A DNA stretch of 64,000 bases from Thermodesulfobacteriota bacterium (GCA_965215275.1 OZ244044.1:256001-320000), one strand, 5' to 3'; counted from the stretch's first letter, positions 1 to 64,000 are shown. Notes: a model not told the origin generated them from the letters alone. Numbers and translations are program-made.

Positions 1-22
1 GATACCATATCTTACAAAGCAC

Positions 23-1882
23 GTGGTCGACAGTCATATATACCCCACGTGGGTCCTGTCAGACGGGAACGCGGACGGGGTCGTTCCGCTCGCCGGAAAA
101 TATCCCGATGAGATCATAAAGCTGAAGGACGGGAGCTACCTGATAAACGTCTCAAAGCTCGACAGCGTGGATAAGACGGATATCAGGAAGGGCAGCTTGT
201 CCCCGGAAGCAAAATACATCGTTTTCAACGGGTCCCATATAAGTCCCGAGAAAAAGACCAAGCTCCTTAACGTCTTTAAAGAAAATAAAGACGTATTTTA
301 CAACTCCGGAGAGATACACTATGCCAGGTTCGAGGACATCAGGTCCCTGTCGGGGAACGAAATAAGGCTTTTAAGGTCAGAGGACCACAGGCTTCTGAAA
401 AAATACGTCCTGTTGATATTTGCAAGTCTGCTTGGAGTTTTTATCTTTACCTCTGCTTTTACCTACCTTCTTTTTTATTCAGGACACGGGATAATGCACA
501 GTATCAGACAGGACGCCTTCTCCCATATCCTTGAACTCCCTCAGACGTTCTTTGACAGGAACCCCGTAGGAAGGGTGACCACAAGGGTAACGAACGACGT
601 TAAAGCGATAAACGAAATGTATACCTCCGTTCTGGTCCAGCTGGTCAAGGATATTCTGGTCATTATCGGGATCATCGCGATCATGTTCACAATGGACGTT
701 AAGCTGACCGCGGTCACGCTTTGCCTCACGACGTTCCTTATCATCGTGGCAGTGATGTTCAGGATGAGACTGAAGATCGTCTTCAGGAACATTCGCACTA
801 CCATAGGAAAGCTCAACTCCTTCGTACAGGAGAGCATTCAGGGAATAGCTCTTATAAAGCTCTACGGAAGGGATTACGAGAACTTTAAAAGGTTCAGCCT
901 TATAAACAAAGAGAACTACTCGGCAAATATGTCCCAGCTATGGGCTTATATAATGTTCAGACCCTTTATCGAATACATGAGTATACTCGGGGTCGCGGTC
1001 ATACTCTGGTTCGGCGGACGGGACGTGATAAGTCACGACCTTACACTGGGAGGCCTTATCGCCTTTCTGTACTACGTCAGAATGCTCTTTCATCCCATAC
1101 AGCACCTGTCGGAACGCTACACCGTTTTCCAGTCGGCTGCCGCTGCTTCGGAAAATCTTTATGACCTGATAAACGAACAGGTCGAAGAAAACGGAAGTAA
1201 GGAACCTTCGGCCTCATCTACTATAATAGAGTTCAAGAACGTCTGGTTTTCCTACGACGACAGGAACTGGGTACTGAAGAACGTCTCTTTTAAGATACGT
1301 CCGGGTGAGACGGTGGCCTTGGTAGGTCTGACCGGGTCGGGAAAGACGACCATAGTTAATCTTATCCTAAAATTTTACAAGATACAGAGAGGAGAGATAC
1401 TGTTTAACGGAATAAATATAAACGACGTTAACAACGATTTTCTTATGTCCAGGATCACTGCCATATTTCAGGACCTGTTCCTGTTCGGTAAAGACATTTC
1501 AGATGATCCGGTAGACTACAGGAAAGCCAGTTCGGAGTTCGGTTTGAACAGACGTATGAGCGAAGAGAACGTGCTGTCTTCAGGTGAGAACCAGCTGATC
1601 GCCTTTACAAAAGCACTCAATAAGGTATCTGACATCCTGATCATGGACGAGGCGACCTCGAACGTGGATGCCGAGACCGAAAAAAGGATACAGGAGATAA
1701 TAAAGGACCACGGAAGAAAGACCACCCTGGTCATAGCTCACAGGCTCTCGAACGTCCGCGGGGCTGACAGGATAATAGTTATTCATAAAGGGGAGATAGT
1801 GGAATCAGGGGATCACCAACAGCTTCTGAAGAACAAAGGGATATATCACACCTTACACAACTACCAGAAACACGTCCGGTAA
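23..1882 (+). CDS. ABC exporter, fused permease/ATP-binding (MsbA-like); 5' end probably outside the window
   Basis: TM domain with FFDRNPVGRVTTRVTND, Walker A GLTGSGKT, signature-like LSSGE, Walker B ILIMDEATS, H-loop IAHRLS. Confidence 0.9.
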   Translation: MVDSHIYPTWVLSDGNADGVVPLAGKYPDEIIKLKDGSYLINVSKLDSVDKTDIRKGSLSPEAKYIVFNGSHISPEKKTKLLNVFKENKDVFYNSGEIHYARFEDIRSLSGNEIRLLRSEDHRLLKKYVLLIFASLLGVFIFTSAFTYLLFYSGHGIMHSIRQDAFSHILELPQTFFDRNPVGRVTTRVTNDVKAINEMYTSVLVQLVKDILVIIGIIAIMFTMDVKLTAVTLCLTTFLIIVAVMFRMRLKIVFRNIRTTIGKLNSFVQESIQGIALIKLYGRDYENFKRFSLINKENYSANMSQLWAYIMFRPFIEYMSILGVAVILWFGGRDVISHDLTLGGLIAFLYYVRMLFHPIQHLSERYTVFQSAAAASENLYDLINEQVEENGSKEPSASSTIIEFKNVWFSYDDRNWVLKNVSFKIRPGETVALVGLTGSGKTTIVNLILKFYKIQRGEILFNGININDVNNDFLMSRITAIFQDLFLFGKDISDDPVDYRKASSEFGLNRRMSEENVLSSGENQLIAFTKALNKVSDILIMDEATSNVDAETEKRIQEIIKDHGRKTTLVIAHRLSNVRGADRIIVIHKGEIVESGDHQQLLKNKGIYHTLHNYQKHVR

Positions 1883-2066
1883 CTGTATACTCAAGTATCC
1901 AAATATAAGAATGTTGGTTATTTAGTTTTTTATTCTCTATTTACTGGATTTGCGGTTTTGTCTGTTTTTGTGATTCTACGGTTTTATGCTTACAAGTAGG
2001 AGATGAATTGACAACCTGCTGAATTTTCGGTTAAGTATGGGAGTTTAAAAATAGGAGGTAGTAACT

Positions 2067-2607
2067 ATGAAAAATCATTTTGTTCTTATTGGGGGGGGGG
2101 GTAATTATATCTTTGATTTTGATTTCAGGGTGTGCCAGACCAGCGGATTATAGAAAAATGGTCCCGGAGAGCGCTAGTTTGTTAAATAATCATGAAGCGA
2201 GCGTTAGGGTTGCAACAGAGGGTGGCAGGGGGACGTCTGCAATATGGGGAAGGTCACAAATAGACAATGAAGGTTTAAAGAAAGCAATTGAAATATCTGT
2301 AGAAAAATACGGTCTTTTCAAAGAAGTAATTAAAATAAATGGTTCTGATTATATACTGTCTGTTCAACTTTTAGCTCTTGACCAACCACTAGCTGGATTC
2401 AACATGCAAGTTAGAATGTCAACACTCTGGACTTTACTTAATAACGAAGAAGAAAAAATTTGGGAAAAGTTCATTGTATCTACTTACAAAGCTTCTTTTG
2501 GAGAATCTATTCTCGGTGTAGAGAGACTGAAAAAAGCAAATGAAGGTGCTGCCAGAGAAGTAATTAAAGAAGGGATAGAGGATATTTCCAAGCTGGATCT
2601 GAGGTAA
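2067..2607 (+). CDS. Lipoprotein frameshifted at a G11 tract (phase OFF)
   Basis: AGGAGG at 2053-2058 and ATG at 2067 (MKNHFVLI-GGG) run out of frame; removing one G joins them to VIISLILISG-C (lipobox) and the rest of ORF 2080..2607. Confidence 0.8.
2091..2101 (+). repeat. G11 homopolymer in signal-peptide coding region
   Basis: Counted directly. Confidence 0.95.
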
Positions 2608-2691
2608 ATTCTCTTATACGAAAAATATTTTCTATAATCCTTGCATCTATATGGTTTTCATAGATCATTAAGGTTTTTTAAGCCTATATGG

Positions 2692-3450
2692 TTAAAACAG
2701 ACCTAAAAGCCTGATCGAAATAACGGCCAGTGCAAGGGTGAAGAAATACCTTATGAACCTGTCCCCTTTTCTTACCGAGATCTTGGTCGCCCACCACGCA
2801 CCCGTGGTCGTGCCGGCGGCAAGGGCGATACCAAGGACCCAGTTCATGTTACCCGTAAGGATAAAGACCAGCAGTGCAGGAACGTTAATGCTCATGATCG
2901 CAAAGACCTTGTGCATGTTGGTCCTCACCAGATCAATGCACAGGGTCCTCTGAACAAGGGCGATAATTAAAAGCCCGATACCGACCTGTATGAAACCTCC
3001 GTAAAAACCAAGGATGAAAAATCCGGGGTATACAAGCCATGCAAACCCGTTATCAGAAGCGGCCTGCTGAAGCGTCTGCCTGGAGCGTGGAAGAAGTATC
3101 ATGATCATAACGCCTATAAGAACAAGCCCAAGTGCTTTTTTAAACACCTCGCCGCTGATCTCCGTGGCATATAAAGAACCAAGAATTGCCCCGGGTAGGG
3201 TCAGTAAAGCGTAAATATAGGTGTATTTCGTCTGATTTATATTCTCATGCCTGAAAGAAGCGGAGGCAGAAACGTTCTGAAGCATTATTGCAAGTCTGTT
3301 CGTGCCGTTCGCCATGATCGGGTCCACGCCAAGAAAGATCAGTGCAGGAAGGGTAATGCTCGACCCTCCACCTGCCGTAACGTTTAAAAAGGCGGCAAGA
3401 ACGCCTACAAAGAACAGTATTATGACCCCAAAGGTATCCACGAACTCCAT
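2692..3450 (-). CDS. TauE/SafE (TSUP) family membrane protein
   Basis: AGGGSSITLPAL, ANGTN and GFYGGFIQVGIG motifs; highly hydrophobic. Confidence 0.85.
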   Translation of the reverse strand: MEFVDTFGVIILFFVGVLAAFLNVTAGGGSSITLPALIFLGVDPIMANGTNRLAIMLQNVSASASFRHENINQTKYTYIYALLTLPGAILGSLYATEISGEVFKKALGLVLIGVMIMILLPRSRQTLQQAASDNGFAWLVYPGFFILGFYGGFIQVGIGLLIIALVQRTLCIDLVRTNMHKVFAIMSINVPALLVFILTGNMNWVLGIALAAGTTTGAWWATKISVRKGDRFIRYFFTLALAVISIRLLGLF

Positions 3451-3454
3451 TTAT

Positions 3455-4153
3455 CTACGCAACGTGCCTGTGTTCAACGGAATCAGCTCTGCCAATGACC
3501 AGGTCGTTCGTGGTCTTGATGAACAATCCGTGTTCTATGATCCCGGCTCTTTTTTCCAGTTTGATCGAAAGTCCCAACGGGTCGGATATGACCCCGAAGT
3601 CACAGTCAAGTATACAGTTACCCTGATCGGTCCTGAAGACCTCTCCATCGGCACTTTTTCTGAGCTGAACCTTTGCACCCAGGGAATCAAGGTATAAGGC
3701 CTCCATATGATACCCGAAGGGCAGGACTTCCACCGGCAGATGCCATTTCTCGCCCAGTTTATCGGAAAATTTACTCTGGTCAACGACAACGACGTTCCGC
3801 TTGCTGTTCTGTGCCATTATCTTCTCTCTGAGAAGGGCTCCTCCGCCACCTTTGATCAGGTTATGATCGGCATCGACCTCATCGGCACCGTCTATGTTTA
3901 TATCTATTCCATTAACGCCGTTGATATCGGACAGCCTGATCCCGAACCTGGAAGCGAATTTTTCCGTCCTGATCGAACTGGGAATAAAAACAAGACCGGA
4001 CAGCCTTTCTGTATCCAGTCTTTTAGCTATTTCTTCCATAACAAGCTCGGCGGTGTTCCCCGTTCCAAGTCCAACTACCATCCCCGGTTCAATAAGATCA
4101 ACTGTGAACTCAGCAAGTCTGTGCTTGATTTTCAAAAGGTCATTTTCCACCAT
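3455..4153 (-). CDS. rpiA: Ribose-5-phosphate isomerase A
   Basis: GLGTG, IDGADEVD, LIKGGGGALLREK. Confidence 0.95.
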   Translation of the reverse strand: MVENDLLKIKHRLAEFTVDLIEPGMVVGLGTGNTAELVMEEIAKRLDTERLSGLVFIPSSIRTEKFASRFGIRLSDINGVNGIDINIDGADEVDADHNLIKGGGGALLREKIMAQNSKRNVVVVDQSKFSDKLGEKWHLPVEVLPFGYHMEALYLDSLGAKVQLRKSADGEVFRTDQGNCILDCDFGVISDPLGLSIKLEKRAGIIEHGLFIKTTNDLVIGRADSVEHRHVA

Positions 4154-4209
4154 GAAGAGTTATTTTACTTGAAGCCTTATCCTGTCGGCAATTATATCCG
4201 GTATTAATC

Positions 4210-5925
4210 TTACACCAGCTTTGCGACCTTGTTCAATCCCGTCTCAACGCCGTCAAGCAGTTCTATCCTTGCAACGCTTCGTCCCATGGTCCTCAGTGTA
4301 AAATAATCTCCAAGCGACTGTGACCTGAACAACGTCCCGAAGGTAACCGAAGAACTGTCGGATAAAGGATTATCAGGGATCGGCAGGTCGATACCAGTGC
4401 TTGATACTAGCTGAATAAAAATCCCTTTTCCTCCGTCCCCTTTGTGCATCTGTCCGGTCGAGTGAAGATACCTGGGACCAAATCCAAAAGTTACGGGTAT
4501 TCTGAATTTCATGGACAGACGTTCTGTCAAACTGCCCAAAAGACTTTCGTACTTGAGAGACGGTGAGATAAAAGCCTGAACGCTCAGGTAGCTTCCCTTT
4601 TCACCTGTTTTATGAAAAAGCCATTTTTTAAATCCTTCGATATCACTAAGGTCGGTATTGGAAAAAAATCTCATTCCCTGATATTCGAACAGGGGGTCAT
4701 CATCCAGCATAGTGCCGTTCTTTAGATATTCGTTCAGAAAATCCTTTGCATACCTTTTCGAATGCTCGACGTCAGGCTGGTCAAATGGATTTATCCTGAG
4801 CTTGGCACCACATACCGCCGTTGCGAACTCCCAGCTGAATATCTGCCGGCCGAAATCGTACAGATCGTCTATCTCGATACATACTGCCGGTATGTTCCTG
4901 CTTAAAACGGACGCCAGCTGATTTTGCAGGCCTTCATCGCCACTTTCCTTAAGGAACAGAAAGAACCTGTCCTGTCCATATTCCCTGTCGGCGGAAAACC
5001 CGCTTTCTATAACGGGCAGTACCCCCACCCCGCTCTTGCCAAGGCTTTCGGCTATAAGCTGTTCCACCCAGCAGGCAAAGTGTCTGATGCTTTGCGAAGT
5101 AATGATCGTCATTTTATCTATGTTCTGCTTGGCAAAGTACCCGATCAGCAAACCGAGCCTAAGGGGGATATTTTTATCAGTATCGTTCAGGGTGGTTGAA
5201 ACGGCACAGCTTTTTGCAGAGCTGAGCAGTTTTTTCAGGTTCATCCCTATAAGTGAAGCAGGAACGAGCCCGAAGAAAGAAAGCGCGGAAAAGCGTCCGC
5301 CTACGTCAGGGTCGTTCAGGAATACTTTTCTGAAATCAAGGAGCCTGGCGGTTTTCTGCAGATCTGACCCGGGGTCGGTAATCGCCACGAAATTGCCACC
5401 TACCCTGTCCCTCCCCAGTGCTTTACAAAACCGGCGATAAAAATATTTCATCAAGGACAGGGTCTCGACCGTTGTACCTGATTTTGTTGAAACGACCACC
5501 AGGGTCTTACCTGGTTCTATGGAACTTTCAATGTTACTTATGGCGTCCGGAGAGGTCGTGTCGACCACCGTAAGTGACGGATAACCTTTACTGGAAAAAC
5601 TTTTTTCAAAAAATTCAGACGCCAGACTTGATCCTCCCATACCAATAAGTAATACCTTGGTAAACCCTTCATCAAATACCTTTTCAGCAAATTCCTCAAT
5701 GGGACCAACTGCATCTGTCATGGAACCCGGAAGATCCAGCCATCCGAGCCTGTTCGAGATCTCATCCGGCTTATCCTGCCATAATCCATGGTCCTTTGAC
5801 CATATGTCACAAGGAAGATCTTGTGGAACTGCTCTGGAAAGTTCGTTGTTAAAGGGACCCGTATGGATATTCAGATATTCAGAGTATCCACAGCAGGAAA
5901 AGGAAGCATCAGGTCGAAGGTTCAT
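4210..5925 (-). CDS. pgi: Glucose-6-phosphate isomerase (type resembling the PGI half of Tal-Pgi fusions)
   Basis: GMGGSSL, KSGTTVET, DVGGRFSALS, EQLIAESLGK, INPFDQPDVE, GPRYLHSTGQMHKG. Confidence 0.85.
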   Translation of the reverse strand: MNLRPDASFSCCGYSEYLNIHTGPFNNELSRAVPQDLPCDIWSKDHGLWQDKPDEISNRLGWLDLPGSMTDAVGPIEEFAEKVFDEGFTKVLLIGMGGSSLASEFFEKSFSSKGYPSLTVVDTTSPDAISNIESSIEPGKTLVVVSTKSGTTVETLSLMKYFYRRFCKALGRDRVGGNFVAITDPGSDLQKTARLLDFRKVFLNDPDVGGRFSALSFFGLVPASLIGMNLKKLLSSAKSCAVSTTLNDTDKNIPLRLGLLIGYFAKQNIDKMTIITSQSIRHFACWVEQLIAESLGKSGVGVLPVIESGFSADREYGQDRFFLFLKESGDEGLQNQLASVLSRNIPAVCIEIDDLYDFGRQIFSWEFATAVCGAKLRINPFDQPDVEHSKRYAKDFLNEYLKNGTMLDDDPLFEYQGMRFFSNTDLSDIEGFKKWLFHKTGEKGSYLSVQAFISPSLKYESLLGSLTERLSMKFRIPVTFGFGPRYLHSTGQMHKGDGGKGIFIQLVSSTGIDLPIPDNPLSDSSSVTFGTLFRSQSLGDYFTLRTMGRSVARIELLDGVETGLNKVAKLV

Positions 5926-7930
5926 CAGAGATCACCTCTTTCGCCTCGCGGTAGAGATCGTCAACGGTGAAGCCGAACTCTTTCATCAGGTCACTGCAGG
6001 GAGCGGATTCACCAAACCGGTCAATGCCGAATGCCCTGCCCTGCCCGCTCGAACCAACGTATCTCTCCCAGCCGAACGTAGACGCTGCTTCGATCGACAG
6101 ACGTTTGCTGACGTCAGAAGGCAGCACGGTCTCTTTATACCGTTCTGACTGCCTTTCAAAAATATCCCAGCATGGAAGACTTACCACCCGTGAAGGTATT
6201 CCTTCTTCTTTCAGCCTTTCGTACACTCCGAGGCAGAGGGTTACCTCCGAGCCGGTGGAAATAATTATTATTTCGGGTCTTTCGTCCGAATCCGCTATGA
6301 TATAACCTCCTTTCAAGGCCCCTTCGGCAGAACGGTATCTCTTTCTGTCTATCACGGGCACGTTCTGTCTGGTAAGGACAAAGACCACGGGACGACCTTT
6401 TGTTCTTACGGCATGCTTCCAGAGGACCGAAAGTTCATTTGCATCAGCGGGCCTGATCACGTCTATATTAGGTACAGCCCGCAGAGAGGCCAGGTGTTCA
6501 ACGGGTTGATGCGTCGGACCATCTTCCCCTAAAAATATGCTGTCGTGGGTAAATATATATATGACCTGTAAGTTCATTAACGCGGACAGTCGCAAGGCGG
6601 GCTTCAGGTAATCGGAAAATATAAAGTACGTTGAGGCATAGGGGATAAGTTTGCTGAGGGCCATGCCATTTGCTATTGCTGCCATTGCGTGTTCTCTAAT
6701 GCCGAAATGCAAGTTACGCCCGCCGGGATCGTTCTTTGAATTGCTTGTGAACTCGTCAATTAAAGTGTTCGTGGAAGAACCAACGTCAGAAGCACCTCCC
6801 AGCATCCATTTTATACGTTTTGACACGGCCTTCATGATCCTGTTGTTGGACTTTCTGGTAGCTGTGCCTTTTTCGTCCGGGGGGAAGACCGGTATTTCAT
6901 CGTCCCAGCCTTCGGGAAGTTCTCTTTTTTGAATAAGTTCGAACTCATGAGCAAGCTGCGAATACCTGCTGGAATACTCTTCGAACGACCGGTCCCAGGT
7001 CTGCTGCTGCCTGTGCCCGGCGTCAATGACCTTATCCCGGTACAGCCTGACCTCATCCGTGATCTGGAATACCTCATCAGGGTTTAATCCATAAAACTGT
7101 TTGGTCAGTGCCACCTCCTCTTCCCCCAAAGGCGCTCCATGAGCCTCACACCTGCCCTGCTTGTTCGGACTGCCGTAAGCGATCTGGCTGTCGACCACCA
7201 CAAGGGACGGACGGTCAGTTTCATCCCTTGCCAGTTCTATCGCCCTGTCAAGTTTCTGCAGGTCGTTCGCATCATCAACGCTCTGCGTGTGCCAGTTGTA
7301 AGACTGAAATCTTTTTACCACGTCTTCCGAGAACGCAAGGGACGTTTCTCCCTCAATGGTAACTTCATTGTTGTCGTATATCCAGATGACGTTACCAAGC
7401 CCAAGGTGGCCGGCCAGGGAAGCGGCCTCGGACGTAATACCTTCCATAACGTCCCCATCGCTGAGTATGGAGTAAATACGGTAATTTATGATCTCATAAC
7501 CGGGCCTGTTAAAATAGCTTGCAAGCCATTTTTCGGCAATTCCCATTCCGACCGAGACGGCAGCACCCTGTCCGAGCGGACCAGTCGTTGTCTCGACCCC
7601 CGGTATAAGTCCGAATTCAGGATGACCCGCACATCTGCTGTGAAGCCGTCTGAACTCCTTTATTTCCTCCAGACCCACATCGTAACCGTATATATGCAAA
7701 ATACTGTAAAGCAGCATTGAAGCATGACCGGCGGACAGAACGAAACGGTCCCTGTTCGCCCAGTCAGGATTTGCGGGATTATGGGCGATGAACCTGTCCC
7801 AAAGTTTGAATGCGACAGGGGCAAGGGATACAGGCGTTCCCGGATGCCCCGAGCTTGCCTTCTGAACTGCATCCATTGACAGTGCCCTTATACAGTTAAT
7901 AACCGATCTTTCTAGGTCCGGAGCGTTCAT
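5909..7930 (-). CDS. tkt: Transketolase
   Basis: SGHPG, RDRFVLSAGH, GDVMEG TPP motif, THDSIFLGEDGPTHQP. Confidence 0.97.
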   Translation of the reverse strand: MNAPDLERSVINCIRALSMDAVQKASSGHPGTPVSLAPVAFKLWDRFIAHNPANPDWANRDRFVLSAGHASMLLYSILHIYGYDVGLEEIKEFRRLHSRCAGHPEFGLIPGVETTTGPLGQGAAVSVGMGIAEKWLASYFNRPGYEIINYRIYSILSDGDVMEGITSEAASLAGHLGLGNVIWIYDNNEVTIEGETSLAFSEDVVKRFQSYNWHTQSVDDANDLQKLDRAIELARDETDRPSLVVVDSQIAYGSPNKQGRCEAHGAPLGEEEVALTKQFYGLNPDEVFQITDEVRLYRDKVIDAGHRQQQTWDRSFEEYSSRYSQLAHEFELIQKRELPEGWDDEIPVFPPDEKGTATRKSNNRIMKAVSKRIKWMLGGASDVGSSTNTLIDEFTSNSKNDPGGRNLHFGIREHAMAAIANGMALSKLIPYASTYFIFSDYLKPALRLSALMNLQVIYIFTHDSIFLGEDGPTHQPVEHLASLRAVPNIDVIRPADANELSVLWKHAVRTKGRPVVFVLTRQNVPVIDRKRYRSAEGALKGGYIIADSDERPEIIIISTGSEVTLCLGVYERLKEEGIPSRVVSLPCWDIFERQSERYKETVLPSDVSKRLSIEAASTFGWERYVGSSGQGRAFGIDRFGESAPCSDLMKEFGFTVDDLYREAKEVISDEPST

Positions 7931-8078
7931 TTTCAACCTTTGACAGTTACCTGAGAAGAATAAAAGATAGAAATAGTAAATAATCTAACTTGAATAGACA
8001 ACATATACGACGAATTTATTGCAAAAAAGGTCCTTACCCGTCCTTTTATCCAGACAGGTCCGCACCGTGGACTTATCT

Positions 8079-8864
8079 CTAATTGTTCAGTATCTGGCTG
8101 AGGAACAGTTTGGTCCTTTCATGCCGGGGATCAAGGAAAAAGCTTTCAGGGTCGTTTTCTTCGATTATCTCCCCTCCGTCCATAAATATGACGCGGTCGC
8201 TGACCTTTCTGGCAAATCCCATCTCGTGGGTCACGCATATCATCGTTATACCTTCACTGGCAAGCTGTACCATGACCTCCAGCACTTCCTGTATCATTTC
8301 AGGGTCCAGGGCCGAGGTGGGTTCATCGAACAGCATGATCCGGGGATTCATGCAGAGACTTCGTGCGATCGCGACCCTTTGCTGCTGACCGCCGGACAGC
8401 TGTCCCGGATATTTATTTGCCTGTTCGGGTATCTTGACCCTCTCCAGATACTGCATCGCCGTCTTTTTTGCCTTGGCAAGAGGCATTTTACGAACCCAGA
8501 CAGGGGCAAGGGTGCAGTTCTCCAGAACGGTCAGGTGAGGGAACAGGTTGAAATGCTGAAAGACCATTCCCACTTCACGCCGAATGACCTCGATATTCTT
8601 CAGATCGCGGGTCAGCTCTATCCCGTCAACCACTATACTTCCCCTCTGATGCTCCTCAAGACGGTTAATACATCTGATAACGGTCGACTTACCCGAACCG
8701 GACGGTCCGCAGATAACTATCTTCTCACCATGTCTGATCTTAAGATTAATGTTCTTTAACACGTGGAACCGGCCGTACCATTTATGCATTCCCTGAATTA
8801 CGATCGCATGATCCTTCAGGTCCGTACCTGTTTTTTCCTGATCTGAACTTGTCCGTTCTTTCAT
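8079..8864 (-). CDS. Amino-acid ABC transporter ATP-binding protein (AapP/BztD-like)
   Basis: [33 protein letters not shown]. Confidence 0.93.
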
Positions 8865-8878
8865 CGTATATGTTCTCC

Positions 8879-9994
8879 TTATTGTTTGTGGTCGGTCTTC
8901 AGTTTATTTTCCAGATAAAGCGAATACCTGGACATGCCGAAACAGGAAATAAAAAAGAACACGGCCACGAAAAGGTAAACTTCACTGGAAAGTCCCGTCC
9001 ATTTTGGGTCGGCCAGAGACGCCCTTCCGATGCCCAGAGGGTCCAGTAAACCGATAATAATCACCAGTGTTGTATCCTTATACAGTCCGATAAATGTATT
9101 TACTATGCCCGGTATTGATATCTTCAGTGCCTGAGGAAGTATTATCAGACGTACTGCGGACCAGTATTTCAGGCCCAGTGCGTCCGCTGCTTCGAACTGC
9201 CCTTTGGGTATTGCCTGAAGTCCACCTCTGATGACCTCGGCCATATAAGCCGACGCGAACAGCGTGACCATGATCAGCACGCGAAGCAGAAGGTCAAAGG
9301 TCACTCCCGGAGGAAGGAAATAATTAAGCATCGTTGAAGCCACGAACAGAAGGGTTATCAGCGGAACCCCTCTTATAAACTCTATGAACAATACCGAAAA
9401 TATACGGATTATCGGCATATCGGACTGACGACCCAGGGCCAGTAAAATACCAAGCGGAAGAGAAAAGGCGATCCCGGTCACACCGATAATGAGAGTAAGC
9501 ATAAAACCGCTGAACTGATCGGTCTCAACTGCGTTCAGTCCAAATCCTCCGCACAGAAGCCATGCTGCAACCAGTGGAAAAGCAGCTGCAAAGTAAAGGA
9601 AGTACTTACGGTAAGGCACTCTGTCGAACAGAATGGGAACAAGAACGACTATAAGCAGTATGAAAGACAGATCGACCCTCCAGCGCTCTGCAGCGGGATA
9701 AAAGCCGTATATAAAAAGGTTAAGCCGCTCACTTATGAACGCCCAGCAGGCCCCACCTGCCTTGGAACGACATTCGTCCCGGCTCTCCCCCGTGTACGCG
9801 GCATCAAGGAACAGCCAGTCTATAAGTGAAGGAACGACCTCTATCAGCAGCCAGATAGACAGTACCGTGATAACTATATTGGTGACGGAGGACAGCAGGT
9901 TTTTCCTTATCCAGCCGTAAACGCCCGTTGTACTTGCCGGAGGAGGAAGATCGGGATACTCTCCGATCTTATAACTATTCTGATCCGCTGCCAT
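8879..9994 (-). CDS. Amino-acid ABC permease (AapM/BztC-like)
   Basis: [32 protein letters not shown]. Confidence 0.92.
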
Positions 9995-9997
9995 ATT

Positions 9998-11176
9998 TTA
10001 ACGTTCCACCAGTTTGATCCGTTTATTGTACAAGTTCATAGTTCCTGATATTAAAAGGGATAATACAAGGTACAGAAGCAGTACGATGATCATGGACTCC
10101 ATCTCCCTGCCCGTCTGGTTCAGTGATATCCCGCCTATGGTAGCGACTATGTCCATATAGCCGATCGCGATGGCAAGGGACGAGTTCTTTGTAATATTGA
10201 GGTACTGACTGGTCAAGGGGGGCACTATCACTCTGAGCGCCTGGGGAATAATGACCAGGCTGAGGGTGTTGCTCCTGCTTATTCCAAGCGATAAGGATGC
10301 CTCCGTCTGCCCGTAGTCAACGGCTACTATACCGGACCTGACTATCTCCCCTATAAACGCGGCCGTGTACAGAGAAAGTGAAAGCCAGAGCGCGATGAAC
10401 TCAGGCCTGAGCACCATACCTCCCTCAAAGTTGAACCTCTGGAACTCAGGTATATCCCACGTGATCGGACTTCCCAGCAGAAAATAAGACAGTAGCGGAA
10501 GACCCAGTATTGCTCCCAGGCATATCCAGAATACCGGATACTGCTTCCCGGTTCCATCCTGGACCTTCTGTGCATATCTGCGGAACCATATCGTAAATAC
10601 GACCCCCGCTGCACACAGAGCTAAAACCACCAGGAACAAGGGTTCGAACAACGGTTTGGGAGTGAACAGACCTCGATTGGTCAGAAACGCCAGATCACCA
10701 AGGCTATCGGCCTGTCTCGGCACGGGTAAAGTATGTACGATGATCCCGTACACCAGAAGTATATGGAGCAGCACGGGAACGTTCCTGACGTACTCGATGT
10801 ATACCTGTGCCAGTCTGCTGGCAAGCCAGTTCTTGGATAAACGCAGCACGCCCAGAGTGAATCCCAGGATGGTCGACGCGACAATACCGCTCACTGCCAC
10901 CAGCAAGGTATTGAGAATTCCCACCAGCATGGCACGGAAGTGAGTGGAGCGGGAGTTGTACTCTATTAGATGCTGATTAATATCGTAACTTGAAGATTGC
11001 CATAAATAATCAAAGCTGAACCCTTTACCTATGGCCTCAAGGTTTATGACGGCGTTTCGGATCAGATAGACGGAGAAACCGAAGATCAGAGATATCGTGA
11101 TTATCTGAATGATGACGGAATGGGACTTTTCATCCCTCCACAGTCTGGAAAATATATTCCGGTTAGGTGTGCTCAT
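9998..11176 (-). CDS. Amino-acid ABC permease (AapQ/BztB-like)
   Basis: YVRNVPVLL, PPLTSQYLNITKNSSLAIAIGY. Confidence 0.92.
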   Translation of the reverse strand: MSTPNRNIFSRLWRDEKSHSVIIQIITISLIFGFSVYLIRNAVINLEAIGKGFSFDYLWQSSSYDINQHLIEYNSRSTHFRAMLVGILNTLLVAVSGIVASTILGFTLGVLRLSKNWLASRLAQVYIEYVRNVPVLLHILLVYGIIVHTLPVPRQADSLGDLAFLTNRGLFTPKPLFEPLFLVVLALCAAGVVFTIWFRRYAQKVQDGTGKQYPVFWICLGAILGLPLLSYFLLGSPITWDIPEFQRFNFEGGMVLRPEFIALWLSLSLYTAAFIGEIVRSGIVAVDYGQTEASLSLGISRSNTLSLVIIPQALRVIVPPLTSQYLNITKNSSLAIAIGYMDIVATIGGISLNQTGREMESMIIVLLLYLVLSLLISGTMNLYNKRIKLVER

Positions 11177-11236
11177 TGTACTGAAGACTCGATCTTATTT
11201 TCCAAAATGTGCCTTGTTTATCTCTTCTGTAACCGG

Positions 11237-12256
11237 TCAGCGGATGGGAGCTGCGTATAAAATACCACCTTTTTTCCAGGAAGCGTTCAATCCCCGTTCC
11301 AGTTTAATGGGTGATTTAGACCCGAGGTTCCTTTCGAATATCTCACTGTAGTTGCCAACCGCGGAGATCGCCCTTACCGCCCATTTTTTATCAAGGTCGA
11401 GCATTTTACCTGCATTTCCCTCAGTACCGAGAAGACGGTTAACAGCTGGGTTGTTTCCCGGTCTGGACGCGAGTTCTTTAACGTTCTTTGAGGTTATACC
11501 CAGTTCTTCAGCAATGATCAGTGAATTGACGATCCATTTCCCGACGTCCATCCACTGGTCGTCGCCGTGACGAACGGCACCTGCAAGCGGCTCTTTTGAA
11601 ATGATCTCAGGCAGTATTACATGGGCCGACGGATCTTTCAGAGCTGAACGGGTAGAGGCCAGAGTGGATTTGTCCGTGGTGTAAACGTCGCACCTTTGAG
11701 CTGAGTAACTCGCAATGCTTTCTTCGTTCGTTTCAGTATTAACAGGATAATATTTCATATTGTGGGTGCGGAAGTAATCTGCGATATTAAGTTCAGTTGT
11801 GGTACCGGTCTGGACACAGATGGAGGCCCCGTCAAGTTCTCTTGCGGACTTTACTCCAAGGTCCTTACGCAGCAGAAAACCTTGACCATCATAGTAAGTT
11901 ACGGGCAGGAAGTTTAATTTCAGGTCGACGTCCCGGGTCAATGTCTCGGTGGTATTACGGAACAGAATATCTCCCTGTCCCGAATTGAGAAGGGTAAAAC
12001 GTGTTTTGCTCGTGGAAGGAATGAACTTTACCTTTGTGGCATCACCCAATATAGCGGCGGCGGCGGCACGGCAAAAATCAATGTCAAAGCCTTTCCATTT
12101 ACCCTGTTTATCAGGTGCGGCAAATCCAGCCAGTCCGGTCGCAACTACGCAGTTCAACTTACCCCTGTTCTTGACGTCATCAAGAACGCCAGAATAAGTT
12201 TCAGATGTGAACATGGAAAGTACTAAAATTATAGTAAAACAGCTGGTCATCCTCAT
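11237..12256 (-). CDS. Amino-acid ABC substrate-binding protein (AapJ/BztA-like)
   Basis: Signal peptide, GFDIDFCRA, YYDGQGF, ICVQTGTTTE, PEIISKEPL. Confidence 0.92.
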   Translation of the reverse strand: MRMTSCFTIILVLSMFTSETYSGVLDDVKNRGKLNCVVATGLAGFAAPDKQGKWKGFDIDFCRAAAAAILGDATKVKFIPSTSKTRFTLLNSGQGDILFRNTTETLTRDVDLKLNFLPVTYYDGQGFLLRKDLGVKSARELDGASICVQTGTTTELNIADYFRTHNMKYYPVNTETNEESIASYSAQRCDVYTTDKSTLASTRSALKDPSAHVILPEIISKEPLAGAVRHGDDQWMDVGKWIVNSLIIAEELGITSKNVKELASRPGNNPAVNRLLGTEGNAGKMLDLDKKWAVRAISAVGNYSEIFERNLGSKSPIKLERGLNASWKKGGILYAAPIR

Positions 12257-12495
12257 ATTAACAGGTCTCCCTTAACAGGTTGTACTACATATCATATTAT
12301 TTATTTCCGATCAGCATGTCAACAACGTAGCCACAAACATCTTTATATCGGATCATAATGATATGGACTTTGTAAAAATAAGGGAACTCCATACAGACAG
12401 TTATGCTAAATGAATAAATCGGGTGAAGGATCTCGTAGTGAGATTCCTGTGGTATTAAGAATATCGAAGGTCAGAAGAAAACAAGTACCCCATTG

Positions 12496-14999
12496 TTAGG
12501 TCTTTATCCGAGACCTTATATTCCTTCTTATCACAACGGATACAGGTATAAGCATCAGTGATGCCAATGCTGTGAGCATATCAGGAACAGCTTCGTTCTG
12601 ATCGGAAAGCACGCATCCTCCTCCACCTCCGCCTTCATCACTACCTGATGTTGGTGGTCTTGGTGGTCTTGGTCTTGGCGGTGGTGGGTCCGTTGGTTCT
12701 GGTGGCGTAGTCGTTACCCTGATAGTAAAGCTCAGCTCATCCGTATCTCCATCTTCATCCGTTACCTTATATGTATAACTGCCAGAAGATACAGCAGTTG
12801 GTGTTCCGCTAAGCACTCTGTCAGCTTCACTGAAAGTAACTCCATCTGGTAAAAGAGGGGAAAGGCTGTAGGTTAATTCTCCATTCCCTGCTGTTGCCTC
12901 AGGCAGTGTTTCCTTTACTGCAGTTCCCGGCACGTAGTTCTTATCTGGTATCGTCCAGCTGTTAAACGTCGGTGTATCACCAGACATATGACCATAGACC
13001 TTAATGTTCCATGAGTGTAAGGTCCCCGTACCTGCAATTGAATTATTAGTTATCTTCAAGGTCCACTCTCCGGCAGGGTCTGTTCCCAGGTGATTAGCTA
13101 AACCAAAACGATGTTCTCTGCCCGTGTACTTAAAGTCGTTTACAGTAAGTGATCCGTCAGATAAATGTGATATTGCATCTGCTGGATATGCCTCAGTGAG
13201 TTTCGACAGGGTACCGTCAGGGGAAGTTATTTCTATATCCAAAAAAGGAAAGAAAGGGTGAGTAAAATTGATACCTATCTCTATAAATTCCGTAAAGACC
13301 TCAGTGTCTTGTATATTGATATCAGGTACTGTCAGTGTGAAGACAGCGGAAACGTCTTCTGCGTTTCCTCCCGTTGTGAAGTCTGGTATAATCGTATTGA
13401 TATTACCCGAGGAAACCGTTACGGGTCTCATTTGCGGTGGAACGTTGGTCCAGTTTTCGGCAAGTTCTACTGCCGCAGCGGCGTCTACCATACCAAAACC
13501 GAACTTTGGATGGTAACGATAATCTTCTGAATCAGAACCATATTGAAGTGCTGTGCTATACCAGTCTGTGTCGACAAAATCTGACCGTTCGTCATTGCGG
13601 GCTGAACCTGCCAGGATAAGTTTCAGGTCCCGCCAGCTAACATCGCTGTTTACCTCCCGTATCAGTGCTGCTACTCCTGAAACGATCGCAGCTGAATTTG
13701 ACGTTCCAGAGAACTCAAAAGTATAACCGTCGTTATTGTTGGTAGTTACAATACCAGAACCCGGTGCACATACCCATAGATTGTATCCCTCTTCTGAAAA
13801 GGGACTCTTAGTGATCTCCCCTATATTAACGATATCCCCTGTATTATCCTGTTTTACTGAACATACGGTAGTTACAGCGTAGTAGTTGGAATACTCATTA
13901 AAATTAGCCTGATCTGATCCTTCATGTCCATCCCCTGCCGCCCATACGTAAAATACTCCTTTACCACCAAATCCTTCTCTTATACCAGTTTCCACTCCTT
14001 CTTCCCACTCCGATGAAGCCTCTGTAAGAACGGGCAGGTCCTTCGGTCCCCAGTTGTTGACCGATACAGCCGTTATATCCTTATTACGGACCATAGCGTC
14101 CTTTGCATTAGCATCACTGAAGTTATCAGCTAAATTATAACTGTAGATGCTTGCCTCAGGTGCTACACCTCTTACTCCAAGGCTGTTATCACCCACTGCT
14201 GCTATAATGCCAGCCACACGTGTACCACGACCACTGAAAGGACTGTACAGATCACCGCTTCCTGAGTAATCATGAGAAAGGGTGGTATCTATGTTATCAG
14301 CAAGGTCCTCATGATCTGTGTCCATACCATGATCTACCACCGCTACGTTAATCCCAGCTCCAAATACATTATCATCCCATACCTCTTCTATATTTATGCT
14401 CATATCTGCTTCAGAAATGTCGATCGTCTGATCACCTAATGTCAGATCACTCCCTGGATATTTCAGATACCACTGACACCCGTATAAGGGATCATTTGGA
14501 TAATTGGTAGTGATAACTGGACAGTCGTTGAATAACTGATTAGAATCAGCGAATGAAACACCTAATTCGTAGGGTGTAGCACCACTGCTTCCCACAATTA
14601 TATAGTACGTTCCACGTCTGAGGCGAGTTTCTATAGTAGCCGTCGCTGAGTTCCTTGATACAGTCACTTCAGCAGTACTTGCTATCAGATAATCATTACT
14701 GTCACATACCTGTAAGCTGTATTCCTGATCATTGGAGAAGGTGAACTTTACACTTATCTCTGCGATAAAAACGTTATCTGTGTTTACCTGTGTCCGAAAG
14801 TAAAGCAGTCCACCGGCATCCTCTAAACTTCCTCTGCGTTTTGAACCATCCAGTCTTAAAGTAGCTTCGACCGCTGCACTGGAATCACAGTTATTAACGC
14901 TGGTCTGACCATATGCACTAACGTTTACAAGGCACAGAAGAAAGAAAAAGGGAATTAATAACTTATGGGGGGGGGTATTACTCTAAACAGGATGTTCAT
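12496..14999 (-). CDS. Paralog 1: kexin-like S8 pseudo-protease + P-domain + Ig-like domain + GGGGC-TM tail; frameshifted at C9
   Basis: ATG 14999 gives MNILFRVIPPPISY*. One extra C gives MNILFRVIPPPHKLLIPFFFLLCLVNVSAYG, and this frame is open into ORF 12496..14667 (checked codon by codon). S8 motifs VAVVDHG, RGTRVAG, WAAGD, GTSNS; P-domain GEWTLKI...LHSW. Confidence 0.88.
14967..14975 (-). repeat. C9 tract (coding strand) in paralog 1 signal region
   Basis: G9 on the + strand. Confidence 0.95.
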
Positions 15000-15008
15000 G
15001 ACCTTTTC

Positions 15009-15038
15009 ATTTTACTTTGTATCCTGACCAAATGTCAA
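15009..15038 (-). promoter_or_regulatory. Sigma70-type promoter of paralog 1
   Basis: TTGACA-18 bp-TAAAAT, 9 nt before the ATG; conserved upstream of paralog 3. Confidence 0.7.
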
Positions 15039-15370
15039 GAATAATTTCTTTTAAGATGTACAAGCGTGGTTCTAGTGGGGTAAGATCATCACCAGGCCAA
15101 ATGTTCAGAGATCAGAATAACCGATCTGCCACATAACGACCTCATTAACCTGCTCTGAAAAATTTTTTGAGTGACTTCAGACCCAAAAAGGACTAAAATA
15201 GAAAAGGCAGACATTTAAATCTATAAAGGACGAAAGACAGCCGGGTACACAGAGGCAAGGTCCCTGCTGATCTTTCCTGATCATTAAAGCATATTATTCC
15301 CATGTTTTAACGTGCTTTAATGACCGACGACTGAACTGATAGAACGTACAGGGAGAGCTATAACGATAAA

Positions 15371-16081
15371 ATGTCAAGTGCAGCACTGATAACGGGTGGA
15401 GCAAAAAGGATCGGAAGGTCAATCTCAATGGAACTTGCCCGTATGGGATACGACATTGCCATTCATTACAATTCATCATATAAGGAAGCGGCCGATGCAA
15501 GGTCCGAAGTTGAAAGGTCTGGAGTTAAATGTGAGATATTCAGGTCCGACCTGTCGGAACTTTCCGGCATATCGTCCTTGATAGACGAAGTGGTCTCAAG
15601 GTTTCCCGGTCTTAACGTCCTTATTAACAACGCGTCAATGTTCAGAGAGATAAGATTTGCCGATGTGACCGAGCAGGACTTCAAGGCCGACTTTAACGTG
15701 AACTTCAAAGCACCTTTTTTTCTCTGCCAGGACTTTGCAAGGAACGTCTCAAGTGGTCTGATCGTAAATATGCTCGACTCAAGGATCTCCAAGGTCCACA
15801 ACGCTCACTTTGTTTACAACCTGAGCAAGAAATCACTTCATCAGCTTACGCTCATGCTCGCCAAGGAACTTGGTCCTGATATCAGGGTGAATGCGATATG
15901 TCCTGGACCCATACTCCCTGCATCTGGGGACGACCCGGACAAATTCAGAGAGATCGTCTCAAAAATACCATTAGAAAAAAGCGGGGATACAGTATATATT
16001 AACCAGGCCGTCAGATATCTGGTAACTAACGAGTTCACTACCGGAGAAGTACTGTTCGTGGACGGCGGACAGCACCTGTAA
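15371..16081 (+). CDS. SDR family oxidoreductase, pteridine reductase/FolM-like
   Basis: TGGAKRIG, LINNAS, YNLSK; adjacent to folB/folK. Confidence 0.85.
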   Translation: MSSAALITGGAKRIGRSISMELARMGYDIAIHYNSSYKEAADARSEVERSGVKCEIFRSDLSELSGISSLIDEVVSRFPGLNVLINNASMFREIRFADVTEQDFKADFNVNFKAPFFLCQDFARNVSSGLIVNMLDSRISKVHNAHFVYNLSKKSLHQLTLMLAKELGPDIRVNAICPGPILPASGDDPDKFREIVSKIPLEKSGDTVYINQAVRYLVTNEFTTGEVLFVDGGQHL

Positions 16082-16083
16082 AG

Positions 16084-16434
16084 ATGATAATAAAGATCGA
16101 GAACTTAAAGCTGAGAACGATAATAGGAGTGTTCGACTGGGAAAAACGGATAAAGCAGGACGTTACCATTAATATTGAAATAGAGTTCGATGGAAAAAAG
16201 GCCGGTGAGAGCGATAATATAGAGGACACGGTCGACTATAAATCCCTGAACAAAAAGATCATAAATTACGTGGAAAAAAACAGTTTCAACCTTCTGGAAA
16301 GAATGGCCGTTCGTATAGGTGACATGGTCATGGAAGATATAAAGGCAAAAAAGGCAACCGTTAAGGTCGATAAGCCAGGTGCACTGAGGTTTGCAGAATC
16401 CGTTTCGATCACTCACGAGATCAAGCGAGACTGA
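16084..16434 (+). CDS. folB: Dihydroneopterin aldolase/epimerase (FolB/FolX family)
   Basis: IIGVFDWEK..KQ, TVDY, LLE, KPGAL. Confidence 0.85.
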   Translation: MIIKIENLKLRTIIGVFDWEKRIKQDVTINIEIEFDGKKAGESDNIEDTVDYKSLNKKIINYVEKNSFNLLERMAVRIGDMVMEDIKAKKATVKVDKPGALRFAESVSITHEIKRD

Positions 16435-16435
16435 A

Positions 16436-16819
16436 ATGAACACGGTAGTTGTAGGCGCAGGTTCGAACATCGACCCCGAGGACAATATCAGGCTTGCCAG
16501 AGAAGAAATATCCCTGGAAACAGATCTGATAAGTTCCTCGAAGTTCATTTTCACAAAACCCGTCGGGTGCGTGGAACAGGATGATTTTCTGAACGGTGCG
16601 TTCCTTATAAAGACCAGAAAGGACGAAAGCGGTATTAACGAGGTACTGAAAAATATCGAGATAAAACTTGGAAGAAAAAAAGCAGCAAGTAAGGACGCAC
16701 CGAGAACTATCGATCTTGACGTTCTGATATGGAACGGCCAGGTGATCGATCAGGACGTGTATTCACGAAATTTCCTAAGGGATGCCGTACTGGAACTGCT
16801 GCCGGACTTTAAATTTTAA
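16436..16819 (+). CDS. folK: HPPK, hydroxymethyldihydropterin pyrophosphokinase
   Basis: GSNI, QDDFLNGA, PRTIDLDVL; start taken at ATG 16436. Confidence 0.92.
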   Translation: MNTVVVGAGSNIDPEDNIRLAREEISLETDLISSSKFIFTKPVGCVEQDDFLNGAFLIKTRKDESGINEVLKNIEIKLGRKKAASKDAPRTIDLDVLIWNGQVIDQDVYSRNFLRDAVLELLPDFKF

Positions 16820-16830
16820 AGGGTTTTACT

Positions 16831-17364
16831 ATGAAAAGAACATCGTCCCTACATGCAATACTCACCCCGGATCAGATAAGCGAACGGGTAAAAGAGCTTG
16901 GAACTATCATATCAAAAGATTATAAGAACCTTAATCCGGTCCTTATGGGGATCTTAAACGGAAGCTTTATCTTTCTGGGGGACCTGGTAAGAAGTATGAA
17001 CATAGTACACGAAATTGATTTTATCAAGGTCTCAAGCTATAAGAACGGTGGCACGGGTGGAGACGTTTCACTTATACGGGACCTTTCAACCGATATTTCA
17101 GGAAGAGAGGTCTTAATCATAGAAGATATCATAGACACAGGAAGATCACTGTCCTACCTGGAGAAGCACATTGCAAAATACAAACCAATAGATATAAAGA
17201 CCTGTACCCTGATAGACAAGAAAGAAAGACGTGAGGTAAATGTGTCGGCAGCCTATAAGGGCTTTGATATCGAAGAGGGATTTCTCATAGGCTACGGAAT
17301 GGATTACAGAGGATGGGGAAGGAACATAAAAGGGATATATAAACTGGATCTCGAAGGAGAATAA
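16831..17364 (+). CDS. hpt: Hypoxanthine phosphoribosyltransferase
   Basis: VLIIEDIIDTGRSL PRPP motif, GYGMDY. Confidence 0.93.
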   Translation: MKRTSSLHAILTPDQISERVKELGTIISKDYKNLNPVLMGILNGSFIFLGDLVRSMNIVHEIDFIKVSSYKNGGTGGDVSLIRDLSTDISGREVLIIEDIIDTGRSLSYLEKHIAKYKPIDIKTCTLIDKKERREVNVSAAYKGFDIEEGFLIGYGMDYRGWGRNIKGIYKLDLEGE

Positions 17365-17365
17365 A

Positions 17366-17842
17366 ATGGGATTAAGAGAACGGATACCGGAAGATATAAG
17401 ATCGGCACTGCGCCAGAAGAGGTCTCTTGAACTTAACGTTCTGAGAATGCTTCAGGCATCCATAAAGAACAGGGAGATAGAAAGCAGAGGCGAGCTGAAC
17501 GATGAACAGGTCGTTCAGGTAATATCGAGCGAGATCAAAAAAAGAAGAGAGGCAGAGCAGGAGTATATGAAGGTCAGCCGGGAAGATGCAGCAAAACTGG
17601 AAAGGCTGGAGATAGATATACTGATGAAATATATGCCAGAACAGCTGTCCGAAGAAGAGATAGTCGCCAGATGCCTTGAGGTGATCTCAGATGTCGGCGC
17701 CCATGGATTAAGGGACATGGGAGCGGTAATGAAGTCGGTCATGTCCCGGTTAAAGGGAAAAGCGGACGGTAAGCTTATAAACCACATAGTCAGAGAGGAA
17801 CTTGAAAAAATGGAAAGAAGGTTAGAGGAAACAGATGAGTAA
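17366..17842 (+). CDS. GatB/YqeY domain protein
   Basis: EIKKRREA, YMPEQLSEEE, DMGAVM, GKADG. Confidence 0.9.
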   Translation: MGLRERIPEDIRSALRQKRSLELNVLRMLQASIKNREIESRGELNDEQVVQVISSEIKKRREAEQEYMKVSREDAAKLERLEIDILMKYMPEQLSEEEIVARCLEVISDVGAHGLRDMGAVMKSVMSRLKGKADGKLINHIVREELEKMERRLEETDE

Positions 17843-19652
17843 AGTCCAGAAGACAGCACCTGAAACCGGTGCAGAGGGTATAAAATGGGACCTGAACGAC
17901 CTTTACAAAGGAACCAAGGACCTCAGCATAGAACGCGACCTGAAAAAGATCCGCAAAAGTGCCGAGCGATTCGAAAAAAGGTACAGGAACGAAATACGGT
18001 CTGCCAAGCTCGATCCGGAAACATTACTGAAAGCGGTCAGGGAACTGGAGAAAATATCAGAAGCTGCCGGTAAACTGCTGTCCTACGCTCATCTTCTTTT
18101 TGCAGGTGATACGAACAGTTCTGAACATGGTGCCTTTTTGCAGTCCATGCAGGAAAAGATCACCGATATCAGGAAAAAGCTGATCTTTTTTGAACTTGAG
18201 TGGATCAGGCTCCCTGAAAGGACTGCGGGGAAAATACTTAAAGACGGCAGGCTTTCAGGCTATGCCCATTTCCTCAGACATTACAGAAAATATAAACCGC
18301 ACTCACTTTCCGAACCCGAGGAAAAGATAGTTGCAGAAAAGGACAATACGGGATCAGTGGCGTTCTGCAGGCTGTTCGATGAAGTAATAAACAACATTGA
18401 GTTCAGGATAAGACTGGACGGCAAAGTCCAAACCCTGACCGAGACGCAGGTCCTAGCACTTTTATATCACCCTGACAGAAAAACGAGAAGGTCCGCTTCT
18501 GTAAGCCTTACAAAAGGACTTGAGAACAACTCTCACGTCCTGACCTATATATTCAATACCTTGCTGAACGACCATTCGATCAACGACCGTTTACGCTCCT
18601 ACCCTCATATAATGGCGCACAGGAACCTGAACAACGAGATCGACGAGCAGACCGTCAGCACGCTGCTGCGGTCGTGTGTAGAAAGTTACGGCACGGTTGA
18701 AGAATATTACGACCTGAAGAAAGAACTTCTCGGTCTGAACAAAATGTACGACTATGACAGATACGCTCCCATATCGTCCGAAGATAAGACCATTAAATAT
18801 GGTGAGGCAAAGAACGTCATACTGGAAGCTTTTGGTGATTTTTCACCAAAGATGGCACGAATTGCAAAAACATTTTTTGATAAAAACTGGATAGACGCAG
18901 AGCTGAGAGAAGGTAAAAGAGGCGGTGCTTTCAGCCACGGCACCGTTCCCAGCGTCCATCCGTACGTGCTCGTTAACTACTCCGGAAAGATGAGGGACGT
19001 TATGACGGTAGCCCATGAACTGGGGCACGGCGTTCATCAGTATCTTTCAAGGAAACGGGGATATTTTCAGGCAAATACCCCGCTCACCACGGCAGAGACC
19101 GCAAGCGTTTTTGCCGAGATGCTCGTTTTTGACAGACTGATAAAGAACGAAAAAAGCAAGAAAGCAAAACTATCACTTATGTGCGGGAAACTTGAAGACG
19201 CCTTTGCCACGGTTTTCAGACAGGTGGTCATGACAAAGTTCGAAGAAGCACTTCATACAAAAAGACGTGAAGAAGGAGAACTTACAAAAGAAGCGATCAA
19301 CGAGTTGTGGATAGAGGCAAATAAGGCCATGTTCGGTAACTCTGTCGAGCTTACGGAAAACTACAATATATGGTGGATGTATATACCGCACTTTATCCAT
19401 TCTCCCTTTTACTGCTATGCCTATTCGTTCGGTGAACTGTTAGTTCTTGCCCTTTATCAAAAATACCTGCAGGAGGGAAGAACATTCGTTCCAAAATACC
19501 TGGATATGCTGTCCGCCGGTGGAAGTGAACCTCCGGAAAAGATCATTGAAAAAGTAGGAGTGAACATCAAAGACCCCGATTTCTGGCAGGGAGGATTGAA
19601 CCTGTTGAGCGGTATGGTCAAAGAGACCACAGAACTGGCACGAACACTATGA
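17835..19652 (+). CDS. pepF: M3B oligoendopeptidase F
   Basis: WDLNDLY, GKRGGAF, HELGHGVH zinc motif, AETASVFAE, FYCYAYSFG. Confidence 0.9.
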   Translation: MSKVQKTAPETGAEGIKWDLNDLYKGTKDLSIERDLKKIRKSAERFEKRYRNEIRSAKLDPETLLKAVRELEKISEAAGKLLSYAHLLFAGDTNSSEHGAFLQSMQEKITDIRKKLIFFELEWIRLPERTAGKILKDGRLSGYAHFLRHYRKYKPHSLSEPEEKIVAEKDNTGSVAFCRLFDEVINNIEFRIRLDGKVQTLTETQVLALLYHPDRKTRRSASVSLTKGLENNSHVLTYIFNTLLNDHSINDRLRSYPHIMAHRNLNNEIDEQTVSTLLRSCVESYGTVEEYYDLKKELLGLNKMYDYDRYAPISSEDKTIKYGEAKNVILEAFGDFSPKMARIAKTFFDKNWIDAELREGKRGGAFSHGTVPSVHPYVLVNYSGKMRDVMTVAHELGHGVHQYLSRKRGYFQANTPLTTAETASVFAEMLVFDRLIKNEKSKKAKLSLMCGKLEDAFATVFRQVVMTKFEEALHTKRREEGELTKEAINELWIEANKAMFGNSVELTENYNIWWMYIPHFIHSPFYCYAYSFGELLVLALYQKYLQEGRTFVPKYLDMLSAGGSEPPEKIIEKVGVNIKDPDFWQGGLNLLSGMVKETTELARTL

Positions 19653-19809
19653 GGTAAGGGTCGTCATAGACGTTTTAAACATGGATATTATCATGATTTA
19701 ACAGCTACTGTTTCTGGAAACTTCAATAAGACTATTAAAAAAGAAGTGGAAGAAGGACTGGAGGATTTTATAAAAGATATAAACGAACTAAATAAAGGAA
19801 ATCCAAATA

Positions 19810-20646
19810 ATGCAAACAAATTGTAGTATTAGAGGGAAAATACTTTCTCTTAAGGAGGGATATATGAATAGAAATAATGAATTAGATACTGTATATAAAG
19901 CAATTAAAAATATAATGATAGAAGGTTGTGTTAATGATTCTTTTAAACCCAGTGATTTGATTGAAAGAAAATCAAAAGAACCAGGTATATATGATTTTGT
20001 TAGCAGAAGAACACCAAATATGTATGATTTTTTTAAAATACCAAAACCTTTACACGAAAAAATAGATGTTATTCCAACAGATAGTGTAGATAATGGGTTT
20101 AAAGATTTTGGATTTAGTTTTAATACTGAATTACTTCCTCTACCTCATGAACGTTTTAATTACACAATGAATAATATAAATGGTATCAAAAAAACATTTT
20201 TTGATACTCAATTAAATAACATTATATCTAATATGCTATATAAATATGCTGAAGGTAAAAATAATAAATGTAAATTTAATGTGGATCAGTTGAATATCAA
20301 CGGATGGGTTAAAAACAGATTTAGTGATGGGCAAGTAAATCCAGATTTTATTATTGCAAATCTTTCAGATATTTTAGTACTTACCAGAAAAAAAATTGAT
20401 GCAGGATGTATTTTACTTTCTGAGGGTATTTCAAAAAAAGAAATACCTTTATCTAAATCAGTCGGACTTCCAGAAAGATGTGCTTTATTAATTGATTCAA
20501 AATTTATAAAAGCTAATTATTTAAATGAATCGTCATTGATACCTTGTGATTTAAAATTAAGTTTTTATTTTAGGATACCTTTTAAGATAGATATTATAAA
20601 TTCAAATGCAGTTCATATACTTGAATTAGTTTATGGTAATAATTAA
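19810..20646 (+). CDS. Hypothetical protein in AT-rich island, weak HK97-fold-like C-terminus
   Basis: 278-codon ORF in very AT-rich DNA; start may be ATG 19864 after AAGGAGG. Confidence 0.55.
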   Translation: MQTNCSIRGKILSLKEGYMNRNNELDTVYKAIKNIMIEGCVNDSFKPSDLIERKSKEPGIYDFVSRRTPNMYDFFKIPKPLHEKIDVIPTDSVDNGFKDFGFSFNTELLPLPHERFNYTMNNINGIKKTFFDTQLNNIISNMLYKYAEGKNNKCKFNVDQLNINGWVKNRFSDGQVNPDFIIANLSDILVLTRKKIDAGCILLSEGISKKEIPLSKSVGLPERCALLIDSKFIKANYLNESSLIPCDLKLSFYFRIPFKIDIINSNAVHILELVYGNN

Positions 20647-20885
20647 AGGGAATTATATACTCTTATAACTACTTACTTTTCTTATTTTTTTCTTTCTTAA
20701 ACCTTCTTAACTGGTTTTTTATGTTTTTTAACAAGTTTAAGATTATCTTTAAACATAGATTACACCACTTTGTCTATAGTAGCTGGGATATGTTGTATAA
20801 ATTCTATTTTTTCTGTCATTAATCCTTAAGCATTTTCCATACTTTTTACTATGGCAACTTCACAGAAATCATAAAAAGAACCGTA

Positions 20886-21170
20886 CTAATCTTTCACCTC
20901 ATTCCACACATCTTTGCGTCTAGCGCTATGTTTGGCTAAATAAGGCAGATTGGTGCAGATAATAGAACGATGAGGATTGGCAACCTGAACAAGACCATCA
21001 TTCAATTCCCAGTGTTCTTCTGACAGGTCGTAACCATGCGGGATAATATCATAGTCTGCACAAAGCTAATCAATCGTATTGCAAGCACCGGCGAACGGGT
21101 ATAAAACATGTAGATAAGATTCAAGATAATCCCTTATTGGACGAGTCAAAAAGAATCTTGTGCAGTTTTT
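20886..21170 (-). pseudogene. Amino-methyltransferase (N6A/N4C) remnant
   Basis: Hand translation: VLYPFAGACNTID*...GYDL...NDGL...IICTNLPYLAKHSARR, i.e. motif I (DPFAG) and motif IV (NPPY) degenerate, with an internal stop. Confidence 0.6.
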
Positions 21171-21311
21171 TTACTATTTATATATTTATTCTGCTCTTTC
21201 GAGATGAGCATTTTGGTTTCGAGCATCATTACCTTATTATATAAAGACATAAAATAAACGATCAGATACAGGTTGTTTTATATTTATCAGAGATAGGTAA
21301 CAGGATAATTA

Positions 21312-21740
21312 CTAATTTCTATTTTTTTCTAATAATTGTTTAATTTCTGCTGTTTGATTAGCAAGTTTTTGCTCAAGATTAGCAAACTTTTCATCAATTA
21401 ATTTATATTGCCTGTCGAACTTTGCATCCTGCTTATCAAACTTTGCATCTTGCTTGTCTGAAATTTTTTGAATAAAGTCACTAAAATATTTGCTCATATC
21501 TATCTCCTTAATACTTATTTCACTCTTGATATAAGTTCTTATAATAAAAAAACTTCCAACAACAACAGAAGTAGATACAATAACAAACGGCAACAATTCA
21601 TACTCAACAAATTCAATGTTGCCACCGTATAATACGAATAAGAAAAAGACAATACCTACTATTAAAAACAATGCGAACAGTATATTGACTATCTTCTCTA
21701 GTAAGTTTTGATCATTATTAGAATGTTCGCTAATTATCAA
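21312..21740 (-). CDS. Hypothetical membrane/coiled-coil protein
   Basis: Two hydrophobic segments, then a DKQDAKF x2 heptad repeat; internal AAGGAG-ATG at 21497 could give a 61-aa product. Confidence 0.55.
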   Translation of the reverse strand: MIISEHSNNDQNLLEKIVNILFALFLIVGIVFFLFVLYGGNIEFVEYELLPFVIVSTSVVVGSFFIIRTYIKSEISIKEIDMSKYFSDFIQKISDKQDAKFDKQDAKFDRQYKLIDEKFANLEQKLANQTAEIKQLLEKNRN

Positions 21741-21970
21741 TACCTCCTCGCTTTCTATAGTATCATTCTAATAATTTAGGTGTCAATAAATATATTAATA
21801 ATTATGAATATTTAGATTTACAAAGATGGAGAAGATGTAACCACCACCAAAATATTAGGGAACTATACAGTAATCAATGTAATATCGCCTCAGTAGGTTT
21901 TGCAAATACACCTTTACTCAGAACAATACTTTGTTAAAATAATCCCATCAGGACATTCAGGAGGAACAGT

Positions 21971-22627
21971 ATGAAAATATCACTACTTGGCGGAACCGGG
22001 GACATAGCTGAAGGGCTCGTTCTCAGATGGTCAAAATCAGGACACGAAATATATATAGGATCAAGAAGCGAAGAAAAAGCTCAAGGCATAGCTGCCGGCT
22101 ACATTGAAAAACTGAAACCACTTGGGATCGAACCCAAGATACACGGCATGCCGAACGCTGAAGCTGCAAAGAATTCAGAGATCATAATAATTAGTATTCC
22201 CCCGGAGTACGCTGCGGCCACCATACAGGGATGCGGGGACAATATATCTGATCAGATCGTTGTAACCCCCGTTGTATCAATGAAAAAAGAAGGTAAAACG
22301 TTCTTATACGACCCGCCTTCTCAAGGGTCGTCCGCTGATGAAATAAGGTCCGTTCTGCCGGAAACAGCAAGGCTTGTATCGGCTTATCATAATTTACCAG
22401 CCAAGGGACTGGCAAATATTGATGAAGACCTGGATTATGATGTGGTTATATGCAGTGATGACGATGATGCCAAGGAAGTCGTGAAAGAACTCACGGAAGA
22501 GATGAAACACCTCAGGGTACTTGACGCCGGACCGCTGTCGGTATCACCTATGATAGAGGCGATCACTCCACTTATCGTCAGCCTTAACATAAGGATGAAA
22601 AAGCATTTCTCAATCAAGTTCGTATAA
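21971..22627 (+). CDS. npdG: NADPH-dependent F420 reductase
   Basis: GGTGDIAEGL, IGSRSEEKA, SAYHNL, DAGPL..IEAITP. Confidence 0.85.
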   Translation: MKISLLGGTGDIAEGLVLRWSKSGHEIYIGSRSEEKAQGIAAGYIEKLKPLGIEPKIHGMPNAEAAKNSEIIIISIPPEYAAATIQGCGDNISDQIVVTPVVSMKKEGKTFLYDPPSQGSSADEIRSVLPETARLVSAYHNLPAKGLANIDEDLDYDVVICSDDDDAKEVVKELTEEMKHLRVLDAGPLSVSPMIEAITPLIVSLNIRMKKHFSIKFV

Positions 22628-22637
22628 GCTCAAGGAG

Positions 22638-23060
22638 TTATTCTTCACCCACTATCTGAACGATAACCTCTCTGCTCCTTGACCTGTTGTCAAAGTCAAC
22701 GAATATGATCTGCTGCCATGTTCCGATGGTCAGTCTTGAAGACCTGAATGGGACCGACAGTGAAGGTCCGAGCAGTGACGCCCTTATATGTGAGTGACCA
22801 TTTCCGTCTCCCCACCTCGCGTTATGAGCATAGAAACCATCTTCCGGCACCAGCTTTGAAAACGTTTCCTTCAGGTCATTTACCGCACCACTTTCATACT
22901 CTATCGTAGTGATACCAGCGGTAGAACCTTTGGCAAATACCGTGACGGTCCCTGAACTGATCGGCGATCCTTCTACTGCCTGCTCTACCTCTTTCGTTAT
23001 ATCCAGTACATCGCAGTTACCATCCGTTGAAAGCTCGATCGTTTTAGTTTCAACCATCAT
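22638..23060 (-). CDS. YjbQ/UPF0047 family protein
   Basis: GSTAGITTIEYE, NGHSHIRASLLG, GTWQQI. Confidence 0.9.
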   Translation of the reverse strand: MMVETKTIELSTDGNCDVLDITKEVEQAVEGSPISSGTVTVFAKGSTAGITTIEYESGAVNDLKETFSKLVPEDGFYAHNARWGDGNGHSHIRASLLGPSLSVPFRSSRLTIGTWQQIIFVDFDNRSRSREVIVQIVGEE

Positions 23061-23188
23061 TGATCTCTCCTCAAAATCGATTGCCTTTGAACTATACACT
23101 ACACGTGACGTTTTTATACATTTTACAATTCACTCGGTAAACTAATGTCAAACGAAGGTAAAACGATCAACAAGGAGTTAAGACCCAA

Positions 23189-24262
23189 ATGGACAAGATA
23201 GAAAAACTACTGAAAGAGCTGACAGAAACAGATGGAGCCACCGGCTACGAAAATGAGATAAGAAAAGTCCTTGAAAAACGACTGAAAGACCTGGGACAGG
23301 TAAGCAGAGACAACATGGGAAGCCTTATCTGCAAGGTTCCAAGTTCTTCTGCTGGTCCGAAGGTCATGCTCGCCAGTCACATGGACGAAATAGGGTTCAT
23401 GGTCAAGCATATAAGCAGTGAAGGCTATATAAAGTTTACGGCACTCGGAGGATGGTGGGACCAAGTACTGTTGACCCAGAGGGTGAAGATAAAAACCGGC
23501 AAGGGAGACGTAACAGGAGTTATTGGTGCAAAACCTCCACACCTGATCCCTCATGAAGAAAGAACAAAAACAGTTGTTAAAAACAACATGTACATAGACG
23601 TGGGTGCAACTTCAGACAAGGAAGTTGAAAGAGCTGGGATCAGAATAGGCGACCCTGTAACCCCCTACAGTGAATTCACGAGGCTTTCGATCCCGAAAAC
23701 CTATATGGCAAAGGCCTTTGACGACAGGATCGGCTGTGCAGTCCTCTTATCCGTGCTGGAAAAAGCCAAAAAACAGAAAAATCCAAACACTATCTACGGT
23801 GCCGCCACGGTTCAGGAAGAGGTCGGAGTAAGGGGAGCAACAACGAGCGTTGAACTCGTAGACCCGGACGTAGCTATCATACTTGAATCTGATATTGCAG
23901 GTGATGTGCCCGGTATTAAGCCAGAGGAATCATCTACGAAACTGGGAAAAGGTCCTTCCATCCTGATGTATGATTCCCGTATGATACCAAATTTGAAACT
24001 CAGGGACATGGTGATCGATACGGCAAAAAAGAAAAACATTCCACTGCAGTTCAATGCAATGGAAGGCGGTGCCACGGACGGTTCCATAATACATATTCAT
24101 AAGTACGGGGTTCCCACGGTCGTGATCGGAGTTCCAACTCGTCACATACACAGTCACAACTCCATAGTGAAAAGAGTTGATCTGGATAACACGACCGACC
24201 TTGTATTATCGGTTGTGAATAAATTAAACAGCCATGCAGTGTCTGACCTTGTTAAGGATTAA
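23189..24262 (+). CDS. M42 family aminopeptidase
   Basis: SHMDEIG, KAFDDRIG, QEEVGVRGA, RHIHS. Confidence 0.93.
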   Translation: MDKIEKLLKELTETDGATGYENEIRKVLEKRLKDLGQVSRDNMGSLICKVPSSSAGPKVMLASHMDEIGFMVKHISSEGYIKFTALGGWWDQVLLTQRVKIKTGKGDVTGVIGAKPPHLIPHEERTKTVVKNNMYIDVGATSDKEVERAGIRIGDPVTPYSEFTRLSIPKTYMAKAFDDRIGCAVLLSVLEKAKKQKNPNTIYGAATVQEEVGVRGATTSVELVDPDVAIILESDIAGDVPGIKPEESSTKLGKGPSILMYDSRMIPNLKLRDMVIDTAKKKNIPLQFNAMEGGATDGSIIHIHKYGVPTVVIGVPTRHIHSHNSIVKRVDLDNTTDLVLSVVNKLNSHAVSDLVKD

Positions 24263-24352
24263 CACATTTAATGGGTCAAACAACAATTTGAAGAACAACT
24301 TGACTCAGCAGGAGTAAGAATGCTAATATGCATATGTGTAAGGAGGTAATGT

Positions 24353-24610
24353 ATGCTAAGCAAATTGAGAAATTTTAGTACATTAATCCTCAGTTTATTA
24401 ACTTCCGCCAAATCGGTTTGGGATATTTCCGGGAGGTCAACAACTGAATTAAACTATGATTTACTTCAACTTGATGATGTGAAAGCCCTGCAGCAGGATT
24501 GGCAAACAATAGGAGATGATATGAGAGAAGCCTTCCGCTGTATGGATAATGAATTATCCTCCAATCCTGACTTGAAGAAAAAGATTATTCGAAAAATCAT
24601 AGAGAAATAA
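24353..24610 (+). CDS. Small hypothetical protein of mobile-element type
   Basis: Strong RBS AAGGAGG; D..AL.QDW..IGDDM motif recalled from small phage-associated proteins. Confidence 0.6.
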   Translation: MLSKLRNFSTLILSLLTSAKSVWDISGRSTTELNYDLLQLDDVKALQQDWQTIGDDMREAFRCMDNELSSNPDLKKKIIRKIIEK

Positions 24611-24669
24611 AAAACACCTTCCTCTTCTTTAACAACTTATTATCTCCTGACCCTATCCTGTGCCAACAA

Positions 24670-24990
24670 ATGAGTGGTCATATATTTATAATTTCCCCTT
24701 TTTAAACAGCAAAATATATTCGTGTTTTAACCTCTTTCCCTCTTGCTCCATCAATATACTCACCTACTACATGATCAACTGTTTTGTGCTTATATCCTTT
24801 ATTATTCAGCCCACTATATCTTAAATTCTGATCTGTTTAAACTGTTGACCCGTCTGTAACTGTCTCTTTAATCATTTACAGATTCAATTACCTTTGCTTT
24901 AACTTTTTTATCTACCCTTGACTTAATATTTGCTAAGGTAGATTTAGTTTTAGTGCTTCTACCTTGTGTTCCTTCTATCAAGTGATTCTT
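24670..24990 (-). mobile_element. IS1595-family transposase remnant
   Basis: Hand translation: GTQGRSTKTK...KVKAKVIE / IKETVTDGSTV*TD...Y.GL..KGYKHKTVDHVVGEYIDG; stops and a frameshift. Confidence 0.75.
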
Positions 24991-25126
24991 TGATCTTTTG
25001 AGTAATTAAGTATATAGTCCCCTGATATTATATAGGAGATCATACCGATAAGTTGATAACAGAATATTATGACAAAGTAATACACTTTGATAGTATTTTG
25101 ACTTTCAGTATCGTTAATTTTAGTGT

Positions 25127-25891
25127 ATGAACGATAAATACACGCTTATTAATAGCAACTGTTTTGAATATCTTCAAAAAATCGAAGAAAACTCAATTGA
25201 CTGCATAATAACAGACCCACCGTACTTTCTTTCAAACGATGGAATTACATGTAAGAGCGGTAAGATGGTTTCTGTCAATAAGGGAAAATGGGATAAAAGA
25301 AAGGATTATGATGAAATTTACTCATTTAATCTTAATTGGATAGAAGAAAGTTACAGGATTCTGAAACCAGGTGGAACTTTATGGGTTAGTGGAACTTACC
25401 ACAATATATACACTATAGGTTCAATCATTGATAGTATAGAGGACTTTAGGATACTCAATAATATAACTTGGGTAAAAACCTCACCTCCCCCAAATCTCTC
25501 TTGTAGATTTTTTACTCACTCAACAGAAACAATTTTGTGGGTTAGAAAGGGTAAAAAAACAAAACATTATTTCAATTATGATTTGATGAAGGAGTTGAAT
25601 AAAGGAAAACAGATGAAAGATGTTTGGATAGTTGGCAGCCCTAAAAAAACAGAAAAAGATTTAGGAAAGCACCCAACACAAAAACCTGAGGAATTGATAG
25701 AAAGAATAATTCTATCCTCTACACAAGAAAATGATTTAGTTCTTGATATGTTTAATGGAAGTGGAACTACTGGTGTTGTTAGTATTAGAAATAATAGAAG
25801 ATATCTTGGTATAGAATTGGATGAAGAATATTATCAACTTTCAAAACAAAGGTTAGAAAGAGAAACAAGTGAATCAAGATTAGATGTTTGA
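25127..25891 (+). CDS. DpnA-like DNA methyltransferase (beta class)
   Basis: ITDPPYFLSNDGI...VSVNKGKWD, HPTQKP, VLDMFNGSGTTG. Confidence 0.9.
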   Translation: MNDKYTLINSNCFEYLQKIEENSIDCIITDPPYFLSNDGITCKSGKMVSVNKGKWDKRKDYDEIYSFNLNWIEESYRILKPGGTLWVSGTYHNIYTIGSIIDSIEDFRILNNITWVKTSPPPNLSCRFFTHSTETILWVRKGKKTKHYFNYDLMKELNKGKQMKDVWIVGSPKKTEKDLGKHPTQKPEELIERIILSSTQENDLVLDMFNGSGTTGVVSIRNNRRYLGIELDEEYYQLSKQRLERETSESRLDV

Positions 25892-26555
25892 TTCCTTTGG
25901 AAATTCTAATGTCAGACCTGTACTAAAATGAGTTGATAGTAAAAGAGGACTTATACATGATATAAATAAAGTACTACAAAACCCAAAAAGTATGTAGAAC
26001 CCTTTTTTGGTGGTGGTTTGGTTTATTTTTAAACACTTGGGGTTAAATACAAAAATAGATCAATTATTAATAACGTAAACAAAGATTTAGTAGATTTATA
26101 TAGAAATATAAAAACTTCTCCAATTCTTCTTAACCGCACTTATTTTAATGGATTATATAGAGTTAATAGTAAAGGGTATGTGAATATCCCTAAAGGAAAT
26201 TATAAAAACCCAAGAATAGTTGAAAACATAAAAAATACTGAATTTGATAGTATCCTTGAAATAGGAAACTTGGTTTATTTTGACCTTCCCTATCACCCTT
26301 TAAATGAAACATCATCATTCACTTCATATAGTAGTTCTTTCGGAAAAGGAGAACAGATTAGGTTGAGAAATTATTTTGAATAACTTAACAATAAAGGAGT
26401 TTATGTAATATTATCTAATTACTCTTTACCCTTTATAAGAGAAATTTACAATGAGTTTAATGTAGTGAAAATTTATTTATAATAGGAACATAAGCAATAA
26501 ATCCGGCAAAAGAGGAAAAGTACAGGAGTATCTCGTAGTTGGAAACCAAATAAAA
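25884..26555 (+). pseudogene. dam: Dam/DpnM-like adenine methyltransferase pseudogene
   Basis: RPVLK*VDSK (from PFLKWAGGK), YVEPFFGGG, FNGLYRVNSKG, VYFDLPY (DPPY mutated); several stops, frameshifts and deletions. Confidence 0.85.
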
Positions 26556-26560
26556 ATAAC

Positions 26561-27484
26561 ATGAAGCAATTAAAGTTTTATTTTGAAAGAGGATTGCATA
26601 ATCCAAGTGAGGTTTTTAACTATTTTGTTGAAAATATTTTACCTATTAATAGAACTTGGGACTATTTTATCAATTGGGATAAAGTATTTTCAAATATTTG
26701 TAAATACAAGATTGAACTAAACATTTTAAACTCGCTATGTGGTTCCGAAAATTTCGACGAAGAGTTAAAGTATATACTAAAAAATTATCCTGAGGTTATT
26801 AAAGTTTTCCCAACTCTTCTTGGAGTTAGAGAAAGAAAAATTGATGTTTTAGATGATAGTGTTTTATCTGAATTTAACTTTAAGGAGTCTAACTTTAAAG
26901 AATTTGATTTTAGAAAAACCAATTTATTCAATTCCGATTTAGAAAACCTAATTGTTTTTTTTGAGGAAAGTGGCTTAAAAAACTTAGTCATAAAAGGTGG
27001 CTTAACAAATATTAAAGATTATACATATGGGGTAGAAGTTGGTTTGGATACTAATGGTAGGAAGAATAGAAGTGGTTCGATAATGGAAAACCTCGTTAAT
27101 GATTTACTACGGAAGGTATATAATTTAGATGAAAATAATTATATTACTCAATGCACTTCATTAAAAACTAAAAAGAAATGGAGGTTAGAATTACCAGTTG
27201 ATAAATCTTCAAGAAAACCAGACTTTGTGGTTAATAGAAACAACAAACTTTACTGGATTGAAACTAATTTTTATTCTGGAGGAGGGTCTAAATTAAACGC
27301 AGTTTGTGGAAACCATAAATCATTATTTGACTTTTGTAAATCTAATGGCGTTGAATTTATTTGGATTACTGATGGTGAAGGATGGAAAACTACATTGACT
27401 ACTCTTGAAGAAACATTTTTACATAATGATTATATTTTTAACTTAAGTATGATTAAGGATGGTGTTTTAAATTCGATTTGGTAA
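26561..27484 (+). CDS. DpnII/MboI-family type II restriction endonuclease
   Basis: GVEVGLDTNGRKNRSG, PDFVV, IETNFYSGGGSKL, FIWITDG.GW. Confidence 0.9.
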   Translation: MKQLKFYFERGLHNPSEVFNYFVENILPINRTWDYFINWDKVFSNICKYKIELNILNSLCGSENFDEELKYILKNYPEVIKVFPTLLGVRERKIDVLDDSVLSEFNFKESNFKEFDFRKTNLFNSDLENLIVFFEESGLKNLVIKGGLTNIKDYTYGVEVGLDTNGRKNRSGSIMENLVNDLLRKVYNLDENNYITQCTSLKTKKKWRLELPVDKSSRKPDFVVNRNNKLYWIETNFYSGGGSKLNAVCGNHKSLFDFCKSNGVEFIWITDGEGWKTTLTTLEETFLHNDYIFNLSMIKDGVLNSIW

Positions 27485-27528
27485 GTCAGTATAGTTCAAT
27501 ATCAGTTTAAAAAACCTGTTTTACAAGT

Positions 27529-27605
27529 CGGGATGTGGCGCAGTCTGGTAGCGCACTCGTCTGGGGGGCGAGCGGTCGCTGGTTCAAATCCAGTCATCCC
27601 GACCA
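27529..27605 (+). tRNA. tRNA-Pro (GGG)
   Basis: CGGGATG/CATCCCG acceptor stem, anticodon loop CTGGGGG, GGTTCAAATCC T-arm, encoded CCA; 77 nt. Confidence 0.97.
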
Positions 27606-27771
27606 TTCATTTTTGGCAAAAACTCCCAACTTTAAAAATGGGAATTATATACTATTTGCCCCAAATTAAATAATTTATAATCATGGAATAAATTGGTAAT
27701 TGAACTTATGTTTATGAGTGATTTAACTTGTTTTTTTACAACCAAATTCTTAGCGTTTTTTTTCAAATCGA

Positions 27772-29151
27772 CTACCAGACTTCTTTAATTCTTTCTTTAA
27801 ATTCGTAGTTGTTTTTCAGTATTGCGTCAATTCTTGACTTATCAATATCAAGTCGCTGTAGAAGATGCAATTTAAATATGGCTTTCATTTGGTATATATA
27901 GTATAACAAATCTTTACCTTTAGCTGCTTTTTCTTCTAGAGATTTGTCATAATGTATAAGGTAATTTCTTGTATCTACAATTTTGCTAATAAGTTCATTT
28001 CGTTCCTTACTGTTTCCAAACTTATCTTTATACGGTTCAATAATTCTGTTAATTCTTGTACGCAAGCTAATTTCATTAGCATAACACAGACTATCTTTTA
28101 ACCATTTTTTATGTTGGTCAGGACAATTTGACAACAATTCATATAAGAGGTTTTTAAACTCACATTCACTCATCTTTGTCTTCTTTGTCTCATCCGAAGT
28201 TCGACGATGATATATTTCTAATGCGTGAACCAAAGCCAGAAATTTACCTTCCAAATATCTATAACTTTCAGTTACAACAGAAAGATAGAGATTGATAGAA
28301 GGCCTTATCTCCACATATGCATCAAACCACTTATTTAAAATTCCTTCCATATCATCCTTAATATCACCAAATCCAAACAACGCCTTCCTCGGGTCAATTT
28401 CCGGGCGATTTGGAGAAAATGGCAAACTTTTATAATATATATGAATAGGGTTTGTCCCTTTTTGTCTCTCTAATGTGGCAGATACATCACTAATTGTCAC
28501 TGTTTTATCAATAGTAAAACACAATAAGTAAGTAATTTTATAAATTATTTCTCTGAAATCTTGGAATTCTCTTTCTTTAGTAGATGATAATTTTATATAC
28601 GCTTTTCGTATAGTCTTGGTTTCTACAGTTACAGTATGTGAAAAACTTGGTGGTGTATAGCTAAAACCTATATGTAATTTGAAACCGTCCATTAATTCAT
28701 ATTCTATGTTAGTCGTAGTTTTCTGGTCATCGCTGTGGATAAAATTAATGCCATTTTTTCCAAGCCAATCATCTAAACCTTCTACGGAAAACATCACGGA
28801 ATTGAATTTAACTGACTCATTTTGCTCATATATAAAACCACAAAATGCTTTGTCTACATGGACTAATGACTTGAAAGGAATACTATCTGGTCCTATTTGA
28901 GGAATATCAGTACAATCTTCTAATGTTATAGGTTCATCTTTCTCCACTTGACCAACGACCCTGTAAATATTAGTATTTTCTAGACCCCATCTTTTACCTA
29001 AACTAACAGCTATATCTTCATCAAGCAGACCCATGAGTTCTAGTTCAATTTTCCCTCCATCGTATATTCTTAGAGTTCCAGGAATTTTACGGTCAGAATT
29101 TTCAGGAAGCCAAAAGTAGCCATCCCTTTCATATTTTTCATTTATTCTCAC
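27772..29151 (-). CDS. ApeA-type HEPN protein (putative anti-phage RNase)
   Basis: N-terminal GYFWLPE...IPGTL typical of the ApeA NTD; ALEIYHR; HEPN motif RNYLIH (R-x4-H). Confidence 0.8.
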   Translation of the reverse strand: MRINEKYERDGYFWLPENSDRKIPGTLRIYDGGKIELELMGLLDEDIAVSLGKRWGLENTNIYRVVGQVEKDEPITLEDCTDIPQIGPDSIPFKSLVHVDKAFCGFIYEQNESVKFNSVMFSVEGLDDWLGKNGINFIHSDDQKTTTNIEYELMDGFKLHIGFSYTPPSFSHTVTVETKTIRKAYIKLSSTKEREFQDFREIIYKITYLLCFTIDKTVTISDVSATLERQKGTNPIHIYYKSLPFSPNRPEIDPRKALFGFGDIKDDMEGILNKWFDAYVEIRPSINLYLSVVTESYRYLEGKFLALVHALEIYHRRTSDETKKTKMSECEFKNLLYELLSNCPDQHKKWLKDSLCYANEISLRTRINRIIEPYKDKFGNSKERNELISKIVDTRNYLIHYDKSLEEKAAKGKDLLYYIYQMKAIFKLHLLQRLDIDKSRIDAILKNNYEFKERIKEVW

Positions 29152-29559
29152 AATACTCTCTCCTCACGTGTAAATCTCATCCGTTCTGATTTGCTTGCTC
29201 AGCAAGTTTTGTATCCATGTTATCTTTTATTTACTTTTTATGTTCTTTAAGAATATCCAAACCTTTTAGCATTTTTTCTCCTTGATACTTATTTCACTCT
29301 TAATAATATATACATTGTATTGTAATGTCTTATCTTTCTCTTTATTTCAAAGGGGTTAGATGATATAATATATTGTATTACTAATATTGAATGTATTTTT
29401 AAAAAGTTTTTTTAGAATTGCTTACTAGACAAAACATCAGTCCGACCATATAAATCATAATACTATTAAGTCTCATAGTGTATTTATAAAAACCAAATAA
29501 AGTGATGCCTGAGATGAACATTGATTAAAGCACCTGCTGAATTATAATCTTCCCTACTG

Positions 29560-31353
29560 ATGGAATTAAACTACATTCGTAACTTCTCTATTATTGCACA
29601 CGTTGATCATGGAAAGTCCACTTTAGCCGACAGGATCCTTGAATATACCGGGACGGTTTCCGAAAGAGACAAAACCGCACAGTTCCTTGACAACATGGAT
29701 CTGGAACGAGAAAGAGGGATCACTATAAAGGCCCAGGCGGTAAGGATCAATTATAAAGCCGAAGATGGAAACACGTATGAATTCAACCTGATAGATACTC
29801 CTGGGCATGTGGATTTCAGCTATGAGGTCTCAAGGAGCCTGATTGCATGTGAAGGTGCTCTGCTGGTAGTTGATGCAACTCAGGGAGTTGAAGCACAAAC
29901 ATTAGCTAATTCCTACCTTGCTGCTGACGCGGGACTGGAGCTTATACCAGTGATAAATAAAATAGACCTTCCCGCAGCAGAACCGGAAAAAGTAAAGGAA
30001 GAAATTGAAAATATAGTGGGAATCGACACTACGGACGTTGTTTACGCAAGTGCCAAGGAAGGACTTGGAACAAAGGACATACTTGAAGCTATCGTAAAGG
30101 TCGTTCCTCCTCCTGTATCAGATAACTATAACGAACTAAAAGCCCTTATCTTTGACAGCTGGTTCGATTCTTACCAGGGCGTGGTGATGTTAGTGAGGAT
30201 ATTTGAAGGGGAACTCAGGCTGGGTATGAAGATAAAACTAATGTCAACGGGTAAGGAGTATGAAGTTAAAACTGTCGGGACCTTCTCTCCCAGAGCGATA
30301 GAACTTGATAAATTAACAACTGGAGAAGTCGGTTTTGTCTCCGCTTCAATTAAAGAGGTCAGGGAAGCCAAGGTAGGAGATACGATAACCGGAGCTGCTG
30401 ATCCCACAAAGGAACCCCTTGAGGGGTTTAAAGTAATGAAACCTATGGTCTTCAGCGGATTATATCCCATAGACCCTGGCGATTATACAAAGCTGAGGGA
30501 AGCACTGGAGAAGCTTTGGTTGAACGATTCATCCCTTGTATTTGAACCTGAGACGTCAACTGCACTTGGATTTGGCTTCAGGTGCGGTTTTTTGGGTTTG
30601 CTGCATATGGACATTATCAGGGAAAGAGTGGAGAGAGAATTTCAAGTCAGCTTAATTACAACTGCTCCGACGGTTATCTATAAAGCCATGTACAAAGATG
30701 GTTCAGTAGTCTATCTGGACAACCCAAGCCACCTTCCTTCAGGCGATAGGAATGCCACGGTGGAAGAACCTTATCTTCTGATCTCCATACACACGCCTAA
30801 AGAGTTCCTGGGACCTGTTTTTAAGCTGTGCGAGGAAAGGAGAGGTACTCAGAAAGATCTAAGGTACATAACGCAGGACAGAGTAATAGTTGAGTATGAA
30901 ATTCCACTTGCGGAAATAGTTTATGATTTTTACGACAGGCTTAAGTCGGTCTCAAAAGGATATGCCTCAATGGACTATGAACCGATCGGTTACAAAGGGG
31001 CAAACCTTGTCAGGCTGGACGTTTTAGTAAATGGTGAGCCCGTTGATGCACTTTCTCTTATTGTTCACAAAGACAACGCTTACTACAGAGGCAGGGAGTT
31101 AATTGAAAAGCTAAGGGCATTGATCCCAAGGCAGCTTTATGAAGTCGTTATACAGGCAGCGATCGGAAGTAAAATAATCGCAAGGGAATCCGTCAGACCT
31201 CTCAGGAAGGACGTCACCGCTAAATGTTACGGTGGGGACGTTACCAGAAAGAGAAAACTGCTTGAAAAACAAAGGGAAGGAAAAAAGAGAATGAAACAGG
31301 TCGGAAGCGTTGAAATACCACAGGAAGCTTTTCTTGCAGTATTAAAGACCTGA
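29560..31353 (+). CDS. lepA: Elongation factor 4
   Basis: [31 protein letters not shown]. Confidence 0.98.
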
Positions 31354-31441
31354 ACATCGATCTTCTGAATTATTCAAGTAGCTGTGCTGATAGTTCCCGA
31401 ATCTTTTGAAAATTCTCTGATATGGACCACAGGGTCCGATA

Positions 31442-31906
31442 CTAAACCACTGCCTCACTTAAATACCTTACAACGTCGTCCTGGATCGAATCATCGACAA
31501 GGCTTTTCCATTCATCGTTACCTTCTGCGACCAGTTCTCTTATTCGGGTGGCGGAGATAAAACCTATGTTGTCCGGAGGGAAGAACTCATTCATCTCGTA
31601 TCCAACTCCCCTACCCCAGTTGACCGATTCTATATCGGGAATGGATATAACGATAACGTCGTCTCCTTTACTGTTATGGTATTTTTTGATCATATTAACC
31701 GTTTGTTCCGTCGTGAAAGGGTTTTTAGGGTCGGGTGGAATATCTCTCACCATTATAAGACACGGAACCCCTGCGTCCAGTTTCTGTCTGACAAGGCTTA
31801 TGTGTCCAAAATGATATGGCTGATACCTGCCTATAAATACAGCTCTTTTACTGTCTGATGGTTTGATATCCGTATGTCCGTGATTTTTAAATTCCCATTT
31901 TTCCAT
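31442..31906 (-). CDS. Cytidyltransferase-like (HxGH) nucleotidyltransferase
   Basis: FIGRYQPYHFGH, ISATRIR. Confidence 0.8.
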   Translation of the reverse strand: MEKWEFKNHGHTDIKPSDSKRAVFIGRYQPYHFGHISLVRQKLDAGVPCLIMVRDIPPDPKNPFTTEQTVNMIKKYHNSKGDDVIVISIPDIESVNWGRGVGYEMNEFFPPDNIGFISATRIRELVAEGNDEWKSLVDDSIQDDVVRYLSEAVV

Positions 31907-32012
31907 TAAAACTCTCCTGCATTTATATAAGATTTTTGAAAAAGGATTCTTTTTATCTGAACCTGAAGATCAAGGGTCTGAATATACATACAGTATTTTC
32001 TTTTGCAATATA

Positions 32013-32759
32013 TCACCTTGAAGGCAGAACGTGATTTTTTCCCTTTGGGCTGAGGAGCTTGATAAACTCACTGAATACCGATGCACCGAGTTCCTTTAAT
32101 CCGTCAATATATATATCGGTTTCTCTTCTTATCCCTTCCGGATCTATAACTCCTTTCAAACCGTTTAACTCCTCGACGTTAACCGGGTCTGCCAACCACC
32201 TTTTTATCATTGGTTTATCTACTTCTAAATGGAACTGAAGACCATAGACGTTGTCTCCATATTTAAACGCCTGATTTTCACAGTCCGCTGACCTTGCCAG
32301 ATGCACTGCACCATCGGGTATGTCAAATGTATCACCATGCCACTGAAAGATCTTCTCCGCACCGCTTAATTTAGACAGCAACCGGTCATCTGCTGCTTCC
32401 CTGGTCGGCATGATGTTATACCAGCCGATCTCCTTGACCCTGTTCTTTCTTACCCTGGCTCCCAGTGCTTTAGCGATCAGCTGAGACCCGAGGCAGATGC
32501 CGAGCATCGGCATTTTACCGTCCATTGCCTGCTCAATTGCTTTCAGTTCGGGGATCAGATAAGGGTACAGGTCGACTTCATCCACGTTCATCGGACCTCC
32601 CAGCACGATAAGACCGTCGTAACCGCCCAGGTCGAGGACCTTATAGTTCTCTCTTCCGAAATTTACATACTTGATCCTGAAACCGGCCTCTTTAAGCAAA
32701 GGATCAAGAGTTCCTAAAACTTCATGTGGAACGTGCTGAAATACGAGCAGTCTTGGCAT
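32013..32759 (-). CDS. Type 1 glutamine amidotransferase
   Basis: LGGPM, LGICLGSQ, QFHLE; start taken at ATG 32759 after GAAGGAG. Confidence 0.88.
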   Translation of the reverse strand: MPRLLVFQHVPHEVLGTLDPLLKEAGFRIKYVNFGRENYKVLDLGGYDGLIVLGGPMNVDEVDLYPYLIPELKAIEQAMDGKMPMLGICLGSQLIAKALGARVRKNRVKEIGWYNIMPTREAADDRLLSKLSGAEKIFQWHGDTFDIPDGAVHLARSADCENQAFKYGDNVYGLQFHLEVDKPMIKRWLADPVNVEELNGLKGVIDPEGIRRETDIYIDGLKELGASVFSEFIKLLSPKGKNHVLPSR

Positions 32760-32800
32760 TTTTCTCCTTCTGTTCATAAGACGATGATCGCGGTCCTGTA

Positions 32801-33484
32801 TTATGAACCACTCCACTTTCCTCTTTGTGTTCTGTGTTTTAAAGACCTTTCAAGTTCTGACAGGAACCTCTTTCTGTCTATATTAACGGCACCTAAACTC
32901 ATCATGTGTTCAGTGGTCACCTGCGAATCTATGAGATCAAAGTCCCACTCTTTACATTTCTGCACAAGAAAATATAAAGCGACCTTTGACGCGTTATCCA
33001 CGCTGTGAAACATCGATTCACCGAAAAACGCAGAACCGAGCGACACTCCGTATAAACCACCTACCATATTACCTTCTGAATAAGTCTCAACTGAATGAGC
33101 ATAACCCTCCTTGTGCAGCTTGTTATACGAATCGATCATATCAGAAGTGATCCATGTTCCGGATTCTTCCTTCCTGACGACCTCGGAACATTTTTTTATA
33201 ACCAAATCAAAATCAGTGTCAAATCTGACCTGAAATCTGCCCGATCTGACCACCTTCATAAAACTCCTTCCCGGCGTATAATTATCAGGATAAAGAACAC
33301 ATCTGGGATCAGGTGAGAACCACAGTATCGGTTCTCCTTCCGAGTACCATGGAAAGATACCGCTCCTGTATGCCAGAAGCAGTCTCTCAACGCTCAGATC
33401 ACCGCCAACGGCAACTAATCCAGAAGGTTCAGCATCAGCAGGGTCAGGAAAAACAAGCTCATCCGTCAGGCAGTAAACCGGCAT
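32801..33484 (-). CDS. aat: Leucyl/phenylalanyl-tRNA-protein transferase
   Basis: GGDLS..RLLLAY..GIFPW, GGLYGV..G..FFGESMF. Confidence 0.95.
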   Translation of the reverse strand: MPVYCLTDELVFPDPADAEPSGLVAVGGDLSVERLLLAYRSGIFPWYSEGEPILWFSPDPRCVLYPDNYTPGRSFMKVVRSGRFQVRFDTDFDLVIKKCSEVVRKEESGTWITSDMIDSYNKLHKEGYAHSVETYSEGNMVGGLYGVSLGSAFFGESMFHSVDNASKVALYFLVQKCKEWDFDLIDSQVTTEHMMSLGAVNIDRKRFLSELERSLKHRTQRGKWSGS

Positions 33485-33494
33485 AATTAAAAAC

Positions 33495-33767
33495 TCATTC
33501 AGGGTCCGTGTGACCCAGTTCCTTTTCTGGAACTATTTCATCTCTTATAATTCTCTTTAAAACTTTGATTTCCGGAAAACCCCCTTTTTCTTTCCGAGAC
33601 CATACTGTTTTACCATTGGCATACACCTCAAATACCCCTCCCGTCGAGGGAACCAAGGTCAGTTCATCTATTTCCTTGCTGAAAGTGCTGAGCAACTCCT
33701 GAGCGATCCGTGCACTTCTGGTAAGCCACCCGCACTGGACGCAATACACTATTTTTACTACGTTCAT
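33495..33767 (-). CDS. SelT/SelW/SelH (Rdx) family protein
   Basis: YCVQCGW..R...AQELLSTF, GGVFEV, GGFPE. Confidence 0.88.
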   Translation of the reverse strand: MNVVKIVYCVQCGWLTRSARIAQELLSTFSKEIDELTLVPSTGGVFEVYANGKTVWSRKEKGGFPEIKVLKRIIRDEIVPEKELGHTDPE

Positions 33768-33884
33768 ATTATTATAGGATAAATAAAATACGCATATAAT
33801 GGAATTATCTATTTAAATAAAAGAGAATGATCCCTGCATCCTGACATGATCTGTATCATTAAGAACAGAGAAAGAAGTTCATAC

Positions 33885-33913
33885 TTGACATTACAGTGGA
33901 ACAGAAGTAAAAT
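33885..33913 (+). promoter_or_regulatory. Distal promoter P1 of paralog 2
   Basis: TTGACA-17 bp-TAAAAT, 9 nt before ATG 33923. Confidence 0.7.
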
Positions 33914-33950
33914 ATCGCTATCATGAATATAAAAGAGCGTATCTCTGCTA

Positions 33951-33959
33951 CCCCCCCCC
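33951..33959 (+). repeat. First C9 tract of paralog 2
   Basis: Counted directly. Confidence 0.95.
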
Positions 33960-33967
33960 ATATATAC

Positions 33968-33996
33968 TTGACCTTTCAGCCGGAGATAAGCACAAT
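33968..33996 (+). promoter_or_regulatory. Proximal promoter-like P2 of paralog 2
   Basis: TTGACC-17 bp-CACAAT, 9 nt before ATG 34006; same geometry upstream of paralog 4. Confidence 0.45.
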
Positions 33997-34005
33997 AGTA
34001 CGATA

Positions 34006-36509
34006 ATGCTGAAGTTTCTACCCCCCCCCATAAATTATTAATTCCCTTTTTCTTTTTTCTGTGCCTTGTAAACGTTGGTGCATATGGTCAGACCAGCATT
34101 AATAACTGTGACTCCAGTGCAGCGGTCGAAGCTACTTTAAGACTGGATGGGTCAAAACGCGGAGGAAGTTTAGAGGATGCCGGTGGACTGCTTTACTTTC
34201 GGACACAGGTAAACACAGATAACATTTTTATTGCAGAGATAAGTGTAACCTTCACCTTCTCCAATGATCTGGGATACAGTTTACAGTTGTGTGACAGCAA
34301 TGATGATCTGATAGCAAGTACTACTGAAGTGACTTTGCTAGGGAACGCAGCGATAGCCACAATAAAAACCCGCCTCAGACGAGGAACGTACTATATAATT
34401 GTGGGAAGCAGTGGTGCTACACCCTACGAATTAGGTGTTTCATTTGCTGATTCTCAACAATTATTCAACGACTGTTCAGTTATCACTACCAATTTTCCAA
34501 ATGATCCCTTATACGGCTGTCAGTGGTATCTGAAATATCCAGGAAGTGATCTGACATTAGGCAATAAGCCAATAATCACTGGAGACAGAACAAATATAGA
34601 TATAAAAATAGAAGAGGTATGGGATGATAGTGTATTTGGAGCTGGGATTAACGTAGCGGTGGTAGATCATGGTATGGACACAGATCATGAGGACCTTGCT
34701 GACAACGTGGATACCGCACTTTCTCATGATTACTCCGGGAACAGCGACCTATACAGTCCTTCAAGTGGTCGTGGTACACGTGTAGCTGGCATTATAGCAG
34801 CAGTTGGTGATAACAGCCTTGGAGTAAGAGGTGTAGCACCTCAGGCAGGCATCTACAGTTATAATTTAGCTGGTAACTTCAGTGATACTAACGCAAAGGA
34901 CGCCATGGTCCGTAATATGGATACAACGGCTGTATCTGTCAACAACTGGGGACCGAAGGACCTTCCTGTTCTTACAGAGGCTTCATCAGAGTGGGAAGAA
35001 GGAGTGGAAACGGGTATAAGAGAAGGTTTTGGTGGTAAAGGTGTGTTTTACGTATGGGCGGCAGGGGATGGACATGAAGGATCAGATCAGGCTAATTTTA
35101 ATGAGTATTCCAGCTACTACGCAGTAACTACCGTATGTTCAGCAGAGGTCGTAAAGCTCGGTAATGATTCGAAGTTTGTTACCAAGAGTTCTTTTTCAGA
35201 AGAGGGAGTAAATCTATGGGTATGTGCACCGGGTTCTGATATTGTAACTACCGACAATAACGATGGTTATACTTTTGAGTTCCCTGGAACATCAAATTCA
35301 GTTGCTGTCGTTTCAGGAATAGCAGCACTGATAAGAGAGGTAAACAGTGATATTAGCTGGAGGGACCTGAAACTGATACTGGCAGGTTCAGCTCGCCATA
35401 CTCTCAGCAATACTAATCATCTCTTTTTCGACGACCAAAACTGGAGGACAGAAACATTTAAATACGGTTCTGATTCAGAGCAGTATTCTTACAATCCAAA
35501 GTTCGGTTTTGGCATGGTAGACGCCGCTGCGGCAGTAGAACTTGCCGAAAATTGGACCAATGTTCCACCGCCAATGAGACCCGTGACGGTTTCCTCGGGT
35601 AATATCAATACGGTTATCCCAGACTTCAGAACGGGAAACGCAGAAGATGTTTCCGCTGTTTTCAAACTGACCGTACCTGATATAGATATACCAGATACTG
35701 AGGTATTTACAGAATTTATAGAGATAAATCTCAATTTCACTCACCCTTTCTTTCCTTTTTTAGATATAGAAATAACCTCCCCTGACGGTACCCTGTCGAA
35801 ACTCACTGAGGCATATCCAGCAGATGCAATATCACATTTATCTGACAGATCTCTTACTATAGACGACTTTGACTACACGGGCAGAGATCATCGTTTTGGT
35901 TTAGCTAAACATTTAGGAGAAAACCCTGCTGGAGAGTGGACTTTAAAGATAACTAATAATTCACCTGCAGGTACGGGGACCTTACACTCATGGAACATTA
36001 AGGTCTATGGTCATATGTCTGGTGAGACGCCGACGTTTAACAACTGGACCATACCTGATAAGAACTACGTGCCGGGAACTGCAATAAAGGAAACACTGCC
36101 TGAGGCAACAGCAGGGAATGGAGAATTAACCTACAGCCTTTCCCCTCTTTTACCAGATGGAGTTACTTTCAGTGAAGCTGACAGAGTGCTTAGCGGAACA
36201 CCAACTGCTGTATCTTCTGGCAGTTATACATATACCGTAACGGATGAAGATGGAGATAAGGATGAGCTGAGCTTTACTATCAGGGTAACAACTACGCCTC
36301 CAGGACCAACGGACCCACCACCAACAACAGGACCAAGACCACGAAGACCGACATCATCAGGTAGTGATGGAGGCGGAGGTGGAGGAGGATGCGTGATATC
36401 TGATCAGAGCGAAGCCGTTCCTGATATGCTCACAGCAGTGGCATCTCTGATGCTTATACCTGTATCCGTTGTTATCAGAAGAAAGATAAGGTCTCGGATA
36501 AAGACCTGA
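34006..36509 (+). CDS. Paralog 2: kexin-like S8 pseudo-protease + P-domain + Ig-like domain + GGGGC-TM tail; frameshifted at C9
   Basis: ATG 34006 gives MLKFLPPPINY*. One extra C gives MLKFLPPPHKLLIPFFFFLCLVNVGAYG, in frame with ORF 34287..36509. Near-identical to paralog 1. Confidence 0.88.
34021..34029 (+). repeat. Second C9 tract of paralog 2
   Basis: Counted directly. Confidence 0.95.
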
Positions 36510-36875
36510 CAACGCGGTCGGTCCTTTCCAAGGCACCTAACGGAGTGAGATCTCCCGAACGCTCTCTTTAATAAAGGAAACTTTATACTGGATGGGAAAA
36601 CCTGTGCTCCCGATGGGTCCTGAACATATTATAAACCAGAAGGAGACGGGAATAAGAGAAGTATCCTGCACTCAAAACAGTATGCTTTTTGTTAAGTATA
36701 TAAGTCCGTTATATAAATACTGACTAATTGAACTTATTTTGACCCCTGTTTACTACAAATTATCCATTCTTTCAGAGGTTAGTTTCAAAATATAGTACTT
36801 ACTGAGTTAGTATTATTGAAAAATTGTGTTAATAGTTACTTTCCTATATCTGTATTTAGGAATGAAAACAAACCC

Positions 36876-38177
36876 ATGAAAATTCCCGAGGGATTTTACA
36901 AAGCCATAGACTACGGTCTGCTGGATTCCATATTTGCGAGAAGGTCCAGAAGATTTGGCATGGGTATGGAAATACCTGAAGGTAAATTACAATACAGGTC
37001 TGAACACAACCCTTATCCGTTGTCAGATATAGAAGAAGCGATCTTAATCTGGTCTGGAACGGGAACCACCGGATTATCACTTGGCGATATGCCAAGGACT
37101 GGAATATCATGGCTGTTCCAGTGGACAGGACGCAGCTGGCCGTGCTCGTGCAACTCCCATTCCACGGAGCTCTTTTACACCAACGACGACGGTGTATACA
37201 TGGTAAAGCTGTTTGACTTTATACCGGAAGATAATGCGATCTTTGCCGGTCTGACAAGAGAGGAGCAGATGGAAAAGGTCATGGAGCTTTTTAAGAAAAA
37301 CAGGATCAAACTGGAAAACGGCAGAGCTGAACTTCCAAAAGGCGAACCGGGTCTGTTTGATTTTAACGCCTGGAACTGCAACAAGCCTGGTACGACATTT
37401 TTCATACCTGTAACGAACACAACGGTGGAATACATGGTACTGCTTTTCATATATTTTGGCGCCAAGTACGGATTTAATATCATTGACGAGTTAAACGGAG
37501 GCAGGTCATGTGGTCTTGATAAATGGATCGATAAGGGATACATACGAAACGACGTCCGGCTTTCCCTTTTTGATCTTGAACTCAGGGTCCTGACGACACT
37601 TAACGTAGAGCAGGCCTTTATAAGTCAGAACATGAACCTTGCACTGCAGGCCCTTGGACTTGGGGGCTGGACGTTCACGGGTCTGCTTCCACACTATGCC
37701 CTGGGACTTGACCCAAAGTACAAAGGTTTAGGCTTCAGGTTTAACCGGCCTGATCGCTCGCTAAGGTCCACCAGGGCTGCCTATCCTGTCGGACGGGATG
37801 GGATCTTCGAATCTTTATCTCCCCCTTACGTAAAGGATATGAACGAAGCAGTGGACAGGTTCCTCGAAATAAGAGGCGAGTTCTGGAAAGAAGATAATCC
37901 TTATCCATACAACGAGCCGGGATCAGTTCTCAGTGGTGAATATATACCTTCCGAGGTCAGAGTTCAGATAGTCAAGGATTTCTGCAGTTACGTTTACGAA
38001 AATTATGGAAGATTTCCGGCTTTTTTAGACCCGATGTTCGTCAGGCTCGTTTTTCAGGCACACCATCTTGACATTGATTTTTACGATAAACACTACAAAG
38101 AAGATGCCTATACTGACATGCATAAAAACCACTTCAAGCTCTGGCATCCTGAGGTCAGCGACCCGTTTGAAGGATAA
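36876..38177 (+). CDS. Hypothetical protein, possibly nitroreductase-like fold
   Basis: IFARRSRRF near the N-terminus and QNMNLALQALGLGGW resemble FMN-binding nitroreductase motifs. Confidence 0.5.
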   Translation: MKIPEGFYKAIDYGLLDSIFARRSRRFGMGMEIPEGKLQYRSEHNPYPLSDIEEAILIWSGTGTTGLSLGDMPRTGISWLFQWTGRSWPCSCNSHSTELFYTNDDGVYMVKLFDFIPEDNAIFAGLTREEQMEKVMELFKKNRIKLENGRAELPKGEPGLFDFNAWNCNKPGTTFFIPVTNTTVEYMVLLFIYFGAKYGFNIIDELNGGRSCGLDKWIDKGYIRNDVRLSLFDLELRVLTTLNVEQAFISQNMNLALQALGLGGWTFTGLLPHYALGLDPKYKGLGFRFNRPDRSLRSTRAAYPVGRDGIFESLSPPYVKDMNEAVDRFLEIRGEFWKEDNPYPYNEPGSVLSGEYIPSEVRVQIVKDFCSYVYENYGRFPAFLDPMFVRLVFQAHHLDIDFYDKHYKEDAYTDMHKNHFKLWHPEVSDPFEG

Positions 38178-38229
38178 GTCGGATCTCAATGGCCTGTTCA
38201 GACGGTATTGCTAAGATCTGAATACAGGA

Positions 38230-38574
38230 TCAGTTCCCTTTTGTGATAAGTTCCTTGACCGATCCTGCAAATTCACTGGCAAATTCACGGAACTTTTCGG
38301 CGATCTCCTTATTGTTCGTGGCCTTCTCGTACGTATCGGCCATCTTCATGATAGTGAAATAACAGTGTCTGTTCATCTCGTTCACCTGCATCGACTTTGT
38401 CCAGAGATCAACCGTAAGAGTGTTACTTTCCTTTCTGTCCCAGAGAGAAAGGAACATTGCATCACACTGCTTTTCCTTCTGAGCTTCTGACTCGCTTGCC
38501 TGCCAGAGTATCTCTTCAGGAACATTCTCCTCGTTCAGCGTGACCCTTAAATTAATTTCAGCTTTCCTTGCCAT
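38230..38574 (-). CDS. GldC-family protein
   Basis: V.LNEENVPEEI.W.A, AMFLSLWD, DLWTKSM.VNEM, MADTYEKAT. Confidence 0.75.
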   Translation of the reverse strand: MARKAEINLRVTLNEENVPEEILWQASESEAQKEKQCDAMFLSLWDRKESNTLTVDLWTKSMQVNEMNRHCYFTIMKMADTYEKATNNKEIAEKFREFASEFAGSVKELITKGN

Positions 38575-38607
38575 ACAAGTGTCCTTACCGGTCATATAAA
38601 AGGAGAC

Positions 38608-38757
38608 CTACCACGGTAAGCTGTTCATAAGTGGCGCTATTTTAGGTCCGAACAGAGCAACCGAAGTGATCACTAACACAAGAGTACCCACGATGCCCAC
38701 TACGTTTATAATTACGAACTTTACGACCTTATCCAGCTGCTCATCAGTTAAATTCAT
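38608..38757 (-). CDS. 49-aa single-TM protein coupled to actF (not in ORF track)
   Basis: TGATG overlap with the actF stop; MNLTDEQLDKVVKFVIINVVGIVGTLVLVITSVALFGPKIAPLMNSLPW. Confidence 0.65.
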   Translation of the reverse strand: MNLTDEQLDKVVKFVIINVVGIVGTLVLVITSVALFGPKIAPLMNSLPW

Positions 38758-39959
38758 CAGTGATGACCTCCCTGTCCGATCTTGCCATCAAAGAACGGGT
38801 CCCCGAAAGGAATGATCGGATACTTGTTTATAAAAAGCAGAAAAGTGGTAATGAACGCTCCTATAAAACCCAGAGTAACCAGAATATAGGATATCCCGAA
38901 ACTTATATTGTCAGCCAGGGACGGTACGACCAGCAGGAACTTATCCATGAACAGTCCCGTGAAGGATACTGATGCGATAAAGACAAGTATAGGTGTAACT
39001 ATCTTGTTCGTTCTTGGTATCAGTGCGATAAAAGGAAATATGAAACAGGTCGTAAGTACCGCCCATGAGAACGTTCTGAAAGGCTCGTCAACGACCCTTT
39101 TTATTACAAAACCCGTTTCTTCCGGCATGTTCGCGTACCAGATGGGCAGGAACTGTGAAAACATCAGATAGACCCAGAAGAGCGAAAAACCCTGAAGTAT
39201 CTTTCCCATATCCCAGTAATGATACTGTCCGAGATATTCATTAAGTCCCAAGTACCTCTTAAGCACGACCGAGATGATTATCGTAAACCCTATTGCAGCG
39301 ATGAAACTTCCCATAAAATAGAACGGGCCGAACAGCGTGCTGAACCAGTGGGGGTCCAGGGACATCATAAAGTCCCATGCAAAAAAGCTGAACGTCAGAG
39401 CGTAAAGGATAACGACCGCCGGGGCCAGCTTCCTTAACTTCGGGAAATAACCATTGTTCCTGTCACTGCTCACGCCCTTGAGGTCCTGATCAAGTGATAT
39501 CCTTACGTAGAAGAAGCTCAGAACGATAAGAACGGCAAAGCCGATTATATTTCTCGCTGATACAAGTCCCATATCGAGCCAGACGTCCTTAGGATGATGA
39601 TAATGCTCGGTAGCGTACGGCAGGACCTCGTTCTTACCCACGAACAGGATTATCAGCAGTAAAATAAACCCGACCGGTATGAACGAACCAAATCCTTCAC
39701 TTATCCTTAAAAAGCTCCTGCCCCATCTTGCGTCCGTTATCCTCAGCACACAGGAAAACACTATCCCCGCCTGTGCCACTCCGGTCCAGAAAAGGAAATT
39801 CACCAGAAATATCTGCCAGATATCCTTTGAGTTCTCCCCACTCGCGTTAATGGCAAAAGTTGCAAATCCCACGATCGCGAACGTAAGGAACAGGTATATC
39901 ACCCATCGGGGTACCTGGTTCCGTTTGTTTAATATTTCGTTTTTTATATCCGTATCCAT
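38757..39959 (-). CDS. actF: Alternative complex III subunit F
   Basis: Multi-TM; DFMMSLDPHWFST, FSQFLPIWYANMPEET; operon position. Confidence 0.88.
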   Translation of the reverse strand: MDTDIKNEILNKRNQVPRWVIYLFLTFAIVGFATFAINASGENSKDIWQIFLVNFLFWTGVAQAGIVFSCVLRITDARWGRSFLRISEGFGSFIPVGFILLLIILFVGKNEVLPYATEHYHHPKDVWLDMGLVSARNIIGFAVLIVLSFFYVRISLDQDLKGVSSDRNNGYFPKLRKLAPAVVILYALTFSFFAWDFMMSLDPHWFSTLFGPFYFMGSFIAAIGFTIIISVVLKRYLGLNEYLGQYHYWDMGKILQGFSLFWVYLMFSQFLPIWYANMPEETGFVIKRVVDEPFRTFSWAVLTTCFIFPFIALIPRTNKIVTPILVFIASVSFTGLFMDKFLLVVPSLADNISFGISYILVTLGFIGAFITTFLLFINKYPIIPFGDPFFDGKIGQGGHH

Positions 39960-39989
39960 TATCTATGCAGTTCTCCTGAAACGGTCTCT

Positions 39990-40499
39990 TTAACGCTTTT
40001 TTTGCAAGCTCCTTATATAGTTGACCACGTTCCACGCGTCCACCTCTGAAATGCCCTCTCTGTAGCTCGGCATCATGACCTTTCCACCGTACCTTATATA
40101 CGCGTAAATAAATCCATCACTTCTCCGTGCCGTGCCAGGAGCTGTAAGGTTAACGGGATAAAATCCCTTTCCCGTCATTACTATGATCCCATCTCCCTTA
40201 CCCTTCGGTCCATGACAGACTGTGCAGTGTATATCAAAGACCTGTTTACCTCTTTCTATCGAGCTTTTGCTGTAAGGTACGGGACTTTTTTCAATAGCTT
40301 CTTTTTTCTCCCGAGGTTCTGGAGCGGAAGTATCACCATCTGTTGTCACGGAGTTCCTGGGATATACCAGAGGAGCTTCGTACGGCTGCTTAACGGGCTG
40401 CTCCCACATATCGTAGTTCCACGGGAACGAGTACGACTTCACGCCGTTTGAAAGCAGTATTGCAAACGCTAAAATTATGGTCAGTTTAAACTTGTTCAA
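39990..40499 (-). CDS. actE: ACIII monoheme cytochrome c subunit E
   Basis: DMWEQP, single CTVCH, MPSY. Confidence 0.85.
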   Translation of the reverse strand: MNKFKLTIILAFAILLSNGVKSYSFPWNYDMWEQPVKQPYEAPLVYPRNSVTTDGDTSAPEPREKKEAIEKSPVPYSKSSIERGKQVFDIHCTVCHGPKGKGDGIIVMTGKGFYPVNLTAPGTARRSDGFIYAYIRYGGKVMMPSYREGISEVDAWNVVNYIRSLQKKR

Positions 40500-40523
40500 T
40501 ACCTTGTTCCCTCCACAGTGTCC

Positions 40524-41042
40524 TTAGCTCTCCAGAGTGTCTACCTTGACCTCTTCTGCTCCCGTTGAGTTTAAAATATCCTTAACGTCCTGCATCTGCT
40601 CAGTGGAACAAACCACCATTACTCCGAACTTATCATCAGAGAACCGCGGGTCGTACATATTTACCGGTACTCTTTTTCTAAGCAGTGAATTGACCAGCAT
40701 ACCTATCAGGGTGAACAGCGCACCGAACAATACCGTCAGTTCGAACACTATCACCATATACGGAGGTATGGAAACTATAGGTTTGGCACTTACCGATATA
40801 GGCCAGTCCATAGAGGTAAGCACGGTAAAACCAAAACCGCACGTGGCACCCAGCAGTGCACCAAAAAGCGTAAAGAACCTTACGGGGCTTGGAGGCAGCT
40901 TCATTTCATCCTCGATCTCATGGTTCGGGAAAGGAGAAAATACCCTAAGTTCACTAAATCCCTCGGCCTTCAGCTTTTTAACGGCGTCAAGTACCGAGTC
41001 CAGATAAGAATATATGCCCAGTATTCCTTGATTTGCGTTCAT
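40524..41042 (-). CDS. actD: ACIII subunit D (DUF3341)
   Basis: FSPFP.H, FELTVLFGAL, YDPRFSDDKFG. Confidence 0.9.
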   Translation of the reverse strand: MNANQGILGIYSYLDSVLDAVKKLKAEGFSELRVFSPFPNHEIEDEMKLPPSPVRFFTLFGALLGATCGFGFTVLTSMDWPISVSAKPIVSIPPYMVIVFELTVLFGALFTLIGMLVNSLLRKRVPVNMYDPRFSDDKFGVMVVCSTEQMQDVKDILNSTGAEEVKVDTLES

Positions 41043-42370
41043 TTTCTGATCCCCTTTTTAGGCACGGGAAGTATCTCCTTTATTTCCGCTATTGAAACAG
41101 CGGGTAAGGTCTTTATAAATAACAGGAAGAACATAAAGAACCATGCAAAGCTGCCGACGGTTATTCCGATTTCAACCCAGGAAATTTTATAAACACCCCA
41201 AGCGGCAGGATCAAAGTCCCTTGAAAGTGATATAACGATTATATTGAACCTTTCAAACCACATGCCGATATTTATGAATATGGATATAATAAAAAGCGCC
41301 TTTAAGTTCATCCTTACGCTCTTCCACCAGAGCGGGAGCGGCGCCACCACGTTACAGATGATCATGACCCAGTAGAAGAAAGCATATTCCCCGGTGGCCC
41401 TGTACATGAACTGCTGGAATTCGAACGGACTTGAACTGTACCAGGCCATGAAGAACTCGACCCCGTACGCGTAACCCACGATACCGGATGTCAGAAGTAT
41501 GAGCTTTGCCATACCGTCATAGTTATCAAGGGTAATGTAGTCCTCAAGATGGAATATCTTTCGTATCGGTATCGTGAGGGTGATGACCATGCCAAGCCCC
41601 GAGAATATAGCACCTGCAACAAAATACGGTGCGAAGATCGTTGTGTGCCACCCCGGCACGTTACCCATTGCAAAGTCCCAGGAAACGACGCTGTGTACCG
41701 AAAGGACCAGAGGGGTCGCCAATGCTGCAAAGTAAAGGTAAGCCCTTCCGTAATGAAGCCATTCCCAGTTGGAACCTTTCCATCCAAAGGACAGTATGGT
41801 GTAGATTATCTTTCTCGGTACCTCTTTCACTTTATCCCTGATCGCGGCGATATCGGGTATCATCCCTATAAGAAAGAACAGCGAACTCACCGTGAGATAC
41901 GTACTGACAGCAAAAACGTCCCATACAAGTGGTGATTTAAAGTTGATCCACAGTTCTCTCTGGTTCGGGTACGGGAACAGCCAGTAGAAGTTCCAGGGCC
42001 TTCCAAGGTGCATTATAGGGAACAGCCCGGCAGTCAGGACCGCGAACACCGTCATGGCCTCGGAGATCCTGTATATGGACATTCGGAACTTTGCCCTGAA
42101 CAGGTAAAGGATAGCTGATATCAGAGTTCCTGAATGAGCAATACCGACCCAGAACACGAAATCCGTAATGTAAGTACCCCAGAAGACCGGATGTCTGTAG
42201 CCTGCAACGCCAAGTCCCGTGTAAACCTGGTATATAAAGCACATCAGTCCTATACCAACGAACGAAATGGATATCAAGAACAGCGCCCACCACTTGGCAG
42301 AAGGCTTATCAAGCATCCTGACAACGTCATTTGTAACCCTTGAATACGTCAGATTGTTCTCTATGCTCAT
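41039..42370 (-). CDS. actC: ACIII NrfD-family subunit C
   Basis: FVFWVGIAHSGTLISAIL, HLGRPW, SVHSVVSWDFA. Confidence 0.93.
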   Translation of the reverse strand: MSIENNLTYSRVTNDVVRMLDKPSAKWWALFLISISFVGIGLMCFIYQVYTGLGVAGYRHPVFWGTYITDFVFWVGIAHSGTLISAILYLFRAKFRMSIYRISEAMTVFAVLTAGLFPIMHLGRPWNFYWLFPYPNQRELWINFKSPLVWDVFAVSTYLTVSSLFFLIGMIPDIAAIRDKVKEVPRKIIYTILSFGWKGSNWEWLHYGRAYLYFAALATPLVLSVHSVVSWDFAMGNVPGWHTTIFAPYFVAGAIFSGLGMVITLTIPIRKIFHLEDYITLDNYDGMAKLILLTSGIVGYAYGVEFFMAWYSSSPFEFQQFMYRATGEYAFFYWVMIICNVVAPLPLWWKSVRMNLKALFIISIFINIGMWFERFNIIVISLSRDFDPAAWGVYKISWVEIGITVGSFAWFFMFFLLFIKTLPAVSIAEIKEILPVPKKGIRK

Positions 42371-45300
42371 TTATACGTTATCCCACTTTAATTTCTTTAG
42401 ATAGGTTATCCCGGGTTTTGTATTTATAACCTCAAAGACCTTGTACCCTCTTTTATCCTTCTCCAGCTTCGAGACCTTGCTGGTCTTATCCTTGAGGTCA
42501 CCGAACACGATCGCGTCGGTCGGGCAGGCCTGCTGACATGCGGTAAGGATATCCCCATCCCTTACCACTCCATCCCCGTCCTTGGCAATATCTTCTCCGA
42601 ACTTGATCCTCTGTACGCAAAACGTGCATTTTTCCATAACTCCCTTTGTCCTCACCGTTACATCGGGATTAAGCTGCCAGTTCAGGGGTTCAGGGAACTT
42701 GTAGGTGTACCAGTTGAACTTTCTCACCTTATAAGTACAGTTGTTAGCACAGTACCTCGTTCCAACGCACCTGTTGTACACCATGCCGTTCAGACCTTCG
42801 GGGCTGTGGTACGTAGCATAAACGGGACAGACCGGTTCACAGGGAGCGTTACCGCAGTGCTGGCAAAGCATCGGCAGGAACCTAACGTCCAGCTTGCCGC
42901 TTTCATCTTTATCAAAATACCTTTCGATCCTTATCCAGGCCATATCACGGCGTTTTGCCACCTGGTCCTTCCCCACGAATGGGATGTTGTTTTCCGCGTA
43001 GCAAGCGGTCACACACGCTCCACACCCCGTACATTTGTTCAGGTCGATGTTCATCGCCCATCTGTGCTTTGCGTATTTTCTGGGAGGATAGAAATCAGGC
43101 TCCTCGTGATGGTCATGGTGATGACCACCTTTTTTAAGCTCGCTGATCGTCATGGCCTTTGCAACGTCCCTGTCGTGCTGTGTTTTCGTGTACTGCGTTC
43201 TTACGAGCAAGCTGTGATCTCCCGCACTGGAAACCGAAACTTTCGTGGAAAGAAAAGCAAAACCCCCTGATGTTTTATCCATGACGTCCGGCAGAAGGTC
43301 CAGAGGATTTACTCCTCTGTTCTTTGCGTATCTGCCGTAGCTCGTATGCCCTTGCCCCATAGGTACCGCGACCGTGTCGGACCTTATTCCTTCATAAACA
43401 AAGGCCTGGACCTTAAATTCTCCATAAGGTGACTTGATGTTCAGATACGAACCGTCCCTGACGCCGAGTTTTTTAGCGACGTCCGGATGGACCTCAACGT
43501 AGGAATCCCATACGGACGTTGAAAGTGCCTCGGGAAGTTCCTGAAGCCACGGCTTATTAGCACCGGAACCGTCGTAGTACCTGTAAGAGGGATAGGTCAC
43601 AAAGTAAAACCCTCCATCACCCTTCACGTAAGACTTGGAAACTTTAAACGACTTCAGATCCGAAGAAATTGAGACGTTCCTTCTGGACAGATCTAATTTA
43701 ATTCCACCTTCTTTAAGTGCCTGCCTCCAGAATGCCTCAAAGTTATTATCACCTTTATATCCTTTAATTAATGGACCAAGTTTTTCTATCAATTCAACTA
43801 ATGGACCAAGTTTTTCTATCAATTCATCTAATATCTTTTCTTGATGCTTTTGTGACCCTTTAATTAATGGAACAAATCTATATATTGATTCAATTAAAAA
43901 CCTCTCTTGATACCTTTGTGAATGTTTATCAAGAAATGATTTAAATTTATCCAACTGTTCCTTAGGTAAAGGAACGGCTCTTTTATAAGCTTGATGAACC
44001 CCAAACATTCGAAGTATCCAGTTCAAGATTCTAGCTACCAATGGGAAGGGACCAGCTATAATCCAGCTAGCTATAATCCCGGCAAGAATAAAAGCACATT
44101 CACGAGCAATAACACCACCATAATTTTTTGCTATATAAGATAACACTTCCTTAACTTCTTTTGCTATCTGAAGTAATACTTCTTTAACTTTAGATAATTT
44201 TTCTTTCAATGTAGACGAACCGATTGATACGGCCTTTTTCCAAGAATTTCTTAAGTAGTCATAATAGCTTGATTCCTCAAAGAGACCTTTTGTAACATCT
44301 ACCTTACCGCTCAGTTCTATGATCAGGTCACCGACCGACTTTGTATTAAATACCGGATGCATTACGGGCTGGATCATTCCCAGGTATGATTCGCTGAAAT
44401 AATAATCCCCCCAGCTCTCAAGCGAATGATGGTCTGGAAGAACAAGTGAGGCCATTTCAGTGGTTTCATCCATAAAAGAGGATAAACTCACTATATAGCC
44501 GGCCTTACCAAGTGCCTTGACCGCGTTAAATGACCTGGGAAGCGTAAAAGCGGGATTGGTTCCCTGAACTATGAGAAGTTCGACCTTGCCAGCTTCCATA
44601 TCTTTGAACAGATCTGTAATATCCTTAAAAGTGCTGACATCTGATATGGACAGCGTATCTGAAAAATCCACCGTTTCTCCAATATTACCGACAAGATAGT
44701 TCAGTATATTGATCGCGACCATGGTTTCGGTTGCATTGGTTCCGCTGTTGGCTACGCCTCCTCCGATAGCAATACTTCTGTCCTTGCTGAAATCAGAGGC
44801 TACCTGGTTGATGGTTTCCACTGAAATATCCGTTAATTTAGAGACTTTCTCCGGGGTGTATCCCGATATCAGTTTTTTCACAACTGAAGCTTTTTCCCTG
44901 TTCCATCCCCTGCTTACGATCACGTTCGCGATCCCCAGTGCCAGGAACACTTCGGTCCCGGGTTTAACGGCAAGCCACAGGTCCGCACTGGTGGCAGTAA
45001 CAGAGGCCCTTGGTTCCACCTGGACCACTTTGCCCATCCTGCCGTCCTTATACGTCTTCAGTTTTGAAAATCCCTTGGCAAAATACGTGGGTGACAGCCA
45101 CGTCTCAAGAAAATCAGCACCAAACGAAAGGACATAATCTGCCTTTTCTATCCTGTAAGTCGGTATTTCATCAGCGTCGAAACATATCCTGTTGGCCTGT
45201 CTGATCGGTTCGTACGAGAACGACTCGTAGGTGTAACGGCGACCTCCAATGGCCTGTACCCATCTGTCAACGAGGTTGTCCAGGGTACCCGAGATATTAT

Positions 45301-45772
45301 TGCTCAGATAAACTATACTGCTTCCTCTGCCGCTGCTGACGAGCCTGTTTATTTTTTCAGATAACGTGTCAATACCTTCGTCCCATCCGATCGGAACGAG
45401 GTTTTTTCTGTTCTTCTTCTTTCCGAGCGGGGACCTTATTCTGTCCGGATTGTAAAGTCCCTGCAGAGAAGCCTGTCCCCTTGCACACGTGCTTCCTTCA
45501 TTAGTTGGACTGGCAGGGTTACCTTCTACTTTTATAGCCCTTCCATCCCTGTTCTTTACAACTACACCGCACCCGGATGGACACTCCCTGCACGTGGAAG
45601 CATAGAATTTCGGTACCGCGGGTACGTAGGACTCAGGGGGTATGACGTAAGGTATTATCTGCTCAACGGGATCACCCGAACATGCACCGGTAACCGCTGC
45701 CGTACCACCGGCGACCCCTATCACCTTTAAGAAGTCCCTTCTGCTCAATCCGCTGTTTTTCTTTTCAGACAT
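42371..45772 (-). CDS. actB: ACIII subunit B (molybdopterin-oxidoreductase-like + Fe-S domain) with an in-frame insertion
   Basis: Tat signal SRRDFLK, CRECPSGC, CTGCGACVTAC, CQHCGNAPCEPVCP, CVGTRYCANNC, CTFCVQR. Confidence 0.92.
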   Translation of the reverse strand: MSEKKNSGLSRRDFLKVIGVAGGTAAVTGACSGDPVEQIIPYVIPPESYVPAVPKFYASTCRECPSGCGVVVKNRDGRAIKVEGNPASPTNEGSTCARGQASLQGLYNPDRIRSPLGKKKNRKNLVPIGWDEGIDTLSEKINRLVSSGRGSSIVYLSNNISGTLDNLVDRWVQAIGGRRYTYESFSYEPIRQANRICFDADEIPTYRIEKADYVLSFGADFLETWLSPTYFAKGFSKLKTYKDGRMGKVVQVEPRASVTATSADLWLAVKPGTEVFLALGIANVIVSRGWNREKASVVKKLISGYTPEKVSKLTDISVETINQVASDFSKDRSIAIGGGVANSGTNATETMVAINILNYLVGNIGETVDFSDTLSISDVSTFKDITDLFKDMEAGKVELLIVQGTNPAFTLPRSFNAVKALGKAGYIVSLSSFMDETTEMASLVLPDHHSLESWGDYYFSESYLGMIQPVMHPVFNTKSVGDLIIELSGKVDVTKGLFEESSYYDYLRNSWKKAVSIGSSTLKEKLSKVKEVLLQIAKEVKEVLSYIAKNYGGVIARECAFILAGIIASWIIAGPFPLVARILNWILRMFGVHQAYKRAVPLPKEQLDKFKSFLDKHSQRYQERFLIESIYRFVPLIKGSQKHQEKILDELIEKLGPLVELIEKLGPLIKGYKGDNNFEAFWRQALKEGGIKLDLSRRNVSISSDLKSFKVSKSYVKGDGGFYFVTYPSYRYYDGSGANKPWLQELPEALSTSVWDSYVEVHPDVAKKLGVRDGSYLNIKSPYGEFKVQAFVYEGIRSDTVAVPMGQGHTSYGRYAKNRGVNPLDLLPDVMDKTSGGFAFLSTKVSVSSAGDHSLLVRTQYTKTQHDRDVAKAMTISELKKGGHHHDHHEEPDFYPPRKYAKHRWAMNIDLNKCTGCGACVTACYAENNIPFVGKDQVAKRRDMAWIRIERYFDKDESGKLDVRFLPMLCQHCGNAPCEPVCPVYATYHSPEGLNGMVYNRCVGTRYCANNCTYKVRKFNWYTYKFPEPLNWQLNPDVTVRTKGVMEKCTFCVQRIKFGEDIAKDGDGVVRDGDILTACQQACPTDAIVFGDLKDKTSKVSKLEKDKRGYKVFEVINTKPGITYLKKLKWDNV

Positions 45773-45788
45773 TTATACCTCCAACCAC

Positions 45789-46358
45789 TTAATAATGGCA
45801 GGTAAGACAATCCTTTAACTGTTCTAAATGCTCCGCATTATCTGCATTTTGTTCATGACATGTTATACAAAAACCCATATTAAGGCTCTCCGCCTTGTAC
45901 ACAACGTCCATTTCCTGCACCTGTCCGTGACAGGTCTGGCATTCAAATCCCCTCTTGATGTGTCTCTTGTGATTGAACTTCACGTACTCCGGCATGGTCG
46001 TGACCTTTACCCATGGTATGGGTTCTTTTCTCTCCCAGTAGTCCTTGACCTTGGCGATCTCCTTCTTATAGTTTATCACCTGTCCATCACTGGTCGTATA
46101 GTCCTGATCCCTTCCGCTTACGAACTGATGGCATCCGATACATTTCTGAACGGACGGTATGCCTGGATTTGGTGATACATCTGCAAAACTGTGACAGTAC
46201 TGACACGGGATCTGGTTCTCTCCTGCATGTATCTTATGGCTGAACAGGACCGGCTGAGAGGGACCACGACTGTTACTTTCTGCCGTGTACTGATATATCC
46301 CTACTGCAAAAAAGGCACACAACACGACAACTGGGGTAATTTTTATAAAGTAGTTCAT
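45789..46358 (-). CDS. actA: ACIII pentaheme cytochrome c subunit A
   Basis: Five CxxCH motifs and an N-terminal TM anchor. Confidence 0.9.
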   Translation of the reverse strand: MNYFIKITPVVVLCAFFAVGIYQYTAESNSRGPSQPVLFSHKIHAGENQIPCQYCHSFADVSPNPGIPSVQKCIGCHQFVSGRDQDYTTSDGQVINYKKEIAKVKDYWERKEPIPWVKVTTMPEYVKFNHKRHIKRGFECQTCHGQVQEMDVVYKAESLNMGFCITCHEQNADNAEHLEQLKDCLTCHY

Positions 46359-46508
46359 AAATCGATCAATTCTTTGTAAAAAGACCGCAGTCCTGACAGA
46401 TGGTTATTATCTATACCAGCCTGCAACTCGGCGGTGCAGTCGTGGGTAAAAAAGTTCTCCTTATCCTTAAAAAATGGTTGATTATTTATACCAGCTTGCA
46501 GTTATCTG

Positions 46509-47264
46509 TCAAGTCATATTGGAAATATCCGTTAAAGAACTGCTGGTATCGTCCATATCAAATATGCCTCCAAGCTCTTTTACAAAGAACTTATGGCTGT
46601 TCTCATTTAAATTCCCGACCCACCCTTTTTCCACGTTCACGTTTTCCAGCTGCGGAACAACTCCCAGTATATCAGTTCCCAGCAGCTCCCTCAGCTGAGA
46701 GATATTCGTGCGGGTGGCCAGTCCCGGGTTTCCGGGATAACCGGATATTACGACCCCTAGGATCTTAAGTCCGCAGGACGTTGCATGATCTATGGTCAGA
46801 AGGGTGTGATTGATCGTGCCAAGTCCCGGCCTTGCCACGATCAGAAGAGATGCTCCCAGGTCCTTTGCCAGATCGCTCATAAAGTAGTCCTTTACTATCG
46901 GCACTCTGATACCACCGGCGCCCTCTATCAGGTTTACGCCTTCTTTGTCCATTCTGCTTTCCGTTATCTCTATGACCTCAGGGACCCTGTAGCTGATATT
47001 TTCCAGTTTACTTGCATAATACGGTGAAAGTGGTTTTCTTAGCCTGAAGGGACAGACCCTGTTCATATCAAAGGTCCTGTTCATTACCTTATAGATGAAC
47101 TCTATATCGTGAACAATGGGTTCTTCCGTTCCGGTCTGAAAAGGTTTGAGGCAGGTGACCTTAACTCCTTTCTTTATTAAACAGCTGGAAACCGCAGCAG
47201 TAACGACCGTCTTTCCGACCCCGGTATCGGTCCCCGTAACGAATATCCTGTCTGGAAGGTCCAT
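46509..47264 (-). CDS. bioD: Dethiobiotin synthase
   Basis: FVTGTDTGVGKT, IEGAGG, LGTINHTLLT. Confidence 0.95.
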   Translation of the reverse strand: MDLPDRIFVTGTDTGVGKTVVTAAVSSCLIKKGVKVTCLKPFQTGTEEPIVHDIEFIYKVMNRTFDMNRVCPFRLRKPLSPYYASKLENISYRVPEVIEITESRMDKEGVNLIEGAGGIRVPIVKDYFMSDLAKDLGASLLIVARPGLGTINHTLLTIDHATSCGLKILGVVISGYPGNPGLATRTNISQLRELLGTDILGVVPQLENVNVEKGWVGNLNENSHKFFVKELGGIFDMDDTSSSLTDISNMT

Positions 47265-47293
47265 TAACTTATAATACCGCCTTGCAGGCTGCT

Positions 47294-47752
47294 TTAAAGT
47301 GCCAGCTCCCTGACCTTTTCAGCTACTTCATCAGCATGGCTGGAGGTTTTAACCTTTGTCCAGATATGCAGTATTATACCATTTGTGTCTATCAGGAATG
47401 TATTTCTCTTTGCAGAACCAAAAGGGCCTTTCACGCCATACATACTTACAATACTTTTGCTTTTATCGCTGATCAGAGGAAAGTTCAGTTCGTGTTTATC
47501 TCTGAAATTCTCATGTGCTTTCACTCCATCGGTACTTACCCCGACGACCTGTACTCCCAGCTTTGAAAGCTCGTCCATCCCATCTCTGAGAGAACAGGCC
47601 TGTTTGGTACATCCGGGAGTATTGTCCCTTGGATAAAAGTAAAGTGCCACGATACCTTTCTTATAAAGATCACTTAACCTGATCATCTCGCCACCATAGG
47701 TCTCGGCCTCGAAATCAGGTGCACTGTCCCCTGTTTTTAATTTTTCAGACAT
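47294..47752 (-). CDS. bcp: Peroxiredoxin BCP
   Basis: FYPRDNTPGCTKQAC. Confidence 0.93.
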   Translation of the reverse strand: MSEKLKTGDSAPDFEAETYGGEMIRLSDLYKKGIVALYFYPRDNTPGCTKQACSLRDGMDELSKLGVQVVGVSTDGVKAHENFRDKHELNFPLISDKSKSIVSMYGVKGPFGSAKRNTFLIDTNGIILHIWTKVKTSSHADEVAEKVRELAL

Positions 47753-48117
47753 ATATTTTTCTCCTTGAGAACATCAGACTGAACACAAGTATAGACGATC
47801 ACAGAAAAAAGTTAAGATGAAATTACAAGACAAAAACCGGAACGAGACCTGCCAGCACAAATTCCAGCCGTCCTGACCAAATCCCTTTTATTATCTGATA
47901 AATTTCAAATAATAAAAGTATGATAACAATGTTTATTAAAGTAAACTCTTAACTCTCTGTATACGTTAAGACACGCTGTAAAGAGCAGGATACAAAGCGG
48001 ACCCGGGCAGGTAAAGGAACTGAAAGAGCGAAATTTAAAGGATCTTATCTTTGAAATATAAGGTTTGATCATATATTCTAATGGCAGTAAAAATTCCAGA
48101 AACGGAGAACTTATAAT

Positions 48118-48513
48118 ATGAAAAAAATAATAAAGATCAACAGTTCGAACCAGGCTCCGCAGGAGCAGGGTGTAACGTTTAAAAAGTTCGAGAAGAAAGA
48201 CAAGACAGAAAAAGTCGAACTGACGGAAGAAACGATAAAAAGTGCACTGGAGAAGGTGAACGACCCTGAGCTCCCAGTGAACATAGTCGACCTGGGACTG
48301 ATCTACGACACAAAGGTATCAGGCAATGACATTAACGTAAAAATGACCCTTACCACACCTGGATGCGGCATGGGTGCAATGATAGCGACACAGGCCGAAA
48401 TGGCATTGAAGGACATAGGGGCTGATAACGTTCTGATCGAGATCATATGGGACCCGCCATGGAACCCGGACATGATGAGCGATAAGGCCAAGGAAAAGCT
48501 CGGTATCGGTTAG
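48118..48513 (+). CDS. DUF59/SufT-like Fe-S assembly factor
   Basis: DPELPVNIVDLGLIY, MTLTTPGC, WDPPW. Confidence 0.9.
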   Translation: MKKIIKINSSNQAPQEQGVTFKKFEKKDKTEKVELTEETIKSALEKVNDPELPVNIVDLGLIYDTKVSGNDINVKMTLTTPGCGMGAMIATQAEMALKDIGADNVLIEIIWDPPWNPDMMSDKAKEKLGIG

Positions 48514-48518
48514 TCCAT

Positions 48519-49568
48519 ATGCCCCTTAACAAAGAAAATATCTTACAAACCCTGAAAAATATCAAATATCCCGGGTTTACAAGGGATATCGTTTCCTTCG
48601 GACTTGTAAAGGAAGTAAGTATTGACGGGTCCGTCGTTCATATCTCCATTGTGCTTCCAAAGCCCGATGAAGCACTGAGGTCCCAGATAGAGGATGCCGT
48701 CAGAAGTTCCATCCTTGAAATACCCGGCGTTTCAAGCCTGGATCTGGAAATAAGTGCAAGGCAGACCACCGGAAAACCCACGGATACCGCCAGAACGGAC
48801 GGGTCCAAGCTCCCTGATATAAAACACTATATAGCAGTTGCCAGCGGCAAGGGTGGCGTCGGCAAATCGACCGTGGCGGTAAACCTTGCACTGGCAATGT
48901 CAAAAAAAAGACAGAACATAGGTCTGATGGATGCAGATATCTGGGGACCGAGCGCTCCTATAATGATGGGCACGGACGCAAGACCGGTCGCGTCTGGCGA
49001 TCAGAAGATATTTCCCGTTGAAAAGTATGGACTGAAGATGATATCAATAGGATTTCTGGTAAACGAAGAAGAAGCAGTGATCTGGAGAGGTCCCATGGTG
49101 CACAGTGCGGTCAAGCAGTTTATCGAAGACGTGGAATGGAAAGATACCGACTATCTCGTGATCGACCTGCCTCCCGGAACCGGGGACGCTCAACTTTCCC
49201 TCGCACAGACCGTTCCCCTCAGTGGCGGCGTGATCGTCACTACCCCGCAGGACGTAGCACTGATCGACGTCAGAAGAGGGATCTTGATGTTTCAGAAGCT
49301 CAATATACCTCTGATCGGGATTATTGAGAACATGAGCTATCTGGACGTACCCGCAAGTAACGACCAGATAGATATCTTTGGCAGAGGTGGCGGCAAGAAG
49401 ATGGCAGATAAGTTCAACGTACCGTTCCTTGGAGAAATACCAATCGACCCCAATATCAGGATCGGCGGGGATACAGGAAGCCCCATCGTGGAGTCCAGAC
49501 CTGACTCCAAAGCATCAGAGGCATTCTTCAGTATTGCTGACCAGGTACTGAAATATGTTGAGAAATAA
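48519..49568 (+). CDS. apbC: Mrp/ApbC Fe-S carrier ATPase
   Basis: SGKGGVGKST, IWRGPM, DLPPGTGD, ENMS. Confidence 0.92.
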   Translation: MPLNKENILQTLKNIKYPGFTRDIVSFGLVKEVSIDGSVVHISIVLPKPDEALRSQIEDAVRSSILEIPGVSSLDLEISARQTTGKPTDTARTDGSKLPDIKHYIAVASGKGGVGKSTVAVNLALAMSKKRQNIGLMDADIWGPSAPIMMGTDARPVASGDQKIFPVEKYGLKMISIGFLVNEEEAVIWRGPMVHSAVKQFIEDVEWKDTDYLVIDLPPGTGDAQLSLAQTVPLSGGVIVTTPQDVALIDVRRGILMFQKLNIPLIGIIENMSYLDVPASNDQIDIFGRGGGKKMADKFNVPFLGEIPIDPNIRIGGDTGSPIVESRPDSKASEAFFSIADQVLKYVEK

Positions 49569-49613
49569 AAAATTCAGGGATTAAACTATTAAGAAAGTCA
49601 CTTATGAACTAAA

Positions 49614-50594
49614 ATGAGCCAGGTAAAAGATTATTACAAGACGTTAGGCGTTTCAAAATCGGCATCCAAAGAGGAGATCAAAAAAGCCTACAGGGATATG
49701 GCAAGAAAGTATCATCCTGATCTCAATCCCAACGATAAAGGAGCGGAAGACAGGTTCAAGGACATTCAGGAAGCTTATGAAGTGCTCTATGACGATCAGA
49801 AACGGCAGCAGTACGACACGTTCGGTCACATGAACTTTGGTGGCAGCCGGGGTGGTCAGCAGGGTTTTTCCGGTTCATACCGCTTCTCTGGTGATATACC
49901 GAGCTTTGAAGAGATCTTCAAGGACGTGTTTGGTGGTGCTTTTTCGGGCCGTGGAGGCGGGTCATCAGATCCTTTTTCAAGTATGTTCGGGGGATTTTCA
50001 ACGGGCGGACGCTCCCGGCAACGTCAGCAGAGACCCAGAAACACGGAATACAGTATCACTATAGATTTTCATACAGCTATAAAGGGAGGGGAAAAGAACC
50101 TGATCATCAACCACCGAGATGAGCAGGGAAATAAACAAAACGAGACGATTTCCGTCAAGATACCACAAGGGGTCAATGACGGTGCAAAAATGAGGCTGAA
50201 GGGTAAAGGAGAACGATCAGGAAACAAAAGAGCAGACCTTATACTGAATATCAAGGTTACACCCCACGAACTATTTACAAGACAGGGAGATGATCTCTCA
50301 ATAACCCTGCCAATAACCTTTTATGAAGCAGCATTGGGGGTAACTACTGAAGTCCCAACCGTCGATGGTAAAGTAGAGTTGGTAATTCCAAAGGAATTAC
50401 AGAACGGTGCAAAAATGAGGCTGAAGAACAAAGGCGTCAAAAATCTAAAAACAAAAAAAACTGGTGATCAGTACGTTATTATAAAGATCGTAATGCCAGA
50501 TAATATCAATAGTGAAACACTGGAAAAACTCAAAGATATTTCCAAATCCCAGCCGTATAACCCGAGAGAATATTTAGATAAACACCTGACCTGA
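49614..50594 (+). CDS. DnaJ class B chaperone (CbpA-like)
   Basis: J-domain HPD, G/F-rich linker, C-terminal domain, no zinc finger. Confidence 0.9.
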   Translation: MSQVKDYYKTLGVSKSASKEEIKKAYRDMARKYHPDLNPNDKGAEDRFKDIQEAYEVLYDDQKRQQYDTFGHMNFGGSRGGQQGFSGSYRFSGDIPSFEEIFKDVFGGAFSGRGGGSSDPFSSMFGGFSTGGRSRQRQQRPRNTEYSITIDFHTAIKGGEKNLIINHRDEQGNKQNETISVKIPQGVNDGAKMRLKGKGERSGNKRADLILNIKVTPHELFTRQGDDLSITLPITFYEAALGVTTEVPTVDGKVELVIPKELQNGAKMRLKNKGVKNLKTKKTGDQYVIIKIVMPDNINSETLEKLKDISKSQPYNPREYLDKHLT

Positions 50595-50921
50595 AACTAT
50601 TCGTCTTTATAAATAAGATTATTATATGCTTTGTTGTCCTAGATTAAAAAAAACAAGCATCAATGCCATCAAGCTCCCCATCTATCGGCAGATTTATCTT
50701 TGGTTTTCTCCTCACTGTTTTTTCTTATCCAAGAGAAGGGTTTATCAGTTGCTGCCTTAACAATGGTTGGCGACATGTATTACAGACGTGAAGCTCAATC
50801 TCCCATAGATTAAGAAGACCAATCTTTTGACTTATAACGCATTATCTCCATATCGGAGGTTCTAAATGGGCATTCCATCGGGGAGGTTACGGGACAAGGT
50901 AAGAATGACAAAACGAGATAA

Positions 50922-51170
50922 ATGAAAGAAGTTGAAGCAATAAAAAAGACTGATAAGCGCATGGTAGATTACGTTTACGGACCTACTATGGACATCAATG
51001 AGGATAACATTATACAACTTCTTGTAGAAGACCGTATAATGGATAAACAAGAAACCATTGCCTTGAAGATATTAACTGACGAGGGCGATTTGCAACTTTC
51101 TAAAGAAGATGGTAAGATACCAGTGGAATGGGGTCAGACCATACAAAACCCGGTTAGCAATGGGGATTAA
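50922..51170 (+). CDS. Hypothetical protein, possibly a phage head-module fragment
   Basis: 82-codon ORF directly upstream of the capsid-like gene. Confidence 0.35.
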   Translation: MKEVEAIKKTDKRMVDYVYGPTMDINEDNIIQLLVEDRIMDKQETIALKILTDEGDLQLSKEDGKIPVEWGQTIQNPVSNGD

Positions 51171-51255
51171 GATAGAGAAGTATTTACTGAAAAAATACCC
51201 CAGTTTACTGATTTAAAGAGCTGGGAACAATTTAGTATAGGGGAGGTAATGAACA

Positions 51256-52512
51256 ATGCCGGAGAGGAAACTAATAACAAAGGAAAAATACCAGAACAAG
51301 TTGATGGCTATTTTTTCGACTCAGGAAGGTGATTTGATAGAGAAGGTCAATCGTAACAACGATAGGTTAAATGCAAAGGAGATTACAGAAGAACAGTGGT
51401 TGATCGAAGATCGCACTCTGAAGGCAGAAGGTGCAGATATCAGAAGCACAAAAGATCTTTGGGAACAGCTTGACAGCTATGTGATCAACACTGGAGATTA
51501 TAGTCCGGTATTTGCTGATCATCATAAAATGCCCGTTCCATCGTTTGATAAAGCATTTTCTGAGATGATAGGCACTCCATCTCAGAAAGGAAAGGTCAAT
51601 TCATATGAGATGAGTGAACGTGACTGGATAACGCTTTTGAGGGGTGGGGGTATGGCAGTTCCGTTACAGGCAGCTGTAGGCGATATGTCGACTGGCGATG
51701 CTGTTGCAGAAGCAACTAACACGTCAGAGGTTGTTGAATACCTGATGAATCCTATTACTATCTTAGATTTTATCACTGTCCGGATGATAAATACGAGACA
51801 GATACGTATGATCCGAGAAGATACTACTAAAGCAGATTTTGGTCTGACCGCCAAGGTAGCAACCAGAGATTGTGTGTCTACTGGTGCTTTCTATCGTTTC
51901 AATGAGGAGTTGATGCTGGATGACAATAGAGCTCACTTCCTTCCATATGTAAGAACAAGGTTGCCGATGGAGTTTCGCCTTCAGGTCGAAACGTGGTTAT
52001 ATCGTGGAGCTGGTACAAGTAACACTCCTCTTGGTTTTACTGCTGAAACAGGTAGATCTACCTTGACTGACCTTGCACACAGTGGAGCTTCTGTGCAAAA
52101 ACGGCTTGAAGCCTTTGAGGATGCTCGTGTAAAAATCTTTACAGATGCAAAAACACGTGCCAACTTGTTCATTGTGCATCCATCACATTTTTCCGAGTTT
52201 TTAACTCTGAAAAACAGTGATAATAGGTATCTGTTTGCTATAAACACAGTGAAAACACAGAGTGGAAAACAGATCCCAACAGTTTGGGGTGTACCTATTG
52301 TAGAATCTTTCGCAGCTGAGAAGAATAAATTCACGGCTGTGGATATGGGGTTTGTATCCCAGTATCTTCTGAAGGGAAGCACAAGGCTCCGTGAAGGTCA
52401 GATAGATGACGACCTGCTGAAAAACAAATGGACGATCATAATTGACTCCTATATGAATCAGTATACCGTTCGTCCTAAAGCGGTCTGCACATGGGGACAG
52501 GCGACTTCTTAA
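51256..52512 (+). CDS. HK97-type phage major capsid protein
   Basis: Helical N-terminus, GGMAVP, EELMLD, G.GTSNTPLG, LKNSDNRYL, TVWGVPIVES, VRPKAV; RBS GGAGGT. Confidence 0.75.
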   Translation: MPERKLITKEKYQNKLMAIFSTQEGDLIEKVNRNNDRLNAKEITEEQWLIEDRTLKAEGADIRSTKDLWEQLDSYVINTGDYSPVFADHHKMPVPSFDKAFSEMIGTPSQKGKVNSYEMSERDWITLLRGGGMAVPLQAAVGDMSTGDAVAEATNTSEVVEYLMNPITILDFITVRMINTRQIRMIREDTTKADFGLTAKVATRDCVSTGAFYRFNEELMLDDNRAHFLPYVRTRLPMEFRLQVETWLYRGAGTSNTPLGFTAETGRSTLTDLAHSGASVQKRLEAFEDARVKIFTDAKTRANLFIVHPSHFSEFLTLKNSDNRYLFAINTVKTQSGKQIPTVWGVPIVESFAAEKNKFTAVDMGFVSQYLLKGSTRLREGQIDDDLLKNKWTIIIDSYMNQYTVRPKAVCTWGQATS

Positions 52513-52778
52513 TTAGAGAAAGACGGGAGATTCAGACTGATAAAGTTCTGAATCTCCTATTCTTATCCCGGATCAAGAAGCATCTGCGTATTGCAACGAA
52601 CGAGACAGATGAAGATGAGTTGTTGCAGGAATATGCTGAAGCGTCAGAGAAGTTAATCGAGCATATGACGGACATCTTTCTTAACGACTGTGTTTTCTTT
52701 TATACTTTCGATGTATCTCAAGATTCTAAAGAAGTATTTGATTTAGATGCTTATCCTATAACGGTTAATATCATTTGA
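52491..52778 (+). CDS. Phage head-tail connector (gp6-like), apparently truncated
   Basis: IKKHLRI...DEDELLQEY..A....IEHMT; follows the capsid gene. Confidence 0.7.
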   Translation: MGTGDFLIRERREIQTDKVLNLLFLSRIKKHLRIATNETDEDELLQEYAEASEKLIEHMTDIFLNDCVFFYTFDVSQDSKEVFDLDAYPITVNII

Positions 52779-53031
52779 TTATTCGAAAAGAATGAAAGAA
52801 TTCATTTTGCTTTTGATAAATACATTGAAAACGATACGGTCTTGCAAGATCTTGAAGGTAATGTTTTAACTCCTGCCAGTAGCATTGCTGTAGAATTTTT
52901 AACGCTAACTTTCTTAAAGTTCGTCATACGGCAAGCAAAGATTACGTGAGTATTCTGTTCGAATCCCAATTGGGTCGTACTCTTGGATACATAGCTGATG
53001 AAACTGCAGCCAGCAGACATTCTGACGGAAA

Positions 53032-53099
53032 GATATCAGTTAGTTCAATCCTCGGAAAGGACTGCGTCGTTGTTATGTATTTATTCGAGACCTTCTCTT
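53032..53099. repeat. 68-bp direct repeat of 54711-54778 (3' end of paralog 3)
   Basis: Manual alignment gives 62/68 identity; minus strand encodes KRRSRINT*. Confidence 0.9.
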
Positions 53100-53248
53100 C
53101 CTTGCTAAATCGTTTTCTCTTAGCCTGATTCTCTCATGTAGTAGCTAAATGACACACCTAGGCTAATCAGGCAAGAGAGCGGAAAATGAGGAGGGGGAGA
53201 TAATTATTAAATACTCTTTTTATTTTTTGTTTGGATTTATACGAATCT

Positions 53249-54196
53249 TCAATTTTTTAAAGAACTTAAGAGATTAATTAAAAAGTCTAAGAATTCAATT
53301 AATCCGCCAGTTACAAATAATAAGATAAGAATTACAAGAATAGCCGGAACACCAACAGCCGTTCCTAATCCAGCAACCCCAATATTGCCAATCAAAATAC
53401 CAACTCCAACAACAACCCCTAGTAAGACAACTTGGATTTTTTGCTTAAAAGTTAATTGATCCCAAATCTTTGGAATCTCATCTTTTATAATTTTAATTGC
53501 AGGGTCTATTATTTCTAAATTAGAAAGAGTCTTTGCCACCTCTTTAAACCATTGTCCTTTTTCAGATAAACTTGCGTTATCATCGGGAATATTTTTCTTA
53601 TGTTTTTCTAAGTCTTCTAAGACGACTTCAACATTACCTTCATCATCAAGCTTATCCTTAAACTTATCCTTCGATCTTATAACCGCATCCTTTAAGATGT
53701 TAAGGAGCGAACTTTCGTCCGCGTTCTTCTTGTCTTCATTGGCTCTTTGGCTATCTTCAACCTTTCTGAACAGTTCAGAAAAATCGCTATAATAAATAAT
53801 TCGTTGACCTGAAGGTATCTCAATAGTTGTTCCTGCCTTTCCCTCTCTGTCAACTGAAACACTTAATCTTACTTCATTAATCTCACTTGGTAGATCTGGC
53901 ATTGATTTCAGACGAATTTCAAGGTCTTTAATATGCTTGCTGACCCTGTCAAGTGCTTCTGACCACTTAGGCGTTCCCTGTGGGCACGAGTTAACATTAT
54001 CGATTCGGTCATTAATCAGATCTATTAGGCCGACGATGTTATTCGTTTGATCTTTTTCTTTTTTATATACCCAATTCTGTACCCTATCCCCAAGTCTTTT
54101 AAAAAATCCAACTTCTTCACAAGTTTCTGCAAAGGTAGCAGAACTTGGAATAAGTAATAATAAAAGGATAATAAATATTTTCATCTTGTTCACCAA
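53249..54196 (-). CDS. Hypothetical exported protein with C-terminal hydrophobic hairpin
   Basis: Signal peptide MKIFIILLLLLIPSSATFA; C-terminal Gly-rich hydrophobic IGVAGLGTAVGVP. Confidence 0.65.
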   Translation of the reverse strand: MVNKMKIFIILLLLLIPSSATFAETCEEVGFFKRLGDRVQNWVYKKEKDQTNNIVGLIDLINDRIDNVNSCPQGTPKWSEALDRVSKHIKDLEIRLKSMPDLPSEINEVRLSVSVDREGKAGTTIEIPSGQRIIYYSDFSELFRKVEDSQRANEDKKNADESSLLNILKDAVIRSKDKFKDKLDDEGNVEVVLEDLEKHKKNIPDDNASLSEKGQWFKEVAKTLSNLEIIDPAIKIIKDEIPKIWDQLTFKQKIQVVLLGVVVGVGILIGNIGVAGLGTAVGVPAILVILILLFVTGGLIEFLDFLINLLSSLKN

Positions 54197-54285
54197 TGAA
54201 TAGAGGATTGACTTGCTAGGTTGCGTAATACTATCTTGATGTTTATATCTGCCGCATTGATTTCGTTAATAACAATATAACTCAT

Positions 54286-54645
54286 TTACTTCACCTCATT
54301 GTTGTTTTGATAATCCAAAATGGACTTGTATTCGCCTGGATATAACTGTCTAAATTCTTCTTTATCTTTCTCTGATAAAGTAAAATACCACCATACATAA
54401 TCATCCATAGACCATTCTCGAGTCCAATCATCAATGTTTTTACCAATCCATAACAACATCAATAAACCAATTACTACTAATGCCAAACATGTGCTGAAAC
54501 GCACTGCTACTACAAAGTATTGATGTTGGTATTCTTGCAAACCGCTTTTTATCCACTGGTTAGCATCCGGTGCGTAACTATAAACAGCAGATACATACAA
54601 AAGAACTAATATGGTAAATAAAAACCAAAATAAAAACTTTTTCAT
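54286..54645 (-). CDS. Hypothetical membrane protein
   Basis: Two hydrophobic segments; AT-rich. Confidence 0.55.
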   Translation of the reverse strand: MKKFLFWFLFTILVLLYVSAVYSYAPDANQWIKSGLQEYQHQYFVVAVRFSTCLALVVIGLLMLLWIGKNIDDWTREWSMDDYVWWYFTLSEKDKEEFRQLYPGEYKSILDYQNNNEVK

Positions 54646-54751
54646 AAGAGCTTCCGACTTTTATTTTGTTTTTTACTCATTGTACCATTTAAATGTTAAT
54701 TTGAACAAGGGATATCAGTTAGTTTAATCCTCAGAAAGGACTGCGTCATTG

Positions 54752-57700
54752 TTATGTATTTATCTGAGATCTTCTCTTTTTTCTAATTATTACTGATACA
54801 GGTATTAGCATCAGAGATGCTACTGCTACGAGCAGATCAGAAGCAACTTCGTTCTGACCGGAGATTGCACATCCCCCACCACCGCCTGCATCACTAACTG
54901 ACGTCGGACCTCGCGTTGGTGGTCTTTGTGTTGGTGGCGGCAGAACAGTTGGAGTTGTTACTTTGATCGTAAAACTCAACTCATCCATATCCTTATCTTC
55001 ATCTATCACCCTGTACATATAATTACCAATTGATGCTCTGGTCGGTATTCCGCTTATCGTTCGGGTAACTGAATTAAAACTCAATCCAGTAGGTAAAGGA
55101 AGGTTTATACTGTAAGTCAGAACTCCATCCCCTCCCGCTGCCTCAGGCAGCGTCTCTGATGTTGTCTGTCTCCCTACTGTGTAATGCTGAGTGGAAATGG
55201 ACTCTCCATCAAAGGTCGGACTCCTGTCTGCTTCTACCGTGATACCAAAACTCAACTCGTCCGTATCTCCATCTTTATCTGTTACCGTATACGTGTAAGT
55301 AGTCTCAAGTGCTGCAGTAGTGGGTGTGCCACTTAACTCTCGGATAGCTTCATTAAAACTCAATCCAGCAGGCAATGCTGGGGTTATACTGTAAGTTAAA
55401 GGCGCGTTTCCTCCCGTTGCCTCAGGCAGCGTCTGCGGGGTTATCAGGCTCCCTGCTATGTACTCCTGATCAGTGATTGTTGTACCACCAAAGGTCGGAC
55501 TCCTGTCTGCTTCTACCGTGATACCGAAACTCAACTTATCCGTATCTCCATCTTCGTCTGTTACCGTATATGTGTAAGTAGTCTCAAGTGCTGCAGTAGT
55601 AGGTGTGCCACTTAACTTTCGGGTAGCTGAATTAAAACTCAATCCAGCAGGCAATGCTGGGGTTATACTGTAAGTTAAAGGCGCATTCCCTCCCGTTGCC
55701 TCAGGCAGCGTCTGCGGGGTTATCAAGATCCCTGCTATGTACTCCTGATTAGTGACCGTTGCACTACCAAAGATCGGACTCCTGTCTGCTTCTACCGTGA
55801 TATGGAACGTCAAATCATCCGTATCCCCGTCCTCATCCGTTACTGTATATGTATATGCTGTCCTGCCCACTGCAGTAGCCGGTGTTCCGCTTATCATTCG
55901 GGTAACTTCATTAAAACTCAATCCAGCAGGTAATTCTGGGGTTATACTGTAAGTTAAAGGTTCATTCCCTCCAGTTGCAACAGGCAGCATCTGCGGGGTT
56001 ATCAAGCTCCCTGCTATATACTCCTGATTAGTGATCGTTTCACCGTCAAACCTTGGCACTGTGTCTCCGGCCCTGTGACCATAAACTTTAATGCCCCATG
56101 AGTGTAAAGTCCCTGTATCTGTATCTTCAGGAGAAAAGTCAGATATTTTCAAAGTCCACTCTCCAGCAGAACTTTCTCCCAAGTGCTTGGCTGAACCAAA
56201 ACGATGAGTGTATCTGCTGTATACGAAATCTGATGCGCTGAGTGAAGTGGACAGTGCTCCTGATGCAAATTCCTCAGTAAGTTTAGATACAGTACCAACA
56301 GGGGACATTATCTGTATATTTAAATCTGGTAAGAAACCATGGGAGAGTTCGAGATAAATCTCTACAAACTCTGTAAAAAGCTCATTATCGGATATGGTCA
56401 GTCTGGAAATAGTTTCTCCGTCTCCGGTTCTGCTGTAGTCGACAATTGTCATATTAATAGTAGACGAGGAAACGGTCAGGGTTCTTATTGGCGTTGGTGG
56501 AATCCTGTTCCAGTTCTCAGCAAGTTCTACTGCTGCATCAGCATCTACCACACCGAAACCGTACTTTGGATTGTAATTATACCTCTCTGAATCAGAACCA
56601 TATTTAAGTGCTCCTGTCTCCCATCCTGAGTCTGAAGCGTCGTTCTTACGAGCTGAAGCTGCAAGTATTAACTTAAGATCTCTCCAGCTAAGCTGGCCGT
56701 TCACCTCTCTCATCAGTGCTGCTACACCTGAAACCTGTGCTGCTGAATATGCCGTTCCACTTGCATCAAAAATATATCCATTGTTATAAGATTCAGTAGT
56801 TGTAATATGTTCTCCTGGAGCACATACCCATAGATTTACTCCTTCTTCTGAAAAAGAACTCTTACTTCCCTCTCCATCTACTGAACATATTGTAGTTACT
56901 GCGTAGTAGTTAGAATACTCGTCAAAATTAGCCTGATCTGCGTCTTCATGTCCATCTCCAGCCGCCCAAACGTAAAATACCCCTTTACCACCGAACCCTT
57001 CACTTATACCCGTTCTCACTCCTTCTTCCCACCTTGATAAAGCCCCGCGAAGAAGAGGCAACTCATCCGGTCCCCAGTTGTTGTTCGATACGGCTGTTAT
57101 ATCTTTATTACGTATCATAGCATTTTTTACGTTAGCGTCGACAGGATTCCGCCAATTATAACTATTGTCTAAATCATAATTATAGATGGTTGCCTCTGGT
57201 GCTACACCTCTCACTCCAAGACTGTTATCACCGACTGCTGCTATAATGCCTGCCACACGTGTACTTGAATAGTCATTGTGGTATCCGTATCCTATGTAGT
57301 AATGATGATTCAGACTGGTATTTACATTATCAGTAAGGTCCTCGTGCCCTATGTGAACACCATCATTTACCACTGCTATGTTAATTCCAGCACCGAATAT
57401 GTCATCATCCCAGACCCCTTCTATGTTTATATCTTCTCCTGCTGTTATTGTCTTACCGAAAATATTCCGTCCTGTATTTTTCAGATACCACTGACAGCCG
57501 TAGAGAGGTTCACTTGGAAAATTGGTATTACTGGAGTCACAATGATCAATATAATCAGAAAGAGTAGGATCAGTTGCTTCAGCTGTAAGTCGAGAGTACT
57601 CTGTATTACTATTGCTTTCCACAACGATATAGTACGTTCCTGATGGGACGATAGCTGTAATCTCCCGAAGTCTACCTGCCAGAAGTCTACCTGTACTACC

Positions 57701-59469
57701 GTCTATCAGATTATTATTGCTGTTACACAAATGTATACCGTATTCGTGTGAACTGTGTCCGAGATCAAGACTGTCAAAAATTATACCTATATCTATGGTA
57801 CTAAGAGGGTCTGTTAAGTATGCCTTATAGTAATGTAGTCCTCCACCACTAGCGAAACTTCCACTTTGTCGCGTGCCGCCCAACCACAATCTTCTAATAT
57901 TACTTGCACTGGAAGCACCTTCACAATAATAAGAAGGATCAGGATCAGTTTTTGTAGCTCTAAGTTCACTGTAGCTTATAGAATCATCGCCTCCCACAAC
58001 GATATAGTGTGTTCCCGATCTTACGGTAGCTGTAATACTTTCACGACTTACGCCAAACTCATCACTTGTACCAGTAGTACTGTCTATCAGACCATCATTG
58101 CTGTCACACAACTCTAAACTGTATTGGACCCCACCAGAACCTTGGCCGAAGGTTATATCTATATCTAATTCTGTAAGAAGGTCCGTTACTTCTATCTCAT
58201 AGTAACGAAATTCAGCACCAGTATTGAAACTTCCACTTTGCTCCATTCCGTCAAGCGTCAGGATAGTTGAACTTTGCCCTGAGTTGCAATTATTAGAACC
58301 AGCTCTGATATAGTAGTCTGTAGAATAATATTTATTGGTATAGCCTTCCAAAACGATATAGTACGTTCCTTGTTCGACAGTAGTTGTAACATGCCGACCT
58401 CTCCATGTACCGGTGGAACTGGCTATTATATTATTATTGCTGTCACACAAAACTAAACTGACTGCGGAAGAACTGACATCAACTGTTGAGGTCGTAAATA
58501 CAATTACTTTGCTAAGAGGGTCTCTTACACTTACTTGATAATAGTGCAGTTTACCAGCTCTTAAACTTTCATGTCGTCCATGTCCGTCCAACCACAATCT
58601 TCCAATATTACTTGTACTGGATGCACCTTCACAATAATCGGAATAATCACTTGTTGTAGCTGTAAGTCCAGAGTAGTCTATACTATCATCACTTCCCACA
58701 ACGATATAGTACGTTCCCGATCTTATGATAGCTGTAATATTCTCAGGACTTGCAACACCACTACTTGTACCAGTAGCACTGTCTATTAAAGCATCATCGC
58801 TGTCACATAAAACTAAAACGTAGTCGACACCATTACCAGTACCAAAAGTTATATCTATATCTAATTTTATACCAGGGTCTGTTACATCTATCTGATAGTA
58901 ATGCAGTTCACCATTAGCATTGAGACTTCCACTTTTTGAATCTCCGCCAACCTCCAGCGTATCTTCGGTACCTTCACTGGCATCGCAATATTCGGAAGGA
59001 GCAGGAGCATCTTCATTAGCACTGACATAGTAGGCTGCACTATACTGGCTATTGATATAGCCTTCAAAAACGATATAGTATGTTCCCGGCCCGACCGTAG
59101 CTGTAACACGCCGACTTTTCCCCGTACCTGTAGAACTAGTTATCAAATTATTATTGCTGTCACACAACTCTAAACTTACTGTGGTACTATAAATATAACT
59201 AAGTGAAAATCCCGCCGTTATAGTTACTTTGCTAAGAGGATTTGTTACATCTATCTGATAGTAACGTATTCCACCCCAGCCATTGAAATCGCCATTGAAA
59301 GTTCCACTTTGCTCCGTTCCCTCAAACCCCAATATAGCTTCGATACTTGCACTGGAGTCACAATTATTACTCTGTCCATATGCCTCAATGGATACAAAGC
59401 ATAGAAGAAAAAAGACAAAGAGAATTACTAATTTAGATGGGGGGGGGTAGAATCTAAATAAATGTTCAT
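54752..59469 (-). CDS. Paralog 3: 5 N-terminal PPC-like repeats + S8 pseudo-protease + P-domain + 4 Ig-like repeats + GGGGC-TM tail; frameshifted at C9
   Basis: ATG 59469 gives MNIYLDSTPPHLN*. One extra C gives MNIYLDSTPPPSKLVILFVFFLLCFVSIEAYG, in frame with ORF 54752..59332. Confidence 0.88.
54960..56060 (-). repeat. Four tandem Ig-like (He_PIG-type) repeats, 279-bp period
   Basis: GGACTCCTGTCTGCTTCTACCGTGATA at 55218, 55497 and 55776; LP.GLSF...R.LSGTP motif. Confidence 0.9.
59439..59447 (-). repeat. C9 tract (coding strand) in paralog 3 signal region
   Basis: G9 on the + strand. Confidence 0.95.
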
Positions 59470-59479
59470 AACCTGTTTT

Positions 59480-59509
59480 ATTCTACTTTGTATCCTGACC
59501 GAATGTCAA
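59480..59509 (-). promoter_or_regulatory. Sigma70-type promoter of paralog 3
   Basis: TTGACA-18 bp-TAGAAT, 10 nt before the ATG; near-identical to the paralog 1 promoter. Confidence 0.7.
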
Positions 59510-59863
59510 GAATAACCTCTTTAGTAAACAAAAAGCCGTTATCAAAGCAAGAAAACCTAAAAATAAGGTCGGTCATACTAAAAGATCCGTTCAAAACTTT
59601 ATAGTCAGCATCATATATGAAGTAATCAATAATAAATGCGACCACAATGAAACTAACTTAAATTACCATCCTCTTCTCACTATCTGCTCTAATATCCACA
59701 AATAACTTCTCAAATAGATATATCTTTGCCCTACTCTATCCATAACCCTTATAAATTAACATTTTCTCCACTTCTAAGGTACACTTTCCCTCAATGTTAA
59801 ATATAATTGTAATATTTGCTTGATGTTTATATCATTACTAACTTAACACAGAGAGGTACATAA

Positions 59864-60130
59864 ATGACCGACACAAAAAACAACCAAGGTGGTTTCAAGC
59901 TTGATTTCTCAGGATTTATATTATCACTCAATACATCAGCATTAATTCATCTTGGTGAAATTCCCGACCCTGAATCCAAACAAAGAATGGTGAACTTACC
60001 TGCGGCAAGACACACTATAAACATTCTGGAAGTCATCACTGAAAAAACCGAAGGGAATTTATCGGAAGAGGAACAGAAACTCATTAATGACATTATTTAT
60101 GACCTCAGGATGAAGGTAATAAAAACTTAA
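59864..60130 (+). CDS. DUF1844-family protein
   Basis: F..FILSL.TSALIHLGEIPDP, A..TI.IL....EKTEGNL. Confidence 0.8.
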   Translation: MTDTKNNQGGFKLDFSGFILSLNTSALIHLGEIPDPESKQRMVNLPAARHTINILEVITEKTEGNLSEEEQKLINDIIYDLRMKVIKT

Positions 60131-60172
60131 ACCTGAATATTCAATATTATAGATAACTCTCTCAAACTAAAT

Positions 60173-61612
60173 ATGAATTATCGCTCAGTCATAAACGACT
60201 TCAAGAGCAAGAAAGTACTTGTGATCGGAGATCTGATCCTGGATAAATACATCTCCGGCACAAGCGGCCGTATATCTCCCGAGGCTCCCGTGCCTGTGAT
60301 CAGTCATAACGGGACCGAATATCAGCTGGGCGGGGCTTCGAACGTTGCAAAGAATATCATAAACCTGGGCGCTGAAACACATCTGATCGGAACGGCCGGT
60401 AAGGATAACAATGGAAGGACCATAACAAAGCTGCTTGGCAAAGCAGGTATAAACCCGGAAAACATTATTAAGGACAGTAACAAACCGACAACGCTCAAGA
60501 CGAGGATCATTTCAGGTAACCAGCAGCTTCTGCGAATTGACGAAGAGCGTACCTCTGAGATCTCCTCCGATATACAAGACCAGCTGCTGGAGATGATACA
60601 AAAGGTCATTCGTACCAGCAACCCGGACGCAGTAATAATATCGGATTACAATAAAGGAACGGTAACGGATAAGATCTGCAGAGTGGCGATAAAAATGGCT
60701 GGAAGGTCCGGTGCTTTCATAGCCGTTGATCCAAAAGGGAAAGATTTCAGAAAGTACAGGGGAGCAAACGTTATAACCCCGAACAGAAATGAATCCGAGA
60801 CCGTCTATGGTAAGCCGATATCAGATAATAACGTACTGGTCAAAGCACTAAAGAAAATAAAAAGCGATACAGGAGCGGAAGGGGTCGTGATCACAAAAGG
60901 AAGTGAAGGGGTAAGTTTTATAAAAGGGAATAAGGTCTTTAACGTTCCAACTGCCGAAAAAGACGTATACGACGTAACGGGAGCAGGAGATACATTTATC
61001 TCCGCTTTTACCCTGTCGGTCCTGTGCTCCGGTTCATGGACGACCGCCGCAAAGATAGCCAATGCAGCGTCTTCCGTCGTAATTGACCACCTGGGAACGG
61101 GTTCACTTACCCGGGACCAGCTGGTGAACAGGCTCTCTTTTCCGGAAAAGATACAGAATATAAGGGATCTGATCCCTGTTCTGAACGAAAGAAGAAAAAA
61201 AGGAGAAAAGGTCGTCTTTACCAACGGATGCTTTGACATCCCTCACGCCGGACACGTCAAGTTCTTAAGGGAATCCAGAAAATACGGCGACCTGCTGGTC
61301 GTAGCGCTCAACAGTGACAGATCGGTAAGAAAATTAAAGGGAGAAAACAGACCTTTCTTCTCAGAGAACGACAGAGCTGCAATAGTATCTGAGTTCACAT
61401 GTGTGGACTACGTCATCATCTTTGACGAAGATACGCCCTTGAGCACGATAAAAAAATTAAGGCCGGACGTTATTACAAAGGGAGCCGACTATAAGAAAGA
61501 GCAGATAGTTGGCAAGGACCTTGTGGAAAGCTGCGGTGGACAGGTAAGGATAGTCCCGCTTGAACAAAACAGGTCGACCTCGTACTTTGCAGACAAGATC
61601 AGAAAAGATTAA
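60173..61612 (+). CDS. hldE: Bifunctional heptose-7-P kinase / heptose-1-P adenylyltransferase
   Basis: RISPEAPVP, DVTGAGDT, TNGCFDI.HAGH, KGADY. Confidence 0.93.
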   Translation: MNYRSVINDFKSKKVLVIGDLILDKYISGTSGRISPEAPVPVISHNGTEYQLGGASNVAKNIINLGAETHLIGTAGKDNNGRTITKLLGKAGINPENIIKDSNKPTTLKTRIISGNQQLLRIDEERTSEISSDIQDQLLEMIQKVIRTSNPDAVIISDYNKGTVTDKICRVAIKMAGRSGAFIAVDPKGKDFRKYRGANVITPNRNESETVYGKPISDNNVLVKALKKIKSDTGAEGVVITKGSEGVSFIKGNKVFNVPTAEKDVYDVTGAGDTFISAFTLSVLCSGSWTTAAKIANAASSVVIDHLGTGSLTRDQLVNRLSFPEKIQNIRDLIPVLNERRKKGEKVVFTNGCFDIPHAGHVKFLRESRKYGDLLVVALNSDRSVRKLKGENRPFFSENDRAAIVSEFTCVDYVIIFDEDTPLSTIKKLRPDVITKGADYKKEQIVGKDLVESCGGQVRIVPLEQNRSTSYFADKIRKD

Positions 61613-61627
61613 CCGGCTGATCCAATA

Positions 61628-62536
61628 TCAAGGCTCAATACTTGAAAGCTTTGAGAACTCGGCGTATCTGGCGTTTATATCCTCTCTTTTGACGTTTGCC
61701 AACCGGTCCACACTGAAACTTTCCACTGTAAAGGACGCCATGACGCTGCCGTAGAAAACGGCTTTTTTATAATCCATGTTCCCTGCTGATCCGCAACCGG
61801 CCATATAGCCCATAAAACCGCCGGCAAACGTATCCCCGGCACCCGTCGGATCAAAGACGTCCTCGAGCGGATAGCCTGGAGCACAGAATATACCTTTACC
61901 GTTGAACATCAGCGCTCCATACTCGCCTCTTTTGATCACAACGGTCCTTGGACCCATGTTCATTATCTTACGTGCTGCCTTAGTTATTATAGGTTCACCT
62001 GACAGTTCCCGTGCTTCCGAGTCGTTGATCATAAGAATATCAACGAAGCTTAAAAGTGATCTAAGCTTATCGGGCTTGTTCTCTATCCAGAAGTTCATCG
62101 TGTCGCACGCCACTATCTTAGGTCTTTTCATCTGCTCAAGTACCGACATCTGTATAACGGGGTCGATGTTTGCCAGGAACACGTACTCGGCTTCCTGCAT
62201 GTTATCAGGTACGACCGGTCTGAACGTCTCGAACACGTTCAGATGAGTGGACAACGTCTTTGCTTCGGAAAGGTCGTATCCATATTCACCTTCCCACCTG
62301 AACGTAAATCCGTCCTTTTCCTTCTTTACACCATCCACGTTTATCTCCTTCTGCCTCAACAGATCAAGATGTCCTTCAGGAAAATCCCCTCCGACCACTG
62401 CCACTACGTTGACCCCGGTAAAGTGGCTTGCAGACAGAGAAAAATACGAGGCGGAACCGCCAAGCACGTTACTTACCTCTCCAAACGGTGTTTTAACGGA
62501 ATCAAGTGCCATTGAACCAACAACAAGTAAACTCAT
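61628..62536 (-). CDS. PfkB-family sugar/nucleoside kinase
   Basis: GGSASY, DPTGAGDTFAGG. Confidence 0.9.
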   Translation of the reverse strand: MSLLVVGSMALDSVKTPFGEVSNVLGGSASYFSLSASHFTGVNVVAVVGGDFPEGHLDLLRQKEINVDGVKKEKDGFTFRWEGEYGYDLSEAKTLSTHLNVFETFRPVVPDNMQEAEYVFLANIDPVIQMSVLEQMKRPKIVACDTMNFWIENKPDKLRSLLSFVDILMINDSEARELSGEPIITKAARKIMNMGPRTVVIKRGEYGALMFNGKGIFCAPGYPLEDVFDPTGAGDTFAGGFMGYMAGCGSAGNMDYKKAVFYGSVMASFTVESFSVDRLANVKREDINARYAEFSKLSSIEP

Positions 62537-63390
62537 TATAAATATCTCCCCACCAACAGTTCTACTTTATCCCTATCGGCTTTTTTGATCTCACTTCGTG
62601 GCGTTATAATGGAATCTTTCAGCGACGAACCACACTTACAGTTCATCTTATCGGGTATTGACACGGTCAGTCTCTTGATTATAAGTTTTGCCATATCAAC
62701 GTTTTTCCTAAGCGTGTCAATAATGTCACCAACTGCAACTTCAGCGTGTTCATCATGCCAGCAGTCATAATCCGTCGAAAGGGCCATCGTGGAATAGCAG
62801 ATCTCCGCCTCCCTTGCCAGTTTGACCTCCGGCATGTTCGTCATACCGATAACGTCCACATTCCACTGCCTGTACAACTCACTTTCTCCCTTGGTGGAGA
62901 ACTGCGGACCCTCGATACAGATATAAGTCCCTCCCATATGTGCCGTAGCACCTGAATCAACGGCTGCTTCGAACAGGATCTTTGACAGATGGGAACAGAC
63001 GGGGTCGGCCATTGAAACATGTGCAACGATGCCGCTGCCGAAAAAAGTGGATTCCCTTTTCCTGGTCAGATCAATGAACTGAGTGGGAACTACGATGTTC
63101 CCAGGTGCTATCTCATCCTTCATGCTCCCGACCGCACTTACTGATATTATCCACTTCACGTCCAGCATTTTCATTGCATAGACGTTTGCACGGTAGTTAA
63201 TGTCCGAAGGCATGATCTTATGCCCTTTTCCGTGACGCGGCAGGAAAAAAAGTTCTGCGTCCCCGAGAAAGCCCCTTATTATCTGTCCAGATGGGTCTCC
63301 CCAAGGCGTTGAGAGGTTTATGGTCTCAACGTTCTTCAATCCGTCCATCTCGTACAGACCACTTCCGCCAATTACACCTATCTTGAACAT
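62536..63390 (-). CDS. mtnP: S-methyl-5'-thioadenosine phosphorylase
   Basis: GGSGLY, PRHG, EGPQFST, GMT..PE..LAREAE, TDYDCW. Confidence 0.93.
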   Translation of the reverse strand: MFKIGVIGGSGLYEMDGLKNVETINLSTPWGDPSGQIIRGFLGDAELFFLPRHGKGHKIMPSDINYRANVYAMKMLDVKWIISVSAVGSMKDEIAPGNIVVPTQFIDLTRKRESTFFGSGIVAHVSMADPVCSHLSKILFEAAVDSGATAHMGGTYICIEGPQFSTKGESELYRQWNVDVIGMTNMPEVKLAREAEICYSTMALSTDYDCWHDEHAEVAVGDIIDTLRKNVDMAKLIIKRLTVSIPDKMNCKCGSSLKDSIITPRSEIKKADRDKVELLVGRYL

Positions 63391-63608
63391 AGTTTTATTG
63401 AAAAACGTACAATTCTCCTTCTTTGCCCCTGTGCATAACCTGAAGCAGGCAGAAGCGTCTTAACAAAAATAGCAAGGTTATCAATAAACAGGTACTTTAT
63501 CAACATTTATTAAAAAAAGGGAACTATATATTTAAACAAAAAAAGAAAATGATCCGGACATCCTGATGTGACCTCTGTCATTAAATAAAAAAACGCTGTT
63601 CGTTATAT

Positions 63609-63715
63609 TTGACATTGCAGCAGAACAGAAGTAGAGTATAATCATAATGCGTATCCCTGTTATCCCCCCCCCCCACCACCATATACTTGACCTTTCAACT
63701 GAATATAGCTATCCT
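63609..63715 (+). promoter_or_regulatory. Tandem promoter cassettes of paralog 4
   Basis: TTGACA-17-TAGAGT-9 nt-ATG 63647; TTGACC-17-TATCCT-9 nt-ATG 63725. Confidence 0.6.
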
Positions 63716-64000
63716 GTAACTACAATGTCAGGTTCATCCCCCCCCCCATCAATGCAGTAGTCCAGTAAGCAGTTCCTGCTGTAACGGCAGACGGTTCATA
63801 TTTCCCTTTGTCTTTTTTCTTCTGTGCATAATGGTAATAGCTGCAAAAGGGCAGAGCAGTCTGGAAAAAACATTATCTGAATGCAGAGGTATCAGTGCAG
63901 ACACAGAAGATCCGTTATACGGATGTCAGTGGCATCTGAAGAACACTGGGCAGCTTAGTTTTTCCGGAAAGGCAGTAACAGCAGGAGAAGATATAAACAT
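63647..64000 (+). CDS. Paralog 4, 5' part only; frameshifted at the second tract (C10)
   Basis: The downstream frame reads RRFIFPFVFFLLCIMVIAAKG...DPLYGCQWHLKNTG...AGEDIN, homologous to the other paralogs. The ATG 63647/63725 frame stops at TAG 63758 unless the tract is C9 or C12. Confidence 0.8.
63664..63674 (+). repeat. First tract of paralog 4 (C11)
   Basis: Counted directly. Confidence 0.95.
63738..63747 (+). repeat. Second tract of paralog 4 (C10)
   Basis: Counted directly. Confidence 0.95.

Follow-up and report, generated by a model that had tools for sequence, protein, structure and literature searches.

The question raised by this locus is why four paralogous genes are each out of frame at a run of cytosines only a few codons past the ATG. 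Phase variation by slipping repeats is textbook knowledge for a few host-adapted pathogens. The sequence investigated here belongs to Thermodesulfobacteriota bacterium (GCA_965215275.1 OZ244044.1:256001-320000) and was analysed as assembled contigs; the whole stretch of 64,000 nt is referred to as the window.

C runs and reading frames in the window

Exactly seven G/C runs of at least 7 were found in the window, and every one is at least 9 long; 0.1 runs of at least 9 would be expected from a base-composition model. Four of the seven are located 13-24 nt past the ATG of kexin/furin-like genes, numbered paralogs 1-4. These genes with their runs, and a lipoprotein gene outside the S8 family, are:

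12496..14999, minus strand: paralog 1, kexin-like pseudo-protease gene, ATG 14999; OFF at C9 (stop after 14 codons), 834 codons at C10, 833 at C7
14967..14975, minus strand: C9 run of paralog 1 (G9 on the plus strand), 24 nt past the ATG and within the sequence coding for the signal peptide
34006..36509, plus strand: paralog 2, kexin-like pseudo-protease gene, inner ATG 34006; OFF at C9 (stop after 11 codons), 834 codons at C10
34021..34029, plus strand: C9 run of paralog 2 (tract 2), 15 nt after the inner ATG
54752..59469, minus strand: paralog 3, long pseudo-protease gene, ATG 59469; OFF at C9 (stop after 13 codons), 1572 codons at C10
59439..59447, minus strand: C9 run of paralog 3 (G9 on the plus strand), 22 nt after the ATG
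63725..64000, plus strand: paralog 4, cut by the window end, inner ATG 63725; OFF at C10 (stop after 11 codons), open to the window end at C9 or C12
63738..63747, plus strand: C10 run of paralog 4 (tract 2), 13 nt after the inner ATG
2067..2607, plus strand: lipoprotein gene with lipobox LISGC and a G11 run at 2091-2101

In the genome, paralog 4 continues for 1377 codons after the run. The first-pass annotation had described four paralogs broken at a C9-C10 run just past the ATG, with paralogs 1-3 needing C10 and paralog 4 C9 or C12, and had regarded the three complete copies as otherwise intact. Run and frame analysis recovered all four, the frame test gave exactly these lengths, and the complete copies are open apart from the run. 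Its count of six C tracts and the lipoprotein G11 as the only runs of at least 9 agrees with the seven returned by our scan. It had also stated that the ORF track conceals the switch; the mechanical ORF list does pick downstream starts (GTG 14667, TTG 34287, TTG 59332). For the lipoprotein gene, ATG 2067 is in frame only with G10 and TTG 2080 with G11. This gene carries a switch of the same kind as the S8 family genes.

The run-bearing family and its proteins

Peptidase_S8, P_proprotein and He_PIG domains were detected by Pfam in all three complete window copies. The S8 domain (PF00082, E 2.4e-33 to 5.6e-29) is followed by the P domain (PF01483), the order known from kexin and furin (S8B), and sequence matches to furin (E 1.6e-37) and kexin (E 4e-34) were obtained (PDB 1p8j, 2id4). 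In contrast to these enzymes, none of the four paralogs retains the Asp-His-Ser triad and oxyanion Asn of S8B. The catalytic columns, D/H/N/S in furin, read D/R/D/S in paralogs 1 and 2, N/-/D/A in paralog 3 and S/T/D/V in paralog 4; hence His (paralogs 1 and 2) or Asp, His and Ser (paralogs 3 and 4) are replaced in addition to the oxyanion Asn. The designation as S8 pseudo-proteases in the first-pass annotation thus applies to all four. Further differences from kexin and furin are an N-terminal beta-sandwich head, the Ig-like He_PIG domains and a membrane tail. Paralog 3 carries repeated N-terminal modules and four He_PIG stretches.

For the N-terminal head nothing credible was found in Pfam. 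Its AlphaFold model has a mean pLDDT of 62.6, and Foldseek gave only weak beta-sandwich matches (E ~4e-4, TM-scores at most 0.44), to the Tk-SP jelly roll, collagenase collagen-binding domains, pre-peptidase C-terminal domains and GOLD. All window paralogs start with a signal peptide and end in a membrane tail, in which GGGGGC is followed by a hydrophobic stretch and RRK. No autotransporter beta-barrel domain was detected at the C-terminus with Pfam and NCBIfam, and the last 84 residues of paralog 1 matched no NCBIfam family at E up to 0.1, models of C-terminal sorting signals included. By eye, the tail layout resembles MYXO-CTERM / GlyGly-CTERM signals. The proteins are presumably fixed to the cell surface through the Gly-Cys membrane tail.

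An S8 pseudoprotease with another function is CspC of Clostridioides difficile, which serves as germinant receptor. The corresponding model (NCBIfam NF040808) gave a weak match at E 4.6e-4, far below the cut-off. Common to both is a subtilase fold without triad, which would act in binding or signalling instead of cutting substrates. Unlike the family described here, CspC occurs inside the cell or with the spore, is encoded by a single copy and is not known to be phase-variable.

Genome-wide, 57 loci of the S8 family were identified, 49 with a 5' run and eight without. The triad is kept by none of the 49 run-bearing members versus seven of the eight run-less ones. In a quick tree, the 49 genes form one side of a branch (SH-aLRT 99), with runs of C8-C13 within the signal-peptide coding region. 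Since run and lost catalysis coincide in one clade, they go back to few evolutionary events and not to 49. That the switched copies are without protease activity and the unswitched relatives keep the triad suggests that the varying part is a binding or masking surface. Homologs in Dehalococcoidia MAGs retain D/H/N/S and show no run near the start. Among 20 relatives searched, neither the S8 part of the family nor the DNA of the promoter and leader cassette was found, and the lipoprotein gave one match only, with 37% identity.

By run length, 48 of the 49 genes could be assigned to a state in the assembly: 11 are ON, 25 need -1 and 12 need +1, with one undetermined. This skew towards -1 departs from pure random switching. 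The dN/dS of OFF copies had been proposed as a check in the first-pass annotation; the median was 0.44 over 45 pairs (10 close paralogs, nine of them OFF), falling to 0.14 for the S8 core and to 0.24-0.29 for the P and Ig domains. Thus, copies that are OFF in the assembly are under purifying and not relaxed selection. At 46 of 49 loci, promoter, start codon and signal peptide as well as the C-terminal tail are preserved. A small number of genes are truncated, e.g. those at genome positions 1118537, 627310 and 1649137.

A genome scan for G/C runs near starts, proposed at the same place, placed the window within a system that extends over the whole genome. In the 2-Mb genome 133 runs of at least 9 were counted (2.8 expected), but none of length 7 (48 expected) and 78 of length 6 (227 expected), so that the distribution is bimodal. 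The depletion of lengths 6-7 shows a strong influence of slippage on the genome. Most of the long tracts are held by this one paralog family, which gates 49 of its 57 genes and occupies 7.4% of the genome with the run-bearing members. Because of the bimodal lengths, the mixture of ON, +1 and -1 states among the 49 gated paralogs and the purifying selection on OFF copies, these statistics are a signature of selected hypermutable tracts. Outside the family, a run-bearing methyltransferase gene has three paralogs in the genome with C10, C9 and C9; its relatives among 40 genomes are only ~45% identical and have no G/C run of at least 6. Mismatch repair deficiency raises slippage in Campylobacter and Helicobacter. 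Absent mismatch repair was ruled out as cause of slippage here, as MutS and MutL genes are present and intact; a deficiency of this type therefore does not apply.

Promoters, leader ORF and second run

Upstream of the first ATG, 46 of the 49 run-bearing loci carry TTGACA-N17/18-TAnnnT, mostly with 9 nt (range 6-10) between the end of the -10 box and the ATG. Sites of this type also score top in the promoter scans of the window. The mRNAs of the family are probably leaderless or nearly leaderless. In 28 genes, paralogs 2 and 4 included, a second run lies within a short leader ORF upstream of the gene. The features concerned are:

15009..15038, minus strand: promoter-like TTGACA-18-TAAAAT (11/12 matches), -10 box ending 9 nt before ATG 14999
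33885..33913, plus strand: promoter-like TTGACA-17-TAAAAT (11/12 matches), -10 box ending 9 nt before leader ATG 33923
33923..34008, plus strand: leader ORF of paralog 2, closed at C9 by a TAA overlapping the inner ATG (TAATG)
33951..33959, plus strand: upstream C9 run of paralog 2 (tract 1), inside the leader ORF
59480..59509, minus strand: promoter-like TTGACA-18-TAGAAT (11/12 matches), 10 nt before ATG 59469
63609..63637, plus strand: promoter-like TTGACA-17-TAGAGT (10/12 matches), 9 nt before leader ATG 63647
63664..63674, plus strand: upstream C11 run of paralog 4 (tract 1), with leader ATG 63647 in phase with the inner ATG
63687..63715, plus strand: weaker inner promoter-like TTGACC-17-TATCCT (9/12 matches), 9 nt before inner ATG 63725

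The first-pass annotation had listed the runs at 33951 and 63664 as mere further tracts. As tracts they were recognised correctly; their placement in a conserved leader ORF had been missed. All 28 dual-run loci share one layout, in which the promoter is followed by an ATG, 17-55 nt, a C9-C13 run and 59-63 nt to the second run, and this geometry is common to cassette types with divergent sequence. In 28 of 28, one frame is fused to the gene and at least one other frame stops between 5 nt upstream and 8 nt downstream of the inner ATG. The remaining length class usually has an early stop ~34 nt upstream of the inner ATG. As assembled, paralog 2 shows the combination stop on ATG / OFF, and paralog 4 the combination fused / OFF. 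At three loci the leader joins the signal-peptide body directly at a single run.

Judged from this layout, the leader run may form a second switch layer in the 28 genes, at slightly less than even odds. Translation would start at the upstream leader ATG and cross the first C run. One length class would then fuse the leader to the gene, a second would end the ORF at the inner ATG and permit re-initiation without a ribosome-binding site, and the third would usually abort translation before the inner ATG. With both runs combined, a gene could take as many as nine states. The conserved leader ORF with its own run suggests a two-step translational switch without ribosome-binding site. A terminator scan gave no intrinsic terminator between leader and gene, and on this basis a hairpin behind tract 1 acting as terminator or attenuator was ruled out; the region forms only weak AU-rich hairpins (-2 to -15 kcal/mol) with no consensus structure. 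The geometry of fusion or stop at the ATG together with the missing terminator points to translational coupling rather than attenuation. As an argument against the leader model, the conserved TTGACC that follows tract 1 may instead serve an inner promoter as its -35 box.

A more far-reaching picture, which we regard as doubtful, would treat each dual-run gene as a two-digit base-three counter and the 49 genes as a graded combinatorial coat of dead furin-like proteins, the largest homopolymer-driven system of surface variation described in a bacterium.

Run-length variation and comparison with known systems

With a probability of about 75%, the window genes are part of a catalytically dead clade of 49 genes in which the 5' C run switches each gene independently and heritably. 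Slipped-strand mispairing at the run in the signal-peptide region would lead to gain or loss of the frame, turning the gene ON or OFF, and with independent heritable switching the set of family members displayed would vary among cells.

Run length was compared between close paralogs and with other assemblies. It differs in four of five paralog pairs with at most 10 mismatches per 350 flanking nt, and one pair without any flanking mismatch has C10 and C9. By this comparison, run change apparently outpaces substitution. For the gene at genome position 1482259, which is ON, two other assemblies contain an ortholog with 95% identity whose gene call is shorter by 46 residues; the short calls begin 60 residues into the protein and are without signal peptide. 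The gene thus appears to be ON here and OFF in both other assemblies. Orthologous comparisons with other assemblies gave the same inferred state in three of four cases and a different one in one, as judged by gene-caller starts and not by DNA. Run length probably changes at a high rate within populations. The proposal of a phase-variable family in the first-pass annotation holds for its structural predictions, the out-of-frame but intact pseudo-protease paralogs; for the change in length it depends on flank-identical paralogs and one ortholog. The family was further proposed there to act as surface adhesins or decoys, a putative role that would point to host or phage selection.

The 15 sequencing runs considered are Logan contigs; among the aligned contigs listed, those bridging a C run do so at paralog 2 only, and the run of paralog 1 is not bridged. 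Gap-free bridging contigs of two samples (X1, X2), one of which may be the source sample, both have C9/C9. The contig of a divergent strain (X6) ends at 33949, right at the upstream run of paralog 2. A metagenome scan with a 15-letter pattern, which was too short, yielded 119 chance loci, 0 of them with a C run adjoining the match.

Alternatively, the runs could be non-heritable slippery sites, at which RNA polymerase slippage or ribosomal frameshifting on proline codons (CCC-C / C-CCC-CCC) allows constitutive low expression dependent on run length, with no mutational switching. Proline CCC-C is slippery for the ribosome, and the commonest state, one C too many in 25 of 49 genes, could be rescued by a +1 ribosomal slip on CCC-C. 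The identical C9/C9 in both samples and the intact MutS and MutL also fit. However, states needing +1 (12 of 49, window paralogs 1-3 included) and in-frame states (11 of 49) exist as well, and the purge of G/C runs of 6-7 is in accordance with mutational instability of the DNA. Moreover, the run lengths of flank-identical paralogs and the inferred state at one ortholog differ, which means that run length in the DNA does change. We consider this explanation unlikely; slippery-site expression and mutational switching are not mutually exclusive.

Sequencing or assembly errors at homopolymers, with all genes in frame in reality, are very improbable. The genome is a single closed contig from an uncultured organism, which makes long reads with homopolymer errors plausible, and window paralogs 1-3 are each short of exactly one C. 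But errors in both directions would be required (25 runs one too long, 12 one too short), and A/T runs of at least 8, used as assembly control, are frameshift-like in only 6 of 272 cases. The C9/C9 at paralog 2 was reproduced by separately built contigs of two runs. Furthermore, a full N-terminus was present in only one of nine distinct proteins of other assemblies best matching run-bearing loci versus four of six for run-less loci, that is, 8/9 homologs of run-bearing loci have 5'-truncated calls. Errors explain neither the existence of the runs nor the absence of length 7.

Decaying pseudogenes of an expanded protease family, with the C runs as mere breakpoints, would agree with the triad lost in all 49 members, 37 of 49 out of frame and a few truncated copies, but this is the least credible explanation, as OFF copies are open for 834-1572 codons, dN/dS is low in the S8 core and in the P and Ig domains, the region from promoter to signal peptide and the tail are conserved in 46/49, and no copy is broken anywhere but at the run.

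Independent switching by the C run, the reading preferred here, would be a variant of the already known contingency-locus phase variation. An S8-family surface protein whose expression is set by a homopolymeric tract in the coding sequence was described with NalP of Neisseria meningitidis (PMC3723659). These two traits are shared by the present family, but NalP is an active protease, an autotransporter and a single gene, whereas here the triad is lost, an autotransporter domain is missing and 49 copies exist. The Opa proteins of Neisseria form a surface multigene family, in which every gene has its own independent switch, a repeat in the signal-peptide region, so that expression is combinatorial. 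They are small beta-barrels encoded by about a dozen copies or fewer, with a pentamer repeat and no known leader-ORF tract. Independent switching of a surface family would be common to both systems; the homopolymer, the 49 genes and the leader-ORF tract are different.

A Campylobacter genome contains roughly 30 tracts, and MutS/MutL are lacking there. For C. jejuni, a poly-G phasome of G/C homopolymers gating surface-related genes across the genome is reported (PMC6321876). In comparison, 133 tracts of at least 9 are present here in 2 Mb with intact MutS/MutL, most of them in one paralog family. The same logic appears here on a far larger scale, and in an uncultured bacterium whose genome is small. 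For pil1 of Streptococcus gallolyticus, an attenuation-like mechanism is reported (PMC3894217), in which a repeat in the leader ORF sets the extent of leader translation and thereby downstream expression. The 28 dual-run loci have in common with pil1 that a short leader ORF containing a repeat precedes a surface gene. They differ from pil1 in that they show no terminator-like site and a second run follows within the gene itself. Full-text literature searches gave no paper describing this family, nor one dealing with phase variation by homopolymers in symbionts of this type. Run-bearing genes are systematically truncated by gene callers, and metagenome catalogues consequently under-report such secreted proteins.

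Homopolymer runs and reading frames

To judge from the sequence, the pseudo-protease genes of the window most likely belong to a large slipped-strand phase-variation system, in which a familiar mechanism would appear in a new, unusually elaborate form. Exactly seven G/C runs of at least 7 nt were counted in the window, every one of at least 9 nt, with 0.1 expected from a base-composition model. These are the six C tracts and the lipoprotein G11 that the first-pass annotation had named as the only runs of 9 or more.

G/C runs of at least 7 nt in the window (position, run, gene and its strand)
2091-2101, G11, lipoprotein gene (+)
14967-14975, G9, paralog 1 (-)
33951-33959, C9, upstream run of paralog 2 (+)
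34021-34029, C9, paralog 2 (+), after the inner ATG
59439-59447, G9, paralog 3 (-)
63664-63674, C11, upstream run of paralog 4 (+)
63738-63747, C10, paralog 4 (+), after the inner ATG

Four of the window's runs lie 13-24 nt past an ATG, which bears out the C9-C10 tract claimed shortly after the start of each of the four paralogs. For a frame test, each run was exchanged by script for alternative lengths and then translated from the ATG. In paralog 1 (ATG 14999, -) C9 leads to a stop after 14 codons and C10 to 834 codons; the corresponding values are 11 and 834 codons for paralog 2 (ATG 34006, +) and 13 and 1572 codons for paralog 3 (ATG 59469, -). Paralog 4 (ATG 63725, +), cut by the window end, reaches a stop after 11 codons if the run is C10, whereas C9 or C12 keep its frame open as far as the window end. 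The lengths previously given as necessary, C10 for paralogs 1-3 and C9 or C12 for paralog 4, were thus reproduced. The in-frame readings start with a typical signal peptide, in paralog 1 MNILFRVIPPPHKLLIPFFFLLCLVNVSAYGQT, with the prolines encoded by the run. The out-of-frame starts are indeed masked in the mechanical ORF list, which begins paralogs 1-3 downstream at GTG 14667, TTG 34287 and TTG 59332. All statements of the first-pass annotation about the sequence were correct.

The lipoprotein gene (2067-2607) carries its G11 run 24 nt past the ATG and is in frame from there with G10 only. With G11 it reads from TTG 2080, and the signal peptide loses its charged start. Among 20 relatives searched no ortholog was found, except for a single 37% match.

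The window corresponds to positions 256001-320000 of a single contig of 1,990,023 bp, across which the distribution of G/C run lengths is bimodal. In the whole genome 78 runs of length 6 were observed (227 expected), 0 of length 7 (48 expected), 6 of length 8 (10 expected) and 133 of at least 9 (2.8 expected). The longest A/T run has at most 9 nt, where about 10 longer ones were expected. It seems that homopolymers of intermediate length have been eliminated from the genome. Counted as overlapping matches, C/G 9-mers are common in some genomes of this order (288 in G005, 207 in G011, 108 in G007) and missing from others.

The pseudo-protease family

Pfam identified Peptidase_S8 in the three complete paralogs (E 2.4e-33, 8.2e-30 and 5.6e-29), and a proprotein-convertase P domain with one to four He_PIG Ig-like stretches in the paralogs. 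Among solved structures, furin (E 1.6e-37) and kexin match best. Catalytic positions were read off the furin alignment (columns D153/H194/N295/S368), where paralogs 1 and 2 have D/R/D/S, paralog 3 N/gap/D/A and paralog 4 S/T/D/V. At the C-terminus of all four proteins GGGGG(G)C is followed by a hydrophobic stretch and then by RRK-rich sequence; this tail was not matched by NCBIfam models. The N-terminal 170 residues matched no Pfam family and are predicted with moderate confidence (pLDDT 62.6) to form a beta-sandwich, the model of which has weak structural matches (TM-score at most 0.44) to jelly-roll, collagen-binding and pre-peptidase C-terminal domains. In paralog 3 several copies of this module are present. 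The identity as secreted, membrane-tailed pseudo-proteases is supported. Of the earlier description as surface S8 pseudo-proteases, the S8 domain without catalytic triad stands, in a secreted and membrane-tailed protein; signal peptide and tail suggest that it would be exposed at the surface.

By tblastn enumeration, 57 S8 loci of this family were found in the genome. A C8-C13 run lies just past the start in 49 of them, and none of the 49 keeps Asp/His/Ser. In contrast, the triad is kept in seven of the eight loci without 5' run; the exception is a gene with internal run and stop. The closest outside homologs, from Dehalococcoidia MAGs with about 40% identity, retain D/H/N/S and have no run in the start region. 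A quick maximum-likelihood tree separates the 49 run-bearing genes from all other members by a branch with SH-aLRT 99, and places the outgroup among the run-less members. Hence, the 5' run was most likely acquired once. The lost catalytic residues vary by subclade (DRDS, DRDA/DRNA, SHDA, S[ST]D[FV]), which implies several separate losses of catalysis after the run had been acquired.

Together the 49 genes occupy 147.5 kb (7.4% of the genome). Their neighbours in the window are housekeeping genes (transketolase, LepA, alternative complex III, HldE). On the + strand 41 of the 49 are located, in both replichores, and co-orientation with replication therefore gives no explanation; the cumulative GC skew peaks near 180 kb and is lowest near 1.0-1.24 Mb. 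The window also contains a small defence cluster (25127-29151) of an N6/N4 DNA methylase and a DpnII-type restriction enzyme with an ApeA-like HEPN protein encoded on the other strand. A possible prophage remnant is an ORF with phage capsid domain (51256-52512, E 2.6e-14), flanked by housekeeping genes and paralog 3.

Promoter, leader ORF and second run

In 46 of the 49 loci the first ATG is preceded by a TTGACA-N17/18-TAnnnT site, the end of which is 6-10 nt (in most cases 9 nt) away. The family sites were the top scorers among the promoter-like matches of the window.

Promoter-like sites of the paralogs (position, strand, score)
15038-15009, -, 11/12, paralog 1
33885-33913, +, 11/12, paralog 2
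59509-59480, -, 11/12, paralog 3
63609-63637, +, 10/12, paralog 4

No Shine-Dalgarno motif was found at the family gene starts, although the genome otherwise uses such sites: the motif precedes 36% of its first ATGs (control window: 12%), and CCTCC is present in the 16S tail. We infer that the family mRNAs would be leaderless or near-leaderless.

Two runs 59-63 nt apart are present in 28 loci, including paralogs 2 and 4. Since the first run (run 1) follows the strong promoter and its ATG, it is inside a short leader ORF. Downstream of run 1 the same pattern of three frames recurs in every one of the 28 loci. One of them stays open, in phase with the inner ATG that precedes run 2; at least one stops within 5 nt upstream to 8 nt downstream of this ATG, as TAATG in paralog 2 and as TAA-N5-ATG in 22 loci (paralog 4 among them). 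In the remaining frame a stop about 34 nt upstream is usual (25 loci). This geometry is maintained across cassette types of diverged sequence. In the assembly run 1 leads to the stop near the ATG in 16 loci, to fusion in eight and to an early stop in four. All five dual loci with run 2 in frame have a permissive run 1, which is not significant as early states are too few.

Alternatively, the conserved motif after run 1 could be read as an inner promoter, and in paralog 4 a weak promoter-like site (TTGACC-17-TATCCT, 9/12) overlaps it. Attenuation at the leader is unlikely, since window scans detected no terminator-like element between the runs. As to translation from the leader, its start is joined at a single C9 run to sequence normally following run 2 at genome positions 421717, 633539 and 652456, as expected if the approximately 60 nt between the runs were deleted. 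These three loci argue that the leader ATG would be able to act as a start.

Out-of-frame states and probable phase variation

In the assembly 11 of the 49 run-bearing genes are in frame (ON), 25 have one C too many, 12 one too few and one was not assigned. An explanation by sequencing or assembly error would need errors in both directions. As control, A/T runs of at least 8 nt were frameshift-like in just 6 of 272 cases, with 216 inside open frames of at least 150 codons. Furthermore, separately built contigs from two samples (X1 and X2), one possibly the source sample, cross both runs of paralog 2 gap-free over 6.5 kb. Gene calls were 5'-truncated in eight of nine distinct homologs from other assemblies best matching run-bearing loci; a full signal peptide was called in four of six best matching run-less loci. 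The out-of-frame poly-C finding is real and not an artefact.

Decay of the out-of-frame (OFF) copies to pseudogenes is contradicted by their frames, which were described before as otherwise intact; the frames are open over 834-1572 codons. The dN/dS check named beforehand gave a median of 0.44 for 45 pairs from a set of ten close paralogs, of which nine are OFF. Values were 0.14 for the S8 core, 0.24-0.29 for the P and Ig domains and 0.65-0.75 for the N-terminal 200 residues. Rather than neutral decay, these values indicate a conserved scaffold whose head evolves fast.

Change of run length is suggested indirectly by near-identical paralog pairs (at most 10 mismatches in 350 flanking bases), four of five of which differ in run length; one pair has C10 and C9, yet no flanking mismatch. 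States in other assemblies were inferred from called protein starts. At genome position 1482259 an in-frame gene encodes 686 residues with signal peptide, while for its 95% identical orthologs from two other assemblies the gene calls begin at residue 61, lack the signal peptide and give 640 residues. Three further ortholog comparisons gave equal states, one ON/ON and two OFF/OFF. Missing mismatch repair as source of high slippage was ruled out, as MutS (868 aa) and MutL (617 aa) are intact. Besides the N-terminus, two differences separate the 1482259 gene from P0055, one of its 95% identical orthologs: a short stretch at the oxyanion position (GNRGDNRG versus GDGDKNSNLADH) and an indel of 11 residues within the Pro-rich linker. 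This pattern looks like patchy gene conversion.

By analogy, the design of the family appears to be that of contingency loci. A full-text literature search found no published description of a poly-C pseudo-protease system. Among its closest parallels is the Opa family, in which many paralogs have repeats in the signal-peptide region. NalP of N. meningitidis is likewise an S8 protein, and a homopolymer within the coding sequence gates it (PMC3723659). Further close parallels are the Campylobacter poly-G phasome (PMC6321876) and, for the leader run, the pil1 leader peptide of S. gallolyticus (PMC3894217). The present family is distinguished by its scale, an uncultured lineage with intact mismatch repair, a putative switch confined to a pseudo-enzyme clade, and a two-run cassette with stop-at-ATG geometry.

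Runs are also found in other genes. The longest homopolymer of the genome, C26 (1401695-1401720), lies 8 nt past the ATG of a short ORF. Three DNA methyltransferase genes with DPPFN motif (828763, 834720 and 1814694), all out of frame, carry C9-C13 13-14 nt past the ATG and are candidate phase-variable methylases (phasevarions). A TPR-like protein family has a C/G9-11 run at 19539, 20737, 31545, 1068992, 1899949, 1901573, 1914729 and 1964984, about 230-300 nt into the gene (478 nt at 1914729) and at the equivalent position in every copy, with a mixture of in-frame and out-of-frame copies.
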